From assembly GCA_963676565.1 (NCBI GenBank), contig OY781089.1, positions 1,408,001 to 1,472,000 of the forward strand: a stretch of DNA of 64,000 nucleotides, read 5' to 3'. The notes beneath the pieces are model-generated. The model saw only the letters and a program-made list of their open reading frames with translations, was not told the DNA's origin and made no database searches. This DNA is from Halarcobacter sp. (lineage in GTDB: Bacteria; Campylobacterota; Campylobacteria; Campylobacterales; Arcobacteraceae). Positions 1 to 64,000 of this stretch are shown here, piece by piece (position 1 is the first letter of the stretch; each line of letters opens with the position of its first letter). A program made the position numbers and the translations under genes.

Positions 1-272
1 TCAATCTCAAACTTTTTTTCTGATATTTTTTTAATCGATGCTATTATTTCAAATTTTTCGTTTTGAACTTGAATTTTATCTAAGCTTTCAAAATTATCGA
101 GGGTATTGATATATTTTTCTAAAAAAAGAAGATGGTTCTTTGCTTGAATATACTTGTATTGGTTTTGAATATTTAAAGAGTTTATAGATTTTAATTCATA
201 TAAATTTATAGAGATTATTGAAAAAATAAATACTAAAATGATAGTTGAAAAAAGAGTAAAAGATTTAATCAT
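1..272 (-). CDS. Pilin/pseudopilin-like protein (partial, runs off window start)
   Basis: Manual translation from ATG at 272: MIKSFTLFSTIILVFIFSIISINLYELK..., open to position 1; start overlaps the stop of the upstream prepilin-like gene. Confidence 0.6.
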   Translation of the reverse strand, partial: MIKSFTLFSTIILVFIFSIISINLYELKSINSLNIQNQYKYIQAKNHLLFLEKYINTLDNFESLDKIQVQNEKFEIIASIKKISEKKFEI

Positions 273-612
273 TTTTAAATTCCCACTCTTGCGTAATCAT
301 ATCTTTTAATGTGATGTTTATATTTATATGATTACTTGAACTATTAATTGAAAAAGAATTAATATCTTTTAACAAAATATTATTTTCAAAATATAGAGTA
401 TTGTTTTCAAATTTTAATTTACTTGATAAATTGCTTTTATGCTTTTCTAAAAAAATCTTTGTTGCATTTAAATCAATCTTTGATATTGCTAATTCTTGAT
501 TTTCTATTTGTGTTTCTTGAATATTTTTAGCAAAGGATAAAGATGTGATAATTACAAGAGAACTTATAAAAACTACAATTATTAGTTCAAATAAAGAAAA
601 ACCATTTTTCAT
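265..612 (-). CDS. Prepilin-type N-terminal cleavage/methylation domain protein
   Basis: N-terminus KNGFSLFELIIVVFI matches the G|FxxxE type IV pilin motif followed by a hydrophobic helix. Confidence 0.75.
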   Translation of the reverse strand: MKNGFSLFELIIVVFISSLVIITSLSFAKNIQETQIENQELAISKIDLNATKIFLEKHKSNLSSKLKFENNTLYFENNILLKDINSFSINSSSNHININITLKDMITQEWEFKND

Positions 613-933
613 TTAGTTTAACTCATATTTATAAAGATTTATTTTTTCATCTTTATATTCAATTTTTTTAACACTTAAGTTTTCTATTTGGGAATCATTT
701 ATTATGATTTTTATATTTTCAGTTGAGTTTATAAAATTTGACGAGAAAGTGTTTGTATTAAATGAATTTTCCAATTCATTTAATTTTATGTACTCTTCAT
801 CAAAATTGTCATAGTTGGAAACTTTTGAAAAGCCAACTATAACAATAGATAAAAGAAATACACTTACTAAAGTTTCAAATAAAGTAAAACTATTTTTTCC
901 CAATTTCGCAAGCTTTTTCATAGGCTGCTTCAA
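613..933 (-). CDS. Prepilin-like protein (true start probably a few codons downstream)
   Basis: KNSFTLFETLVSVFLLSIVIVG pilin-like motif; overlaps the proC end. Confidence 0.65.
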   Translation of the reverse strand: MKQPMKKLAKLGKNSFTLFETLVSVFLLSIVIVGFSKVSNYDNFDEEYIKLNELENSFNTNTFSSNFINSTENIKIIINDSQIENLSVKKIEYKDEKINLYKYELN

Positions 934-1654
934 TTGTTTTAATCATAGAATCTCGTACAGCTCCTTCTTCCAATTTAGCATAACCAGCTGCAGTTGTACC
1001 ACCTGGACTCATAACAGAGTCTTTAATAAGAGCAGGGTGTGATTTATCTAGTAGTTTTGCAAACCCTTCAAATAATCCTTGAACTAACTCATTGCTAATT
1101 TCCCTTTCAAGTCCAGCTTTAACAGCTCCATCACTTAAACTTTCAGCAATTAAACTTAAAAATGCTGGACCGCTTCCTGCGACAGCAGTTGCAATATCAA
1201 GTTGTTTTTCTGTATTTACCCAAACAGCTTTTCCTATATAAGAAAACAATTCAATTGCAAGATTCTTAGCCTCTAAATCACCTGTGATAGTTGTAGTTGA
1301 ACTAGAAACTGATGCCGCTACATTTGGCATAGTTCTTACATAATATTTAGATTTTATTTGTTTTTTTAGTGTATCTAATTGAGTACCAGCTAATATTGAA
1401 AATAAAATATTTGCTTCCCCTTCAAGACGCGCAGCTACACTTTGTAGTGCATAGGGTTTTACACACAAAATTATGTTTTTATTTGTCATATCTTCATTGT
1501 CAGATATTTCTTTTATCTCAATATTAGGAATTTTTTCTTTTAACTGTTTTAATTTGTTTAAATCCCTTCCAATAATTTCAACTTCAAAATTATTTATTAA
1601 ACCCTTAGCAAGAGCTTGTGCCATAAAACCATTTCCAATTAGAGTTAATTTCAT
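890..1654 (-). CDS. proC: Pyrroline-5-carboxylate reductase
   Basis: GNGFMA dinucleotide-binding motif, CVKP, RTMPN, AGSGPA, SPGGTT. Confidence 0.95.
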   Translation of the reverse strand: MKLTLIGNGFMAQALAKGLINNFEVEIIGRDLNKLKQLKEKIPNIEIKEISDNEDMTNKNIILCVKPYALQSVAARLEGEANILFSILAGTQLDTLKKQIKSKYYVRTMPNVAASVSSSTTTITGDLEAKNLAIELFSYIGKAVWVNTEKQLDIATAVAGSGPAFLSLIAESLSDGAVKAGLEREISNELVQGLFEGFAKLLDKSHPALIKDSVMSPGGTTAAGYAKLEEGAVRDSMIKTIEAAYEKACEIGKK

Positions 1655-1780
1655 TCTTATAAACCTTATTTAATTATTTAGTTTATTATAGCTAATTGAT
1701 AATATTAGGTCAAAAAAAGTAAGTAAGTAGCAAGGATTTATTAGATAGAATATTGCTTTTACGATATAAGGATTGTTAAA

Positions 1781-2473
1781 ATGAGATATCTTTTTAAATT
1801 TAGAAATTTACTTCTTGTCGCAGGAATAGCGTTTACATTCACTGCTTGTTCACAAAAATCAGAAAAAATTCAAGAGTATGGAAAGCCTGCATTATACTGG
1901 TATAACAAAATGATTACTGAGATCACTACTGGGTATTTAGAAGATGCGGATGACACATATACTTCTTTAGAGAGTGAGCATAGAAATTCACCTTTATTGC
2001 CTACTGCACTATTAATACTTGCAAATGGACATATGGATGAAGAGGAATATCAATTAGCGAATTTTTATCTTGATGAATATATCAAAAGATATGCTTTAAG
2101 TAAAAATATTGATTATGTAAGATATTTAAAAATTAAAGCAAATTTTATGGGATTTGCTTATGATTTAAGGGATCAACAATTAATCGAAGATACAATTGCT
2201 GATATTGACAATTTTAAAAAGACTTTTCCAAGGTCACCATATATGCCATTAGTAAATACTATGAGTGGAAGATTATTTATGGCAAAGGCATCTTTAGATA
2301 AAGAAATTTCTGATTTATATAATAGAATAGGTAAAGAGAAAGCAGCAATCTATTATCTAAAAAAAGCTAAAGATTCTTGGGTTGAACCAAAAGAGATTGA
2401 AGAAGTAGATGTTCCATTCTATAGATATCCATTTGAAAGAAATATGTTTTTAGATAAAGTCTATTTTAAATAG
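1781..2473 (+). CDS. bamD: Outer membrane protein assembly factor BamD (lipoprotein)
   Basis: Lipobox FTAC; TPR-like helices; FPRSPY and YNRIGKEKAA motifs typical of BamD/ComL. Confidence 0.85.
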   Translation: MRYLFKFRNLLLVAGIAFTFTACSQKSEKIQEYGKPALYWYNKMITEITTGYLEDADDTYTSLESEHRNSPLLPTALLILANGHMDEEEYQLANFYLDEYIKRYALSKNIDYVRYLKIKANFMGFAYDLRDQQLIEDTIADIDNFKKTFPRSPYMPLVNTMSGRLFMAKASLDKEISDLYNRIGKEKAAIYYLKKAKDSWVEPKEIEEVDVPFYRYPFERNMFLDKVYFK

Positions 2474-2493
2474 AAAATTAGGAGTTAGAATAT

Positions 2494-4911
2494 ATGGAAT
2501 TAGAAAATTATGATTCTTTCCCACAACAAATACCACTAATTATTGAGGATGATGTATTTTTATATCCTTTTATGATTGCACCTTTATTTTTAAGTAATGA
2601 AGAAAATATTAAAGCAGTAGAAGATGCAATTGAATTTAATAAACTTGTAATAGTTAGTGTTAGTAAACCAGGGTTTGAGGGAAAAAGAGAAGAGGGTAGC
2701 TTCTATGATGTAGGAGTTATTGGAAATATTATGAGAAAAGTTAGTTTACCTGATGGTAAAATTAAAGTACTTTTCCAAGGTTTAGCAAAAGGAAAAATTG
2801 AAAGTTTTAATATTGAAAGTCCTATTTATGTTGAAGCTGATAAGTTACATGATGAAGAGTATTCAAAGGAAAGTGTAGACTCTATAGTTGATGTACTAAG
2901 AGAACAAGTTAAAAAATTATCAAGAATCAACTCGAAATTTCCAGCTGATTTAATAAAAACAATTGAAGAAAATGATGATGCAACTAGAATTGCTGATTTA
3001 ATTTCATCTGTTTTAAGGGTTAAAAAAGAGGATGCTTATAATCTTTTTTCTGAAACAAATATTGAAAAAAGACTTCTTGAAGTAGTTGAAACAATCAAAA
3101 AAGAGATTGAAAGCTTTAAAATTCAAAAAGAGATTACTCAAAAAGTAAATTCTAAAATTGAAAAAACACACAAAGATTATTTCTTAAAAGAGCAAATTAA
3201 AGCTATACAAAAAGAGCTTGGTGGGGATAATCAAAAAGAAAATGAGATTAAAGCTTACAAGAAAAAGCTTAAAAAACTTAAAAAACATATGCCAATTGAT
3301 GGTTATAAAGAGACAAAAAAACAAATTGAAAAATTAAGTAGAATGCATCAGGATTCTCCTGATAGTTCTTTACTTCAAACATACATTGAAAATGTTTTAG
3401 ATATACCATTTGGTGAGTTTTCAGATGAAAAAATCACTGTAAAAAGTGTAGAAGATCAATTAAATAATGACCACTATTCATTAAAAGTACCAAAAGAGAG
3501 AATCTCTGAATACTTTGCTGTAAAAGAGATGTTAGAGCAAAGAAAGATTGAAAGTCTAAAATCAAAAGGAACTGTTTTATGTTTTGTGGGACCTCCAGGT
3601 GTAGGTAAAACTTCATTGGCAAACTCTATTTCTCAAGCATTAAAAAGACCACTTGTAAGAGTTGCTCTTGGTGGTATGGAAGATGTAAATGAGTTAAGAG
3701 GTCATAGAAGAACTTACGTTGGAGCAATGCCAGGAAGAATTGTAAAAGGTCTAACAGATGCTAAAAAAATGAATCCTGTAATTGTTTTAGATGAGATTGA
3801 TAAGTTAGGTGCTAATCATAGGGGTGACCCAACTGCTGTTATGCTTGAGGTTTTAGACCCAGAACAAAACCATGAATTTAGGGATTTATACTTAAATTTT
3901 GCAATTGACCTTTCTCAATGTATCTTTGTAGCAACTGCAAATGATGCAAGAAGAATCCCAGCAGCATTAAGGGATAGAATGGAGTTTATTGAGATTAGTT
4001 CATACACTCCAAATGAGAAGTATTATATTGCTAAAGACTATTTAATTCCTCAAGAGTTAGAAAAACATGGTTTAAAAAGAAGTGAAATAACACTTTCAAA
4101 AACAACTATTGAAGCTATTATCTCTAAATATACAAGAGAAGCTGGGGTTAGAAACTTAAGACGTGTATTTGCAAAACTATTTAGAAAAGCAGTAAAAAAA
4201 CTTCTTAAAAATCCAGAATGTAAAAAAGTTTCAATAAATACAAAAAATCTAAAAGAGTATTTAGATAATCCAATTTTTGAAATTGACCCAGCTGAAAAGA
4301 AAAACCAAATTGGTGTAACCAATGGTTTAGCTTGGACTGCAGTTGGTGGAGATGTTCTTAAAACTGAAGCTGTTAAACTAAGAGGTAAGGGTATTTTAAA
4401 TGTAACAGGAAATCTTGGGGATGTTATGAAAGAATCTTCAAGAATCTCATACTCTGTTGTTAAACTTTTAATTGATGCTAAGAAACTAAAAATCAAAGAT
4501 TCAATTATTCCTAAAACAGCGAAAGAGGAAGAGGAAAAAATTAAAGTAGACCCAAGTGAGGTTTATAAAAGATATGATATCCACTTACATATTCCAGAGG
4601 GAGCAACTCCTAAAGATGGACCAAGTGCAGGTATAACTATGGCTGTTACAATTGCTTCAATTTTAAGTGAAAGAGAAGTTAGATCTGATGTTGCAATGAC
4701 AGGAGAATTAACTTTAACTGGAAAAGTATTACCAATTGGTGGATTAAAAGAGAAACTAATTGCTGCTTATAAAGCAAAAATGAAACTTGCTTTAATTCCA
4801 AGAAAAAACTATCAAAGAGATTTAGAAGAGATCCCTGATGAGGTTAAAGAAGCTATGGAGATTAAAGCTGTAGATACAATTGAAGATGTATTTAAAGAGA
4901 CTTTAATCTAA
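2494..4911 (+). CDS. lon: ATP-dependent protease La
   Basis: Walker A GPPGVGKT, RGHRRTYVGAMPG, catalytic PKDGPSAG, PIGGLKEK. Confidence 0.98.
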   Translation: MELENYDSFPQQIPLIIEDDVFLYPFMIAPLFLSNEENIKAVEDAIEFNKLVIVSVSKPGFEGKREEGSFYDVGVIGNIMRKVSLPDGKIKVLFQGLAKGKIESFNIESPIYVEADKLHDEEYSKESVDSIVDVLREQVKKLSRINSKFPADLIKTIEENDDATRIADLISSVLRVKKEDAYNLFSETNIEKRLLEVVETIKKEIESFKIQKEITQKVNSKIEKTHKDYFLKEQIKAIQKELGGDNQKENEIKAYKKKLKKLKKHMPIDGYKETKKQIEKLSRMHQDSPDSSLLQTYIENVLDIPFGEFSDEKITVKSVEDQLNNDHYSLKVPKERISEYFAVKEMLEQRKIESLKSKGTVLCFVGPPGVGKTSLANSISQALKRPLVRVALGGMEDVNELRGHRRTYVGAMPGRIVKGLTDAKKMNPVIVLDEIDKLGANHRGDPTAVMLEVLDPEQNHEFRDLYLNFAIDLSQCIFVATANDARRIPAALRDRMEFIEISSYTPNEKYYIAKDYLIPQELEKHGLKRSEITLSKTTIEAIISKYTREAGVRNLRRVFAKLFRKAVKKLLKNPECKKVSINTKNLKEYLDNPIFEIDPAEKKNQIGVTNGLAWTAVGGDVLKTEAVKLRGKGILNVTGNLGDVMKESSRISYSVVKLLIDAKKLKIKDSIIPKTAKEEEEKIKVDPSEVYKRYDIHLHIPEGATPKDGPSAGITMAVTIASILSEREVRSDVAMTGELTLTGKVLPIGGLKEKLIAAYKAKMKLALIPRKNYQRDLEEIPDEVKEAMEIKAVDTIEDVFKETLI

Positions 4912-4916
4912 CAAAA

Positions 4917-5483
4917 ATGAGACGTGGGGCAAGAGATAGTCAAGTTATCAATAACTTTTTTTCTTTTGCCACCATTGTTATAATATCTGTTGTTTTAATT
5001 TTATATAAAACTTTTATACTTAAAGATGAATCCCCAAAGATAGAAAAACTTCAATGTCAAAAAGAATCCCAAACAAGAGTCTTTGTAAATAATTTAGAAA
5101 TATTAGAAAAATCATTCAATGCTATGGTTAAAGGTTATTACAAACTTGATGGGGGTATGATTGAATCTTCTTTAGAAAGTTCAACTTTAAAAAAAAGTAT
5201 TTCATTAGATGAGATTAATGGTTTTTTTATTGAATCAATTGGTAATGAGCCTAAAAAAGATATAAAAAGTTTTTTGAAAATAAATTATGAAATAGTTGAA
5301 TTTGATAAAAAAGAGAGCGAAAAACTAGATTATGGTGTTCTAATGACCTCATTTCGAATAAATTCAAATGAAGTTTTTAGGGTAAATACAAATATAAAAT
5401 TTATGTACAGCAATGGTATTAAAAATAGAGTAGACTGTACGATGAAGGTTTTTAAAAATTATGTTGAATACTCAAGAAAATAA
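4917..5483 (+). CDS. Hypothetical membrane-anchored protein
   Basis: 188-aa ORF with an N-terminal hydrophobic segment, tightly coupled between lon and the rhomboid gene. Confidence 0.65.
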   Translation: MRRGARDSQVINNFFSFATIVIISVVLILYKTFILKDESPKIEKLQCQKESQTRVFVNNLEILEKSFNAMVKGYYKLDGGMIESSLESSTLKKSISLDEINGFFIESIGNEPKKDIKSFLKINYEIVEFDKKESEKLDYGVLMTSFRINSNEVFRVNTNIKFMYSNGIKNRVDCTMKVFKNYVEYSRK

Positions 5484-6018
5484 ATGGACACTTACTAATA
5501 TAATCATTGGTATAACTATTGTTTTATATTTAGTCCAAACTAATGTTTTTACTTATGGTTCTCTTTTAATGGGATTAAATATTTATTTTACTAGAGAAGG
5601 TTTTCTTTGGCAACCTTTGACTTCTATGTTTGCCCATGGTGGTTTAGGACACTTAGCTATGAATATGTTTGTTCTCTACCAATTTGGTAACTTAATAGAA
5701 AAATATAGAGGAAAAAAAGAGTTAGCAATAATCTATTTTGTTGGAGGAGTATTAACTTCTTTATTAAGTTACTTATATATTTACTATCTTGACTATCAAG
5801 TTAATCTTGTGGGAGCTTCTGGCGCTATTTGTGTTTTACTTGGGTATATTGCATATTTTGATAAGTATCAACGAAAAGGGATAATAACTTGGATATTAAT
5901 AATCTCTGTTGCCCCTTTAATTATTGGACTTCCTATTGCTTGGTATGCTCACTTTATAGGTTTAGGATTAGGGTTTGTATTTGGAATTATTAGAAAAAAA
6001 ACTTTAATTAACAGGTGA
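5461..6018 (+). CDS. Rhomboid family intramembrane serine protease
   Basis: WQPLTSMFAH, HLAMNM, catalytic GASG, AHFIG. Confidence 0.93.
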   Translation: MLNTQENKWTLTNIIIGITIVLYLVQTNVFTYGSLLMGLNIYFTREGFLWQPLTSMFAHGGLGHLAMNMFVLYQFGNLIEKYRGKKELAIIYFVGGVLTSLLSYLYIYYLDYQVNLVGASGAICVLLGYIAYFDKYQRKGIITWILIISVAPLIIGLPIAWYAHFIGLGLGFVFGIIRKKTLINR

Positions 6019-6177
6019 TACAAAAAAGGAAACAACATACATAACTGCTAAAACAAAAAATATTCCTATAAAGATATCTTTGACTTTTACTGTTGGATTT
6101 AGTGTACCACAATATGGACATCTTCTTATTTTTGATTCTATATCTCTTTTACAGTGTCTACAAGGTTCTAAATTTAT
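6004..6177 (-). CDS. Small zinc-ribbon membrane protein with ATA start (or start-codon-mutated gene)
   Basis: Manual translation INLEPCRHCKRDIESKIRRCPYCGTLNPTVKVKDIFIGIFFVLAVMYVVSFFVSPVN (57 aa): CxxC..CPxCG plus a TM helix; AAGGA RBS 6 nt upstream; in-frame TAA two codons before the ATA. Confidence 0.6.
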   Translation of the reverse strand: MNLEPCRHCKRDIESKIRRCPYCGTLNPTVKVKDIFIGIFFVLAVMYVVSFFVSPVN

Positions 6178-6467
6178 TTTTTATCCTTTATCTTAATCTA
6201 AATAGGCTTAGTTTGATATTTATTTATCTCACTTGATATAATTGTGAAACTATATCATAAAATTAAAAATATTTAACTTTCACAGTAATTTTTACTATTT
6301 AAAATAACTATAAATAATGAAAATATAATTTTCTTAATTTTTTTAAAAGAAACATTTTAAGGGACTTTATAAATATTATCTACTAGATATTAAAGTAAAT
6401 AAATAATATATATACTCTTAAGTTCAATGATTATAGAATATTGTATTTTAACTAAGGTAAATGCTAA

Positions 6468-7514
6468 ATGAGTTTTTCAAATATGCAAATAGTATCAGTT
6501 GATGATAATGAAAATAATCTTTTTTTGATTGAATCTATATGTCAAGATATGGATTTAAATATAAAAAGTTTTTCCCAGCCTTTAGACGCACTTCTTTACT
6601 CACTTCAAAATAATGTAGACTTAATTATTACAGATTATATGATGCCCGAGCTTGATGGTTTGGAGTTTATTGAAGAGTTTAGAAAACAAAAGAAAAATAT
6701 ACCTATTATTATGATTACAGCTGCTGGAGATGATGAAAAAATTCATAAAAAAGCTTTTGAATTAGGTGTTAATGATTTCTTAAGTAAACCCATTAATGCA
6801 ACTTTATTTGAAGCAAGGGTAATAAACTTATTAACAAATCATCAAAATAGGATTTTACTAGAAGATAGAGCAAAACACTTAGAATCTGAAGTTTTAAAAG
6901 CTACTGAAGTATTGATAAAAAGAGAACATGAAACATTAAGAATTTTAGGTAAAACAGCAGAATATAAAGACCCTGAAACTGCATCCCATGTTGCAAGGGT
7001 GGCACACTATTCAAGAATGCTTGCTAGAGAATATGGTTTAAGTAAAGAGGAACAAGATATTATTTTCTATGCTGCACCATTTCATGATTTAGGAAAAGTT
7101 GGTATAGAAGATAAGATTTTATTAAAACCAGGGAAACTAGATTTTGATGAATTTGAGATTATGAAAACCCATGCCCAGATAGGTTATGAGATATTAAAAG
7201 ATTCTCAAAGTGAGTACTTAAAAGCAGGGGCTATTATTGCAATTACTCACCATGAAAAGTTTGATGGGAATGGATACCCAAATAAAATTAGTGGTGAAGA
7301 TATCCATATTTATGGAAGGATTGTAGCTGTAGTTGATGTTTTTGATGCCTTAACTTCCCATAGACCTTATAAAAAAGCTTGGAGTTTTGAGGAAGCATTA
7401 AATCTTTTAAGAGAGGAAAAAGGTAAACACTTCGACCCAAAAATAATAGAATTATTTGAAAAGAATATTGATGAAGTGAGCGAAATATACAATTCCTTTA
7501 AAGAAGAATTATAA
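6468..7514 (+). CDS. Response regulator with HD-GYP c-di-GMP phosphodiesterase domain (RpfG-like)
   Basis: Receiver domain (VDD, TDYMMP, SKP) plus HDLGK and HHEKFDGNGYP. Confidence 0.92.
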   Translation: MSFSNMQIVSVDDNENNLFLIESICQDMDLNIKSFSQPLDALLYSLQNNVDLIITDYMMPELDGLEFIEEFRKQKKNIPIIMITAAGDDEKIHKKAFELGVNDFLSKPINATLFEARVINLLTNHQNRILLEDRAKHLESEVLKATEVLIKREHETLRILGKTAEYKDPETASHVARVAHYSRMLAREYGLSKEEQDIIFYAAPFHDLGKVGIEDKILLKPGKLDFDEFEIMKTHAQIGYEILKDSQSEYLKAGAIIAITHHEKFDGNGYPNKISGEDIHIYGRIVAVVDVFDALTSHRPYKKAWSFEEALNLLREEKGKHFDPKIIELFEKNIDEVSEIYNSFKEEL

Positions 7515-7527
7515 TAAAGGGTTAAAA

Positions 7528-10500
7528 TTGAAGAATTTAAGTATAAAAGTAAAATTAATACTTCTTTTTATTTTTGTAAAAATTATTCCTTTATTGATTA
7601 TTGCATATATTGCATATGTAGGCGTTTTAAAACTAGATAAATATATTCAAGATAGTACAAGATATTATTATAATAAAAACAAAGAGATTATTTTAAATAC
7701 AGCAAATGAGTCTATTGAAGATAGTGTGAAGTTTTTAGATAAAAAATCACAACATGCCTTAGAAAGATTAACTTTTGAAACAGCAAATAAAATTGCTCAG
7801 TTCTTATATGAAAGGGATGATGATATTCTTTTTCTTTCAAAAATACAATTAAATGACGAGGTAATAAAAACTTTTTTTGAGAGTAAACAAAAAGAGATTT
7901 TAGTCCATGAAGATTATATCTTTAATGATAATACAAATAGATGGGAATCAACTAAAAAGCCTACTAAAGAGATTAGAGATTCACTTAATGCAGATTTAAA
8001 AGACAATGAAAAAGAGTTTAATTTTATTGATCCCTTAGAATTTACAAAAAAACAAATTCCTTTATATAAAGAGATAAACTATTTTGATTTAAATGGAATG
8101 GAGATTTACAAAACTTCATTGATAAATCAAAAGCTTTTAGATATTTCAAAAAAAGAAAATACATATATTAATTCTGAAAACTATTTTAATGAGATTTCAA
8201 ATTTAAAAAAAGGTGAAATTTATGTTTCTGAAGTTATTGGTGAATATGTAAAATCAAATATAATTGGAACATACACAAAGAAAAAAGCCTCTAAAGCTAA
8301 TATTGCTTTTGAACCAGAAAAAAGTGCCTATGCAGGGAAAGAAAACCCTGTTGGGAAAAGGTTTGAGGGGATTATTAGATTTGTAACTCCTATATTTAAA
8401 AACAATACTAAAGTGGCTTATTTATCTTTAGCTTTAGATCACGAACACCTAATGCAATTTACAGATACTTTAAACCCCACCGAAGATGATGCAGTACAAA
8501 ATATCTCCGATGCAAGTATTGGAAACTATGCTTTTATGTGGGATAATTTAGGACGAAATATTTCCCATCCAAGGGATTATTTCATCTCAGGATTTAATAA
8601 AGAAACAGGGACAAGAGAGATTCCATGGTTAAGTAGTGATTTGGCATTGAAGTTTAAATCTTCACATAAACCTATAAATGAGTTTTTAAAAGATTATCCA
8701 ACTTTTGAAGAACAATCACTTAGAAAAAAACCAAACTTGCCACAAATAAAAGATGGAACTCTAGGATTAGATTGTAGATATTTAAATTTTGCACCACAAT
8801 GTCAAGGTTGGATGCAATTAACAAAAAATGGTGGATATGGTTCTTTTATTATATATTGGAGTAAGGTTTGGAAACTTACAACTGCAGCTGCAATTCCATA
8901 CTATACAGGCAGATATAAGAATTCAAAAAGAGGTTTTGGATTTGTTACAATTGGAGCAAATGTAGATGAATTCCATGCTGTTGCAAATGAAACAAAAAGA
9001 AGTGTAAATAAAATTTTAGATGAACAAACTCAACATATGGAAGAGATTATTAGTGAGAATAAAACTGAAGTTAAAGAGTATATAAAATCGTTAATTAATG
9101 AACTTACTATTATAACTTTTTTGATGGTTCTTATTGTAATAGCAATAGCAATTGCAGTTTCAAATTATATAAGTGGAAAAATCAAAAAACTTCTAGTGGG
9201 TACACAAAAATTTATTAATAAAAAGTTTGATTATAGAATCAAAGTTGATTCAAATGATGAGATTGGTAATTTAGAACAATCATTTAATAAAATGGCTGAC
9301 CAGATAGAAAGTTTAATAAATGAACAAAAAATATTAAATGAAAATCTTGAAGAAAAAGTAGAAGAGAAAACAAAAGAATTAGTTGATATAAATGAAAATT
9401 TAGAAAATCAAATCACACAAAGAACAGAATATCTAAAGCAGACACTAAAAAGAGCACAAAAAGCAGATGAAGCTAAATCTACGTTTTTAGCTAATATGTC
9501 CCATGAAATAAGAACTCCACTTAACGCAATTATTGGTTTTTCTGAATTATTAAGTCAAAAAGAGGAATTAGAACCTCAAGTAAGGAAACAAGCTGATGTA
9601 ATACATTCTAGTGCAAACTCATTATTAACAATAATAAATGATATTTTAGATATCTCAAAAATAGAAAGTGGTAATTTTGATATTACAATTGAAGAATCAG
9701 ATATATATTTTATTAGTGAACATGTAGTTGAGCTTTTTTCAAAAAGAGCAATTGAAAACAATATAAGATTAGTATTAAACCTTGATCATAAAATTCCACT
9801 GTGTCTAATGACTGATGGAGTTAGAATTAGACAGGTTCTATCAAATCTTTTAAGTAATGCAATTAAATTTACTCAAAGTCATGGCACAGTTGAATTAAAT
9901 ATCTTTGTTCTTGAAACAAAAGATGACAATGAAATAATAATTAGATTTGAGGTTATAGACAATGGTATTGGAATCCCAGATGATAAATTAAAGAATATTT
10001 TTCAACCTTTTGTTCAAATTGATCATAAAACAAATAGACAATATGAAGGAACAGGTTTAGGTCTTAGTATTTGTAGACATATTATAAATGCCTTTGGTTC
10101 AATGTTAAATGTTCAAAGCGAAATTGGAAAAGGAACTAAATTTTGGTTTGATATGGATTTTACAATATGTCCAAATACAATTTTTGATGACAAAGATTAT
10201 TTAAGTAGTTTAAAATATACAATTGAAAAAGAGGATAATGACCTTTACCATTACTCAAAAAGATATCTTGATATTTTTGGAAAACCAACTTCAACTTTAA
10301 GTGCTGAAAATATTATTGTTTATCCATATGAAGATAAATTAGAATTAGATTCAATAAGAAAAAAATATCCAAATAACCCAATTCTGATCCTTTTAGAGTA
10401 TGAAAAAGACTCAAGACAATTTACCATAAAAAGCGACGAGTTTTTTGTTGCCTTACCTTTTTATGCCTCAAAGATAAATGATGGATTAAGGGAACTTCTT

Positions 10501-11298
10501 AGAAAGAAGAATAAGAATATTCCAACTGAATACAATGGCGTAAAAGATAGTTATGATGCGAAGGTTTTAGTTGCAGAAGATAACTTTGCAAATCAAGAGT
10601 TGATCTCATATATTTTAGAATCTTTAGATATCGAGTTTACAATTAAAGAAAATGGAATTGAAACTTTTGAAGAGTATAAGAAAAATACTAATTATGATTT
10701 GATTTTCATGGATATAAATATGCCTATTATGGATGGAATTAAAGCCTTTAAAGAGATTAGAAGTTATGAGAAAGAAAGAGATTTAAAACAAACGCCAATT
10801 ATCGCGTTAACTGCTAATGCAATTAAAGGGGATAAAGAAAAATTCTTAGACTTAGGGATGAATGATTATTTAAGTAAACCTATTAATTCAAATGAATTAA
10901 CAAGGGTGTTTAAAAGTTTTTTAGGGGATAAATCTTTAAAAAATTTAGAAGAGACTCAAAATTTAAGTAATGAAAAACAAGAAGATAAAAAAATAGAAGG
11001 TTTTGGTATAGATTTAGAAAAAGTAATTGATAAATTAGGTGTAAATGAAAAAATAGCAAAAATGGTTGTGGATAAATTTTCAAAAGATATTACCAAAGAT
11101 TTAAATGAGCTTGAAAAATTTATTAAAGAAAATGATAAAGCCAATATAATATCAAAGACGCATTATATTAAAAACTCATGTTTAAATGTTGCATTAGTTG
11201 AAGTTTGTGATATTTTACAAGATATAGAGCATGGAGATATAGAAGGTGATTTATTAGAGGAGAAGTTTGAAGAAATAAAAAAATTATTAGGAATTTAA
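7528..11298 (+). CDS. Hybrid sensor histidine kinase (periplasmic sensor, HAMP, HisKA, HATPase, REC, probable Hpt)
   Basis: FLANMSHEIRTPLN, NLLSNAIKFT, DNGIGI, GTGLGL, receiver AEDN/MDINMP, C-terminal THYIKNSC. Confidence 0.92.
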   Translation: MKNLSIKVKLILLFIFVKIIPLLIIAYIAYVGVLKLDKYIQDSTRYYYNKNKEIILNTANESIEDSVKFLDKKSQHALERLTFETANKIAQFLYERDDDILFLSKIQLNDEVIKTFFESKQKEILVHEDYIFNDNTNRWESTKKPTKEIRDSLNADLKDNEKEFNFIDPLEFTKKQIPLYKEINYFDLNGMEIYKTSLINQKLLDISKKENTYINSENYFNEISNLKKGEIYVSEVIGEYVKSNIIGTYTKKKASKANIAFEPEKSAYAGKENPVGKRFEGIIRFVTPIFKNNTKVAYLSLALDHEHLMQFTDTLNPTEDDAVQNISDASIGNYAFMWDNLGRNISHPRDYFISGFNKETGTREIPWLSSDLALKFKSSHKPINEFLKDYPTFEEQSLRKKPNLPQIKDGTLGLDCRYLNFAPQCQGWMQLTKNGGYGSFIIYWSKVWKLTTAAAIPYYTGRYKNSKRGFGFVTIGANVDEFHAVANETKRSVNKILDEQTQHMEEIISENKTEVKEYIKSLINELTIITFLMVLIVIAIAIAVSNYISGKIKKLLVGTQKFINKKFDYRIKVDSNDEIGNLEQSFNKMADQIESLINEQKILNENLEEKVEEKTKELVDINENLENQITQRTEYLKQTLKRAQKADEAKSTFLANMSHEIRTPLNAIIGFSELLSQKEELEPQVRKQADVIHSSANSLLTIINDILDISKIESGNFDITIEESDIYFISEHVVELFSKRAIENNIRLVLNLDHKIPLCLMTDGVRIRQVLSNLLSNAIKFTQSHGTVELNIFVLETKDDNEIIIRFEVIDNGIGIPDDKLKNIFQPFVQIDHKTNRQYEGTGLGLSICRHIINAFGSMLNVQSEIGKGTKFWFDMDFTICPNTIFDDKDYLSSLKYTIEKEDNDLYHYSKRYLDIFGKPTSTLSAENIIVYPYEDKLELDSIRKKYPNNPILILLEYEKDSRQFTIKSDEFFVALPFYASKINDGLRELLRKKNKNIPTEYNGVKDSYDAKVLVAEDNFANQELISYILESLDIEFTIKENGIETFEEYKKNTNYDLIFMDINMPIMDGIKAFKEIRSYEKERDLKQTPIIALTANAIKGDKEKFLDLGMNDYLSKPINSNELTRVFKSFLGDKSLKNLEETQNLSNEKQEDKKIEGFGIDLEKVIDKLGVNEKIAKMVVDKFSKDITKDLNELEKFIKENDKANIISKTHYIKNSCLNVALVEVCDILQDIEHGDIEGDLLEEKFEEIKKLLGI

Positions 11299-11309
11299 AA
11301 GGAGATAAA

Positions 11310-11858
11310 ATGAGGGGAGTCATTTTTACAGAGCTTATTGAATTTGTTGAAGAGGCATTAGGTTTCGAGGTTGCTGATAAGATGATAGAAAAAGCACACT
11401 TAGGAAATGAAGGTGTTTTTTCTCAAGGAGGGAATTATCCCTTTAATGATATGCAAAAGATATTAATGGCTCTTTCTGAAATTACAGGGAAAAAACCAAA
11501 TGAATTATTATATCTTTTTGGTAAACATCTATTTAGTATCTTAGTAAGAATTTATGGACACAACATAAAAAATATTGGGAATTCCTTAGATTTTATTGAT
11601 TCAGTAGATAAACTTGTTCATGCTGAGGTAAAAAAACTTTATCCTGATGCAGAGTTGCCAACTTTTGCAACTATTGAAAAAAATAGTAATTTATTGATTA
11701 TGATTTATAAATCAGAAAAGCGTCTTGAAGCTTTTGCCCATGGATTAATTGTTGCTTGTGGAAAATATTTTGGTGATGAATTAAATGTAAGTTATGAAAC
11801 TATAAGTCAAAATCCATATGAAGTAAAATTTATAATAAAGAAAAATGACAATCCTTGA
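11310..11858 (+). CDS. Heme NO-binding (H-NOX/HNOB) domain protein
   Basis: MRGVIF start, GNYP, proximal His in VHAEVKKLYPDAELPTF, YxSxR-like YKSEKR. Confidence 0.85.
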   Translation: MRGVIFTELIEFVEEALGFEVADKMIEKAHLGNEGVFSQGGNYPFNDMQKILMALSEITGKKPNELLYLFGKHLFSILVRIYGHNIKNIGNSLDFIDSVDKLVHAEVKKLYPDAELPTFATIEKNSNLLIMIYKSEKRLEAFAHGLIVACGKYFGDELNVSYETISQNPYEVKFIIKKNDNP

Positions 11859-11875
11859 AACTATAAAATAAATTT

Positions 11876-11928
11876 CATATTGTAATTTTATTGCAAAATG
11901 AAATTTATTGTGATAAAATTGCAATATG
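11876..11928 (+). promoter_or_regulatory. Putative native (leaderless) dinB promoter bracketed by a 15-bp inverted repeat
   Basis: Extended -10 TGnTAAAAT at 11911-11919 with ATG 6 nt later and no Shine-Dalgarno; CATATTGTAATTTTA (11876-11890) is inverted to TAAAATTGCAATATG (11914-11928) with 1 mismatch. Confidence 0.55.
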
Positions 11929-11958
11929 TTTATCCATATTGATATTGATTGTTTTTTT
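11926..11958 (+). repeat. attL: 33-bp direct repeat
   Basis: ATGTTTATCCATATTGATATTGATTGTTTTTTT, identical to 63968-64000. Confidence 0.93.
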
Positions 11959-12003
11959 ATTTTTCTTGAAAACTCACTAAAATTCAAAAAATCTAATAGA
12001 TAG
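11926..12003 (+). pseudogene. dinB: Displaced 5' stub of dinB fused to element sequence
   Basis: MFIHIDIDCFF then IFLENSLKFKKSNR-stop; the first 11 aa match the Y-family polymerase motif I. Confidence 0.7.
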
Positions 12004-12077
12004 CCTAAAATAGGAGCTTTAAACTTATATTAATAACTCATGATGTATCATTGTATATCAGTGAAACTCATTTTTAT

Positions 12078-12107
12078 TACGGTATCAATTGCGGTACTAA
12101 AAGGTAT
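12078..12107 (+). promoter_or_regulatory. Putative integrase arm-type binding sites (left)
   Basis: CGGTA at 12080 and 12092 (12-bp period) plus AGGTA at 12102; the same motif and period occur at 63901/63913. Confidence 0.55.
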
Positions 12108-12111
12108 ATAA

Positions 12112-13374
12112 ATGGCAAAACTAGTTAAACAGTTAACAGATACAGAAATAAAGAAAGCAAAGTATACAAGTAAAGAAGATTTTGAAAAATTAAAAAAATT
12201 AAATTCCAATGTATTGAGAAAAAATAAACTATCTGATGGTAAAGGTTTGTTTTTAATTTTAAAATCAAATGGAACAAAATTTTGGCAGTTTGATTTTTCA
12301 TTTGGTGGAAAAAGAAGGAGTATGTCTTTTGGTTCTTACCCTACAGTATCACTTAAAGAAGCTAGGGATAAAAGAGAAGATGCTCGAAATAATATTCAAA
12401 ATAATATTAATCCAATTAATCAAAAAAAAGAAGATAAAGAAAATCAAAAACTTATATTTGAAAATATCGCAGAAAAATGGATAAATAATACTGCAAATTT
12501 ATCTGATGAAACGAGATTAAATTATAAAAGAAGTTTAGATAAAAATGTAAACCCTTTAATTGGGAAATTAGAGGTTCACAATATAAAAAGAAAACATATT
12601 GTTAATGTGCTTATATCACTTCAAGATAGAACCACCGTTGCAAGTAGAATTTACAATCTTTTACAAAGAATCTTTTCTTATTCTGCAATTAATTATGATT
12701 TAGAATATAATCCAGTTGATTTTAATTTAAATGATTTAATAACAAGAAAAAAAATTTCACATCATAAAGCAATAATAAATGAAGATAAGATAAAAGAGTT
12801 AATTAGTGATATAAAAAACTTAAGTGTTGAAAATAGGGATTATCTTCATTACAGTGGAGTGTATGCTCTTAAAATGTTACCTTATATGTTTGTAAGGATT
12901 ACTTCTCTCTTAAAATCTAAATGGGATGATATAGATTTTGAAAATGAAACGTGGCTCTTTCCTGCGAAAAATACAAAAACAAAAGAGGACTATCTCTACC
13001 CTATGCCTAAGCAAATTATTGATTTGCTTATGGATTTAAATGAAGACACAATAATTAAAAGTGAATATGTTTTTCACTCTGCTCAAAATAATCCAATGAA
13101 ATATTTAAGTAGGGCTACAGTTTCAAATTATCTAAAGCAAGTACTTGGTTATGATGGAGAAATGACTCTTCATGGCTTTAGAAGTACATTTTCCACAACA
13201 ACGAATAGAAAAAAAGGTGAACATGGCTATAGTGAAGATATAATTGAAGCTTGTCTATCTCATTCTGAAAGAAATAGGGTGAAAAAAGCTTATGATAGGG
13301 AGTATATTGATAAATATATAGATGAAAAACGCCAATTAATTCAGTGGTATGCTGATTATTTGGATAAACAATAA
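12112..13374 (+). CDS. Tyrosine recombinase/integrase, P4-like with N-terminal arm-binding domain
   Basis: LTDTEIK..KLSDGKGLFL..GSYPTVSLKEAR arm domain; catalytic R (FVRIT), K (NTKT), HGFR, LSH, KAY. Confidence 0.93.
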   Translation: MAKLVKQLTDTEIKKAKYTSKEDFEKLKKLNSNVLRKNKLSDGKGLFLILKSNGTKFWQFDFSFGGKRRSMSFGSYPTVSLKEARDKREDARNNIQNNINPINQKKEDKENQKLIFENIAEKWINNTANLSDETRLNYKRSLDKNVNPLIGKLEVHNIKRKHIVNVLISLQDRTTVASRIYNLLQRIFSYSAINYDLEYNPVDFNLNDLITRKKISHHKAIINEDKIKELISDIKNLSVENRDYLHYSGVYALKMLPYMFVRITSLLKSKWDDIDFENETWLFPAKNTKTKEDYLYPMPKQIIDLLMDLNEDTIIKSEYVFHSAQNNPMKYLSRATVSNYLKQVLGYDGEMTLHGFRSTFSTTTNRKKGEHGYSEDIIEACLSHSERNRVKKAYDREYIDKYIDEKRQLIQWYADYLDKQ

Positions 13375-13413
13375 TACTTATATATTACTAAAGTGATTCA
13401 AATAAGTATATTT

Positions 13414-13440
13414 TAGAAAATCGCTTAAGGCGATTTTCTA
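13414..13440. terminator. Bidirectional intrinsic terminator
   Basis: TAGAAAATCGC-TTAAG-GCGATTTTCTA, perfect 11-bp stem between the convergent int and HTH genes. Confidence 0.75.
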
Positions 13441-13641
13441 GGATTCTCTCTTTTCCCCTAGTTTTTCTAATAATTCTGCAAAAAGTTCTAATTTTTTATC
13501 ATCAATATTATTTAAATGTGCTCTAGCACCTAATTTAAGGACTTTTAGTAGTTCAGGGTTTGACTGCTTATACCCTTTTATTGTTTGTTCATTCTTCCCA
13601 ATTATTTGACCAATTTCAGCATATGTTATTTTTTTTGCCAT
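13438..13641 (-). CDS. Small helix-turn-helix protein (putative repressor)
   Basis: ITYAEIGQIIGKNEQTIKGY HTH pattern; AAGGA RBS; divergent from the AlpA-like gene. Confidence 0.7.
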   Translation of the reverse strand: MAKKITYAEIGQIIGKNEQTIKGYKQSNPELLKVLKLGARAHLNNIDDKKLELFAELLEKLGEKRES

Positions 13642-13661
13642 AAGAATCCTTTATTAATATG

Positions 13662-13771
13662 AAGTATATATACTTTTTATTAAAAAAAGTATTAAAAAAA
13701 TATTTTTTAAGAATAAAATAAGATTTCATATGTAATACTTTTATTAACTAAAAGTATCTAATTAGATACTT
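13662..13771. promoter_or_regulatory. Palindromic operator candidates between the HTH and AlpA genes
   Basis: AAGTATATATACTT (13662-13675) and AAGTATCTAATTAGATACTT (13752-13771) are perfect palindromes sharing the AAGTAT half-site. Confidence 0.5.
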
Positions 13772-13889
13772 CTAATACTGATAATGGATGGAGAATAAAA
13801 TATTGTTTAAGAAAAAATTAATATTTAAAGATTAATATTTTTTTCATAATGAATCACCAAGATTCACAAAATAAAGAAAAGGATGTTAA

Positions 13890-14138
13890 ATGAGCGTAAT
13901 TAACCTTGATCCATCTTTAAGGCTAGAAAAACTTGAGGAAAAATTAGATATTTCAATCTCATCAATTTACCGAAGAATAAAAGACCAAACATTACCCGCT
14001 CCTATTAAACTAGGTAGATGCTCACTTTGGTCTGAGATAGAGGTCGATTTTGCTATCGAAAATAAAAGATTGATGACAAAAGATGAGAAAAAAACTGAAT
14101 TAGAGCGAAGAGAAAGATTGTATTACAGTATCAATTAA
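13890..14138 (+). CDS. AlpA-family regulator / probable excisionase (RDF)
   Basis: LRLEKLEEKLDISISSIYRRIKDQTLPAPIKLGRCSLW matches the AlpA winged-HTH pattern. Confidence 0.85.
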   Translation: MSVINLDPSLRLEKLEEKLDISISSIYRRIKDQTLPAPIKLGRCSLWSEIEVDFAIENKRLMTKDEKKTELERRERLYYSIN

Positions 14139-14197
14139 AAATTATATGCTAGATAAAAAGGATGTTTAATGATAATATTACAAAGTTTTAAAAAGTC

Positions 14198-14704
14198 ATG
14201 AATAAATATATTAATTGTTTTTTAAATATTGAAAAATTAAAACATCTATTAGATAATTCTTTTTATGAAGTAAAGAAGCCAACAATTTCTATAGAACAGT
14301 TAGACAAAGTTGATAATTACTATTTTGATAATATAGGAAAATTTGCTTCATTAATCAATAACGCTTACAGTTACAATGATTTAGAGTCGCTTCTTTTAGA
14401 TATTAACAATCAAATAAAAGAAAATAGACTTAATGCAAATAAGATGGATTTTAATAATATGTTTAATCCTGTTAAACTTATAAATAGAAAAATTGTAAGC
14501 TTGTCTTTATTTCACTATATGGAATTTAAAAATTCAAAAAAGATGATTGTGCTTATTTATATAAATAAAGAAACACCCCTAACAATAATTAGTGAGCAAT
14601 TGAATCTTTTTTATAGTTTGTTAGATGATAAAATCGATTTGATTTTAGATATAAAAACAGTTAAAAATAAAAAAGATGAGAGAGTAGAGTTTTTTTATTG
14701 TTAA
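14198..14704 (+). CDS. Hypothetical protein
   Basis: 168-aa ORF in the AlpA run; no motif recognised. Confidence 0.5.
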   Translation: MNKYINCFLNIEKLKHLLDNSFYEVKKPTISIEQLDKVDNYYFDNIGKFASLINNAYSYNDLESLLLDINNQIKENRLNANKMDFNNMFNPVKLINRKIVSLSLFHYMEFKNSKKMIVLIYINKETPLTIISEQLNLFYSLLDDKIDLILDIKTVKNKKDERVEFFYC

Positions 14705-14736
14705 AAAACTTATAAAGAAAAATACAGGAGATAAAA

Positions 14737-15588
14737 TTGAAAGTCGATTTCTTAAGTGATTTACATATAGATTTTTACTTTGACTCTAGACAGAAGATTA
14801 AAGATGAAAAGATAAAAAAACTATATCATCCAATTATTACAGAAAATGATAGAAAAATAGGTGATGTTCTTATTGTTGCAGGAGATATAGGACACTATAA
14901 TCATCAAAATATAAGAGTATTAAAATATTTAAAAGAACACTACTATAAATATATTATCTGTGTTCTTGGAAATCATGACTATTACTTATTTGATAAAGAT
15001 TCAAAAACACAGTTTAAAGACTCTTTTGAAAGAGTAGAACAAATGAGACTTAGAATTAATAGAGAAGAGAATATGTATTGTCTAAATGGTGACTTTGCAG
15101 AAATTGATGGAGTAATTTTTGGAGGTTGCGATTCATGGTACAATGATGGGTACTTTACAAGACAATATCCAACTCAGAATTTTCCTACAAAATCTACAAA
15201 TATACAATGGAAAAAAACAATGCATGATGGAGAGATGATTATAGGAGTAGAAAACTTTGATGATATCTGGCATATAGAAAAACCAAAAATAGAAGCAGTA
15301 TATGAACAATGTGATGTAATGATTACTCATATAAGTCCATCCTGTAAAGATGAACACTTTTCTCCAAGGTTTCAAAACTCTCCTTCTAATATATTTTTCT
15401 CTTTTGAAGGTGAAAAGTATTTAAAAGATGGTTCAATGAAATACTGGCTATTTGGACATACTCATGAAGAGTTAGAGTATGAAGAACATGGAGTACATTG
15501 TCTTTGTAATCCATTTGGATATCCAAGTGAGAGTGGTAATGGAGAATGGATTGTTATGCAAAGTTTTGAAATAGAAAAAAGAAATTAA
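14737..15588 (+). CDS. Metallophosphoesterase (calcineurin-like)
   Basis: SDLH, AGD, GNHD, TH, GHTH, NPFGY motifs; TTG start with AGGAG RBS. Confidence 0.9.
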   Translation: MKVDFLSDLHIDFYFDSRQKIKDEKIKKLYHPIITENDRKIGDVLIVAGDIGHYNHQNIRVLKYLKEHYYKYIICVLGNHDYYLFDKDSKTQFKDSFERVEQMRLRINREENMYCLNGDFAEIDGVIFGGCDSWYNDGYFTRQYPTQNFPTKSTNIQWKKTMHDGEMIIGVENFDDIWHIEKPKIEAVYEQCDVMITHISPSCKDEHFSPRFQNSPSNIFFSFEGEKYLKDGSMKYWLFGHTHEELEYEEHGVHCLCNPFGYPSESGNGEWIVMQSFEIEKRN

Positions 15589-15590
15589 TT

Positions 15591-15797
15591 ATGAAAGAAT
15601 TTAGTCCTATGTTGTTATTAACAGTCAATAACTCCATAGGAGATAAGAATAAGCATTTTACAGTAGAAGAACTAGTTAAGCTATTTGATAAAAAACAAAA
15701 AGATTTTACAAATAGAGATAAGTATGGAATAGAGGTAATACAAACAAAAGCAGATGCTTTTGAAATTGATGATTTTATAAAAGAGCATAAAATATAA
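15591..15797 (+). CDS. Hypothetical protein
   Basis: 68-aa ORF starting 2 nt after the upstream stop. Confidence 0.55.
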   Translation: MKEFSPMLLLTVNNSIGDKNKHFTVEELVKLFDKKQKDFTNRDKYGIEVIQTKADAFEIDDFIKEHKI

Positions 15798-15883
15798 AAA
15801 GAAAAAGTAGATTATATATTATCTTGTAAACCTTTCGATTAAAAAGAAATGTGTACTTTGTTAGATATCTTAAAAGGCTATAA

Positions 15884-16591
15884 ATGAGTGGAAAAATTTA
15901 TATTATAGGTGATGTTCATGGTTGTTATAAAACACTATGTGCTTTAATAAAGAGACTACCAAAAAATGCAAGAATATGTTTTGTAGGCGATTTATGTGAT
16001 AGAGGTAATAGCTCTAAAGAAGTAATAGAGTTTGTAAAATTAAATGATTATGACTGTGTTCTTGGTAATCATGAATCATTTTATATTGAAGGTGTTGAAA
16101 ATATTCTTGAAGCTTCAAGAATAGATGAAAATACAACATATTGGCTTAATAGGTGTGGTGGAGAAAAAACTATTGAGTCATACAAAAAAGATGGTATTTT
16201 AGATGAAATCACTTTAAAAGTACATCTTAATTGGATAAGCCAATTACCTTTATATAAAGAGTATAAAGACATCAAAACTGAAGATGGAAGATACTTAGTT
16301 GTTTCTCATTCTCATATTTATAATAAATGGGAATATAGAAATTCACATGAAAATAGTATTGAATATAGTGATTTTACAAATACAGTACTCTTTTCTCGAT
16401 ACAAAAACTGTGACAATGAAGAGATTTTTAATGTTTTTGGACATACTCCAACATCTACACCAATAATGGAAAAACATAAAGCTTCAATAGACTTAGGTTG
16501 TATTTATACTAATGATGAAAGTTTAGAAAATAGATTATGTGCATTGGAATTCCCAACCATGAAAGTAATTACTCAAGAAAATATTGAGTAA
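15884..16591 (+). CDS. Ser/Thr protein phosphatase-like metallophosphoesterase (PPP / lambda phosphatase type)
   Basis: GDVHG, GDLCDRG, GNHE, FGHTP, IDLG signature motifs. Confidence 0.9.
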   Translation: MSGKIYIIGDVHGCYKTLCALIKRLPKNARICFVGDLCDRGNSSKEVIEFVKLNDYDCVLGNHESFYIEGVENILEASRIDENTTYWLNRCGGEKTIESYKKDGILDEITLKVHLNWISQLPLYKEYKDIKTEDGRYLVVSHSHIYNKWEYRNSHENSIEYSDFTNTVLFSRYKNCDNEEIFNVFGHTPTSTPIMEKHKASIDLGCIYTNDESLENRLCALEFPTMKVITQENIE

Positions 16592-16713
16592 TTAAAATAA
16601 AGTTCTGATATAGATTGTAGCTCCTTCGCTTTTTATCTTTTAAAACTATAAATAAAAAGGAAGCCCAGTCAATAAAAATACCACTTAAATAACTGTTACA
16701 ATCAACATAGTTC

Positions 16714-17054
16714 TTTATTTGTTTGTGGTTAACAAATAAATCAAACAAGTTTTAAAGTTTATTAAACTTGTAGGTAGTTAATCAGAAATATAATTATATT
16801 GAATAATAGTTTCTTAGTCAATATAATCGTCAACTAATTTAATATCACCTCTGAACTTAAATTTTAAGTTCACTATCCAATCTAGTCTCGAAAAATATTG
16901 TCAATTGTGAAAGTGTTAAGTTCTAAGTCCACATTAGCATATTCCATTTTTTTGTAGCATTTTCATTACCATATAAAGCAATTTTAAAAGTGATTTTTGT
17001 TGTTCAAGAAGTCTTAAGGGTTTGAGAAAATCTCAAAATTCTACTTCTTGAACA
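16714..17054. repeat. Cluster of four inverted repeats/hairpins
   Basis: 16714-16740 (10-bp stem), 16745-16771 (8-bp), 16852-16872 (10-1-10), 17001-17054 (12-bp outer plus 7-bp inner stem). Confidence 0.7.
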
Positions 17055-17162
17055 CTTTTTGGAACAAATTATATCTCTAAAAAAAGGTTATTAAGCCAAT
17101 AAGTAAGATTTTCTAATTTTGTTTCAAAATTTATAGATTATGTAATTCCATAAGTCTTTTTA

Positions 17163-17291
17163 TTATTTTTTTGTACTTTTCGATGGCTTCAAACTTTTTG
17201 TATTACCTGGAGTACTTTTATTGTCTCTACGTCTTTGATCAGGTTTTCCAGTAGATTTTGCAATAGGTTTTGGTCCTGGTTTTAATCCCAT
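17163..17291 (-). CDS. 42-aa basic, Pro/Gly/Lys-rich peptide
   Basis: MGLKPGPKPIAKSTGKPDQRRRDNKSTPGNTKSLKPSKSTKK; perfect AGGAGG Shine-Dalgarno 9 nt upstream; 49 bp after the S8 peptidase stop. Confidence 0.7.
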   Translation of the reverse strand: MGLKPGPKPIAKSTGKPDQRRRDNKSTPGNTKSLKPSKSTKK

Positions 17292-17340
17292 AATATTTTA
17301 CCTCCTTTCAAAAAATTTTAAATAGTTAAGTATTAATAAA

Positions 17341-19563
17341 TTATTCAAATTCAATTTCTTCTTCTGCAATATTAAATATATCAATTCTTGTATCTATATC
17401 AATTTTATTAACTAACCAACCTCTTAATTGAGCGTTTTTAATGAATTCATCAATTCTATTAACTCCATTGATCTCTTTTAGAGTTATTACAATACCAAAT
17501 TTAAGATTTTCTCCATATTTATCTTCAAGTCGCTCTTTTGTTTTGAGACTTAATCCCCATAAAGGGTTATTATAAGCTTTCAACTCTCTATTTTTACCTG
17601 TAAAAATATCTCGTATATGTTTTACATTATCCCATTTTCTGAATAGTCTACGTGCATCTTCTTCCCAAGTCTGATGATTATATTCCTCTGTTTGATAATT
17701 TTTATTAATTGATTGAATATTACCTTTGTTATTTAATCTACCAAACTTTATATCAAGTTCTGTATTAGTATAGTCTACACCTTGGTTTCTCGAGGATGCT
17801 GGGAAATAACAAAGGGTTGCTTTTGCAATAAATGGATGCTTTTCTTGAACTACAGGAACTGGTATATTATAAGTATAAGTATCATATTTTTCAGAAGTAC
17901 CTTGTATTATAAATTGTATTTCATCAGATTTACAATATATAATATCATCTATTTTTTTTGGTACAACTCCATGCCCTATAAGTGTTGGATCATTCTGTTG
18001 TATGTCCCATCCTGTTGCAGAGTGAATAAGTAATGCCTTTGCAACATCTCTACTTAATCCTAATATATTAATCAAATATGATAATTTTCTAGAGATCCAT
18101 GGAGCTGCAAATGAAGTTCCTTTTACCAATGCTTCGCCATTTGGAGTACATACTTTCATTGGATTTTTTGAATCACCACCATAATAACTAATATCAGGCT
18201 TAATAAAAAACGATAATACAGGTCCTTTTCTACAATAAGAAGAAGGTTGATTATTTTTATCTACAGAATTTACTACTAATGAATTTATAGAATCTGCAGG
18301 TGCACCAATTGATCTAGTTATAGTTTCTCCAAAAGATAAATTTGTTCCAGCTATAACAAATATAACATCATTCTCAAATTGAATTTTATCCAAGATAGCT
18401 GCTTCAGGAGATATAAAATTAGGATTTATATTGAGTTTTGAACCTAAAGATAAATTCCAAACTTTTATATCTTTATTCGCAGCTACTATTTCACTAATAT
18501 TTCTTAATATGGTAAATGAGTTAAAACTGTTACCACTAGCTACACCGAAATGTCTAACTCTAAATCTACCACATCCATCATCCAGATCAGGATTAAAAGT
18601 TGGTCCATCTACAATTATAGAAGAAACTGCCGTACCATGCTCAAAATCATTTTGAGAAATAGGAATTTCACTTGACAACATATTTGTATACTCAACCCAT
18701 TCCGAGAAATATACATTTTCATCAAATAGTGTATCAATAACACCAATTATTGGCTCATTTTTTGGAGAATCAATTTTTATTATTCCATCATCAATAAATT
18801 CAAAATCATCTTTTGTTATTTCAGATAGATCACTAACTGCCATTGATATTAAGAAAGGAGCTTTTGTTTTTAAGATTTCTAATTCATCAGGTCGTAATAA
18901 AATAGTAGTTTCATCCATGATACGGCTAGAAAGTATATTAATCCCTATTTTTTCTAAAAGTTGTATGGTTTTTACATCTGTTTTATATATAGTAATAATC
19001 GCATTTTTTTCAAACATTGCATCTTCAATAGATATATCAAATTTTTCAACATAATATGCATCTACAATGACATTAAGAAAAATTGTTTTAAAAATTGTTT
19101 TATGATTATACGGAATCTTTTTTTTATTAACTTTATTGATTGTGTCATAGTCAATGTTTCCATTAAACTGCTGATTTAAAATATTAATACTATCTGTTAA
19201 TCTTTGTATTGATTCATTTAATATATCTCGTGATATATAATGTGTAATTATGTGCTTGGGAGAGGCATCAAGTGAAAACTTGGCACCTACTATGGAATTA
19301 TTAGGTTTATTAGAACTATTTCCTAAAAGAGCTTGTATTCTGTTACTTTTGGCTGCAACTTTAATATAATGTACTGAAACAAGTGCTCCAGGAAGTAAGT
19401 TTTGACTTTTCCAATACTCTTTAAGCTCTTTTAAGTTTTTTAGTAAATCTTGTAATTTTGATACATCTATAGATTGTCCAGCCGGTAAATTAGGAGCTCC
19501 AAATCCATCTGCTGATCTAGATGCTTGTTCAAATCTTCCTTTTAATTGTAATAAGTTATTCAA
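17341..19563 (-). CDS. ietS: S8 (subtilisin-like) peptidase, IetS-like
   Basis: Triad motifs GVIDT, HGTAVSS, GTSFAAP; WNLSLG; no signal peptide; directly downstream of an AAA ATPase. Confidence 0.82.
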   Translation of the reverse strand: MNNLLQLKGRFEQASRSADGFGAPNLPAGQSIDVSKLQDLLKNLKELKEYWKSQNLLPGALVSVHYIKVAAKSNRIQALLGNSSNKPNNSIVGAKFSLDASPKHIITHYISRDILNESIQRLTDSINILNQQFNGNIDYDTINKVNKKKIPYNHKTIFKTIFLNVIVDAYYVEKFDISIEDAMFEKNAIITIYKTDVKTIQLLEKIGINILSSRIMDETTILLRPDELEILKTKAPFLISMAVSDLSEITKDDFEFIDDGIIKIDSPKNEPIIGVIDTLFDENVYFSEWVEYTNMLSSEIPISQNDFEHGTAVSSIIVDGPTFNPDLDDGCGRFRVRHFGVASGNSFNSFTILRNISEIVAANKDIKVWNLSLGSKLNINPNFISPEAAILDKIQFENDVIFVIAGTNLSFGETITRSIGAPADSINSLVVNSVDKNNQPSSYCRKGPVLSFFIKPDISYYGGDSKNPMKVCTPNGEALVKGTSFAAPWISRKLSYLINILGLSRDVAKALLIHSATGWDIQQNDPTLIGHGVVPKKIDDIIYCKSDEIQFIIQGTSEKYDTYTYNIPVPVVQEKHPFIAKATLCYFPASSRNQGVDYTNTELDIKFGRLNNKGNIQSINKNYQTEEYNHQTWEEDARRLFRKWDNVKHIRDIFTGKNRELKAYNNPLWGLSLKTKERLEDKYGENLKFGIVITLKEINGVNRIDEFIKNAQLRGWLVNKIDIDTRIDIFNIAEEEIEFE

Positions 19564-19565
19564 TG

Positions 19566-20603
19566 TTACTCCTTTAACTCTCTAGAAACTTGACTTTTTG
19601 ATATGCCAGTTAAAATCTCAATTTCCCTTACCGTAAAGCCTTTACTTTGCATATGTTTTAAATCCATACTTTCATCAGTTTTAGTAACATTAATATATAG
19701 CTTTTTTAAGTAATCATATTCATTACTAGGATCACTAAATGCTATTGATGTCTTTATAAGATTTTTAAGTTCTCCTGGATATGGTATTACATCCATACTT
19801 TCAAGTATTTTTTTAAACAATCTAATATTTCTTCCTGTGAATTTAAATTTCTGTAACATGTCATTTAAAATCGCTTCACCAACTTCAATAAGATCTTGTT
19901 TTGTATAATTACTAAAATCTATAATAGCATCAAATCTTCTAGATAATGCCTTATCAAATGCTTTATATAAATTAGTAGTTGCAATTAACACAATATTATT
20001 ATTTAAATTATCTAATCCTTTTAAAACAGAAGAGGTTGCTCTACCCATTTCTCTTAAATCATTAGAGTTAATTCTATCAATGGCTATAGAATCTATTTCA
20101 TCAAAAAGAATAATAACTTTATCTGGATTTGCTACTGAAGAAATTTCTTTGAAAAGCAATGAAATATTTTTAGAAGTTTGTCCCAGTTTACTATCTATGA
20201 CAGAATCAAAATCTACAATAAATAATTCTCGCTCAAGTATTCTTGCAATTTGTTTAGCTGTTTCAGTTTTACCTGTGCCAGGAGGTCCTTCAAATAAGAA
20301 TTTATTTACTCCAGCATTATGTCCAATAGCATTTATCAGCCCTAAAATATTATTTTTAATTGAATTGGGCAGAGGTAATGGATTATTTGATGTTTCAATT
20401 CTCTTAACAAAAATATTTTCATTAGAATCTATTTGAGGGGAAAAAGTATTGGTATCTGATAATAAAGCCATAATATATTCAGAAAGTTGATAGTCATTAC
20501 TTTTGTCAAAATATTTTGCAATTTCATATGCTTCATTTCTAAAAGCATCTTCATTTTTTTCTGCATGATATTTTATTAAGTTTAATATATTTTTTTTCTT
20601 CAT
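19566..20603 (-). CDS. ietA: AAA+ ATPase, IetA-like, with C-terminal HTH
   Basis: Walker A GPPGTGKT, Walker B ILFDEID, ATTN, SRRFD; C-terminal FTVREIEILTGISKSQVSR. Confidence 0.82.
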   Translation of the reverse strand: MKKKNILNLIKYHAEKNEDAFRNEAYEIAKYFDKSNDYQLSEYIMALLSDTNTFSPQIDSNENIFVKRIETSNNPLPLPNSIKNNILGLINAIGHNAGVNKFLFEGPPGTGKTETAKQIARILERELFIVDFDSVIDSKLGQTSKNISLLFKEISSVANPDKVIILFDEIDSIAIDRINSNDLREMGRATSSVLKGLDNLNNNIVLIATTNLYKAFDKALSRRFDAIIDFSNYTKQDLIEVGEAILNDMLQKFKFTGRNIRLFKKILESMDVIPYPGELKNLIKTSIAFSDPSNEYDYLKKLYINVTKTDESMDLKHMQSKGFTVREIEILTGISKSQVSRELKE

Positions 20604-20625
20604 TTTAATTCCCTTTTAAAAATAT

Positions 20626-20665
20626 ATTATATCTTGTTCGGGACATAAAATCAATAGTTGGGACA
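20626..20665 (-). promoter_or_regulatory. Sigma70 promoter of the ietAS-like operon with TGTCCC direct repeats
   Basis: Minus-strand TTGATT (20654-20649), N17, TATAAT (20631-20626); GGGACA at 20640 and 20660. Confidence 0.65.
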
Positions 20666-20846
20666 AAACATTAATAATTAATTTATATGAATTTGAAAAT
20701 ATTCGCTTTAATTTCGCCTTAAAAAATTCACTTCAACATATAGTTATTCAAAAAGTAGTTAAAATAAAAGCTCTTTAAATTGGCATGTTTTCAGAAGTTA
20801 ATATAAAAAAAGTATCTTCATAATAGATACAAACCTAAAGTTCCTT

Positions 20847-20907
20847 AACCTGTTATATTTGGAACTTTTAACTAAAACTTAAAGTCGTGTTCCAAATATA
20901 AGAGGTT
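20847..20907. repeat. 19-bp inverted repeat; left arm also repeated directly at 25826
   Basis: AACCTGTTATATTTGGAAC (20847-20865) versus GTTCCAAATATAAGAGGTT (20889-20907), 1 mismatch. Confidence 0.8.
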
Positions 20908-20976
20908 TAGGTAAAGATTATCCAAAGTTTTATGTCAATTTATTATTGTTCGGTCAAAATATATTGGATTGTTTTA

Positions 20977-23900
20977 TTAAAATTCTATTCTAAAAACTGC
21001 TCCCATTAATTCTTTATTTTTAAATAAATATTTTTCATTAGATACTGATATATTGCCATGAAATTGTTTTGTTATAATTTGATATGTCATATATAACCCG
21101 AGTCCTGTTCCCATTGATTCGTGTTTTGTAGTAAAATATGGTTCAAATATTTTTTCAAATATTTTTTCATCTATTCCACCTGCATTATCTTTTAACTTAA
21201 CAATATTTTTATCTTTGTATTTTTCTAATGATATAAAAAATAGTTTTTCTTCTTGTTCATTTTCTTTTAATGCATCAATTGCATTATTATAGATATTAAT
21301 AAGTGCTTGGATTAATAAGTTATCATTTCCTTCAATATATATATCATCTAATAAGTTTTTATGGACTTTAATAAAGTTATGATTAAAAGAATCAGCTGTC
21401 AATTCTTCAACTCTTAATAAAGTTTCTTTTAAGTTAAACTCTTTTCTAAGTGAAATATCCCCTTTAAAGAAATTTCTAAAATCATCAATAGTTTTTGAAA
21501 GGTGTTGTGTATGTTCATTAATTTTGTCAAGAGTATTCATGACTTCTTCTTTTGGGAATAACTCTTCTGAAATTTCTAAAGAAAGTTTTAAACCTGTTGA
21601 GGCAGTAGAAATTATTGAAAGAGGTTGTCTCCATTGATGAGCAATATTGCCAATCATTTCACCTACAGCAGAAGTTCTTGCTTGTTGTAATAACATCTTT
21701 TCTTGTTGTTTTTGAGTAGTTATATCAGAAAATATACCTACGTAGTTTTCTATTTTATTGTTTTGTTTAATAGAACTAATTGATAGCAACTCTTCATAGG
21801 TATTGCCATTTTTATTTTTATTTATTATTTCCCCAGACCAATGACCTTCATCATAAATCTTTTTCCACATATTTTTATAGAAATTACTATCATGCTTATT
21901 TGATTTTAAAATTGAAAGATTCTCTCCAAGAACCTCACTCTCTTTATACCCAGTTGTTTGAGTAAAAGCTGGATTTACACTTATGATTTTATTATTACTA
22001 TCTGTAATCACAATTCCATCATGGGTATTTTTAAATACTAACAATGCTTGGTGCATGTTTTTTTCATAATTTTTTCTATTAGTAATATCTTGAATAGTTC
22101 CAAATAATCTTTCTGGTTCATTTGTTTCTTTATTATTAACAAAAATACCTAGTCCATGAACCCATTTTGTTTTTTTTGTTGTGTAGTCTATAATTCTATA
22201 TTCTTTATCAAACTTTTCTTGATTCACTATTAACTTTTGAAAATAATTATACATCATTGTCTTATCTTCTGGATGAATTAAATCAATCCATGTATCAAAA
22301 CTTTTTTTATAATCATTTGATATTCCAAATATATTATCTAATATTGGTGATGTAGTAAATGAATTATTTTGTATATCGTAATCATAATGACCAATCTTTG
22401 AAATACTTTGAGCTTCCAATAACTCTTTTTCTTGCTCTTTTAAATATGTTATATCTTGAACTGCTCCAATTAATTTTATAACTTTACCATTTTCTATAAT
22501 TGGATTACCTATTATTGTTAAAGTTTTAACTTCGCCATCTTTTTTTATTCTATATTCAAAATGAAAGGAAGTTTTTTCTTTTAAAGCAGTTTCAACTTCT
22601 TTTCTATGTTTTTCTAAATCATCTTTTAAAATTAATGATTCAATTACTTCAATATTGACTTTTTTCTTATTTTCTATACCGTAAATATCATAAGTGATGT
22701 CTGACCAAGTAAAAATATCATTAATAATATCCCATTCCCAAGTTCCAAGGTCTGCAATTTTCACAGCATTGTCTAGCGTATTTTTTAAATTTAATACTTC
22801 TTGGTTCTTCTTTTCTAGTCTTTCATCGTTTAATTTTTCATCATTTATATCTTGTATAATTGATATGAAATAGTTAGGTTTTCCATCTTCTTTTAAAATC
22901 ATAGTTACTGTAAGTTTTATCCAAATTAAAGAACCATCTTTTTTTATGTATCGCTTTTCCATTTCATATGAGTCAATCTCTTGATTTAACATTTGATTGA
23001 CATATTCTAAATCTTTGTCTAAATCATCAGGATAAGTGATATCTTGAAATGTTATATTTAATAGTTCTTCTTTTCCATAACCAATTATTTGACATAACTT
23101 ATCATTTACTTCTAACCACACTCCATTTAAACCTACTCGTGCTATCCCTATACCTGAATAGTTAAATATTTTTTTTAGTTTAACTTCACTCTCTTTTATT
23201 TTTCTATCTTTTATATTTTGTTCAGTAATATCACTAAATACACCAATATAATTTAATACATTTTTATCTTTATCAAATATAGTATTTATTGTTAGCCATT
23301 CTGTAAATAAACTTCCATTTTTAGTTTTATTAGTTACTTCCCCTTCCCAATAACCATCTTTATTAATTTTATCCCACATATTTTTATAAAATTCGCTTGA
23401 GTGTATATCTGATTTTAAAATATTTGTTTTTATGTTTAATATCTCTTTTTTACTATACCCTGTAATTTTAGTAAATGCTCTATTTACATCAATAAGTTTT
23501 GTATCCTTATCAGTAATCATAATTCCATCACGAGTATTATTAAATACTGAATATGTTTGTTTTAATCTTTTCTCTCTATCTTTTCTTTGGGTTATATCTT
23601 GACCAATAACAATATAGTTATATAATCCTTCTTTATGAATTGTTGATAAATTAAAATCTATAATGGCTTCTTCTTTTTTTGAAGTTAAAGCTTTTAATTC
23701 TTTTTGAATATTCTTTTCACTATCACCAAATAATAGGATTTCTTCTAAAAAAACTTTTTCACTAATATCCCAGCAATCTAAATCCCAGAAGTTTAATCCT
23801 TTTAAGTGTTTCTTTTTTTCATTTAAAAACTTTGTTGAGATATTATTTATATCAAGTATCTTTCCTTTATTATCTAATACTGTTGCTAATAAATGTGAAT

Positions 23901-24900
23901 CTTCAAAAAGTAATTTAAACTTTTCTTGTTCTTCTAATTGTTGTTTGTGTAGTATTATCTCATGTTCTCTTGTTCTATTGTAAAGATAGAATAAAAATAG
24001 TGCTATTAAAGTTGTTAAAACAATTGTTATAATTGTAATGATAAAAAAGTCATATTGTTTTTTATCCCAACTTATTAAACTTTTATCATAATCTAATTTT
24101 ACAGATAAATTAATAGGAAAGTTATCAGTTAAAATATAAGTTATAATGTATTTTTTGCCATCAAGTATTTCTATTCCTGTTATTTCACTTTTTTCTATTG
24201 TTTGTTCAAGTAACTTATCTTCTTTTATTTTCTTACCAATGGTTTTTGATTCATCTGTTGAAAGCAATAGTATTCCATCTAATCTAACTAATTCAAAAAT
24301 CACTTCATTTGATTTTATATTTGCAAGGAATCTATTTTTAAAATAATCATTATTTAAATTAACAATAACAGTAAAATTACCTTTTTTTGCATTTATTTTT
24401 TTAGCAATAGGTATAAAAAAAGATTCATTCTTTTCGATTTTATCCTCAAAGGAATAAACATCATTTCCATTAATAAAATCTCTTCCTATCCAAGGAGTAG
24501 ATATTTTTAGTATATTATCTTCAAATATTGGTTGAGGAAACAAATTAAGGTTATTTACAACTAAACCTAAATTAGTTGTATTAGAACTATATTCAACAGT
24601 ATCATTTTTTAGTATATTTATTGACCTAATTTGAGGATAGTTTCTTTGAGTATCAATTAATCTTGAATTTATCTTATCTTTTAGAGCATACAAATCGATA
24701 ATCGAAGGTATATTATTGATAACTTGTTCAATATTCGTAAGGTCTTGATTTAATTCTTTTGAAAAAGATTTAGCATTTAATTTAGATATTGTAAGATAGT
24801 TATTAACAGCTTCTTCTTTTAACATGGAAGAAGCCATAAATATAATTGATAAGATAATAGTAAAGCCAGCTACTATTCCAATACCTAATTTATAATTCAT
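20977..24900 (-). CDS. Multi-PAS sensor histidine kinase with periplasmic Cache-like domain
   Basis: Two TM helices, about six PAS/PAC repeats (QDIT/SDIT ends), IAHQWRQPL H-box, DNAGG, GTGLGL. Confidence 0.9.
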   Translation of the reverse strand: MNYKLGIGIVAGFTIILSIIFMASSMLKEEAVNNYLTISKLNAKSFSKELNQDLTNIEQVINNIPSIIDLYALKDKINSRLIDTQRNYPQIRSINILKNDTVEYSSNTTNLGLVVNNLNLFPQPIFEDNILKISTPWIGRDFINGNDVYSFEDKIEKNESFFIPIAKKINAKKGNFTVIVNLNNDYFKNRFLANIKSNEVIFELVRLDGILLLSTDESKTIGKKIKEDKLLEQTIEKSEITGIEILDGKKYIITYILTDNFPINLSVKLDYDKSLISWDKKQYDFFIITIITIVLTTLIALFLFYLYNRTREHEIILHKQQLEEQEKFKLLFEDSHLLATVLDNKGKILDINNISTKFLNEKKKHLKGLNFWDLDCWDISEKVFLEEILLFGDSEKNIQKELKALTSKKEEAIIDFNLSTIHKEGLYNYIVIGQDITQRKDREKRLKQTYSVFNNTRDGIMITDKDTKLIDVNRAFTKITGYSKKEILNIKTNILKSDIHSSEFYKNMWDKINKDGYWEGEVTNKTKNGSLFTEWLTINTIFDKDKNVLNYIGVFSDITEQNIKDRKIKESEVKLKKIFNYSGIGIARVGLNGVWLEVNDKLCQIIGYGKEELLNITFQDITYPDDLDKDLEYVNQMLNQEIDSYEMEKRYIKKDGSLIWIKLTVTMILKEDGKPNYFISIIQDINDEKLNDERLEKKNQEVLNLKNTLDNAVKIADLGTWEWDIINDIFTWSDITYDIYGIENKKKVNIEVIESLILKDDLEKHRKEVETALKEKTSFHFEYRIKKDGEVKTLTIIGNPIIENGKVIKLIGAVQDITYLKEQEKELLEAQSISKIGHYDYDIQNNSFTTSPILDNIFGISNDYKKSFDTWIDLIHPEDKTMMYNYFQKLIVNQEKFDKEYRIIDYTTKKTKWVHGLGIFVNNKETNEPERLFGTIQDITNRKNYEKNMHQALLVFKNTHDGIVITDSNNKIISVNPAFTQTTGYKESEVLGENLSILKSNKHDSNFYKNMWKKIYDEGHWSGEIINKNKNGNTYEELLSISSIKQNNKIENYVGIFSDITTQKQQEKMLLQQARTSAVGEMIGNIAHQWRQPLSIISTASTGLKLSLEISEELFPKEEVMNTLDKINEHTQHLSKTIDDFRNFFKGDISLRKEFNLKETLLRVEELTADSFNHNFIKVHKNLLDDIYIEGNDNLLIQALINIYNNAIDALKENEQEEKLFFISLEKYKDKNIVKLKDNAGGIDEKIFEKIFEPYFTTKHESMGTGLGLYMTYQIITKQFHGNISVSNEKYLFKNKELMGAVFRIEF

Positions 24901-24908
24901 ATTTGTAC

Positions 24909-25697
24909 TTATTTTAATTTAGCAATAGGTTCCAAACCATTTTTCTTTGCAAGTTTTAAAAGTCTTCCATCTTTTTTTATATCACTAATAAACTTTTCTA
25001 CTCTTAGATGAAATTTATCATCACCATATGCCATTGTCCATGCATAAGGAGTTAAGTGATATGTTGTTTCTGGGATTATTAACTTTGCCCAATCAGTTTT
25101 TGCAAGCATTTTTTTACCGTATGGATAATCTGTCATAAAAACATCAGCTCTTCCAGATTGAACTTCTTCTTCTCTTTGTTTAAAACCTTTTATAACAAGA
25201 AGTTCTGCATTTTTAAGTTTTTCTTTCACAACAGGTTCATGGTAAGTTCCTTTTGCAACGGCAACTACTACACCTTTTTTATCAATATCATCCCATGATT
25301 GAATTTTTTTATTTGTTTTAGTAGTTACTGCATAAATATCACTTTCTAGGTGAGGAGTTGTAAATCTAATTTTTGCACGTCTTGCTTCTGTATTACCAAT
25401 TGCAAACATTGCAATATCACATTTATCACTAGTAACGTCTTTAATTAAAGTGGGAAATGAACTTTTTACAAGTTTTAATTTTACACCTAAATCTTTTGCT
25501 AATTCTACTGATAAATCACTATCTATACCTACAAGTTTTTGAGTTCTAGGGTCAATATATGAAATTCCATAATACTGGGGCCATATACAAACTCTTAATT
25601 CATTATTAGATTTTATTTTATCAAGTCTATTTTCTTGTGCATTTAATAAAATAGCACTTAACATTATAAGAAAAGTTAATTTTATGAAATGTTTCAT
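24909..25697 (-). CDS. Periplasmic substrate-binding protein, family 3 (amino-acid type)
   Basis: Signal peptide; RLDKIKSNNELRV, GIDSDL, TEARRAKIRFTTP, SGRADVFMTD. Confidence 0.88.
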   Translation of the reverse strand: MKHFIKLTFLIMLSAILLNAQENRLDKIKSNNELRVCIWPQYYGISYIDPRTQKLVGIDSDLSVELAKDLGVKLKLVKSSFPTLIKDVTSDKCDIAMFAIGNTEARRAKIRFTTPHLESDIYAVTTKTNKKIQSWDDIDKKGVVVAVAKGTYHEPVVKEKLKNAELLVIKGFKQREEEVQSGRADVFMTDYPYGKKMLAKTDWAKLIIPETTYHLTPYAWTMAYGDDKFHLRVEKFISDIKKDGRLLKLAKKNGLEPIAKLK

Positions 25698-25825
25698 TAA
25701 TTATCTCCATTTTAATATCTTTTAATTATTATAATCATAACCAAATATTCTATAATAATTCTTAACTATTTGAGTAAGTATACTACTATTAACTAAGATA
25801 AATGAGCTTTAAAAATAAATCCCAC

Positions 25826-25846
25826 AACCTGTAATATTTGGAACTT
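25826..25846 (+). repeat. 21-bp direct repeat of 20847-20867
   Basis: AACCTGTAATATTTGGAACTT versus AACCTGTTATATTTGGAACTT (20/21). Confidence 0.8.
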
Positions 25847-26047
25847 ACTTTATATCATGAGCAATTGTTTTAATGACTATAAGTTACTGCCATAAAACTC
25901 TAAGTAGTCTTTATAAAATTCACAAATACAATAAAATTTTATACTAGCTATTATGTAATTTTTTAATTAACAGATAAACATATAAAATACTGATTTTTAT
26001 AATGTTAACTCTCTTTAATCTATAGTTTATTTTAATTACAGAGAATA

Positions 26048-26432
26048 TAACTTTTGAAAGAAACGTAGAATTTTTTAATAATCTTACTATGTTAAGTATA
26101 TATAAAGTACTTTAGCCCTAATTTAGGGCTATTCTATATAAGTGTGAGTAACTTTTGAGAAAAAACTACAAATTGAAAGTGTAAGTTAAAATAGTAACAA
26201 TTATTGCCCTGAAATAGGTCATCAAAACAAAATCTAGGTAACTTTTGAAAGAAATGTAGGGTTTTTTTTAAATTTCACTATGTTAAGTTTAGATAGAAAA
26301 ATACTACACTCCTAATTTAGGGATATTCTACATACGTGTTAGTAACTTTTGAGAAAAAACTATAAATTGAAAGTGTAAGTTAAAATAGTAACAATAATTA
26401 CTCTGAAATAAGCCATCAAAACAAAGTGTATG
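26048..26432. repeat. Imperfect noncoding tandem duplication (~191 + ~194 bp)
   Basis: Units start at 26048 and 26239; TAACTTTTGA at 26048, 26149, 26239, 26343; palindrome TAGCCCTAA-T-TTAGGGCTA at 26113-26131. Confidence 0.88.
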
Positions 26433-26573
26433 TATTTTTTCAAAAAAATAAAAAAACTTTTAAGAAAAGAAATACCATATTTTAATGTGATTTTAAAAAT
26501 TCAATAACTATTCTAGGAGATATTTAGAAATGAATAAGTCAATTTCTATTTGCAATTGAAAATAAAAGAAGAA

Positions 26574-27227
26574 AATGATTTACACTCTGTTAAAGAGTGA
26601 GTTCCCCATAATGAAATAATAAATCGATAAGATTTTATGGAATAGTTGTATATAATTTTGCCTTCGGCTAAATTGTAATACAAATGGGTAACTCGCTTAC
26701 AACTACATATTCCTAAGTATTGGTATTTAAAGATAGTAAAATTTTATTAAAATAAACTAGGACATAATAAATAGTGTATAAAACCTAATTAATTCATAGA
26801 TAAATTTATATTAAGTTAATAATAACTATCTGATAAGTTTTGAGTAAAGATAAAATAAAAACTTTATAGGAGAAGTCTAGTTTTGTATTAATTGTACTAA
26901 ATTCTTTTCAAGTAAATAAAACTGGGTATTTAGTCAATATGATAGTTCAATAAATTTATATATAAAACAAGTGCATTTTATATTAAAATTAATAACATAC
27001 TATTAGTATTTTTAGTTTATATTATATATATTTTATCATTTTCTTTGTATCTTTTTACTGAATCAATTGTTTTTAGCTACGATAATTTGGGAAGCTAGTT
27101 GTAAGCGAGTTACCCATTTGTATTACAATTTAGCCAAAGGCAAAATTATATACAACTATTCCATAAAATCTTATCGATTTATTATTTCATTATGGGGAAT
27201 TCGCTCTTTAACAGAGTGTAGATCATT
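26574..27227. repeat. 132-bp inverted repeats flanking a 390-bp AT-rich core
   Basis: 26574-26705 is the reverse complement of 27096-27227 with 4 mismatches. Confidence 0.92.
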
Positions 27228-27620
27228 CACTCTTTTTAATTTCACTTTGCTTAAATAAAAACCTCTTTATTTCTTATCTTATAGTAGATAGATTATACTA
27301 AAATTATGTAAACAGATTTTGAGGAAAGTGGTAGAAGTTTTTTGTCACTTTGATAGAGTTTATTCAAAAGGAATGAACAATAAATCAAATGCTTGATATG
27401 ACAGATGTGTATGAATATCTTCAGATACTTATGTTTAAGGCATTGCTATTTTTTATCCACGCAATTAATGATATTTGATTTACTCTAAATCTTTCTATAG
27501 TTTCTAAAATTTCATAGCTATTTTCAGTAATGTTTTATACTTCATCTATTCTAAAATAATCAGCATATTATAGGGATATTGTTATTCCTTTTTATCTCAA
27601 AATGATTTTATTATTATGAG

Positions 27621-28031
27621 TTAAATTAAAGAATTAGAGTTTAAAGCTAATTCTTTTATAGTGGTTTTGGAAAAAGTATGACTTATAGAATTTTTTGATT
27701 CCATCCAAGTTTCATGCATGGCACATTTGTTTTTTTCACTGCATAAACCAAGACCTAATATACATTTATCATCATCTAAATCATTCATAATTATCAAAAT
27801 GTCTTTTATTGATATTTCACCACTGTCTTTTTTTAGTGTAATACCCCCATTTTTACCTTTTTTTGAAATTATAAGTTCATTATTAGACAATAATGTAATT
27901 ATTTTAGTCATATATTTATAAGATATATTTAAAGTTTCAGATATTTCTTTTGTGTGAAATAATTCATTTTGATTTTTTGCCATAAATATCAAAATCCTAA
28001 GTGCATATTCAGTTGTAGTATTTAGTTTCAC
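27621..28031 (-). CDS. Rrf2-family transcriptional regulator (Fe-S type)
   Basis: TEYALRILIFM, SKKGKNGG, CILGLGLCSEKNKCAMH (3 Cys + His). Confidence 0.9.
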   Translation of the reverse strand: MKLNTTTEYALRILIFMAKNQNELFHTKEISETLNISYKYMTKIITLLSNNELIISKKGKNGGITLKKDSGEISIKDILIIMNDLDDDKCILGLGLCSEKNKCAMHETWMESKNSISHTFSKTTIKELALNSNSLI

Positions 28032-28138
28032 AATCAGCTCTTTTTTATTTATATTTTAGTTAATAATTAGTTAAACTACAATGTTTTTTATAATCAATAT
28101 TTATTTTCTATATCTAACACAAGGAATAGCATTATTTT

Positions 28139-28945
28139 TTACTGACTTTTATCAAACTCTTTTTTTGGAAAATGTAATGATATCAGTTTTTCTAAAACTT
28201 CCAAAACATCATCTTCATCACTTAAAGACTCTACTAAAGAGTGAATACAAGCACTGTATGGATTAAACCCTTTGACAATAAGTTTTGCAGCGTAAACAAG
28301 TAATCTTGTTGATACAGCTTCTTGAATATCTGTATCACTTAATTGTCTAATCTCATGTGCTATATCTACTAACTTTTGTGCAATATTTTCATCTACACCA
28401 CTTTCTTTGATAATTATCTTTTTTTCCACTTCTTTTTCTGGATAACTAAAACTAAGGGAGATAAACCTTTGTTTTGTGCTTGGTTTCATACCTTTTAAAA
28501 CATTTTGATATCCAGGATTATATGAAACAACCAACATAAAATCTGGATGTGCTTCAATTACTTCTCCTGTTCTATCTATTGGTAAAACTCTTCTATAATC
28601 AGCTAAAGAGTGTAAAATTACAGTTGTATCTTTTCTAGCTTCTATAATTTCATCTAAATAACAAATACCACCATTTCTAACTGCTTTTGTAAGTGGTCCA
28701 TCTTGCCAATATGTTCCATTTTCGTCTATTAGATGTCGTCCTATTAAATCAGCAGCACTTAAATCATCATGGCAAACCACTGTATAAACTTCTCTATTTA
28801 GTTTTTCACCCATATGTTCAATAAATCTAGTTTTTCCACATCCTGTAGGACCTTTTATAAGAATAGGTAAATTCATAGAAGCTGCAGCTTCAAAAAGTTC
28901 AACTTCATTTGTTTGTGATAAATAGTATGTATTTGACATTATCAA
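28139..28945 (-). CDS. norQ: NorQ/NirQ/CbbQ MoxR AAA+ ATPase
   Basis: GPTGCGKTRF, YLDEI, SYNPGYQ, KPSTKQRF; in the nor operon (ATG at 28939 is an alternative start). Confidence 0.93.
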   Translation of the reverse strand: MIMSNTYYLSQTNEVELFEAAASMNLPILIKGPTGCGKTRFIEHMGEKLNREVYTVVCHDDLSAADLIGRHLIDENGTYWQDGPLTKAVRNGGICYLDEIIEARKDTTVILHSLADYRRVLPIDRTGEVIEAHPDFMLVVSYNPGYQNVLKGMKPSTKQRFISLSFSYPEKEVEKKIIIKESGVDENIAQKLVDIAHEIRQLSDTDIQEAVSTRLLVYAAKLIVKGFNPYSACIHSLVESLSDEDDVLEVLEKLISLHFPKKEFDKSQ

Positions 28946-28953
28946 TTTCCTTT

Positions 28954-30720
28954 TTATTTTGTTAAATTTATATATACTTCAGGCATAATTTTTGGTAGTT
29001 TCTTACTATCTCTTACTACTGTATAGCCATTTTTACCAAATAAATATGAGAGATAATCTTTTGCTTCAATATCAATTGTTATACAAAACGGAATTATCCC
29101 TTTTTGTTTAACTTCTTCAATCGCTTTTTTTGTATCTTCAATGCCATATCTTCCATCGCATCTATCTATGTCATTTGGTTTTCCATCACTTATGATTAAT
29201 AAGAGTTTATTTTGATTTTGTTGCTTATTTAAAATCTTAGTTGATTCCCTAATAGCTGCACCTAATCTTGTGTAATACCCAGGTTTTATTGCTTCAATTC
29301 TTCCTCTAATTAAGTTTGAATATTTCTCTTTAAAGTTTTTAATAATATGAAATTTTACATTTGTGTTTTTATTTGATGAAAAAGCATATATTGCGAATTT
29401 ATCTTCAAGTTTTTCTAAAGCCTGTGAAAAAACCATAAGTCCATCTTTTATCATATCAATTACCCGTATCTCTTGTGTAATTCCAGCTTCTGTAGATAAT
29501 GAGATATCTGCTAAAATAAGAGTTGCCATATCTCTGGTTTTTTTCTCAAAATTCTCATAAAATTTTTGATGATGTAAAGATTTATTTTGATGTCCTTTAT
29601 AATCAATCCATGTATCAATGCAAATCTCATCTCCATAAGGTAAATGATTGTTTTTAAATCTATTGATTTCTAGTAAATCAAGTTCTGACTGTATTTTTTT
29701 AACAGTTTTTTGAAGCCTTTTTGGTAAATGTATCTCTTCTGTATTCACTGAAATAATTGGTTTTATACGTACATAGTTTTTCAAATAAGTTTTTTTTGTA
29801 TAATCCCATTCATCTAGAAAATGACCACGTCCAATAGGGTACTCTTCATTTATACTAGCTTTAATATCCAAATCCATTTTTAATCTAGAATTTAAATTTG
29901 CTTTTTTCTGTCCTAAAGTAATCTCATCTAAATCTTGGGCATTATATAAAGCATCTTCATCAAAACTATCATCTTCTGCTCTATCAACATTTACTTGTTC
30001 TAAAATACTCATCATTCCTTCAGGAATAAAAGCCATAAAACCATCTGTCTTTTTTTTATCATCAATTTGTTTAGCTTTTTTCTTCATCTTTAAAGATTCA
30101 GTTTTTTCATCTTTTCTTTGTGATTGATTTTCTTCCTCGTAAGAATTGCTTAATTTAGAATTTTTATTCAAAGATGGATAAATCCACATTATAAATGGAT
30201 AATTATTATTAAATTCTATATTCTTTTTATCAATATATACAAGTTCTGGTATTTTTGAGATAAGATACTTTTTTGCTTTGATATAAAATGTATTAAAACC
30301 AGTATATTTATCACAAAGATACTTTGATACTTTTTGATTTTCATCTATCATATTTGAATTATCTACATTTATATTTGTAGCCATTGCAACTAACCAAAAA
30401 TAAAGCATTATATTCTCTTCTTTTGTTGGTAAAACATCAAGTTTTGGAGGGAAATAAATTGCATCTTCATCTTGCCAAGTTAAAAAAAATGATTTTCCAT
30501 AACCAGATATTTTTTGCAAAAATGTTATTGACTTTTTTATATCTCTTTTATCAGTTATTTTTAACTCTTTACCTTTATCACCTCCTAAAAGGTGATAAAA
30601 GATTTTTAATTGTTTGGAAAGAGTTTGGAATTCAACTTGGGCTTGTTTATTTGAAATAGTAGTTTTTTTGCGTAAAAAATTATCCCAAGCTTTTCCTGCA
30701 TCTTCTTCCCATTCAAGCAT
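28954..30720 (-). CDS. norD: Nitric oxide reductase activation protein NorD (VWA domain)
   Basis: DEWDY, MIDAS-like ADISLST, PGYYTRLGAAIR, SDGKPND. Confidence 0.92.
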   Translation of the reverse strand: MLEWEEDAGKAWDNFLRKKTTISNKQAQVEFQTLSKQLKIFYHLLGGDKGKELKITDKRDIKKSITFLQKISGYGKSFFLTWQDEDAIYFPPKLDVLPTKEENIMLYFWLVAMATNINVDNSNMIDENQKVSKYLCDKYTGFNTFYIKAKKYLISKIPELVYIDKKNIEFNNNYPFIMWIYPSLNKNSKLSNSYEEENQSQRKDEKTESLKMKKKAKQIDDKKKTDGFMAFIPEGMMSILEQVNVDRAEDDSFDEDALYNAQDLDEITLGQKKANLNSRLKMDLDIKASINEEYPIGRGHFLDEWDYTKKTYLKNYVRIKPIISVNTEEIHLPKRLQKTVKKIQSELDLLEINRFKNNHLPYGDEICIDTWIDYKGHQNKSLHHQKFYENFEKKTRDMATLILADISLSTEAGITQEIRVIDMIKDGLMVFSQALEKLEDKFAIYAFSSNKNTNVKFHIIKNFKEKYSNLIRGRIEAIKPGYYTRLGAAIRESTKILNKQQNQNKLLLIISDGKPNDIDRCDGRYGIEDTKKAIEEVKQKGIIPFCITIDIEAKDYLSYLFGKNGYTVVRDSKKLPKIMPEVYINLTK

Positions 30721-30721
30721 T

Positions 30722-32107
<1,386 letters not shown>

Positions 32108-32554
32108 CTAACCTTCAATATTTGGTGGCCATTCATTATCATCAATCTTTGATGTCCAAATTAGAAAATCTGAAAGATTGTCTACTTCTTCTGTTGACAG
32201 GTTAAACTGTGGCATTTTTCTTCTATTTGGGGCATGTAATGGTTGTGCTGCCATCCATCCTTGCATATAACTTTTAAATGTTGCTTCATCAGAATTTCCT
32301 CTTCTGTTAAATACATTTGCTAATTCAGGTGCATAATAAGCTCCTTCACCCATTAAGGTATGACAACCTACACAGTTATTAACTTCCCATAAGTTTTTAC
32401 CCATGGCAACAGATTCTGTTATATTTTGGGCATTTGATCTTTTTGGAACTTGTTTTACAGTGTCCATTGTTAATCCTGCAAAAACTAAAATAGCAAAAAG
32501 ACCTCCACCAAAGTATATGTTTCGTGCCATACTTTTGGTAATTCTTTCTTCCAT
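32108..32554 (-). CDS. norC: Nitric oxide reductase cytochrome c subunit
   Basis: N-terminal TM, CVGCHTLMGEGAYYAPEL, RRKMPQF, WPPN. Confidence 0.96.
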   Translation of the reverse strand: MEERITKSMARNIYFGGGLFAILVFAGLTMDTVKQVPKRSNAQNITESVAMGKNLWEVNNCVGCHTLMGEGAYYAPELANVFNRRGNSDEATFKSYMQGWMAAQPLHAPNRRKMPQFNLSTEEVDNLSDFLIWTSKIDDNEWPPNIEG

Positions 32555-32641
32555 ACATTTCTCCTTTTATATTTCTACTTTGAAGTAGTATTTTGGAATC
32601 ATAACTTATGTTTTATTAATTCTACCTTTAGATAGAATACA

Positions 32642-32884
32642 TTAAATCAAAAAAGCCATTCCTATTAAAATAATTACTATAGACAACCATAACGAAACAA
32701 TCAATCTATATTTTAACTTCACATCTTTCAAACCCATGAAAAAGTCAATTATTAACTGTCCTTTTACAAATGTAGTTAAAAGAATTAACGCAATAAAAAA
32801 ATAAGGTGAAAGCTCAACTTTTCCCAATATAAAAGTAAGTGTTGTTAAAAAAATAAGAAATATCCATATTGTTTTTAATTTCAT
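32642..32884 (-). CDS. NorF/NirP-like small membrane protein (cytochrome oxidase subunit IV family)
   Basis: Three TM helices, KGQLIIDFFMGLK motif. Confidence 0.75.
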   Translation of the reverse strand: MKLKTIWIFLIFLTTLTFILGKVELSPYFFIALILLTTFVKGQLIIDFFMGLKDVKLKYRLIVSLWLSIVIILIGMAFLI

Positions 32885-32887
32885 AAT

Positions 32888-33469
32888 TTACCTCATAATA
32901 TAAATTAGTGGAAATAAAATTATCCAAACCAAATCAACCATATGCCAGTATGAAGCACCTGTCTCTAACCCCTTATGATTTGTTTTCGTATAAATGCCTA
33001 ATTTAGTATTTTTATACATAACTAAAAGAATAAAAACTCCTAAAACAACATGCAAAAAATGAAAAGAGGTCATGATAAAATAGAACATAAAAAATTTGTT
33101 AGTGCCTAGATTTATACCTTCGCTAAACTTTTGATAAAACTCAATACACTTTAATATCAAAAATAATGAACCTAAAGAAATTGAAACTAAAAGATAATCT
33201 GAAGCTTTAGAAGTTTTTTCTAAATTCTCATCTAATTTAATCAGCTCAATTGCTTTAACAACAAAAAAACTGCTAGTTATGAGTGCCAGTGTATTTACAA
33301 AACCAAACCCTTTATTTAATAGTTGTTGTGAATTATTAAAAAGGTCTATATCTAATCGTCTAGTAAATGCATAGCCAATAAAAAAGGCTCCAAAAGTAAG
33401 TAATTCTATGTGTATTACTAACCAAATTCCAAAATCTCCTGGAGGATAGTTATTCTTTGAACTCTCCAA
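32888..33469 (-). CDS. norE: NorE/NirO-like protein (cytochrome c oxidase subunit III family)
   Basis: PPGD, NTLALITSS, TSFHFLHV, YWHMVDLVW. Confidence 0.85.
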   Translation of the reverse strand: MESSKNNYPPGDFGIWLVIHIELLTFGAFFIGYAFTRRLDIDLFNNSQQLLNKGFGFVNTLALITSSFFVVKAIELIKLDENLEKTSKASDYLLVSISLGSLFLILKCIEFYQKFSEGINLGTNKFFMFYFIMTSFHFLHVVLGVFILLVMYKNTKLGIYTKTNHKGLETGASYWHMVDLVWIILFPLIYIMR

Positions 33470-33533
33470 ATATTCCCCTTTTTATAAAATTATACTTATA
33501 AGTAGAATTATATTTAAAAATTTGTTTATTTTA

Positions 33534-33547
33534 TTGACTTATGTCAA
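33534..33547. promoter_or_regulatory. Crp/Fnr-family (NssR/Dnr-type) box between divergent operons
   Basis: TTGAC-TTAT-GTCAA; -10 TATAGT at 33570 (+) and TATAAT at 33512-33507 (-), both at class II spacing. Confidence 0.8.
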
Positions 33548-33598
33548 TGAGAAACATTATCAGTATTGCTATAGTTACAAAAAACAAAAGGAATTATC

Positions 33599-33922
33599 AT
33601 GGAAAAAATAGAAGTTTTAGGTGCTACAGTTGATTTTTTCAAAGAGATTAAAGATGGTTTAACTACTTATCAATTTGACACAAGTATGTGTGGGCCACCA
33701 GATCCAATGGTAAATGCTATGGCTGGTTTACAATTATTGGATGAAAATTCTCAATTAGTTATGATAAATCATAAATCACCAGGGGGATTATTCCCAAAAG
33801 TTGAAGAAGATTTTAATTTTTCAGAAGAAGATACAGATGATGGGAAAATAAAGATCATTTTTACAAAAAAAGTAAATGCTTTAAATTCAACAGATTTTAC
33901 ACAAAATAGTTGTCACGGATAA
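33599..33922 (+). CDS. DUF2249/TusA-like small protein
   Basis: DTSMCGPPDPMVNAM and INHKSPGGLFP resemble the DUF2249 PPEP / HxPxxL motifs. Confidence 0.6.
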   Translation: MEKIEVLGATVDFFKEIKDGLTTYQFDTSMCGPPDPMVNAMAGLQLLDENSQLVMINHKSPGGLFPKVEEDFNFSEEDTDDGKIKIIFTKKVNALNSTDFTQNSCHG

Positions 33923-33925
33923 AAA

Positions 33926-35158
33926 ATGAATATCTCTCAGCAGTTTGCTCCACCATTTAAACTTATATCTCCATATTTTATTATTGGGATATTTGTTTTA
34001 ACATTTAGTACATTTTTATTATTTGGAATGGATATATCAACTGCACATAGTTTAAATAGTAGTATTCTAGCTTGGGTACATATTTTTTTACTTGGTTTTG
34101 TGATGATGATAATCTTTGGGGCTATGGCACAATTAGTGCCAGTTGTACTTGAAGTAGGACATTTTGCTGTTGATTTGTATTATATAATATATCCTTTATT
34201 ATTTATTGGGACAGTTTTAATGGGAATAGGTTTTTACTATTTCCCTACACTTTTACCTTTTGGTGGAGTAATAGCATTTGTAGCTTTTTCAATATTTTTA
34301 TTTGAGACTTTTTTGACAATTTTGAAAGTGAAAAAATTAAATTTTATAATTACTACAGTTTTAATTGCAAATATATTTTTACTTTTTGGTTTGATTATTG
34401 GAATTGTTCTAGCTTTAGGTTATAGTGGAGTTTTAGATGTAGAAATCTATAAGTTTCTTAAAGCACATGTTTTTTTGGTACTAGTTGGTTATGTAGGCAT
34501 AACTATTATGGGAATGTCGTTAGTTTTATTACCTATGTTTTGGCTAAGTCATAGTTTTTCTTGGATTTATGTAAAAAGTGCATTAACAATTTTATGTTTT
34601 GGAGTTCTACTTATTGTTTTGTCTTCATTTATAAATATAAAATTTATAGAATATTCAGGATATATTTTAAGTTTTATTGCCTTGATTTTATATTTTTTCC
34701 AAATATTCATAATTTATAAAACTAGAGTCAGATTAGAAGTTGATATTTATTTTAAAAGTATGGTTTTTTCATATTTTTGTCTATTGATTTCAATTATTAT
34801 AGGAATAATTTATATTTTTAATCCTTATCACAATTTATTATTAACTTTATCATGGCTTGCTATTTTTGGTTTTATCACTTTTGTCATAACAGGACATATG
34901 TATAAAATAGTACCTTTTTTAGTGTGGTTTGAAAGATTTTCACCTTTTGTTGGAAAGAAAAAAGTACCTATGCTTTCAGATATGATTCCAGTAAAAAGCT
35001 CAAATATGCAATTTTTCTTTTCAACATTGGGCGTTATGCTTTCTGCAATTGGTATATTATTTGGTGTGGATTCAATCTTTAAAAGTGGAATTAGTTTATT
35101 AAGTATTGGTGCAATTTTTTTGTTAAAAGATATTTTATATATGATAAGGTTTAAATAA
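33926..35158 (+). CDS. Polytopic membrane protein (His-containing, about 12 TM)
   Basis: WVHIFLLG, GAMAQLVPV, AHVFL, LLPMF, YKIVPFLVW; typical neighbour of DUF2249/DUF59 genes. Confidence 0.7.
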   Translation: MNISQQFAPPFKLISPYFIIGIFVLTFSTFLLFGMDISTAHSLNSSILAWVHIFLLGFVMMIIFGAMAQLVPVVLEVGHFAVDLYYIIYPLLFIGTVLMGIGFYYFPTLLPFGGVIAFVAFSIFLFETFLTILKVKKLNFIITTVLIANIFLLFGLIIGIVLALGYSGVLDVEIYKFLKAHVFLVLVGYVGITIMGMSLVLLPMFWLSHSFSWIYVKSALTILCFGVLLIVLSSFINIKFIEYSGYILSFIALILYFFQIFIIYKTRVRLEVDIYFKSMVFSYFCLLISIIIGIIYIFNPYHNLLLTLSWLAIFGFITFVITGHMYKIVPFLVWFERFSPFVGKKKVPMLSDMIPVKSSNMQFFFSTLGVMLSAIGILFGVDSIFKSGISLLSIGAIFLLKDILYMIRFK

Positions 35159-35467
35159 ATGTATAGTAAAGAAGAGATTTTTAAAGCAGTATCAACTGTA
35201 AATGATCCAGAAGTTGGTTTTAATCTTGTAGAAATGGGACTTATTTATGATGTTTTTTGTGATAAAAACATGAAAGTAACTGTTACAATGACACTTAGTA
35301 CAAAAGCTTGTCCTCTTCATCAAATGATTATACAATGGGTTGAAGAGGCGGTTTTAAGAGAATTACCAAAGGTTCAAATCGCAAGTGTAGATTTAGTTTG
35401 GGAACCAGCTTGGAATATCAGTATGGCATCAGATGAAGTTAAAGCAAAACTTGCAGGTTCCCTTTGA
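35159..35467 (+). CDS. DUF59/SufT-like metal-sulfur cluster assembly factor
   Basis: VNDPEVGFNLVEMGLIY, MTLSTKACPL, VWEPAW. Confidence 0.9.
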   Translation: MYSKEEIFKAVSTVNDPEVGFNLVEMGLIYDVFCDKNMKVTVTMTLSTKACPLHQMIIQWVEEAVLRELPKVQIASVDLVWEPAWNISMASDEVKAKLAGSL

Positions 35468-36054
35468 AAACATTTTTTAAACAATTTAAAAAAATAAATA
35501 CAGAGCCTCTTGAAAGATCAAATATAATTTGGTCCTGGATAGGTTCTTTTGTAGGAATATTAAGTATAGCTTTATTTCATAGAGGAGTTTTAGGAGATGA
35601 AGATTTAGGTTTAGTTATTGGTTCTTTTGGTGCAAGTGCTGTTTTAGTGTATGGAGCAATACACTCACCTCTTGCACAACCTAGAAATCTTATAGGAGGA
35701 CATATTTTATCTGCTATAGTAGGAGTTATCTCTTATAAACTTTTTTTTGATAATCTCTTATTGTGCTCTGCATTTGCAGTAGCAACTTCCATTCTAGTTA
35801 TGCAGCTTACTTTAACTTTACATCCTCCAGGAGGAGCAACGGCATTAATAGCAGTTTTAGGAAGTGAAAATATACATGAACTGGGTTTTCTTTATGTTTT
35901 ATATCCTGTTGCAACAGGTGCTTTTATCCTATTTATTATTGCACTTTTAGTTAATAATATTTCTAAACATAGACACTATCCAGATGGAGTAAAATTTAAT
36001 AAATTTATAATAAACCCAAAAAAAGGTTCTAAAAAAAATGAAGACATGTTTTAA
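35464..36054 (+). CDS. HPP family membrane protein
   Basis: SFGASAVL, SPLAQPRN, GGH, LHPPGGATAL. Confidence 0.92.
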   Translation: MKTFFKQFKKINTEPLERSNIIWSWIGSFVGILSIALFHRGVLGDEDLGLVIGSFGASAVLVYGAIHSPLAQPRNLIGGHILSAIVGVISYKLFFDNLLLCSAFAVATSILVMQLTLTLHPPGGATALIAVLGSENIHELGFLYVLYPVATGAFILFIIALLVNNISKHRHYPDGVKFNKFIINPKKGSKKNEDMF

Positions 36055-36096
36055 AGTATTAATGCAAATTATTGATAAATCTAGAAAGGAAATTTT

Positions 36097-36516
36097 TTGA
36101 CATATTTAATTATAAAAATTCTTCATATTTTTTCAGTATTAATTTATGGGGGTTTCTTATTTACAGACAATCTTATTTTAATGCGTATGCAAAAAACATT
36201 ATCAAAAGAAAAGTATGATGAAGTTAGATCTTATTTTAAAGAATTTACAAGAGTTTTAGTCCCTAAAGCTCTAGTTGTTGCAGTGATTAGTGGTATTCTT
36301 TTATTCCAGAATAGTTTTGGAAGTGTAGGGGAAAATGGGTTTTCAAATTTTCAAATACTATTGTCAATCAAAGGTATTTTAGGCCTTTGGTTAGGTGCTA
36401 GAGGTATTCTCCAGGTTTTTTTTGGAATACAGCCTTTTGTTTTTAAAAGTCATATATTACCATTTATGTTAGTGATAATTATTGTATTTTTATCACAATT
36501 TATGTTTTACATTTAA
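36097..36516 (+). CDS. Hypothetical 4-TM membrane protein
   Basis: LHIFSVLIYGG and hydrophobic helices; TTG start with AAGGA RBS. Confidence 0.65.
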   Translation: MTYLIIKILHIFSVLIYGGFLFTDNLILMRMQKTLSKEKYDEVRSYFKEFTRVLVPKALVVAVISGILLFQNSFGSVGENGFSNFQILLSIKGILGLWLGARGILQVFFGIQPFVFKSHILPFMLVIIIVFLSQFMFYI

Positions 36517-36524
36517 GGAAAAAT

Positions 36525-37697
36525 ATGCACTTCTCAACAAATCAAAATGGTTTTACACCAAAAATAGAAGAGATATGGTGGGATAGATTTACTTCCCAAT
36601 CTCATCAATTATATTTTACAAGTTCAATATTTTTTGCAATAGTAGTAATGATATTAACTTTTGTATCCTTTCTTGGAAAATTACATCTTGATTTTTCTTT
36701 GATTCATGGGTTTGGATTAAATTATGCAGTTTTTACTAATGCATTTTTAGGTTTTTTAATTACTGTTATACCTAAATTTAATGGGGCAAAAGTTATATCA
36801 AAAGAAAAATATTTAAAACCTTGGTTTATTTTTCAAGGGGGTATAGTTTTATCTTTTTTGGGTGCAAGTTTTTTAGGAAAACTTTTAGTTTCTTTTATAA
36901 TGTTATATTTTGTTAAAGTTTTTTATGAAACTATAAAAGAGGGCAAAGCTTCTTACAAGAAAGATAGCATATTTTTAAATTTAGTATTTTTATTTGGAGC
37001 AATATTTTTGCTCATGGAAGTACTTTTTCAAACAAATTTATCTTTATTAATATTTTTTGGATATTTAATAAGTTTAGTATTTTTAGTTGCCCAAAGAATG
37101 ATTCCTGCTTTTTATAGTTCGTATATGAAAGTTATGGCGTGGGAAAAGCCTAAATATATAAGAGAAATTTCTGTTATGCTATTTTTAGGTTTAGGTATTG
37201 CTTTAGAGTTTGAATTATTATTACTATTAAAATTAATATCTTTTGTTGCTATGTTATTTTTTGGATATATAGTGATGAATCTAAATATTTATAAAAAAAC
37301 ACCTGCTATTATCTCTATTTTAGTGGTATCATTTATTTGGCTTGAAGTAGGCTTTATAGCTTTATTTTTAGAGTCTATTTACGAAGTATATTCATTAAAG
37401 TTAGCACTTCATATTTTTGCTTTAGGATTTGTGGCTACTTTATTAATAGGTTTTGGAAGTAGGGTTGTTATGGGTCATGCAGTTCCTGCTCAACAAATTG
37501 TTGCAGATAAAATCACAAAATTTATATTTGTATTAACTCAAGTTTTAGTTGTATCAAGAATTTGTGCTTCAATTTTGTTTTTAAATGATTCAACTGTTTA
37601 TATGGGAATTTTACATTTAAGTTCTTGGCTTTGGATAGTTATGATTATTATATGGACGATTCGTTATGCTAAGACTTTAATAAGAATAAAGTCTTGA
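36525..37697 (+). CDS. nnrS: NnrS-family membrane protein
   Basis: HG..FLGFLITVIPKF, RMIPAF, ALHIFALG, SRVVMGH. Confidence 0.8.
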   Translation: MHFSTNQNGFTPKIEEIWWDRFTSQSHQLYFTSSIFFAIVVMILTFVSFLGKLHLDFSLIHGFGLNYAVFTNAFLGFLITVIPKFNGAKVISKEKYLKPWFIFQGGIVLSFLGASFLGKLLVSFIMLYFVKVFYETIKEGKASYKKDSIFLNLVFLFGAIFLLMEVLFQTNLSLLIFFGYLISLVFLVAQRMIPAFYSSYMKVMAWEKPKYIREISVMLFLGLGIALEFELLLLLKLISFVAMLFFGYIVMNLNIYKKTPAIISILVVSFIWLEVGFIALFLESIYEVYSLKLALHIFALGFVATLLIGFGSRVVMGHAVPAQQIVADKITKFIFVLTQVLVVSRICASILFLNDSTVYMGILHLSSWLWIVMIIIWTIRYAKTLIRIKS

Positions 37698-37708
37698 TAG
37701 GATGAAAA

Positions 37709-38053
37709 ATGACAATAGAAAAGTTTCAAACAGAAGTAGCGACTTTAAAAAAGTTCTTTACTAAATTTTGTAAAGAAAAACATGAAAATCAGTATTCTAA
37801 AACTTATGATTTAGAATACAAAGAAAGTAATATAAATGTTGAATTAAATTTATGTGAAGAATGCCATAGTTTAATCTCTTATTCTTTTGACAGATTAAAA
37901 GGATGTCCCCATGAGATTAAACCTAGATGTCGTCAATGTCCTAATCCATGTTATGAAAAACAAGAATGGAAATCTTTAGCAAAAATTATGAGATATAGTG
38001 GAATTAGACTTGGATTAAGTAAAATTAAAAATAAATTAAAAAGAAAAAAATAG
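37709..38053 (+). CDS. YgbA-family (nitrous oxide-stimulated promoter) Cys-rich protein
   Basis: FCKEKH, CEEC, RLKGCP..KPRCRQCPNPCY, IMRYSG. Confidence 0.85.
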   Translation: MTIEKFQTEVATLKKFFTKFCKEKHENQYSKTYDLEYKESNINVELNLCEECHSLISYSFDRLKGCPHEIKPRCRQCPNPCYEKQEWKSLAKIMRYSGIRLGLSKIKNKLKRKK

Positions 38054-38057
38054 TTTT

Positions 38058-38071
38058 TTGACCTAAGTCTA
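38058..38071 (+). promoter_or_regulatory. Imperfect Crp/Fnr-family box
   Basis: TTGAC-CTAA-GTCTA with -10 TATACT at 38094, same spacing as the other boxes. Confidence 0.55.
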
Positions 38072-38129
38072 TTTTTCTTTTACAATTATGATATATACTT
38101 TTCATTACAATTTAAACAAAGGGGGGAAA

Positions 38130-38405
38130 ATGAAAAAAGTTTTACTTTTAACTTCAGTATTAGCATGTGTTGCTTTTGCAAATCCTTATGCAAAGTGTGT
38201 TGCATGTCATGGAGCAAATGGTGAAAAGGTTGCTTTAGGAAAATCGAAAATTATTAAAGATATGACTAAGCAAGAGATTGTAGATTCCTTAAAAGGCTAT
38301 AAAGATGGATCTTATGGTGGAGCTATGAAAGCTCTTATGAAAGGACAAGTTGCCTCTTTATCAGATGGTGATATTCAATCAATTGCTGAAAAAATTGGTA
38401 AATAA
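38130..38405 (+). CDS. Periplasmic monoheme cytochrome c553
   Basis: Signal peptide MKKVLLL..AFA, CVACH, YGGAMKALM; start at 38130 after a G-rich RBS (ORF track starts at 38088). Confidence 0.9.
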   Translation: MKKVLLLTSVLACVAFANPYAKCVACHGANGEKVALGKSKIIKDMTKQEIVDSLKGYKDGSYGGAMKALMKGQVASLSDGDIQSIAEKIGK

Positions 38406-38481
38406 ATTAAGTAGTAAGAGCTAATAGGTGGTCTTTTAGATCTAACAAATTTAAAATTAAAATAATTAAAATTAAATCACT

Positions 38482-38502
38482 AAGCCTCTTCTATAGAGGC
38501 TT
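38482..38502. terminator. Intrinsic terminator between convergent genes
   Basis: AAGCCTCT-TCTAT-AGAGGCTT followed by a T run. Confidence 0.75.
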
Positions 38503-38504
38503 TT

Positions 38505-41500
38505 TTACTTTTTAACTATCCAAACAAAAAGTAATGGAATAAAAAGCAGTGTTAAAAATGTACCTACAATTAGTCCTCCTATAACAACAGCGCCTAGTGG
38601 AGCTAATCTTTCCATCCCTATTGCCCAACCAAAGGCAACTGGTATCATTCCAACACTTACACTAATTGCAGTCATTAAAACAGGTCTTGTTCTTACTTTT
38701 ATACTTTCTATCATTGCTTCTTTCGAGCAAGTTCCAATTTTAAGTTTTTGGGATGCAAAGTGAATTAGTAAAATTGCATTATTTACAATAACTCCTGCAA
38801 GAAGTATAAAGCCAACCATAGCACTCATTGAACTATGATAATCTAAAAGTAATAAAATCCATGAAGCTCCAGCAATAGTTAATGGAATTGAAAAAATTAT
38901 TACTAGTGGAATTTTTAGTGATTCAAACATTGGAACCATTACTAAGAAAATTAAAACTAAGCCGATTGCAACACTTTTTATAATACGTTTAGAAGAATCT
39001 TCAAACTGTTCAATATCTCCTGTGTGCTTCATTTTTATATCATTTGGCAAAATGATATTTTGTGAAGCTTTTTCAAAATTATCCATAAGTTTTGAGATAC
39101 TTTGATTTTGTCTAAACCCAAATATATCAATAGTATAATAAAGGTTTTCCCTTGTAATAATATTTGGTTGTTTTACTGTTTCAATCTTAGCAATAGCACT
39201 TAAAGGAATACTCATTTTTGGCGTATGTATTAACATGTTTTCTATTTTTTTAGGAGTATTTATTTGTGAATTTTCTACTAAAATACGTATGGGAAGAGGA
39301 GTTTCATTCTTTCTTTTATATGAAGAGATAATTCCACCTCTTAAAATTGATTGTAAAGAGTTTACTAAATACTCATTTGAAATACCATATTCTAAAGCTT
39401 TTTGCGTATCTATATTTAGTTTGTAAATTTTAGAATCCATATGCCAACTTTTTGAGGCAGTTACTATTCCCCTTGTGTTTTTCATAGCCTCTTCATACTT
39501 TAAGGCTTTTTCATAAAGTTTTTTAAAATCTTCACCATATAGTGTTACATCAATATTCGCTTTTATACTAGCCATTGCAGTTGCTCCTGCATCACTTATC
39601 TCTAAAGTTTTAATCCCCTTTATTTTTGAAATCTCTTTTTTTAATTTTTCTTCAATTTCCCAAATTGTTTCGTCTCTTTCAAATCTATTTATATAATTTA
39701 CAGTAATTAAAATATCATTTATTCCTCCACCACTTCCTAGTGTTAAAACACCTGCTTCTGAACCAATTGAAGCTGAGATAGTGTCAACTTGAGCAGTTTC
39801 ATAAGATATCTTTTCAATTTTTTGCAGAATATTTTTTGTCTCTTTTATAGAGATATTTGGAGTTGTAGCAACTTTTATTTTAACAGCTCCTGTATCCATA
39901 GCAGGCATAAGCTCTTGACCAACTAAAGGCATAACAACTTTCGCACTAACTACAAATAAAGCTAATAAAGCAAAAATATAAGAAAAAAGTACAAGCTTAC
40001 TTTTTAAAGCATTTTTAAATGCTTCAATAAAAAAGGCTACAAAAATCCTATTTATAAAATCACTTATTTTTTTAAACTGTTTTTCTATATAAATTATCCA
40101 TTTAAAGTCTAATGCTAAAACTTTTTTTGAGATAAGAGGAACAAAAGTAATTGATACAAAATATGAAGCAGTTAATGCTAAAAGAAGTGTAGTAATTAAT
40201 GGACCAAAAATAGTTTGAGGATAATCCCCTACAAATAAAATAGGGAAAAGTGCAATCATAGTTGTTAGTGTTCCTGAAAAGTCTGCAAACATAATCTCAC
40301 TTGTACCATTTTGCACAGCTTCTTCCATATCCTCATGGAACTGTTCATAATGTCTTTGAATATTTTCAACAACTACAACAGTATCATCAAGTAATAAACC
40401 AAGAGCTAAAATAACACCTGTAAGGGTGATAATATTAAACTCTAATCCAAAAAGCCACATTAAAGCAATTGTAGAAAGATATACAATGGGAATTGTAAAA
40501 AGTACAATAAAAATTTGTCGAATAGAAGCTAAAAACAAAAATACAACAAGGGTTGACATTATGATTGCATCCCTTAAAGATTCAATCATATTTTCATTAC
40601 TTTGAACAATTGTAGTTTTTTGAGTATCTGTTATTTCAAAATTTAAATATGGATATTGTTCTTTTAAAACTTTTAATTTATTTTCAACAGTCTCAATAGT
40701 TTTTACAACATCAGTATTTAGATTTCTTTGAATTGCTAAAGCAATAGAATCTTTGCCATTTCCTCTATATATTGCACTATTGCTAAAATGGTTGAAATCA
40801 ATTTTTGCAATATCTTTAAGTCTTATATTTGGAGCAATTAATAGATTTTCTAGTTCATTTATATATAGTTTTTTATTTGTACTTTTTAATAAAATTTTTG
40901 AGGAATTGCTTTCAATATTTCCAATTGAAAAATCTTTATTGTTTGAATCAATTATATTAATAACTTCATTTAAATTAAGATTTAAAGAGTTTAATTTGTT
41001 TATATCAAAAACAATTTGAATCTCTTTTTTATATCCACCAAAGATATCAACATTTGCAATTCCGTCAAGTTTTAGAAACTCCTCTTGTATATTTGTCTCT
41101 ATTAGTTCACGTAAATCAATAAGAGTAAGATTTTCTGAGCTTACTCCAAGAGTTATAATTGGAGCAGTTGCTGCAGTGATTTTATTGATTTGAGGTTCTT
41201 GAATATCTTTTGGAAGTTGTGAACGAACCTTATTTAAAGCATTTGATACATCATTTGCAGCATCATTAATATCTTTCTCATAGTTAAATTCAACTCTTAT
41301 CACACTTACTTCATCTATTGTTGAAGAGGAAACTCTTCTTACATAATCAATTGTATATAACTCTTTTTCAACAACTGTTGCAACATCTGTTGCCATATCT
41401 TGTGCACTTGCACTTGGTTTTACAATAACCACTGCGATTTCTGGTCTATTTGAGTTTGGAAACAGTTTTTTATCAAGCTTGAAATAAGCATTTATTCCCA

Positions 41501-41576
41501 AAAAAACAAAAAGTGCTAAGAAAGAGAAAATAAAAAATGGTCTATGCAAAATTGTTTTTACTAATTTATCAATCAT
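38505..41576 (-). CDS. RND efflux permease (AcrB/AcrD/AcrF family)
   Basis: 1023 aa; GLLLDDTVVVVENI, GVIVNNAILL, RTRPVLMT, PLGAVVIGGL. Confidence 0.93.
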   Translation of the reverse strand: MIDKLVKTILHRPFFIFSFLALFVFLGINAYFKLDKKLFPNSNRPEIAVVIVKPSASAQDMATDVATVVEKELYTIDYVRRVSSSTIDEVSVIRVEFNYEKDINDAANDVSNALNKVRSQLPKDIQEPQINKITAATAPIITLGVSSENLTLIDLRELIETNIQEEFLKLDGIANVDIFGGYKKEIQIVFDINKLNSLNLNLNEVINIIDSNNKDFSIGNIESNSSKILLKSTNKKLYINELENLLIAPNIRLKDIAKIDFNHFSNSAIYRGNGKDSIALAIQRNLNTDVVKTIETVENKLKVLKEQYPYLNFEITDTQKTTIVQSNENMIESLRDAIIMSTLVVFLFLASIRQIFIVLFTIPIVYLSTIALMWLFGLEFNIITLTGVILALGLLLDDTVVVVENIQRHYEQFHEDMEEAVQNGTSEIMFADFSGTLTTMIALFPILFVGDYPQTIFGPLITTLLLALTASYFVSITFVPLISKKVLALDFKWIIYIEKQFKKISDFINRIFVAFFIEAFKNALKSKLVLFSYIFALLALFVVSAKVVMPLVGQELMPAMDTGAVKIKVATTPNISIKETKNILQKIEKISYETAQVDTISASIGSEAGVLTLGSGGGINDILITVNYINRFERDETIWEIEEKLKKEISKIKGIKTLEISDAGATAMASIKANIDVTLYGEDFKKLYEKALKYEEAMKNTRGIVTASKSWHMDSKIYKLNIDTQKALEYGISNEYLVNSLQSILRGGIISSYKRKNETPLPIRILVENSQINTPKKIENMLIHTPKMSIPLSAIAKIETVKQPNIITRENLYYTIDIFGFRQNQSISKLMDNFEKASQNIILPNDIKMKHTGDIEQFEDSSKRIIKSVAIGLVLIFLVMVPMFESLKIPLVIIFSIPLTIAGASWILLLLDYHSSMSAMVGFILLAGVIVNNAILLIHFASQKLKIGTCSKEAMIESIKVRTRPVLMTAISVSVGMIPVAFGWAIGMERLAPLGAVVIGGLIVGTFLTLLFIPLLFVWIVKK

Positions 41577-42478
41577 TTTATTCTCACCTTAATAGAGATT
41601 AATGAATTTATAGGATTAGATAAGTTTTTATCTAATTTAATGTTTGCTTCTTTCATATAGTTTTTTGCACTTATATTGATAGATTCAATTACACCTATTT
41701 TTTTATTATCTATATAAACTTCTTGATTTTGTTTTATATCTTCACTTGCAAATAAAAAACTAAGTTTCTGCTCTTTTGAAACTAATGATAAAATAGGTTT
41801 ATTTACAGAACTTAAATCTCCAATATCAACAGAAATCTCTTCAATAAAACCATCAATAGGAGATTTTAAAGAGTAATATTCTTGAAGATTATTCTTAGAG
41901 TCTAGAAATGCTTGTTGTGAATTTAGTTCATTTTTCTTTGATTCTATTGTTTTTAGAGTTGAGTCATATTTTGCCTTTTTTTGCTCATAAATCACTTCAG
42001 AAAAATTTAACTTATCTTTTGAAATACCACCAATTTTATATAATTTTTTATTTGTTTCAAACTCTTTAAGTGATAATTGCATATCAAGTTTTAAAGAGTT
42101 TAAAGAACTTACAAAAGAATCAACTGATGATTTTAATGCATTAATTGAATAACTAAGTTGTAAAAGAGTTTGTTTATACTCCAAATCATCTATAGAAACT
42201 AGTTTTTGTCCTTTTTTTATCTCTTGATTCTCTTCTACAAATATCTTTGTAATATGTCCTGAAATTTTTGTAGAGATTTTTGGATTTTGCACTGCTTCAA
42301 GCTTTGCACTAAAAGTTTCAAATTTATCCAAACTTTCTTTTTGTTTTGTTTCTAATGGTTTATATACATGAACAAAGGCTTTTTTCTCATTTGAAATTTC
42401 CTCTTTTTTTTCTTTTATTAGTTTAAAACCACCAGTTATAAGTAAAGCCATAATTATAAATAAAGCTATTTTTTTCAT
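41573..42478 (-). CDS. RND periplasmic adaptor (membrane fusion protein)
   Basis: ISTKISGHITKIFVEENQEIKKGQKL lipoyl half-motif, coiled coil, LKSPIDG. Confidence 0.88.
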   Translation of the reverse strand: MKKIALFIIMALLITGGFKLIKEKKEEISNEKKAFVHVYKPLETKQKESLDKFETFSAKLEAVQNPKISTKISGHITKIFVEENQEIKKGQKLVSIDDLEYKQTLLQLSYSINALKSSVDSFVSSLNSLKLDMQLSLKEFETNKKLYKIGGISKDKLNFSEVIYEQKKAKYDSTLKTIESKKNELNSQQAFLDSKNNLQEYYSLKSPIDGFIEEISVDIGDLSSVNKPILSLVSKEQKLSFLFASEDIKQNQEVYIDNKKIGVIESINISAKNYMKEANIKLDKNLSNPINSLISIKVRIK

Positions 42479-42483
42479 GAATA

Positions 42484-43719
42484 TTATTCCTTAGTTAGAT
42501 ATTGGTAATAGAATCTTGATTTAAAAAGATTGTTATTAGCTTGAATTTGATTTGCAAATATTTGTTGCTCATTTGAAAAGGCTAAAAGATAATCATTTAT
42601 ACTTATTTGATCCTCTTCATATCGTATTTTTTCTATTTGAGTTGTTTTTTGTGCTAGTTTAAATTGTGATATTGCACTATTTAATAGACTCTCATTTTGT
42701 TTTATTAATTCTTGTGATTCTATAATCTTATTTTCATAATCATTTTTTAGTTTTTTATATTCTAATGATGCTTTTAACTTTTCAATTTTTGCTTTTTGCA
42801 GATTTTTTTCTCTTACATTAAAATCAAAAATATTCCAGTTAAGTTGTAAACCTATATTTGAAACAGTCTCTTTTTCACCTTCGCCATAAGTGTTGGAATA
42901 TGCTGCTTCTAAGTTTATTGTTGGATAATATGAAGATAAAGCTTTTTTATAACTCTTATTTGATTTTTTTTCTAAAGATTTGGCAACTTTTATTTGAGAT
43001 AAATTTTCTAAATCATACTCTTTATCCTCATCTTTTAAAGATATATTTTCTAGCTTCTCTAGATTTTTATTTTCCCCATAAATCAATAGAGACAAACTAT
43101 TTTTTAGTATATTTATTTTTGATTTTAGTTCAATTATTTTTGCTTCATTTTTTTTAATATCTGATTGGATTTTAAAAATATCAACTTGAGCTTTTTTACC
43201 ATATTCAAACTCTTTTTCAATAATTTTTTCTAGAGATATTAAAGTTTTTTGGTACTTTTCATAGGATTTTTTAATATTTTGCAAAGATAAAATATCACTA
43301 AATAGACTTTGAGTGTTATATCGCATTTGATTTAAAGTCATTTTCTCTTTTTCTTGTGAAACAAAACTATTTAATTTGGCTATATCAATCTCATTTGTTA
43401 AAGCAAAACCATTAAATAGCGTGACTTTATAAGAAACTCCTATTGTAGATAATTTATCACTTGTAACCACATCACTTGAAATAGGAGGTGCTAAGGGAGC
43501 TAGGGTTCTTTTTTCATTATATTTTGTGATTGAACTATTTAAATTAAATTTTCCAAATTGTGAAGCTTTTTTTTCCTCTTTTGATAAAGATGAAATTTCA
43601 TTTTCATTTTTAGAGATTTTTATATCAAGATTGTTTTGTTCTAAAACTTCTAATGCTTTATCCAAAGTAAGTGCATAAGTTGATGCTAAAAAAGTCAAAG
43701 TTAAAATAATTATTTTCAT
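42484..43719 (-). CDS. TolC-family outer membrane efflux protein
   Basis: Signal peptide, LTLDKAL, YYPTINL, WNIFD; first gene of the RND operon. Confidence 0.88.
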   Translation of the reverse strand: MKIIILTLTFLASTYALTLDKALEVLEQNNLDIKISKNENEISSLSKEEKKASQFGKFNLNSSITKYNEKRTLAPLAPPISSDVVTSDKLSTIGVSYKVTLFNGFALTNEIDIAKLNSFVSQEKEKMTLNQMRYNTQSLFSDILSLQNIKKSYEKYQKTLISLEKIIEKEFEYGKKAQVDIFKIQSDIKKNEAKIIELKSKINILKNSLSLLIYGENKNLEKLENISLKDEDKEYDLENLSQIKVAKSLEKKSNKSYKKALSSYYPTINLEAAYSNTYGEGEKETVSNIGLQLNWNIFDFNVREKNLQKAKIEKLKASLEYKKLKNDYENKIIESQELIKQNESLLNSAISQFKLAQKTTQIEKIRYEEDQISINDYLLAFSNEQQIFANQIQANNNLFKSRFYYQYLTKE

Positions 43720-43816
43720 TGAATCTTCCTATATATTTTTTGGAATCTTAAATAAGAAGTGTTAATAAAGTATAAATATAAACACTTCATTAACAAAACT
43801 ACTCTAAAATTAAATT

Positions 43817-44470
43817 ATGAAAAAGATATTATTGGTTGAAGATGACACTATTTTAGGTGAAACTATTGTAGATATTTTAGAAGATAAAAACTATGAAGTG
43901 ATATGGGTAAAAGATGGAAAACAAGCACTTGATAAAAGTTTTTGCACTAAATATGATTTATATCTATTAGATGTAAATGTACCTTTTATAAATGGTTTTG
44001 AGCTTTTAAAAGATTTAAGACAAAGTGCAGATATGACACCTGCAATATTTATAACTGCATTAGTTGATATAAATAGTTTAGAAAAAGGTTTTGATGTTGG
44101 AGCTGATGATTATATTAAAAAACCTTTTAATGAAAAAGAATTACTAATAAGAATAAATGCTCAAATAAAAAAGAGTTTTAATTCGTATGAAGATATCTTA
44201 AAATACAAAGATTTAGAATATGATATAGGTTCAAAAATATTAAGAAAGAATGGAAAAATAGTACATTTAAGTCCAAGTGAAAGTGAACTTCTAGAACTTT
44301 TTTTAAAAAACCAAGGTAAAATCATCTCAAAAGATGAAATTCTTTTTACTTTAAAAGATGGAGAAATAGGAAGTGATGCCTCACTTAGAGTTCAAATCTC
44401 AAAACTAAAAAAAATTGGTCTTGAACTATCAAATATAAGAGCAGTAGGATATAGATGTGAAAAATTATGA
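43817..44470 (+). CDS. OmpR-family response regulator
   Basis: LLVEDD, LLDVNVP, GADDYIKKPF, NIRAVGY. Confidence 0.92.
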   Translation: MKKILLVEDDTILGETIVDILEDKNYEVIWVKDGKQALDKSFCTKYDLYLLDVNVPFINGFELLKDLRQSADMTPAIFITALVDINSLEKGFDVGADDYIKKPFNEKELLIRINAQIKKSFNSYEDILKYKDLEYDIGSKILRKNGKIVHLSPSESELLELFLKNQGKIISKDEILFTLKDGEIGSDASLRVQISKLKKIGLELSNIRAVGYRCEKL

Positions 44471-45533
44471 AAAAAAAGCTTTAATAAAATTTACCTCTAT
44501 CTACTTTTTTTTAGTTGCTATTTTAGTTTTAATACTTGGATTTTTATATTATTGGCAGCAACAACATCTAATAATGAAAAAAAGTGTGATGCAGATGCTT
44601 CAATACTCTCAGGTTTTAGTTAAAACAGATTTTAAATATTCTCAAGAAGGTTTTTCTTATGAATTAAAGAAGAACCAAAAAATAGTTTTTGATATACCAA
44701 CTAAAGAAGGGAAGTACTATACAAAAGTATTCCCTATATCAAAGAAAGAGGGTTTTATAAAAGTAAGCACTTTAGCAAAACCAATTGATGAGGAAATTTC
44801 TAAAGTTAAAAAATTTACAATATCCTTGCAAATTATACTTTTAATAGTTTTTCTTACAGTAAGTTATTTTCTTGCAAAGCTCTCTATAAAACCCATGAAA
44901 GAAACAATTTCACATCTTGATAGGTTTATTCTAGATATTATACATGATTTAAATACTCCATCAACTGCTATTATTCTAAATAGTAATTTACTTTTAGAAA
45001 AAGAAGATGATGAAAAAAAAATCAAAAAGCTAAATAGAATAAAAATGTCTGCTGATACAATATCTTCTTTATATAAAAACTTAGAAATAATTTTAAATCA
45101 AAAGTTGTTAAAAGAAAAGATTGATATTGAAAAAATAGTTAAAAATAAAGTTGAAGATTTTAAACTTCTTTTTCCAAAAATAAAATTTGTAATTGATATA
45201 AAACCAAATAGTTACATAAAAACAAATGAAAATGCATTAATTAGAATTTTAGATAATCTTTTAACTAACAGTTGCAAATATTCTAATGAACAAAATCCTG
45301 AAATATATATAGTCTTTGAAAAACAAATATTAAGTGTTAAAGACAATGGTAAAGGTGTAAAATATCCTAAAAAAATCTTTGAAAGATATTATAAAGAGGA
45401 TAATTTAGGCTATGGAATAGGAATGCATATTGTTCATAGACTTTGTGATAATTTAGATATAAAATTATTTATTCAGTCAATTGAAGACTATAAAGGCACT
45501 GAAGTAATATTAAATTTTGACACAATTAATTAG
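44457..45533 (+). CDS. Sensor histidine kinase
   Basis: Two TM, IIHDLNTP, NLLTNSCKY, DNGKG, GYGIG. Confidence 0.9.
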   Translation: MKNYEKKALIKFTSIYFFLVAILVLILGFLYYWQQQHLIMKKSVMQMLQYSQVLVKTDFKYSQEGFSYELKKNQKIVFDIPTKEGKYYTKVFPISKKEGFIKVSTLAKPIDEEISKVKKFTISLQIILLIVFLTVSYFLAKLSIKPMKETISHLDRFILDIIHDLNTPSTAIILNSNLLLEKEDDEKKIKKLNRIKMSADTISSLYKNLEIILNQKLLKEKIDIEKIVKNKVEDFKLLFPKIKFVIDIKPNSYIKTNENALIRILDNLLTNSCKYSNEQNPEIYIVFEKQILSVKDNGKGVKYPKKIFERYYKEDNLGYGIGMHIVHRLCDNLDIKLFIQSIEDYKGTEVILNFDTIN

Positions 45534-47125
45534 TGAGGAAGACTAATAGTGAATTTTGCTCCATTTGCTATATTTTTTGCGTTTATTGTCCCATTAAATT
45601 GATTTTTAATTATCATTTCTGACATATATAAACCAATTCCCGTTGATGTTTCTTCTTTTTTAGAATTAAAAGGTTTAAAAATATCATCAATAGGGTCAAC
45701 TTTAATTCCTCCTGCATTGTCACTGATAGTTAAAATAATATTATCTTTTGTATCTTTTAGTGTAATTTTAATAAAAGGGTTATCTATTTTTTTTGCTCTT
45801 ATAATATCTATGGTATTTTGTATTATTGATAAAACTATATGTGCTAAACTATTTGAATTACCATAGATTTCTATTTTTGAGTCAATCTCTTTTTTTAATT
45901 TAACTTGGTTAAGTTCTAAAATTGAATCAACTATTTTAAGTGCTTGATTGATTGAAACAATTGGATTAAAAACTGTATTATCAGTTTTTTTATAAAAGTC
46001 TTGAAAGTTAGTAATTGTTTCAGACATAAATTGAATTATCTCTTCATTTTCAATACTCTCTTTTTTTATCTCCTCATCTTTTGTTTTTTTCTTTATATAC
46101 ATGTTATTAAAACTTAGTTGTGTAAGTGGTTGCCTCCATTGATGAGCAATTATAGCAATCATCTCTCCTAAAACTGCAAATTTAGATTGTTGTTCAAGAA
46201 GTTTACTATTTAGTTTTTCATTGGATATATCTTGGATATTTGCAACAATTGCAATATCTTTATTTTCTCCACTTGAGCCAAATGATATACGAATTGGAAA
46301 ATTAATTCCTTCTTTATTAACTGCAACAATCTCTTGAACTTCTCCAATATTAGGATTTTTAGAAATATCAAAATTGGGAATTAGTCTTCCAAAAAGAGGC
46401 TTATTTAACATCTCTTCTTTAGTATAATGAAAAATATTTTGAGCTTCTTTGTTAAATGTTCTTATTCTTAAATTACTATCTAAAGTGATAATAGCATTTG
46501 TACTTGATTCAATTACTGCATTTGAGAACTCTTTTTGAGCAATTAACTCATTGGTTCTTTTATTAATTCTTTTATTTGCTGGCATAAAGATAAAAATAGC
46601 TTCAAAAAGCAATGTTGTTAGTGTCATTATTAGAATGTAAGATTCTACTTGCTGTACTTTTTTTGTATTTTCTTGAGCTTCATTTAAATAAATTAAAACA
46701 GCTTTTTCTAAATCTAAAATAAGATTTTCTGAGTTTTTTAATACATAGTTTTGACTTCTTCCATCTCTATTTATATAAAACCTTTTAGCATGAAATAAAT
46801 ATTTTTTAACTTTTTTATCTAGATTAGTTTCTGAACCATAATAAATTTTAGATAACTCTTTTGACATATTAAATGAAGTTAACTTTTTGTGTGTTTCTTC
46901 CATTTCTGTAATTTTATTTTTTAATCTATCAATCTTATAGTAAATTGCAAAAAAAGCAATCTCCCTTGTAATAATTTTTTGATTACCACTCATGTTTACA
47001 ACTTTTGCATCATTTGATTGTATAGTTAAAAGTTTACTAAGGTTAAAAAATGCAAGTATTGATAAAATAGCAATAATACTTAGTGCTAGTATATATCTTT
47101 TTGTAAAACTAAAATTTTCAAACAT
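45530..47125 (-). CDS. Sensor histidine kinase with NarX/PilJ-like periplasmic domain and PAS
   Basis: P-box-like DAKVVNMSGNQKIITREI after TM1; PAS; IAHQWRQPL; DNAGG; GIGL. Confidence 0.85.
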   Translation of the reverse strand: MFENFSFTKRYILALSIIAILSILAFFNLSKLLTIQSNDAKVVNMSGNQKIITREIAFFAIYYKIDRLKNKITEMEETHKKLTSFNMSKELSKIYYGSETNLDKKVKKYLFHAKRFYINRDGRSQNYVLKNSENLILDLEKAVLIYLNEAQENTKKVQQVESYILIMTLTTLLFEAIFIFMPANKRINKRTNELIAQKEFSNAVIESSTNAIITLDSNLRIRTFNKEAQNIFHYTKEEMLNKPLFGRLIPNFDISKNPNIGEVQEIVAVNKEGINFPIRISFGSSGENKDIAIVANIQDISNEKLNSKLLEQQSKFAVLGEMIAIIAHQWRQPLTQLSFNNMYIKKKTKDEEIKKESIENEEIIQFMSETITNFQDFYKKTDNTVFNPIVSINQALKIVDSILELNQVKLKKEIDSKIEIYGNSNSLAHIVLSIIQNTIDIIRAKKIDNPFIKITLKDTKDNIILTISDNAGGIKVDPIDDIFKPFNSKKEETSTGIGLYMSEMIIKNQFNGTINAKNIANGAKFTISLPH

Positions 47126-47200
47126 TGATTTACCTCAATTCTTTTTTGAAGTAATAATGCTATCATAATTTTCTAAATAAAATTTCTTGGGAATTGGAAA

Positions 47201-47887
47201 ATGATAGAAAAATATGAAATAAAATTAAAAAAATCATCTATTCTTTTGGCTGAAGATGAAGATAAGTTAAGAGAAAGTTTTAAAAGAATTTTATTGCTTT
47301 ATGTGGATAAGGTTTATAGTGCTTCAAATGGGGAAGAAGCTTTAGAATTATATAATAAATATAATCCTAATATTTTAATTACAGACCTAAAAATGCCTAA
47401 ATTAAATGGTTTAGATCTAATTAAAACTATAAGAAAAGAAAACGAAGCTATACCAATTATTGTAACAAGTGCTTATACTGATCAAAACTTTTTATTAGAA
47501 TCAATTAAATTATCTTTAATTGAATATGTAGTTAAACCAATAGCAGAAGCTAATCTTTCAAAATTATTAGAAAATTGTGCAAAACAATTGTTAAAGAATT
47601 CGAAGACTATTATTACTTTTACTGATGAATCTTCATATGATTATGATAATAAAAGCTTTAAATTTAAAAATGAAACGGTTCTTCTTACTAATAAAGAAGT
47701 AGAATTTATTGAAATATTACTAGCTCATAGAGGTTCATTAGTAACTAAACATGAGATAGAAGATAAATTATATATTTATGAAGAAGCCCCTTTAAGTGCT
47801 CTAAAAAATCTTGTTTTTAAACTTAGAAAAAAACTAAAAGTTGACATAATTCAAACTGTATCAAAACTTGGATATATGATTAAATAG
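47201..47887 (+). CDS. OmpR-family response regulator
   Basis: LLAEDE, TDLKMP, VKP, winged-helix LVFKLRKKL..LGY. Confidence 0.92.
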   Translation: MIEKYEIKLKKSSILLAEDEDKLRESFKRILLLYVDKVYSASNGEEALELYNKYNPNILITDLKMPKLNGLDLIKTIRKENEAIPIIVTSAYTDQNFLLESIKLSLIEYVVKPIAEANLSKLLENCAKQLLKNSKTIITFTDESSYDYDNKSFKFKNETVLLTNKEVEFIEILLAHRGSLVTKHEIEDKLYIYEEAPLSALKNLVFKLRKKLKVDIIQTVSKLGYMIK

Positions 47888-48008
47888 AAAATTTTATAAA
47901 AAAAAACTACAGCGACTCAAAAGAAACTCAACATAATATACAATTCATTTAAGATTGATAGTTAATAATATAGATTAAGTAAATATTAAATTTACAATAA
48001 TTTATTTA

Positions 48009-48049
48009 TTGATTTTAATCAATTAAAAAGTTTATCAACTTGGTAAACT
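48009..48049 (+). promoter_or_regulatory. Crp/Fnr-family box and extended -10 of nosZ
   Basis: TTGAT-TTTA-ATCAA (48009-48022); TGGTAAACT at 48041-48049. Confidence 0.82.
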
Positions 48050-48091
48050 TTTAAGTGTCATCTGACAAATAGTATAGAAGGAGAAGTTAAG

Positions 48092-50689
48092 ATGAAGAAA
48101 TCACAAAGTAAATTTTCTTCAATGCTTTTAGGTACTGCACTTGTAGCTTCAGTTGCTTCTGGAGCTACAAATGAATTATCTAAAGTAATGAAAGAAAGAG
48201 GCTTATCTGAAATTGATGTTATCAGAGCAGCTAAAACTTATAACCCTACAGGGGTAAAAGATAAATATGTTGTATTTTCATCTGGTGGACAATCTGGACA
48301 AGTAATTGTTTATGGTGTACCATCAATGAGAATTCTAAAATACATTGGTGTATTTACACCAGAACCATGGCAAGGTTATGGTTTTGATAAAGACTCTTTA
48401 GAAGTTCTTAGACAAGGTAATATTAGAGGAAGAGAGATTAACTGGGGTGATACTCACCACCCAGCACTTTCTGAAATTGATGGAAAATATGATGGTAAAT
48501 GGCTAGCAATTAATGATAAAGCTAACCCGAGAATTGCAATTATTGATTTAGCAGATTTTGAAACAAAACAAATTGTTCCAAATCCAGTATTTAAATCAGA
48601 TCATGGTGGAGCATTTTTTACTCCAAATTCAGAGTATATTATTGAAGCATCACAATATGCAGCTCCATTTGATAACAATTATCACCCAATTGAAGAGTAC
48701 AAAGAGACTTATAGAGGTGGAGTTACAATGTGGAAATTCGACAATAAAATTGGTCGAATTATGCCAGATGATTCATTTACAATAGAGTTCCCTCCATATC
48801 ACCAAGATTTATCTGATGCAGGTAAAGGTATAAGTTACGGTTGGGGATTTACAAACTCATTTAATACAGAGATGTATACAGGTGGAATTGAAGTTGGTAT
48901 GCCACCAAATGAAGCTGGTATGTCAAGAAATGACACTGACTTCTTACATGTATATAACTGGGAAAAATTAGCTAAATTAGCTGAAAATCCCAAAAATGTA
49001 AAAGTTATAAATAATCATAAAGTTGTTCCTATGGATATTGCAGTTAAAAATAATGCTTTATTTTTAATTCCAGAACCAAAATCACCTCATGGTGTTGATG
49101 TTGATCCAACAGGTCAATACTTAGTTGTTTGTGGTAAATTAGACACTCATGCTTCAGTTTATGATTTTAAAAAAATCAAAAAATTAATTGATAATAAAGA
49201 ATATGCTGGTAAAGACCCATATGGTATTCCAATTTTAGATATGAAAAAATCTTTACATGGACAACTAGAATTAGGTCTTGGGCCTTTACATAACCAATAT
49301 TCTCCAGTTGATGGTGAAATTTATACATCTTTATATGTTGATTCACAAGTTGTAAAATGGAACTTTAAAGATCTGAAAGTTATTGATAAAGAAAACGTTC
49401 ACTACAACATTGGACACTTAGCTGGTATGGAAGGTAAATCTGCGGATCCTCAAGGGGACTATATTATTGCATTAAATAAATTAGCAATTGATAGATTCCA
49501 AAATGTTGGTCCTTTACATCCTCAAAATCACCAGTTAATTGATATTAAAGGTAAAACTATGGATTTACTTGTTGACATGCCACTTCCTTTAGGTGAACCT
49601 CACCAAGCGGTTGCAATTAGAGCAAGTAAACTTCATCCTCATGTAAGATATAAAATGGGTACAAACTCAAAAACTGGTAAAATTCATAAAGGTAAAACAC
49701 TTGCAGGAGAAGAGAGAATTGAAAGAGATGGTAAAAATGTAACTGTTTATGCTACTCTTGTTAGATCTCATATTAATCCTGAAAGAATTACAGTTAACAA
49801 AGGTGATAAAGTTACAATTCATATGACAAATCTTGAAAGAGCTCAAGATGAAACACATGGATTTACAATTGATAACTATGATATTCATGGCTCTCTTGAA
49901 CCAGGTGAAACTACAACATTAGAGTTTACTGCTGATGTTGAGGGTGTTTTCCCTTATTATTGTACAGAGTTCTGTTCTGCACTTCACTTAGAAATGATGG
50001 GTTATATGATGGTTAAAGACCCAGACAAAAAATATGTAAGCGCTCAAAAACTTAAAATGAAAACAATGTCTCCTGAAGAGTTAAAAGCTGAATATGATAA
50101 AACAGTTGCTGTAAATAATGCAACTGATGCAGTTATTCAATCAGTTGTTAAGTTCTTAAAAGACAACAAGTTCCAAGATCATAAAGTTGTAGCAAATCTT
50201 GTTACAGATGCACTTGACCAATATAATAAAATTCCTGAGCAAAAGAAAAAAGCAGATGAAGCATTAAAAGCAGGTGATACTGAAAAAGCAATTTTATTTG
50301 AAAATATGATTTGGCAATTAATGGTTAAAACTGCGGATGTTGGTATTAGAGCAAAAGATACATTAGTAAGAAAAATATCAACAAAACAAAGTGCTGCTGC
50401 TGCAAGAGGTGAAGTAGCATTTGCCGAAGGTGGTTGTAATGGTTGTCACGTGATTGGAAAAGTGTCATCTGGTCCAGATTTAACAGGTGTACTTCAAAGA
50501 CATGAAAATGGTGAACAATGGGTAAGTAACTTTATTTTAGATCCAGAATCTATGTATGATGATCCATATGTAAAAGGTATGATAGATTATTTCAATTTAA
50601 AAATGCCTAATCAACATATGAGTGAAGAAGAAACTAAAGATATTATTGAATATCTAAAATGGATTGAAGAGAACGCTAATCTTTTCTAA
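48092..50689 (+). CDS. nosZ: Clade II (Sec-dependent) nitrous oxide reductase with C-terminal cytochrome c
   Basis: CuZ His motifs DTHH, DHGG, SPHG, PLH, GHL, EPH; CuA HGF and CTEFCSALHLEM; C-terminal CNGCH..MP; no twin-Arg motif. Confidence 0.98.
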   Translation: MKKSQSKFSSMLLGTALVASVASGATNELSKVMKERGLSEIDVIRAAKTYNPTGVKDKYVVFSSGGQSGQVIVYGVPSMRILKYIGVFTPEPWQGYGFDKDSLEVLRQGNIRGREINWGDTHHPALSEIDGKYDGKWLAINDKANPRIAIIDLADFETKQIVPNPVFKSDHGGAFFTPNSEYIIEASQYAAPFDNNYHPIEEYKETYRGGVTMWKFDNKIGRIMPDDSFTIEFPPYHQDLSDAGKGISYGWGFTNSFNTEMYTGGIEVGMPPNEAGMSRNDTDFLHVYNWEKLAKLAENPKNVKVINNHKVVPMDIAVKNNALFLIPEPKSPHGVDVDPTGQYLVVCGKLDTHASVYDFKKIKKLIDNKEYAGKDPYGIPILDMKKSLHGQLELGLGPLHNQYSPVDGEIYTSLYVDSQVVKWNFKDLKVIDKENVHYNIGHLAGMEGKSADPQGDYIIALNKLAIDRFQNVGPLHPQNHQLIDIKGKTMDLLVDMPLPLGEPHQAVAIRASKLHPHVRYKMGTNSKTGKIHKGKTLAGEERIERDGKNVTVYATLVRSHINPERITVNKGDKVTIHMTNLERAQDETHGFTIDNYDIHGSLEPGETTTLEFTADVEGVFPYYCTEFCSALHLEMMGYMMVKDPDKKYVSAQKLKMKTMSPEELKAEYDKTVAVNNATDAVIQSVVKFLKDNKFQDHKVVANLVTDALDQYNKIPEQKKKADEALKAGDTEKAILFENMIWQLMVKTADVGIRAKDTLVRKISTKQSAAAARGEVAFAEGGCNGCHVIGKVSSGPDLTGVLQRHENGEQWVSNFILDPESMYDDPYVKGMIDYFNLKMPNQHMSEEETKDIIEYLKWIEENANLF

Positions 50690-50700
50690 AAAATTCAAAA

Positions 50701-50740
50701 AAGAGAGGGAAAAAAGTCTTAAGCTTTTTTCTTCTTTCTT
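50701..50740 (+). terminator. Probable terminator/stabilising hairpin after nosZ
   Basis: Purine arm AAGAGAGGGAAAAAAG pairs imperfectly (G-U) with CTTTTTTCTTCTTTCTT. Confidence 0.5.
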
Positions 50741-50780
50741 GATTACCATCAATGAGTAAATTTATCAATTTTGGTAATCT
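50739..50780 (+). promoter_or_regulatory. Crp/Fnr-family box and extended -10 of the nos accessory operon
   Basis: TTGAT-TACC-ATCAA (50739-50752); TGGTAATCT at 50772-50780. Confidence 0.8.
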
Positions 50781-50852
50781 TTTAAATAAGAAATTTTAAA
50801 CTATAAATTATAAAAATAATTTATAGTTTAAAACTTAAAATGAAGGACAAAA

Positions 50853-51647
50853 ATGCATACTAGTTTTATTAAATCAAAAATTTATGCATCTTTAGCATTA
50901 ATATTGCTAACACTGGCATTTACTTTTCCTATGATTGCATTTCATGGAACATTAAATGCAATTGATGAAGATAGAATTGAAGAAATTTCTCCTCTATCTA
51001 TAAAAACTTGGAATTTTTATAATCAAGGAAGATATAAAAGTACTACTACTCCTTTAGAAGCGCATAATGATTTAGAAAAGATGATAGAAAACTCTGCTGA
51101 AATTGGTGTTGCTTCACTTCCCATTTGGTCTTGTTCTTTAGAAGCACCTAACTACCCTAAAAAAGCATTTCCTGAAGGTATCCCAGTATTTTTCCATTTT
51201 GATGGTTTTAGTGGAGAAGTTCATGAAATGAATACAATTAATCATTATGTAGGAATGGACCCAATGTGGGCAGGAGGTCAAATTGAAAGAGAAATAGGTA
51301 TTTATGCGCTTTTAGGACTTTCTTTATTTATGATTTATTTTATTTTATTTCATAAAAAGATATTAACTTATATTATGTATATTCCAGCTGCATTACCTCT
51401 TCTATTTATTGCTGATTATTCTTATTGGCTTTATTGGTTCGGACACAACTTACATGATTGGGGAGCATTTAAAATAAAACCTTTTATGCCAACAGTTTTT
51501 GGTGATGGAAAAATTGCACAATTTACAACACACTCTTATCCAACAATTGGATTTTATGTAATTTTAGCAATTGGATTTTTCTCATTATTATCAATTCTTT
51601 CTAAAAATAAAGCAATGAAAGAAACAGGTATTAACTATAAGGTTTAA
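50853..51647 (+). CDS. nosB: NosB membrane protein
   Basis: LEAPNYP, EMNTINHYVGM, WLYWFGHNL; located between clade II nosZ and nosD. Confidence 0.88.
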   Translation: MHTSFIKSKIYASLALILLTLAFTFPMIAFHGTLNAIDEDRIEEISPLSIKTWNFYNQGRYKSTTTPLEAHNDLEKMIENSAEIGVASLPIWSCSLEAPNYPKKAFPEGIPVFFHFDGFSGEVHEMNTINHYVGMDPMWAGGQIEREIGIYALLGLSLFMIYFILFHKKILTYIMYIPAALPLLFIADYSYWLYWFGHNLHDWGAFKIKPFMPTVFGDGKIAQFTTHSYPTIGFYVILAIGFFSLLSILSKNKAMKETGINYKV

Positions 51648-52861
51648 TGATGTTTAGATTTTTTGTAGCCATTTTCTTATTATTTGTTAATTTTTCTTTT
51701 GCAAACCTTTTACAAGAAGCAATTAATAAAGCAAAAGCTGGTTCGATTTTAAAACTTCCAAAGGGAGTTTATAAAGGACGAATTAAAATTGATAAACCTT
51801 TAACTATTATTGGAAAAGAAGAGGGGGTTATAATTGATGGACTAGGTGTTGGAACTGTTGTTTCAATAAACAGCCCTTATGTAACACTTAAAAACTTAAC
51901 CATACAAAATAGTGGAAGTAGACATGAAAATTTAGACTCAGGTATTAAAATTGAAAATTCTAAGCAATCAGAAATTTCAAATTGTATTATAAGAGATTCA
52001 TTATTTGGAATTGATATGTCTACAACAAATAACTCTATTATCTCAAATAATTATATAACTTCAAAGGATCTGTCTCTTGGATTAAGAGGTGATGGACTTA
52101 GAATTTGGTATTCAAATGACAATATAATCAAAAAAAATAAACTTGTTAAATCAAGGGACATGGTTGTTTGGTATTCCCATGGTAATCAAATAGTTGAAAA
52201 TTATGGTGAAAATAATAGATATTCTCTACATTTTATGTATGCGGGTAAAAACTATGTTCACAATAATACTTATAAATTTAACTCAGTTGGAATATTTTTT
52301 ATGTATAGCAAAGATACTATTGCAACTGGAAATGTTATAAAAAGTTCATTGGGAGCTACTGGTATGGGCATTGGACTTAAAGATGTTTCAAATTTTACAC
52401 TTAAAGACAACACGGTTATTTATAATGCAATTGGAGTATATATTGATAGATCTCCTTTTGAGCCAGATACAAATAATTGGATAGAAAACAATAAAGTTTT
52501 ATATAACTCTGAAGCACTGCATTTTCACTCTTTATGTGAAAATAATATTATAAAAGGAAACTCTATTATAGGAAATATTGAAGATATTGTAAACGATAGT
52601 AGGGGTGCAAAAACATATGAAAATGAGATAGTAGGAAATTATTGGGATAATTATGAAGGATTTGATAAAAACGCAGATAATATAGGAGATACTCCTCATA
52701 AAGTTTATCAGTATGCTGATCAATTATGGGTTTATAATACAGATGTAAAATTTTTCTACGGTTCTCCTGTTATCTCATTACTAAACTTTCTTGCAAAATT
52801 GGCTCCATTTAGTGAACCAGTTTTTTTAATGGAAGATTTAAAACCGAAGTTAAAGTTATAA
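51647..52861 (+). CDS. nosD: Nitrous oxide reductase maturation protein NosD
   Basis: Beta-helix repeats, RGDG, RYSLHFMY, GNYWDNY..D..GD. Confidence 0.95.
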   Translation: MMFRFFVAIFLLFVNFSFANLLQEAINKAKAGSILKLPKGVYKGRIKIDKPLTIIGKEEGVIIDGLGVGTVVSINSPYVTLKNLTIQNSGSRHENLDSGIKIENSKQSEISNCIIRDSLFGIDMSTTNNSIISNNYITSKDLSLGLRGDGLRIWYSNDNIIKKNKLVKSRDMVVWYSHGNQIVENYGENNRYSLHFMYAGKNYVHNNTYKFNSVGIFFMYSKDTIATGNVIKSSLGATGMGIGLKDVSNFTLKDNTVIYNAIGVYIDRSPFEPDTNNWIENNKVLYNSEALHFHSLCENNIIKGNSIIGNIEDIVNDSRGAKTYENEIVGNYWDNYEGFDKNADNIGDTPHKVYQYADQLWVYNTDVKFFYGSPVISLLNFLAKLAPFSEPVFLMEDLKPKLKL

Positions 52862-52871
52862 GGATTTAATA

Positions 52872-53615
52872 ATGGCAAGTATAAAAGAAGATAGAAGAGA
52901 TTTTATTAAGTTTTCAACATTAGGAATATTGGGATTAACTCTTGGAGCAGGGGTAGTTATAAGCCCTTATGCTTTAAATGCAGAGATGAGATTAAGACCA
53001 CCTGGTGCAGTAAATGAAAAAGAGTTTTTAGCATTATGTATCAAATGTGGACAATGTTTGCAAGTATGTCCTTATCATTCTATAGAATTAGCAGATATGG
53101 CAAAAGGTCATGGAGTTGGAACACCATATATTGATGCAAGAGAAAGAGGATGTTATGCATGTAGTGCTGTTCCTTGTGTTTTAGCATGTCCAAGTGGTGC
53201 ACTCGATCATAAAACAGAAAAGCCTGCAGATATAAAAATGGGAATTGCGGTTTTAGAGTTTCCTTACAGATGTTTAGCACGAACAAATACACCTGTTCCA
53301 AAAGGGCATAGTAAAAGAATACATGATTTTACAAATGCTCAAAATAATGTAACCCAATTAGAACTAGATATGCTTGAAAAACTTGATGAGTTTGAAGGAA
53401 AGCAGTGTACCATATGTGCGGATATGTGTCCAATTCCTAATCCATTAAGTGCAATTTCTATGGTTGGTGACGGTGTTGGTAAAAAGCCTGAAGTTTATGA
53501 TGGTTGTATTGGATGTGGTGTATGTGAAGAGTTATGTCCAGCAAGTGAAGCAGCAATTGTAATAAAACCTAGAATGTTATATGAAGACTATTATGAAAAA
53601 GGAAACAAATCATGA
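52872..53615 (+). CDS. nosG: NosG (NapG-like) periplasmic 4Fe-4S protein
   Basis: Tat motif DRRDFIK; LRPPGA; CIKCGQCLQVCP, CYAC, CTICADMCP, CIGCGVCEELCP. Confidence 0.92.
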   Translation: MASIKEDRRDFIKFSTLGILGLTLGAGVVISPYALNAEMRLRPPGAVNEKEFLALCIKCGQCLQVCPYHSIELADMAKGHGVGTPYIDARERGCYACSAVPCVLACPSGALDHKTEKPADIKMGIAVLEFPYRCLARTNTPVPKGHSKRIHDFTNAQNNVTQLELDMLEKLDEFEGKQCTICADMCPIPNPLSAISMVGDGVGKKPEVYDGCIGCGVCEELCPASEAAIVIKPRMLYEDYYEKGNKS

Positions 53616-54208
53616 TAAAAAAATTATTATTACCATTAGTAATTATTCTATTAGTTTCAGGATGTTCTGAAAAAAAAGAAGAGAAAAAAGTAGAACAAAA
53701 AGTTACTCAAAAACAAGAATCTCTCAAAATAGAAATAGAAGAAAATGAAAATGCAAAAGAGATTAAAGTAGCTGAAAAAAATGAAAAATCAGATAAAAAT
53801 GAAACATATTATTTTAATTATGGTGTAAAAAGCGAATATGATCCAAATTCAAAACCAGCGAATGAAGATGCCTCAGTTAGAGTTAAACCTAGAACTTCTA
53901 TTGATGCAAATATGCATGTTAGAAGTCCCTATGAAAAAGTTAAAATTTCAATGTTAGTAAAAAGACTTAGTAAAGAGTTTATTGTTAAGTGTTCAGCTTG
54001 TCATAATGATTATGCTAATGGGATTATTGGTCCATCATTACTTGATAAAGATGATAAATTTATTTATGAAAGTATTCTTAAGTTTAAAAATAATAAAGAT
54101 GCAAATGTTTTAATGACGGGTTTAGTTAATCAAATGGATGAAGAAACTATTAAAAGAATTGCAAAAGAGATATTTGAATTTAATAAGCAAGTTAAGGAAA
54201 TGCAATGA
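53612..54208 (+). CDS. nosC1: Monoheme cytochrome c lipoprotein (NosC1-like)
   Basis: Lipobox VSGC, CSACH, GPSL, distal Met; position in a Wolinella-type nos cluster. Confidence 0.8.
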   Translation: MIKKLLLPLVIILLVSGCSEKKEEKKVEQKVTQKQESLKIEIEENENAKEIKVAEKNEKSDKNETYYFNYGVKSEYDPNSKPANEDASVRVKPRTSIDANMHVRSPYEKVKISMLVKRLSKEFIVKCSACHNDYANGIIGPSLLDKDDKFIYESILKFKNNKDANVLMTGLVNQMDEETIKRIAKEIFEFNKQVKEMQ

Positions 54209-54690
54209 AAAAAGTAATAGCCTTAATTTCTACAGCTATTGTTTTGGGTCTTATGGTTTTAACATTTTTTAAGGGACCAGCATATCAAGGTGGTAAAGCA
54301 GGTCATATAATTGAAGACTTAAAGGCTTTAGAGCAAAAAGCTAAAATTGAACCAATTAAAGAGAAAGATGTAGGGGCCGAAAAATTAAAAGCCCTTAGAG
54401 ACAAAGCTGGTAATACCTCTAGTTTTGAAGTTAGTGATGCATATAAAAGTAAATGTGCTTCATGTCATGGAGTTGATGGAAGTGGAACTCAAAATGGTAA
54501 AAAACTTATGGGACCTGGTTTAATTGGCCAAAGTGAGGATAAGCTTTTAAAAGATTTAGTTGATTTTAAAGCAGGTAGAAAAGAGAATTTTATTATGAAA
54601 GGTTTATTAATGAATCTTTCAGAAGAAGATTTAAAAAGTTTTGCAAAAGAGATTTCACAGTTTGAAGCACGAAAAAATGCTTTAAAGTAA
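54205..54690 (+). CDS. nosC2: Monoheme cytochrome c (NosC2-like)
   Basis: N-terminal anchor, CASCHG, NFIMKG. Confidence 0.8.
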   Translation: MKKVIALISTAIVLGLMVLTFFKGPAYQGGKAGHIIEDLKALEQKAKIEPIKEKDVGAEKLKALRDKAGNTSSFEVSDAYKSKCASCHGVDGSGTQNGKKLMGPGLIGQSEDKLLKDLVDFKAGRKENFIMKGLLMNLSEEDLKSFAKEISQFEARKNALK

Positions 54691-54700
54691 GGATTAAAAA

Positions 54701-55606
54701 ATGGATAAATGGAATAATAGAGAAACAATAAAAAAATCAAGCTTTATATCGACATTTTTTGATAAAACAAAAGATGGAAAAACAATAATTTCATATAGAA
54801 TGAAGAGGTGGATAGTAATTATTTCAATTCATTTATTATTTTTCTTATCTTTTGCTATTGATATTCAAACATTAGAAGGAACATTAAATGGTTCAAGATT
54901 CTTAGGGTTTCACTTAATTGACCCTTTTACAACTATTCAAATGTATCTTGCAACATATCATATGCCTGTAAATATTGTAATTGGTACGGTTACAATTTTA
55001 TTTTTTTATCTACTTATAGGGGGACGAACTTATTGTTCATGGGTTTGTCCTTATGGATTATTAAGTGAAATTGGTGAGAAGATTCATAATACACTAGTTA
55101 ATAAAAAAATTATTAAAGAGAGAAAATTTGACCATAGAGTAAGACATGTCTTTTGGGCAATGTTTATGGTTATGGCATTTACAAGTGGATATTTAGTATT
55201 TGAAACTTTTAATGTAGTTGGAATTTTAAGTAGATTTATTGCTTATGGATGGAGTTTAGCTTTATCATGGGTTTTAATTGTTTTTTTAATTGAAGTATTT
55301 TATTCAAGACGTGCTTGGTGTACATATATTTGTCCTATTGGAACAACATATGGGTATATAGGAAAAGTAAGTGGTCTTAGAATAGAGTGGAATGATAGTT
55401 GTGATCATTGTATGGTTTGTCATGATGTTTGCTTTGAAAGTCAAGTTTTAGAGTTGACAAAAGGTAAATATGATGAAGAAAGAAAAGAAAAAGGAATTAA
55501 AAAGCAATACGTAACAGGTGCAGATTGTACTTTATGTGGAAGATGTATTGATGTTTGTCACTCTGATGCTTTAAAATACGACTTTAGGTTAAAAGGTTTA
55601 ATTTAA
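54701..55606 (+). CDS. nosH: NosH (NapH-like) quinol dehydrogenase membrane subunit
   Basis: GGRTYCSWVCP, WCTYICP, CDHCMVCHDVC, CTLCGRCIDVC. Confidence 0.93.
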   Translation: MDKWNNRETIKKSSFISTFFDKTKDGKTIISYRMKRWIVIISIHLLFFLSFAIDIQTLEGTLNGSRFLGFHLIDPFTTIQMYLATYHMPVNIVIGTVTILFFYLLIGGRTYCSWVCPYGLLSEIGEKIHNTLVNKKIIKERKFDHRVRHVFWAMFMVMAFTSGYLVFETFNVVGILSRFIAYGWSLALSWVLIVFLIEVFYSRRAWCTYICPIGTTYGYIGKVSGLRIEWNDSCDHCMVCHDVCFESQVLELTKGKYDEERKEKGIKKQYVTGADCTLCGRCIDVCHSDALKYDFRLKGLI

Positions 55607-55607
55607 A

Positions 55608-56252
55608 ATGATTAAAATAGATAATTTAACAAAAAGATTTGGCTCTCACATATCTTTAGATAATGTAAGCATACAATTTGATAAAAATGATCATATTGCA
55701 ATAATGGGACCAAATGGTGCTGGAAAAACAACTTTAATTAGATCAATTATGGGATATTATCATCCAAATTCAGGGGAGGTTCTTATAAATGGATTGAATC
55801 CAATTAAGAATAGAACAAAAGTTTTAGATTCTATTTCTTTTGTTCCTCAACTTCCACCACCTATTAAACTTAGCTTAAATGAGTTAATGAAATATATTCA
55901 AGCTAGTTCTAATGTAGATATTGCAGAGATTATTCATTATGCAAATGAGATGAAATTAGATATTAATGCAAATTTAAATAAATCTTTTTTCAAATTATCA
56001 GGTGGTATGAAACAAAAAATGTTAATTGCAATAAGCTTAGCAAAAAAAAGTGAAATCATAATTTATGATGAACCAACGGCAAATTTAGATCCAAAGGCAA
56101 GGGATGATTTCTATAGATTATTAGAAAAGAATGAAAAAGAAAAAATTTCACTTTTTGTAACCCATAGACTTGATGAGGTTAAGGATATCGTTAATAGACA
56201 GATTTATATGGATTTAGGGAAAGTTATTTCTGATGAAAGAGTAGGAAATTAA
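55608..56252 (+). CDS. nosF: ABC transporter ATPase NosF
   Basis: GPNGAGKT, LSGGM, YDEPT; in the nos operon. Confidence 0.88.
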   Translation: MIKIDNLTKRFGSHISLDNVSIQFDKNDHIAIMGPNGAGKTTLIRSIMGYYHPNSGEVLINGLNPIKNRTKVLDSISFVPQLPPPIKLSLNELMKYIQASSNVDIAEIIHYANEMKLDINANLNKSFFKLSGGMKQKMLIAISLAKKSEIIIYDEPTANLDPKARDDFYRLLEKNEKEKISLFVTHRLDEVKDIVNRQIYMDLGKVISDERVGN

Positions 56253-56253
56253 T

Positions 56254-56712
56254 ATGAATAATATATCGCGTCGAAATTTTATTTTATTATCTGGTCTTGG
56301 TATCCCATTATTCTTTAGTGCTTGTGAAAAAGAGAGTTCAGGAGAAATACAAGAAATTAAATGGGATAGAGATATGTGTGATAGATGCAAAATGGTAATT
56401 AGTGATAGAAAGCATGCTGCGCAAGTTATAAATATGAAGAATGGAAGAGTTTATAAGTTTGATGATATAGGCTGCGTTCCTTTATGGTTTAAAGAAGAAA
56501 ATATCACGTGGAAAGATAATGCAAAAATTTGGATTACAGATGTTGACACAGGAAAATGGATTGATGCAAGAAAAGCATTTTATGATGGTATGACTATAAC
56601 ACCAATGGGATATGGGTTTGCAGCTCATGAAACAAAAAAAGCAATAAAGCCTGACCTTGAAGTTTTTACTTTCAGTGATATGGAAAAAAGAGTTTTGGCT
56701 AGGGGACGATAA
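56254..56712 (+). CDS. nosL: NosL copper chaperone (twin-Arg lipoprotein)
   Basis: SRRNFI plus lipobox FSAC; CDRCKM, FDDIGC, WIDA, TPMGYG. Confidence 0.85.
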   Translation: MNNISRRNFILLSGLGIPLFFSACEKESSGEIQEIKWDRDMCDRCKMVISDRKHAAQVINMKNGRVYKFDDIGCVPLWFKEENITWKDNAKIWITDVDTGKWIDARKAFYDGMTITPMGYGFAAHETKKAIKPDLEVFTFSDMEKRVLARGR

Positions 56713-56713
56713 G

Positions 56714-57541
56714 GTGAAGAATTTATTACTAATAGCTTATTTAGATCTAAAAGAATCGATTAGAGCAAAATGGTTTATTGTTTATTCTCTTGTTTTTGGA
56801 GGAATGATAGCTTTATTTTTTGTAGCAGGTGTTACACAATCACAGGTTATGGGATTTAGTGGATTAAGTAGATTATTACTTATGTATATACAAGTTACAA
56901 TTGTAATTTTACCTATATTTATATTAATAACAACAGTACGGTCTATTTCTGGAGATAGAGATACTCATATTTTAGAATATATGTTATCTTTTCCAATTTC
57001 ATTAAAACAATATTATTGGGGTAAAATTTTAGGAAGATTTATTACAGTTTTTTTACCTGTATTTTTTGCAATGGTTTTTGCAATAATCTATGGAATCTTT
57101 ATCGGCGCTGATATCCCTTGGGATATATTTATTTTGTATACAGGTTTATTGTTTTCACTTACTTCAGCATTTTTAGGTATAGCATTTTTTATCTCTTCAT
57201 TTGTAAAAACAAGTGAAATTGCTTTAGGAATATCATTTTTTATATGGATATTTTTATTAGCCTTTTTAGATATTGCTTTAATCTCTTTAATGATGCAAAA
57301 TAGATTTGATGAGTCACTTATTATTACAATTGCTCTTTTAAATCCTATGGAGATTTTTAGAGTTGCAGCAATCTCTTTATTTGATCCATCCTTAACCGTA
57401 ATGGGACCAGTAGCATTTTATATTTTAGATACGTTTAAACAAACTACTTTTGTATTGATTTCTATAGCTTACCCAGTTATATTAGGATTAGTTTTTGCCT
57501 TTTTAGGTTATTTTATATTTGCGAAAAAAGATTTAGTTTAA
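56714..57541 (+). CDS. nosY: ABC transporter permease NosY
   Basis: GDRDTHILEYMLSFPIS, GKILGRF, LLNPMEIFR; GTG start at 56714 (ORF track starts at 56657). Confidence 0.9.
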   Translation: MKNLLLIAYLDLKESIRAKWFIVYSLVFGGMIALFFVAGVTQSQVMGFSGLSRLLLMYIQVTIVILPIFILITTVRSISGDRDTHILEYMLSFPISLKQYYWGKILGRFITVFLPVFFAMVFAIIYGIFIGADIPWDIFILYTGLLFSLTSAFLGIAFFISSFVKTSEIALGISFFIWIFLLAFLDIALISLMMQNRFDESLIITIALLNPMEIFRVAAISLFDPSLTVMGPVAFYILDTFKQTTFVLISIAYPVILGLVFAFLGYFIFAKKDLV

Positions 57542-57550
57542 AGGATATTC

Positions 57551-58039
57551 ATGAAAAAATTATCGACAATTATATTAAGTTGTATGTTTGGCTTTCTAGC
57601 TCTTAATGCAGAAGTTACGTACTCTATGAATTTTGACAAAGAAACAAAAAGTTTAGTTAGAAAAATGTATGTTTATAAAAATCCTGCTTGGGTTTCAAAG
57701 GTTGTAAATAAAGACTTTAAAGAACTTTATTTTGTAAGTCCTAAATCTATGTTTGAATTCTATTTCAATCCTGAAAAATGGGAAGAAGCTAATACCAAAG
57801 ATTCAACAGAATTAAAAGAACTTATTGTAACAGACTTTAAAACTCACAAAGTAATAAATGCTAGGGGTGCTTTTTATGTATATGGAAGTAATAAAATCTC
57901 ACCAGCAGGGGATGATTTACCAGCATTTGAAAGCTATGATGATGCCGAATCATTTGCAAAAAGTAATAATGGTAAAAGAATTTTTTCATTTAAAGAAATG
58001 AAAAAAGGTTTGATTGAATTATTAAATGGAGACATTTAA
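57551..58039 (+). CDS. NosL-like protein lacking the CxxC motif
   Basis: MYVYKNPAW, VTDF, INARGAFYVYGS, PAGDDLPAF; SLVRKM where CxxCxM is expected. Confidence 0.75.
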   Translation: MKKLSTIILSCMFGFLALNAEVTYSMNFDKETKSLVRKMYVYKNPAWVSKVVNKDFKELYFVSPKSMFEFYFNPEKWEEANTKDSTELKELIVTDFKTHKVINARGAFYVYGSNKISPAGDDLPAFESYDDAESFAKSNNGKRIFSFKEMKKGLIELLNGDI

Positions 58040-58067
58040 TAATTCATAAAGTTTTAAAGGAGTAATT

Positions 58068-58790
58068 ATGAAAAAATTGTTAATCATATTTGTAATGGGA
58101 TTATTGTTGTTTTCTTCATCCTCTTTTGCTAAAGATATGGAAAAAAAATTTAGTAAAGTTGCTTCAGGGAAACCTGAATTAATCCAAGAAGGTGCAGAAA
58201 AAGGTTTTTGTCCAGTATGTGCAATGTCTATTAAGCACAACTACAAAACGAGTCATGGAGTTGTTGCAAAAAAGGCTAAAGATAATAGACAATATTGTTC
58301 TGTACGATGTGTTCTTGTTGATGGGAAGCATGCAAATGAGGGGAATAAGCATGTTGTAGTAGATGCAAAAACTGAAAAAATTATCGATGCCAAAACGGCA
58401 TATTATGTATTAGGAAGTAAAGCACCTGGAACTATGTCAAAGATTAGTAAGTATGCATTTGCTTCAAAAGATGATGCTAAAGCTTTTAATTCTAAATTTG
58501 GTGGAAAAATTGTTTTATATGATGAAATGATAGCTAGTGCAAAAGAGTCGTTAAATAGTGATATTGCAATGGTAAATATGAAGAAAAATAAAATGATGTA
58601 CCCAATGGGCAAAAAACTTTATAAATCAAATTGTAGACCAATTAAAGATTTTTCTTCTTATAAAAGAATCAATGAGTTAAAAACTGACATTATGAAAAAT
58701 AAAATATGTGATGACTCAATTAAGATGAAAAAACTTCAAGCAGTGACTTTATATCTATGGGAAATTAAAAGATTAGGTAAATCTTTATAA
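58068..58790 (+). CDS. NosL-like protein with C-terminal helical extension
   Basis: Signal peptide; CPVCAM, QYCSVRC, IDAKTAYYVLGS, GTMS, FGG. Confidence 0.8.
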   Translation: MKKLLIIFVMGLLLFSSSSFAKDMEKKFSKVASGKPELIQEGAEKGFCPVCAMSIKHNYKTSHGVVAKKAKDNRQYCSVRCVLVDGKHANEGNKHVVVDAKTEKIIDAKTAYYVLGSKAPGTMSKISKYAFASKDDAKAFNSKFGGKIVLYDEMIASAKESLNSDIAMVNMKKNKMMYPMGKKLYKSNCRPIKDFSSYKRINELKTDIMKNKICDDSIKMKKLQAVTLYLWEIKRLGKSL

Positions 58791-58796
58791 AAAGTA

Positions 58797-58830
58797 AAAA
58801 AGAGATGTGTCTTACCTTCTCATCTCTTTT
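58797..58830 (+). terminator. Hairpin/terminator between nosL-like genes
   Basis: AAAAGAGATG...CATCTCTTTT stem. Confidence 0.5.
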
Positions 58831-58854
58831 ATCAGCATTTTGAGGAATACTATT

Positions 58855-59991
58855 ATGAAAAAACTATTACTAAGTGCCTTAATTATACAGTTTCTATTAA
58901 TAGGCGTGAGTCAAGGAAATAATTTTAATAAAACAGTTAAAAAAGATATAGAGCTTGTACAAAAAGAAGATATAAAAACTTGGTGTGCAGTTTCAGGTGA
59001 AGAACTTTATAAAAATTATAAAACTTCTCACACTGCCCATGACTATGATGGTAAACCAAGACAATATGCTTCCCTTAGTTATTTAGTTTTTGATGTAGAG
59101 GAAAACCATGTAAAGCTTCAAAATTCTAAAGTAGTAGATGTAAGTTCCAATAAATTAATTCCCACAAAAGATGCATATTATGTAATGGGGAGCAAAGTAA
59201 AAGGAACAAAAAGCAAGATAAGTAAACTTGCTTTTGCAAAAAAAGAAGATGCAAAGATATTTGTATCTAAAAATGGTGGTAATATTGTAAGTTTTGAAGA
59301 AGCTTTTGCAGAAGCAGAAAAGAGTTTAAAAGAAGATATGAAACCTTCAAATCCAAAAAAAATACAAAGAGAATATCGTAAAGGCAAAAAGATTTATGAG
59401 GCCAAATGTAGTAATAAAGAGATTGATTTAAAAGCCTATAATTGGATTAATTACTTAAAAGCAGATTTAAAAAATCAGTGTAAAAAACTTAAGGAAAATC
59501 AACTTCATTCTGTAGCCTTATATCTATGGAATGTTAAGCGTATTGAAAATAGACTAGTTAATAAAATAGTAGAAGTAAGAAAAGAGGATAAATGTCCAGT
59601 TTGTGGAATGTTTGTGTATAAATATCCAAAATGGGCAGCTAAACTAGAGTTTGTAAAACATGAGCATAAGCACTATTATGTTTTTGATGGGGTTAAAGAT
59701 ATGATTAAATTTGTTCATAATCCTAAAAAATATAATGAACACGAAAAGATGACCGAGCAAAAGCTGTTAGTAACAGATTATTATACTCAATATGCAATTG
59801 ATGGGAAAGAGGCTTTTTATGTAGTTGGGAGTGATACTTTAGGTCCTATGGGAAATGAATTAATACCTTTTAAATATGAAGAAGATGCAAAAATTTTTTT
59901 AAAAGATCATCAAGGAACTTCAATTTTTAAGTTTAGTGAAATTACTTCAGAATTAATATGTAAATTAGATGGCCTAGAAACATGCGAATAA
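58855..59991 (+). CDS. Two-domain NosL-like protein
   Basis: Degenerate first domain (CAVSGE, QYASL, AYYVMGS); second domain CPVCGM, FDGVKDM, VTDYY, GPMGNELIPF; start at 58855 after GAGGA. Confidence 0.82.
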   Translation: MKKLLLSALIIQFLLIGVSQGNNFNKTVKKDIELVQKEDIKTWCAVSGEELYKNYKTSHTAHDYDGKPRQYASLSYLVFDVEENHVKLQNSKVVDVSSNKLIPTKDAYYVMGSKVKGTKSKISKLAFAKKEDAKIFVSKNGGNIVSFEEAFAEAEKSLKEDMKPSNPKKIQREYRKGKKIYEAKCSNKEIDLKAYNWINYLKADLKNQCKKLKENQLHSVALYLWNVKRIENRLVNKIVEVRKEDKCPVCGMFVYKYPKWAAKLEFVKHEHKHYYVFDGVKDMIKFVHNPKKYNEHEKMTEQKLLVTDYYTQYAIDGKEAFYVVGSDTLGPMGNELIPFKYEEDAKIFLKDHQGTSIFKFSEITSELICKLDGLETCE

Positions 59992-60263
59992 GTTCAAAAA
60001 AAATTTTCTACTGTTTTGTTAGTGTAGTAATTGCTTCTTTAATATTTCAATTTGTGTTTTTATCCTCAAAAACACAAGACAATGAGACTAAAGTGCTTTT
60101 TGTCAAATTAAGTGGAATACCTGACTTAGCATTTAATAGTAATGTTCCATACCTAAGACACAGATCATTAAGTGTAGTGAATGATTTATATTTTTTACAT
60201 CCTGGAATTGAACCCCTTGGTCTTGGAATATTTATTCAACAAACTTCTTTACAAGTGAGGTAA
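59982..60263 (+). CDS. Small membrane-anchored hypothetical protein
   Basis: TM helix; GIPDLA..YLRHRSLS; overlaps the upstream gene and ends 1 nt before the permease start. Confidence 0.7.
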   Translation: MRISSKKIFYCFVSVVIASLIFQFVFLSSKTQDNETKVLFVKLSGIPDLAFNSNVPYLRHRSLSVVNDLYFLHPGIEPLGLGIFIQQTSLQVR

Positions 60264-60264
60264 T

Positions 60265-61434
60265 ATGAATACAATATTTGATTACACCTTACGTTCTTTA
60301 AAACGATTTGGGATGAAAAACATTTCTATAGCTTTAATTTTTATGATTTTAGTTTGGCTTTTATCTTCAGGAATGATGATTAGCCATTCTTTAAATCATG
60401 AACTAAAAACTCTGTCAAAAGGTCTACCTGATATAGTTATACAAAACTATAAAGGTGGAAAAGTAAAACCTTTTGATGAAGAAATTGTTGAGCAACTGTG
60501 GGATATTAAAGGAATAAGTAATGTAATGGGACGTATTTGGGGACAATACTACTTAGAAGATGCAAATATTTATGCCTCTATTGTAGGTGTTACTGCTTTT
60601 GAAGAACAGTATAAAAAAAGCCTAACAAAAATTGTAGAAGATTTCCCAGAAAGTGATGATGCTATTCCTTCAATGATGATATCAAAAAATCTAAAAGAGT
60701 TATTGTTTAAATATGATATGCAGGAGTATGTAAGCTTTAAGCAAAATGATGGAACTTATCTTAAAATGAAACTTGGCGGAACTTTCAAAGCAGATACCCA
60801 AATGGAAAGTAATGATATTATCTTAATTCCTACAGAAATTGCTAGAAACTTATTAGCTATTGAAGAGGGAAGTTTTACAGATGCAGTAATAAGTGTAGCT
60901 AATCCTGAAGAAGTAGAAACGATAGCAGCAAAAATTGCTTTTGAATATCCAAGTCTAAGGGTTATTACAAAAGCTGATATTATTAAGGGTCATCAAATTT
61001 TATATGATTATAAAAGTGGTTGGTTTTTAGCTTTACTTATTACTACATTTATTACCTTTGCAATTATACTTTATGATAAAGCAAGTGGACTTAGGAGTGA
61101 AGAAAAGCAAGAAATAGGTGTTTTGAAAGCTTTAGGTTGGGAAATTGATCATATTATTAGACATAAACTAACTGAAGCTTTAATACTTTCCCTTTCAGCT
61201 TTTTTTGTAGGTGTTAGTTTAGCAATCTTCTATGTTTTCATTTTAGATGCACCAATCTTAAAATATATATTTACTGGATTTTCTAATTTAAAACAACCTT
61301 TTGATTTAGTTTTTGTATTAGATATAAAAATGATTGCACTACTATTTTTTACAACTGTACCCCTTTATTTAGCAGCATCAATTATTCCATCTTGGAAAGC
61401 AGCAGTTGAAGATGCTGGAGAGGTAATAAGATGA
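60265..61434 (+). CDS. FtsX/MacB/LolE-type ABC permease
   Basis: TM1, large periplasmic domain, EKQEIGVLKALGW, ASIIPSWKAA. Confidence 0.88.
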   Translation: MNTIFDYTLRSLKRFGMKNISIALIFMILVWLLSSGMMISHSLNHELKTLSKGLPDIVIQNYKGGKVKPFDEEIVEQLWDIKGISNVMGRIWGQYYLEDANIYASIVGVTAFEEQYKKSLTKIVEDFPESDDAIPSMMISKNLKELLFKYDMQEYVSFKQNDGTYLKMKLGGTFKADTQMESNDIILIPTEIARNLLAIEEGSFTDAVISVANPEEVETIAAKIAFEYPSLRVITKADIIKGHQILYDYKSGWFLALLITTFITFAIILYDKASGLRSEEKQEIGVLKALGWEIDHIIRHKLTEALILSLSAFFVGVSLAIFYVFILDAPILKYIFTGFSNLKQPFDLVFVLDIKMIALLFFTTVPLYLAASIIPSWKAAVEDAGEVIR

Positions 61435-62090
61435 TTCAAGTTAAAAATGTTTCAAAAATATTTAATGAAGGAACACCAAAAGCTTTTAATGCTTTAGAAG
61501 ATATTTCATTACATGTAAAAAAAGGTGAAGTTGCATTACTTAAAGGAATTAGTGGTAGTGGGAAAAGTACTTTACTATCTTTGTTTGCAGCACTATATCA
61601 ACCATCAAAGGGAGAAATTTTAATTGATGGAGAAGCAATTTCCCAATATCCTGAAAATTTTGCAAGTAGATTTAGACGTAATAATATTGGATTTATCTTT
61701 CAAAAATTTAATTTGATTTCTACTCTAACAGTTCTTGAAAATGTACTTCTTCCAACTTTACCTGATGATATTGATAAACTTGAAGAGGCAATGGAACTTC
61801 TAGAGTTATTTCATATTTCGCCAAAAACGAATGTTGAAGTTAAACATCTTTCAGGTGGTGAACAACAAAGAGTTGCAGTTGTAAGGGCTCTTATTAATGA
61901 TCCAAAACTAATTCTCGCTGATGAGCCAACTGCAAATTTAGACCAAGCTCTAAGTATTAAGATATTAGATTATTTTGAAAAAATAATTAAGCAGGAAAAA
62001 ACACTTGTTATTGCAACCCATGATCCACTATTATTAGAATGGGGAATGTATGAGACTTGTTTTGAAATGAAAAATGGGAAATTATTATGA
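61431..62090 (+). CDS. LolD/MacB-type ABC ATPase
   Basis: GISGSGKST, IGFIFQKFNL, LSGGEQQRV, ADEPTANLD, ATHD. Confidence 0.92.
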   Translation: MIQVKNVSKIFNEGTPKAFNALEDISLHVKKGEVALLKGISGSGKSTLLSLFAALYQPSKGEILIDGEAISQYPENFASRFRRNNIGFIFQKFNLISTLTVLENVLLPTLPDDIDKLEEAMELLELFHISPKTNVEVKHLSGGEQQRVAVVRALINDPKLILADEPTANLDQALSIKILDYFEKIIKQEKTLVIATHDPLLLEWGMYETCFEMKNGKLL

Positions 62091-63046
62091 TTTTACTCTC
62101 TCCATATATTCAAAGTGTTTTGATTGTTGAATCTATAATTTTTCTTTTATGCTTAGTTGGACTCTTCTGGGCAGTTAAAATATCATTATATTTTAATCCA
62201 AAGTTAACAATTTCAAAGCAGTATAACCTTAATAAAAAGAGTTATTTAGTTGCTACAATTATAAAATTTGCTATAACTGTAAAGCTTCCACTTTTCTTGT
62301 TTTACATCTGGACTATGGATACCATTTCAGAAATAGTGCCAGGTGCAATGTGTGCAGCTGGAATTGTGAGTGCTACAAAGTTTGGACCAGAACTTTTAAT
62401 GATTAAAGTGTTGATTTTATTTGGTTTATTTGCTTGGTTATTACTTCACTCTCTTGATATTAATGAAGTAGATTATCCATATACGAAATTAAAGTTTATA
62501 ATATTTCAGCCTATTTGTATTCTAATAGGAATTGAGCTTTTTATGGAAGTTTATCATTTTATGCAAATAAGTACTGATGTTCCTGTTCACTGTTGTAGTG
62601 TTGTATTTGAACAAAGTTCTGCTGGAACTGCTTCTTTGATGCAAAATGAACCTTTACTATTAGTTCTATTTTACTCTATATTTATTGCAAGTTTAATATT
62701 TGGACTATTTAAAAAAGCGATATTATTTAGTATTTTTTCTCTTGCTTTTATGTTTGTAGGAATTCAAACTTTGATTAGGTTTTTTTCTTCTTATGTATAT
62801 GAACTACCTACGCATAAATGCCCTTTCTGTTTACTTCAAAGTGACTACTATTATGTGGGATATCTAATCTACATATTATTTTTTATAGGTGCTGCACTGG
62901 CCGTAAATGTATTTATTCTTTATTTATTAAAAAAAACACCAAAGAAAAGCTTTTACAAAATATCAATAATAGCAAATACTTTACTAGTAGTAATCTTGAG
63001 TCTCTATCCAATTATATACTATATAAAAAATGGTGTGTGGCTTTAA
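62087..63046 (+). CDS. Polytopic membrane protein with Cys/His clusters
   Basis: GAMCAAG, VHCCS, YELPTHKCPFCLL in loop regions. Confidence 0.75.
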   Translation: MILLSPYIQSVLIVESIIFLLCLVGLFWAVKISLYFNPKLTISKQYNLNKKSYLVATIIKFAITVKLPLFLFYIWTMDTISEIVPGAMCAAGIVSATKFGPELLMIKVLILFGLFAWLLLHSLDINEVDYPYTKLKFIIFQPICILIGIELFMEVYHFMQISTDVPVHCCSVVFEQSSAGTASLMQNEPLLLVLFYSIFIASLIFGLFKKAILFSIFSLAFMFVGIQTLIRFFSSYVYELPTHKCPFCLLQSDYYYVGYLIYILFFIGAALAVNVFILYLLKKTPKKSFYKISIIANTLLVVILSLYPIIYYIKNGVWL

Positions 63047-63056
63047 AGGGGAGATG

Positions 63057-63605
63057 ATGAAAAAAAACTTTTTATTACTTATATCTTTTATTTGTTTTTT
63101 GCAAACAATAAGTTTTGCACAGAATTTTCAGAAATATACAAAAAACATTAAGCTTTTACAGAAAGGGAAACATTCTGACATTTGTCCAGAGTGTGGAATG
63201 AAGCTATCAGTGTTTGGAAAAACAAATCACGCAGTTAAGCTTAAAAATGGAAAATATATTCAGTTTTGCTCAATAAGAGATTTAATTAAAGCTGAGAGGG
63301 AAAAAGGTTTCCCTATTGAACAATACTTAGCAGTAGATGCAAAAAATGAAATTTTTAAAGATGCTACAAAAATGTGGTACGTTGTAGGAAGTAGTATAAA
63401 AGGAACAATGTCGACTGTAAGTAAAATATCTTTCAGTGAGAAAAAAGATGCTATAGAATTTAAAAAAGAGTTTGGAGGAGAAGTTATGTCATTTATAAAA
63501 GCAAAAGAAATTTCAGAAAAAATTCTTGATAAAGATATGAAAGAAATAAATAGAAAAAATGCACTTAGTTCTAAATTTCATGGAAATATACATTTAAATT
63601 ATTAG
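63057..63605 (+). CDS. NosL-like protein
   Basis: Signal peptide; CPECGM, QFCSIRD, WYVVGS, GTMS, FGG; start after GGGGAG (ORF track starts at 63030). Confidence 0.8.
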   Translation: MKKNFLLLISFICFLQTISFAQNFQKYTKNIKLLQKGKHSDICPECGMKLSVFGKTNHAVKLKNGKYIQFCSIRDLIKAEREKGFPIEQYLAVDAKNEIFKDATKMWYVVGSSIKGTMSTVSKISFSEKKDAIEFKKEFGGEVMSFIKAKEISEKILDKDMKEINRKNALSSKFHGNIHLNY

Positions 63606-63898
63606 TTAAAGAGATTTATATTGATTTCTATAATTTTTTCTAAGAATAAGTTTATTTTTATATCATTAAAAAAAGGGGCTAAAATGATGATTGGCACCAT
63701 AAATCTTTTAAATGGTATTATTACATATGAAAATATTTTATTAAAAAACTATGGTGAAAAAAATAAAACTCTATACATATAATTAAAATGAATTGAAAAT
63801 TTAAATATTTAACTACAATATTAATATTGCAATTTGTAATATTTTTAATATTTACTCTTCGAAAAGTATATAATAACTACATATAAGGAAAATTTTTT

Positions 63899-63920
63899 AA
63901 CGGTACTTTATACGGTACAT
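63899..63920 (+). promoter_or_regulatory. Putative integrase arm-type binding sites (right)
   Basis: ACGGTAC twice with a 12-bp period (CGGTA at 63901 and 63913). Confidence 0.55.
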
Positions 63921-63967
63921 ATTAAAAAATAACTTTTAAAATCCTCATAAAATAGGAGTTTTTTTAA

Positions 63968-64000
63968 ATGTTTATCCATATTGATATTGATTGTTTTTTT
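63968..64000 (+). repeat. attR: 33-bp direct repeat (window ends here)
   Basis: Identical to 11926-11958. Confidence 0.93.
63968..64000 (+). CDS. dinB: DNA polymerase IV / Y-family polymerase, first 11 codons (partial)
   Basis: MFIHIDIDCFF matches Y-family motif I (hhHhDhDxFF); AGGAG RBS at 63954-63958; remainder lies outside the window. Confidence 0.7.
   Translation, partial: MFIHIDIDCFF

What the first reader, a model, noticed from the sequence alone, without database searches (positions are those of the whole stretch)
11926..64000. 52-kb integrative island at the dinB start carrying a complete NO -> N2O -> N2 respiratory module
Seen: an exact 33-bp direct repeat (11926-11958 and 63968-64000) encloses a P4-like integrase, an AlpA/HTH pair, norEFCBDQ and a full clade II nos cluster. 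Established: NorCB reduces NO to N2O and NosZ reduces N2O to N2; tyrosine-integrase islands are flanked by duplicated att cores. Inference: the terminal half of denitrification, including the N2O sink, is packaged here as one excisable unit at an unusual target. No nap/nar or nirS/nirK gene is in the element.
Basis: partly seen in the sequence, partly recalled or inferred. Interest (0 to 1): 0.9.

Follow-up and report, generated by a model that had tools for sequence, protein, structure and literature searches.

The report
Mobile N2O-reduction island inserted at dinB
A 52-kb integrase-bounded genomic island sits in the first codons of the DNA-repair polymerase gene dinB in a salt-marsh-type Halarcobacter and carries the genes for reducing nitric oxide and nitrous oxide, so the ability to consume the greenhouse gas N2O is present or absent as one block among otherwise near-identical strains.

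Summary
An exact 33-bp direct repeat (11926-11958 and 63968-64000) occurs only twice in the 3.34-Mb genome. The right copy is codons 1-11 of an intact Y-family polymerase gene (dinB).

Between the copies lie:
- an intact P4-like tyrosine integrase and an AlpA homologue;
- an IetAS-like defence pair;
- nsrR-norQDBCFE and NO-stress genes;
- an RND pump and two-component systems;
- a complete Sec-type (clade II) nos cluster.

Paired arm-type motifs sit just inside both ends. All three integrase orthologues found (58-60% identical; 3 of 184 family genomes) lie beside a dinB 5' stub, and the second fully read island carries defence cargo instead.

Other species have the native palindromic dinB promoter joined directly to dinB. 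Two public assemblies about 99% identical in the flank pass through the 33-mer and leave the island; one shows dinB-downstream geometry. Two other runs carry the island.

A related species shares the nor-nos block at 97.7% against about 91% in the flanks, but has lost attL and the integrase.

The host has Nap and NrfA but no NirS or NirK. Excision itself has not been observed. This is a new member of the class of islands that target and rebuild a gene's 5' end; dinB was not found in print as a target.

The parts
7528..11858 (+). Left chromosomal flank: hybrid histidine kinase (7528-11298) and H-NOX NO-sensor gene (11310-11858). Not part of the island.
   Evidence: Pfam HATPase_c/HisKA/HAMP/Response_reg and HNOB. 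The HK to H-NOX linkage is also present in G008. It is about 99% identical in the X16 and X2 contigs that bypass the island.
11860..11925 (+). Native dinB promoter region with a conserved palindrome (ATTTCATATTGTAATTTTATTGCAAAATGAAAT), now separated from dinB by the island.
   Evidence: Aligns with the region directly upstream of dinB in G007, G023, G016, G012, G002-C3, G006 and G017, and with the attL flank of G022 (DNA hits).
11926..11958 (+). attL: 33-bp copy of dinB codons 1-11. It opens a 25-aa stub.
11959..12111 (+). Left arm of the island with a pair of arm-type motifs (ACGGTAT at 12079, GCGGTAC at 12091, 12 nt apart).
   Evidence: RCGGTAY gives 5 hits in 64 kb (1.44 expected); 4 of them are the two end pairs. 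The same pairs occur in G022 and G143.
12112..13374 (+). P4/CP4-57-like tyrosine integrase, 420 aa, intact.
   Evidence: Pfam Arm-DNA-bind_3, Phage_int_M and Phage_integrase. R262, K289, H354, R357, H384 and Y394 are invariant in 3 orthologues. The N-terminal domain matches the CP4-like integrase arm-binding structures 3ju0 and 3jtz.
13438..14138 (.). Divergent regulatory pair: a 67-aa ORF (13438-13641, minus strand, no family hit) and an AlpA-family protein (13890-14138, plus strand), the candidate excision or directionality factor.
   Evidence: Pfam Phage_AlpA at 26.5 bits, cut-off 21. ORF list. The 67-aa ORF has no Pfam hit.
14198..16591 (+). A 168-aa protein of unknown family and two calcineurin-like metallophosphoesterases.
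   Evidence: Pfam Metallophos. Weak PADLOC PDC-S10 hit for the first. ApaH/PrpE-like hits below cut-off for the second.
17341..20603 (-). IetS-like S8 peptidase (17341-19563) and IetA-like AAA ATPase (19566-20603): a defence pair.
   Evidence: PADLOC IetS 1e-65 and IetA 1.6e-44. NCBIfam IteS/IteA hits lie below their cut-offs.
20977..25697 (-). Multi-PAS histidine kinase (1307 aa) and a family-3 solute-binding protein.
   Evidence: Pfam. There is no paralogue in G000. A 97% copy exists in run X16, which lacks the rest of the left module.
25698..27620 (.). 1.9-kb non-coding gap with a roughly 191-bp tandem pair (26048-26449) and a 152-nt inverted repeat (26554-26705 and 27096-27247). Function unknown.
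   Evidence: Single-copy in the genome. No Rfam family.
27621..33469 (-). Rrf2/NsrR-like regulator, then norQ, norD, norB, norC, a norF-like gene (COX4_pro) and norE (COX3): cytochrome c-dependent NO reductase with its accessory genes.
   Evidence: Pfam. NorB matches P. aeruginosa cNOR NorB (3o0r_B) over its full length, E 2.7e-202. Rrf2 superfamily is above cut-off; NsrR is below cut-off.
33599..38405 (+). NO-stress accessory genes: DUF2249, a 410-aa unknown, a Fe-S assembly protein, HPP, DUF2269, NnrS, YgbA and a cytochrome c.
   Evidence: Pfam. NCBIfam NF007718 is above cut-off for YgbA.
38505..47887 (.). RND efflux pump (AcrB, MFP, OMP; 38505-43719) and two two-component systems (43817-47887).
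   Evidence: Pfam.
48092..63605 (+). nos cluster: Sec-type (clade II) NosZ with a C-terminal cytochrome c domain, nosB (named by position), nosD, nosG, nosC1 (named by position), nosC2, nosH, nosF, nosY, five NosL-domain proteins and an FtsX/ABC pair.
   Evidence: NCBIfam TIGR04246 at 866 bits (cut-off 625), TIGR04247 NosD, NapG- and NapH-family hits. Pfam NosL, ABC and FtsX.
63606..63967 (+). Right arm of the island. It holds paired arm-type motifs (ACGGTAC at 63900 and 63912) and a conserved TATAAT-containing stretch that now lies upstream of dinB.
   Evidence: This arm is conserved upstream of dinB in G022, G014, G010 and G002-C19 but not at empty sites. The promoter-like site at 63845-63874 is not above the shuffled expectation.
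63968..64000 (+). attR: 33-bp repeat, which is the start of the intact dinB gene (429 aa, running to window position 65257).

Best explanation
This is a 52,042-bp integrative genomic island that entered the chromosome by site-specific recombination within the first 11 codons of dinB. The recombination was catalysed by the P4/CP4-57-like tyrosine integrase encoded next to attL.

The element's attP carries its own copy of the dinB start together with an upstream arm. After integration, dinB is therefore rebuilt at attR behind island DNA. The native palindromic dinB promoter and a 25-codon stub are left at attL. The strand exchange probably lies in the T-run at the 3' end of the 33-mer.

Paired RCGGTAY motifs just inside both ends are the likely arm-type sites for the integrase's N-terminal domain. 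The AlpA homologue is the likely directionality factor. Recombination between attL and attR would loop out everything between them as one circle: the defence genes, nsrR-nor, the NO-stress genes, the efflux pump, the regulators and the complete clade II nos cluster.

Shown here: the repeat, the intact parts, the site-specificity of the integrase clade, empty and filled sites among near-identical strains, and exchange of the nor-nos block between species after they diverged. Inferred: present-day excision, the route of cell-to-cell transfer (the element has no transfer genes of its own), the crossover position, and the physiological role. That role is most likely NO detoxification or respiration plus N2O respiration in a Nap/Nrf nitrate ammonifier.
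For: - **Repeat.** It is exactly 33 bp and has only two copies in the genome. No degenerate internal att copy (up to 9 mismatches) and no arm-like sequence lies inside the island, so one pair of ends bounds the 52 kb.
- **Integrase.** It is full length, all six catalytic residues are conserved, and it sits 153 bp from attL.
- **Arm motifs.** 4 of the 5 RCGGTAY hits in 64 kb (1.44 expected) form two same-strand pairs, 12 nt apart, just inside each end. The same pairs lie at both ends of the G022 island and in front of the G143 integrase.
- **Site specificity.** Integrase orthologues of 58-60% identity were found in 3 of 184 family genomes including G000. All 3 lie beside a dinB 5' stub. The G022 island is about 10.7 kb and carries a second recombinase, a ThsB-TIR protein and DUF4760 instead of nor/nos.
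- **The island supplies the dinB start.** In G022 the attL stub has the native-type codons, while attR has the island-type copy with 1 mismatch to G000's 33-mer.
- **Empty sites in other species.** Seven other dinB loci of the genus have the attL-type palindromic promoter directly in front of dinB.
- **Empty and filled sites among near-identical strains.** Of 4 runs laid, X16 and X2 each have a contig (28 and 30 differences in 2,959 bases) that aligns from 9000 to exactly 11958 and then runs on for 2.9 and 4.3 kb in non-island sequence. The X2 contig has a second piece 2,888 bp after the 33-mer start with 4 mismatches; in G000 the same motif lies 2,888 bp after the dinB start, also with 4 mismatches. 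X1 and X17 hold the left module and nsrR-norQ, with contigs broken at the 33-mer.
- **Exchange with G014.** The segment 27552-63725 is 97.75% identical (24 bins of 1.5 kb: 95.9-99.5). The flanks are 90.7% and 91.6-92.5% (27 bins: 87.7-95.5), and none reaches the lowest island bin.
- **Different contexts elsewhere.** nosZ is present in 14 of 25 genus genomes and the orthologous cNorB (80% identity or more) in 8 of 25. Only G000, G014 and the G002-C19 contig have them next to dinB. In G003 they form a supercluster between housekeeping genes, and in G022 they sit on two other contigs.
Against: - No excised circle and no restored attB from this strain was seen. Only assembled contigs were available, and they cannot show rare events.
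- For X16, the sequence after 11958 could not be read. For X2 it is identified only by geometry.
- The island carries no relaxase, type IV secretion, replication or capsid genes among the 59 ORFs scanned. Its transfer between cells therefore needs another agent.
- Composition is not foreign. GC is 26.9% against 28.4% (8th percentile of 52-kb windows), and the tetranucleotide distance is at the 78th percentile.
- Relatives show decay rather than activity. G014 lacks 11300-27551, that is H-NOX, attL, the integrase and the left module. G010 keeps only a remnant of the right arm. The G022 integrase lacks its first 70 or so residues.
- The high G000-G014 identity ends about 240 bp before the attR core, and the right arm is only 93-94.5% identical. 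The nor-nos block may therefore have moved between those lineages by homologous recombination inside resident islands rather than by integration.
- The cargo is mosaic. Run X16 holds the PAS-kinase/SBP part at 97% without the integrase, Iet or nsrR parts.
Confidence: 0.85

Rival explanations
1. The element is a fixed relic. It once integrated site-specifically but no longer excises. Its presence/absence pattern and its spread between lineages now come only from vertical descent, deletion, and homologous recombination through the conserved flanks or through resident islands.
For: Three of four related elements are visibly decayed: G014 has no attL or integrase, G010 has only an arm remnant, and the G022 integrase is truncated. 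The element has no transfer genes. The high identity with G014 stops short of the attR core. No excision product was seen.
Against: In G000 every part needed is intact: a 33/33 repeat, a full-length integrase with all catalytic residues, AlpA, and both arm pairs. The empty-site contigs end exactly at the last base of the repeat, as expected from precise site-specific gain or loss.
Confidence: 0.3
2. The nor-nos block is an old chromosomal neighbour of dinB. Only a small integrase element is foreign, and the distant repeat is incidental.
For: G014 has nor-nos next to dinB without any integrase. The island's composition matches the host. G003 has a chromosomal nor-nos supercluster.
Against: The repeats enclose the whole 52 kb with no internal att. 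The X2 contig joins H-NOX to dinB with nothing between them. The nor-nos block is 97.7% identical to G014 against about 91% for both flanks. The dinB upstream arm in G014 is the island type, not the native promoter.
Confidence: 0.03
3. It is a conjugative element (ICE), a prophage or a phage satellite.
For: P4-like integrases and AlpA are common in such elements. The nearest phage integrases are 29-32% identical.
Against: The 59 ORFs include no relaxase, coupling protein, type IV secretion, capsid, terminase or primase family. The left module has no DNA match in 50,697 phage records. Among 72,556 plasmid records only a 2-kb accessory-gene match was found.
Confidence: 0.03
4. The repeat is an assembly artefact or a chance match.
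For: None found.
Against: The genome is a single contig. The 33-mer is unique to these two sites. Independent assemblies (G014, X1, X17, G002-C19) reproduce the junction regions. G022 and G143 show the same architecture.
Confidence: 0.01

Closest known systems
dusA-targeting integrase islands and prophages (Farrugia et al. 2015, PMC4482086; I saw only the title and abstract in the search listing)
   Same: A tyrosine integrase inserts an island at one site in the 5' end of a conserved protein-coding gene. The element carries varied cargo.
   Different: The target here is dinB, not dusA. The integrase is a P4/CP4-57-type with an Arm-DNA-bind_3 domain; whether it is related to the DusA-specific family was not tested. 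The clade is rare: 3 of 184 family genomes, and none closer than 39% identity among the 80 metagenome loci kept.
SXT/R391 elements at the 5' end of prfC (recalled, not checked here)
   Same: Integration at a gene's 5' end, with the element supplying a new promoter and start for the target gene.
   Different: SXT is self-transmissible. This island has no conjugation genes.
P4 / CP4-57-type integrase islands with AlpA (family names from Pfam; structures 3ju0 and 3jtz; biology recalled)
   Same: The domain architecture of the integrase, an AlpA-family small regulator nearby, arm-type sites, and defence cargo.
   Different: Such islands usually sit at the 3' ends of tRNA or tmRNA genes. There is no tRNA gene in this window and the target is a polymerase gene.
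Wolinella succinogenes-type cNosZ nos cluster (nosZ-B-D-G-C1-C2-H-F-Y-L; gene order recalled)
   Same: Sec-type NosZ with a C-terminal cytochrome c domain, NapG/NapH-like NosG/NosH, cytochrome c NosC, and NosD/F/Y/L. The host is likewise a Nap/Nrf organism without NirS or NirK.
   Different: Here the cluster is extended by four extra NosL-domain genes and an FtsX/ABC pair, is linked to cNor, and lies inside an integrase-bounded island.
Mobile denitrification determinants: the Thermus nitrate-respiration conjugative element, and plasmid-borne nos in rhizobia and Cupriavidus (recalled, not checked here)
   Same: N-oxide respiration genes carried on transferable DNA.
   Different: Those are plasmids, megaplasmids or conjugative elements. 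This is a chromosomal att-bounded island with nor plus nos only.

Membership tests
Tyrosine-integrase integrative genomic island | Tyrosine recombinase with the catalytic residues R-K-H-R-H-Y | tested here: met
   Pfam Phage_integrase covers positions 3-166 of 172. R262, K289, H354, R357, H384 and Y394 are invariant in 3 orthologues. Which residues are catalytic is my assignment from the motif context.
Tyrosine-integrase integrative genomic island | Direct repeats (att core) at both ends, with the integrase next to one end | tested here: met
   Exact 33-bp repeat with only two copies in the genome. The integrase gene starts 153 bp inside attL.
Tyrosine-integrase integrative genomic island | An unoccupied target site exists in relatives | tested here: met
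   Seven dinB loci of the genus have the attL-type promoter joined directly to dinB. Contigs of X16 and X2 bypass the island at base 11958, and the X2 geometry fits dinB downstream sequence.
Tyrosine-integrase integrative genomic island | Excision to a circle (attP) with restoration of attB | not testable with these tools
   Only assembled contigs were available. This needs PCR or raw long reads.
Tyrosine-integrase integrative genomic island | Recombination directionality factor | tested here: inconclusive
   An AlpA-family protein is present: 26.5 bits against a cut-off of 21. Its role in excision is inferred from the family only.
Islands that target the 5' end of a gene and rebuild it (dusA / prfC type) | Insertion within the first codons of a protein gene, with the element supplying a replacement start and upstream region | tested here: met
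   attR is codons 1-11 of an intact dinB behind island DNA. In G022 the attL stub is the native type and the attR copy is the island type.
Islands that target the 5' end of a gene and rebuild it (dusA / prfC type) | Integrase belongs to the DusA-specific integrase family | not tested
   No DusA-integrase sequence was compared. The similarity is one of mechanism only.
Integrative conjugative element | Relaxase, coupling protein and type IV secretion genes | tested here: not met
   None among the Pfam hits of 59 ORFs.
cNOR (NorCB) nitric oxide reductase | NorB of the heme-copper superfamily orthologous to cNOR, a NorC cytochrome c, and NorQ/NorD | tested here: met
   NorB against 3o0r_B gives E 2.7e-202 over residues 1-449. 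NorC has Cytochrom_C, NorQ has CbbQ_C and NorD has VWA. Enzyme activity was not tested.
Clade II (Sec-dependent) nos cluster | Sec-type NosZ with NosD/F/Y/L and the NosB/G/H/C electron-transfer genes | tested here: met
   TIGR04246 at 866 bits (cut-off 625), TIGR04247 NosD, NapG- and NapH-family hits, NosL and ABC. nosB and nosC1 have no family hit and are named by position only.
IetAS defence system | An adjacent AAA ATPase (IetA) and S8 peptidase (IetS) | tested here: inconclusive
   PADLOC IetS 1e-65 and IetA 1.6e-44. NCBIfam IteS scores 157 bits against a cut-off of 900, and IteA 120 bits against 510, both well below cut-off. It is a relative, not a curated member.

The most novel reading that the evidence does not exclude
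A small clade of P4-like integrases is dedicated to the first codons of dinB and swaps the polymerase's conserved palindromic promoter for island DNA. In salt-marsh Halarcobacter populations one member has captured the whole NO-to-N2 module. N2O-sink capacity, NO tolerance and the control of an error-prone polymerase would then be gained or lost together in a single recombination event, and the element would still be active today.
Probability: 0.4. Interest if true: 0.7.

Novelty: new member of a known kind. Interest (0 to 1): 0.55.

Why it matters
N2O reduction by NosZ is the only known biological sink for this greenhouse gas, and which community members carry nosZ is usually treated as a fixed trait of a lineage.

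Here the complete nos cluster and cNor lie between the att sites of one integrase. Near-identical strains differ by exactly this block, and a sister species shares the block at much higher identity than the rest of its chromosome. This gives a concrete, testable case of strain-level gain and loss of the N2O sink in a coastal Campylobacterota genus.

It also adds dinB to the short list of protein genes whose 5' ends serve as attachment sites. I found no report of dinB in that role. The insertion replaces a genus-wide conserved dinB promoter, so the island may change how a mutagenic polymerase is regulated.

Tried and rejected
- **Composition.** The island is not distinguishable from the host by GC or tetranucleotides, so composition neither supports nor refutes foreign origin.
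- **Tandem or composite array.** There is no internal att copy or arm-like sequence.
- **G002 as evidence of recent transfer.** G002 holds pieces 99-100% identical to G000: C19, covering window 44.7-66.9 kb including dinB and 2.9 kb downstream, and a 546-bp contig. It also has its own dinB with an empty-type site. The assembly is 3.9 Mb, has 220 contigs and shows 3% contamination, and the identical pieces are patchy. I read this as probable admixture of a G000-like strain and did not count it.
- **H-NOX followed by dinB in other species.** This was not found. Only G008 and G005 have the H-NOX orthologue (72%), and there it is not followed by dinB. The adjacency is specific to this species.
- **Shared deletion in G010 and G014.** Their junctions after the kinase stop codon are unrelated. 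G010's 11.8-kb interval (ACP, ammonia-lyase, SDR and AMP-ligase genes) matches nothing in G014's 88 kb or in G000.
- **A regulon for the dinB promoter palindrome.** Only 6 sites with up to 3 mismatches exist genome-wide, with no coherent gene set.
- **Promoter scans at both ends.** They do not exceed the shuffled expectation.
- **Rfam.** No family lies in 11000-64000.
- **Metagenome scan for integrase relatives.** 80 loci were kept, all 39% identical or less, and none has a dinB-start motif nearby. Many of these loci are short.
- **Phage and plasmid collections.** No counterpart of the backbone was found.
- **Read depth.** X16 shows low summed depth over int, Iet and nsrR-norQ.
- **Literature.** Six searches and passages of two papers gave nothing on dinB as an att site or on this island. 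The library lacks most subscription journals.
- **Earlier scan notes.** None were found.

Full report
**1. The observation**

The 33-bp sequence stands at 11926-11958 and 63968-64000. The window is G000:C1:1408001-1472000 of a single-contig 3.34-Mb genome, so I could read past position 64000.
- The match is exactly 33 bp and stops on both sides.
- The 33-mer occurs nowhere else in the genome on either strand.
- The right copy is the start codon and first 11 codons of a 429-aa ORF. That ORF has the IMS, IMS_HHH and IMS_C domains of Y-family polymerases.
- The left copy opens a 25-codon stub.
- No tRNA gene is in the window.

**2. Anatomy**

The left flank is a response regulator with an HD domain, a hybrid histidine kinase and an H-NOX gene ending at 11858. 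Inside the repeats, in order:
- a 420-aa integrase (Arm-DNA-bind_3, Phage_int_M, Phage_integrase);
- a divergent pair made of a 67-aa ORF and an AlpA-family protein;
- a 168-aa unknown and two metallophosphoesterases;
- an IetS/IetA-like pair (PADLOC 1e-65 and 1.6e-44, but below the NCBIfam cut-offs);
- a 1307-aa multi-PAS kinase with a solute-binding protein;
- a 1.9-kb non-coding gap;
- an Rrf2/NsrR-like regulator with norQ, D, B, C, a COX4-like norF and norE. NorB matches the Pseudomonas aeruginosa cNOR subunit 3o0r_B over its full length at 2.7e-202;
- DUF2249, a 410-aa unknown, a Fe-S assembly protein, HPP, DUF2269, NnrS, YgbA and a cytochrome c;
- an RND pump and two two-component systems;
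- a nos cluster led by a Sec-type NosZ (TIGR04246, 866 bits, cut-off 625) with a C-terminal cytochrome c domain. It is followed by nosB (named by position), nosD, NapG-like, nosC1 (named by position), a cytochrome c, NapH-like, ABC ATPase and permease genes, five NosL-domain proteins and an FtsX/ABC pair.

None of the 59 scanned ORFs is a relaxase, a secretion, replication or capsid protein.

**3. The ends look like functional att arms**

The motif RCGGTAY occurs five times in 64 kb, against 1.44 expected. Four of those hits are two same-strand pairs, 12 nt apart, at 12079/12091 and 63900/63912, just inside each end. The integrase keeps R262, K289, H354, R357, H384 and Y394. Its N-terminal part matches solved arm-binding domains of CP4-like integrases. 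No degenerate internal att copy or arm-like sequence exists inside the island, so it is not a tandem array.

**4. The integrase clade is specific for the dinB start**

Across 184 genomes of the family, only three, including G000, hold an orthologue at E of 1e-100 or better. A pattern scan of 185,579 species genomes found the same two relatives. A metagenome scan kept 80 loci, none above 39% identity, and none of those has a dinB-start motif nearby.

*G022* has a record title naming Halarcobacter. Its 59%-identical integrase lies beside the native dinB promoter and a dinB stub. A second copy of the 33-mer (1 mismatch) starts the real dinB about 10.7 kb away. The cargo there is a second recombinase, a ThsB-TIR protein, DUF4760 and unknowns. 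That integrase lacks its first 70 or so residues.

*G143* belongs to another genus of the family. Its 60%-identical integrase is preceded by the same motif pair and by a stub reading MKLHIDIDCF. The contig is too short to show the other end.

So 3 of 3 orthologues sit at a dinB 5' end.

**5. The island brings its own dinB start and upstream region**

Aligning dinB upstream regions separates two types.
- **Native type.** Seven loci without an insertion (G007, G023, G016, G012, G002-C3, G006, G017) share a palindrome (ATTTCATATTGCAATTTTATTGCAATATGAAAT) and a TATAAT-like box just before the ATG. The DNA left of attL in G000 and in G022 is of this type.
- **Island type.** The DNA upstream of dinB at attR in G000, G022, G014, G010 and G002-C19 is a different, mutually conserved arm.

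In G022 the attL stub carries native-type codons, while the attR copy is almost identical to G000's 33-mer. The element's attP therefore supplies the first codons of dinB. The exchange most likely occurs in the T-run at the 3' end of the repeat, where the G000, G022 and G143 junctions coincide. This last point is inference.

Promoter scans at either end do not exceed chance in this AT-rich DNA.

**6. Empty and filled sites among near-identical strains**

A word search with the left flank found public runs, and I laid four of them on window 9000-28999.
- **X16 and X2.** In each, a contig (6,043 and 7,467 bases; 28 and 30 differences over 2,959 aligned bases) matches from 9000 to exactly 11958, the last base of the repeat. 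It then continues for 2.9 and 4.3 kb without matching any of the island's first 17 kb.
- **X2 geometry.** The same X2 contig has a second small piece at record positions 6001-6041, which is 2,888 bases after the start of the 33-mer, with 4 mismatches to the reverse strand of 21623-21663. In G000 that kinase motif lies exactly 2,888 bases after the dinB start, also with 4 mismatches. About 31 such sites exist genome-wide.
- **X16 caveat.** The X16 contig has the same geometry but ends 2 bases after where the motif would lie, so its continuation is unread.
- **X1 and X17.** These hold the integrase-to-Iet module and nsrR-norQ at about 99-100%, with contigs that break at the 33-mer, as a repeat longer than the assembler's word would cause.

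These are contigs, so rare excision products could not be seen.

**7. Related species**

*G014* is a close relative. The kinase gene is followed after about 70-80 unrelated bases by window 27552-63725, then by the island-type arm and dinB. H-NOX, attL, the integrase and the whole left module (11300-27551) are missing.

Identity between G000 and G014:

| Segment | Overall identity | 1.5-kb bins |
|---|---|---|
| nor-nos block (27552-63725) | 97.75% | 24 bins, 95.9-99.5% |
| Left flank (26 kb) | 90.7% | 27 flank bins in all, 87.7-95.5% |
| Right flank | 91.6-92.5% | (counted in the 27 above) |

None of the 27 flank bins reaches the lowest island bin. The block has therefore been exchanged since the two lineages split. 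The high identity ends about 240 bp before the attR core, and the right arm is only 93-94.5% identical. That fits recombination within resident islands as well as it fits re-integration.

*G010* is equally close. It has no nor or nos. An unrelated 11.8-kb biosynthetic cluster lies between the kinase and dinB, but a remnant of the island-type arm lies in front of dinB. Its left junction is unrelated to G014's. The locus is a hotspot with at least three different occupants plus the empty state.

*G002* contains pieces 99-100% identical to G000. I read these as probable admixture.

**8. Where nor and nos live elsewhere**

nosZ is present in 14 of 25 genus genomes, at 85-100% amino-acid identity. 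The orthologous cNorB (80% or more) is present in 8 of 25, and five more genomes have a roughly 40% relative. Only G000, G014 and the G002-C19 contig have them beside dinB.
- In G022 nor and nos are on two other contigs.
- In G003 nearly the same gene set (nos, regulators, nor, DUF2249, the 410-aa protein, the Fe-S protein, DUF2269, FtsX/ABC/NosL) forms a 25-kb supercluster. It sits between housekeeping genes of purine synthesis, with no integrase in the 73 kb examined.

The cargo thus looks like a genus-level NO/N2O module captured by the island. This agrees with the island's host-like composition.

**9. Physiology**

The genome has NapA (above the curated cut-off) at 3.26 Mb and NrfA at 3.28 Mb. 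It has only a weak 48-bit Cytochrom_D1 hit in a 330-aa ORF and no NirK. The island therefore gives NO reduction and N2O respiration to a nitrate ammonifier. It does not complete a canonical denitrification chain. NO would come from outside or from side reactions. This reading is inference; no activity was tested.

**10. Comparison and verdict**

The mechanism matches islands that target and rebuild the 5' end of a protein gene. Examples are dusA (PMC4482086, title and abstract seen in the listing) and prfC for SXT (recalled). Here the integrase is a P4/CP4-57-type.

I found no paper naming dinB as an attachment site, and none on this island (searches; passages). The library lacks most subscription journals.

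I file the element as a new member of a known kind. What makes it interesting:
- the new target;
- the replacement of a genus-wide conserved dinB promoter;
- the packaging of the full NO-to-N2 module in one att-bounded unit that is present or absent among near-identical strains.

What remains open is whether it still excises and how it moves between cells.

Noticed in passing
window 26554-27247: A 152-nt inverted repeat (93% complementary) encloses 390 nt. It is single-copy in the genome and lies in the non-coding gap between the nsrR 3' end and the SBP/PAS-kinase operon start. It could be a foldback element or an invertible segment. It has no Rfam family.
   Followed up: partly
window 26048-26449: Two tandem copies of about 191 bp (83-86% identical) lie in the same gap. 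They are single-copy elsewhere in the genome and their function is unknown.
   Followed up: partly
window 11867-11909, and dinB upstream in L037-L043: The native dinB promoter carries a palindrome conserved across the genus (two ATTGCAAT boxes flanked by ATTTCAT/ATGAAAT). Only 6 loose matches exist in the G000 genome, with no coherent regulon. The protein that binds it is unknown. The island arm holds a partial look-alike (ATATTGCAATTTGTAATAT at about 63826).
   Followed up: partly
window 56254-63605: Five separate NosL-domain proteins, one with two NosL domains, sit with an FtsX-like permease/ABC ATPase pair and two unknowns downstream of nosFY. A similar FtsX/ABC/NosL set accompanies the G003 supercluster.
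   Followed up: partly
L033 (G022:C77:96000-115000), about 5052-15730: A second dinB-start island of about 10.7 kb carries another tyrosine recombinase, a ThsB-TIR (Thoeris-like) protein, DUF4760 and several unknowns. Its dinB-type integrase is truncated at the N-terminus.
   Followed up: yes
L044/L034 (G010:C1:1447978-1459832): In G010 an 11.8-kb cluster (acyl carrier protein, aromatic ammonia-lyase, SDR, AMP-ligase, acyltransferase) fills the kinase-to-dinB interval. It has no match in G000 or in G014's 88 kb. It may be the cargo of a decayed island of the same family.
   Followed up: partly
G002 contigs C19, C53 and C169: Pieces 92-100% identical to G000 occur in a genome of another species that also has its own dinB. 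The assembly is 3.9 Mb in 220 contigs with 3% contamination, so this is probably strain admixture.
   Followed up: partly
window 33477-35449: DUF2249, the 410-aa unknown and the Fe-S assembly gene are 79.6% identical at the DNA level to a stretch of an 83-kb Aliarcobacter butzleri plasmid (NZ_CP104333.1, hit H7).
   Followed up: no
window 21617-25841 in run X16: A run with the empty-type site still holds the PAS-kinase/SBP genes at about 97% identity, in an unknown location. Part of the island's cargo therefore also exists outside the island context.
   Followed up: no
G000:C1:1974641-1977247 and 1980508-1983141: Two molybdopterin oxidoreductase genes each have one in-frame TGA. They are probably selenocysteine formate dehydrogenases.
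   Followed up: no
window 6468-11858: A response regulator with an HD-GYP-type domain, a hybrid histidine kinase and an H-NOX gene form an NO-sensing signalling operon. It lies directly upstream of the native dinB promoter. The adjacency to an NO-reducing island appears coincidental, since the other two islands have different left neighbours.
   Followed up: partly
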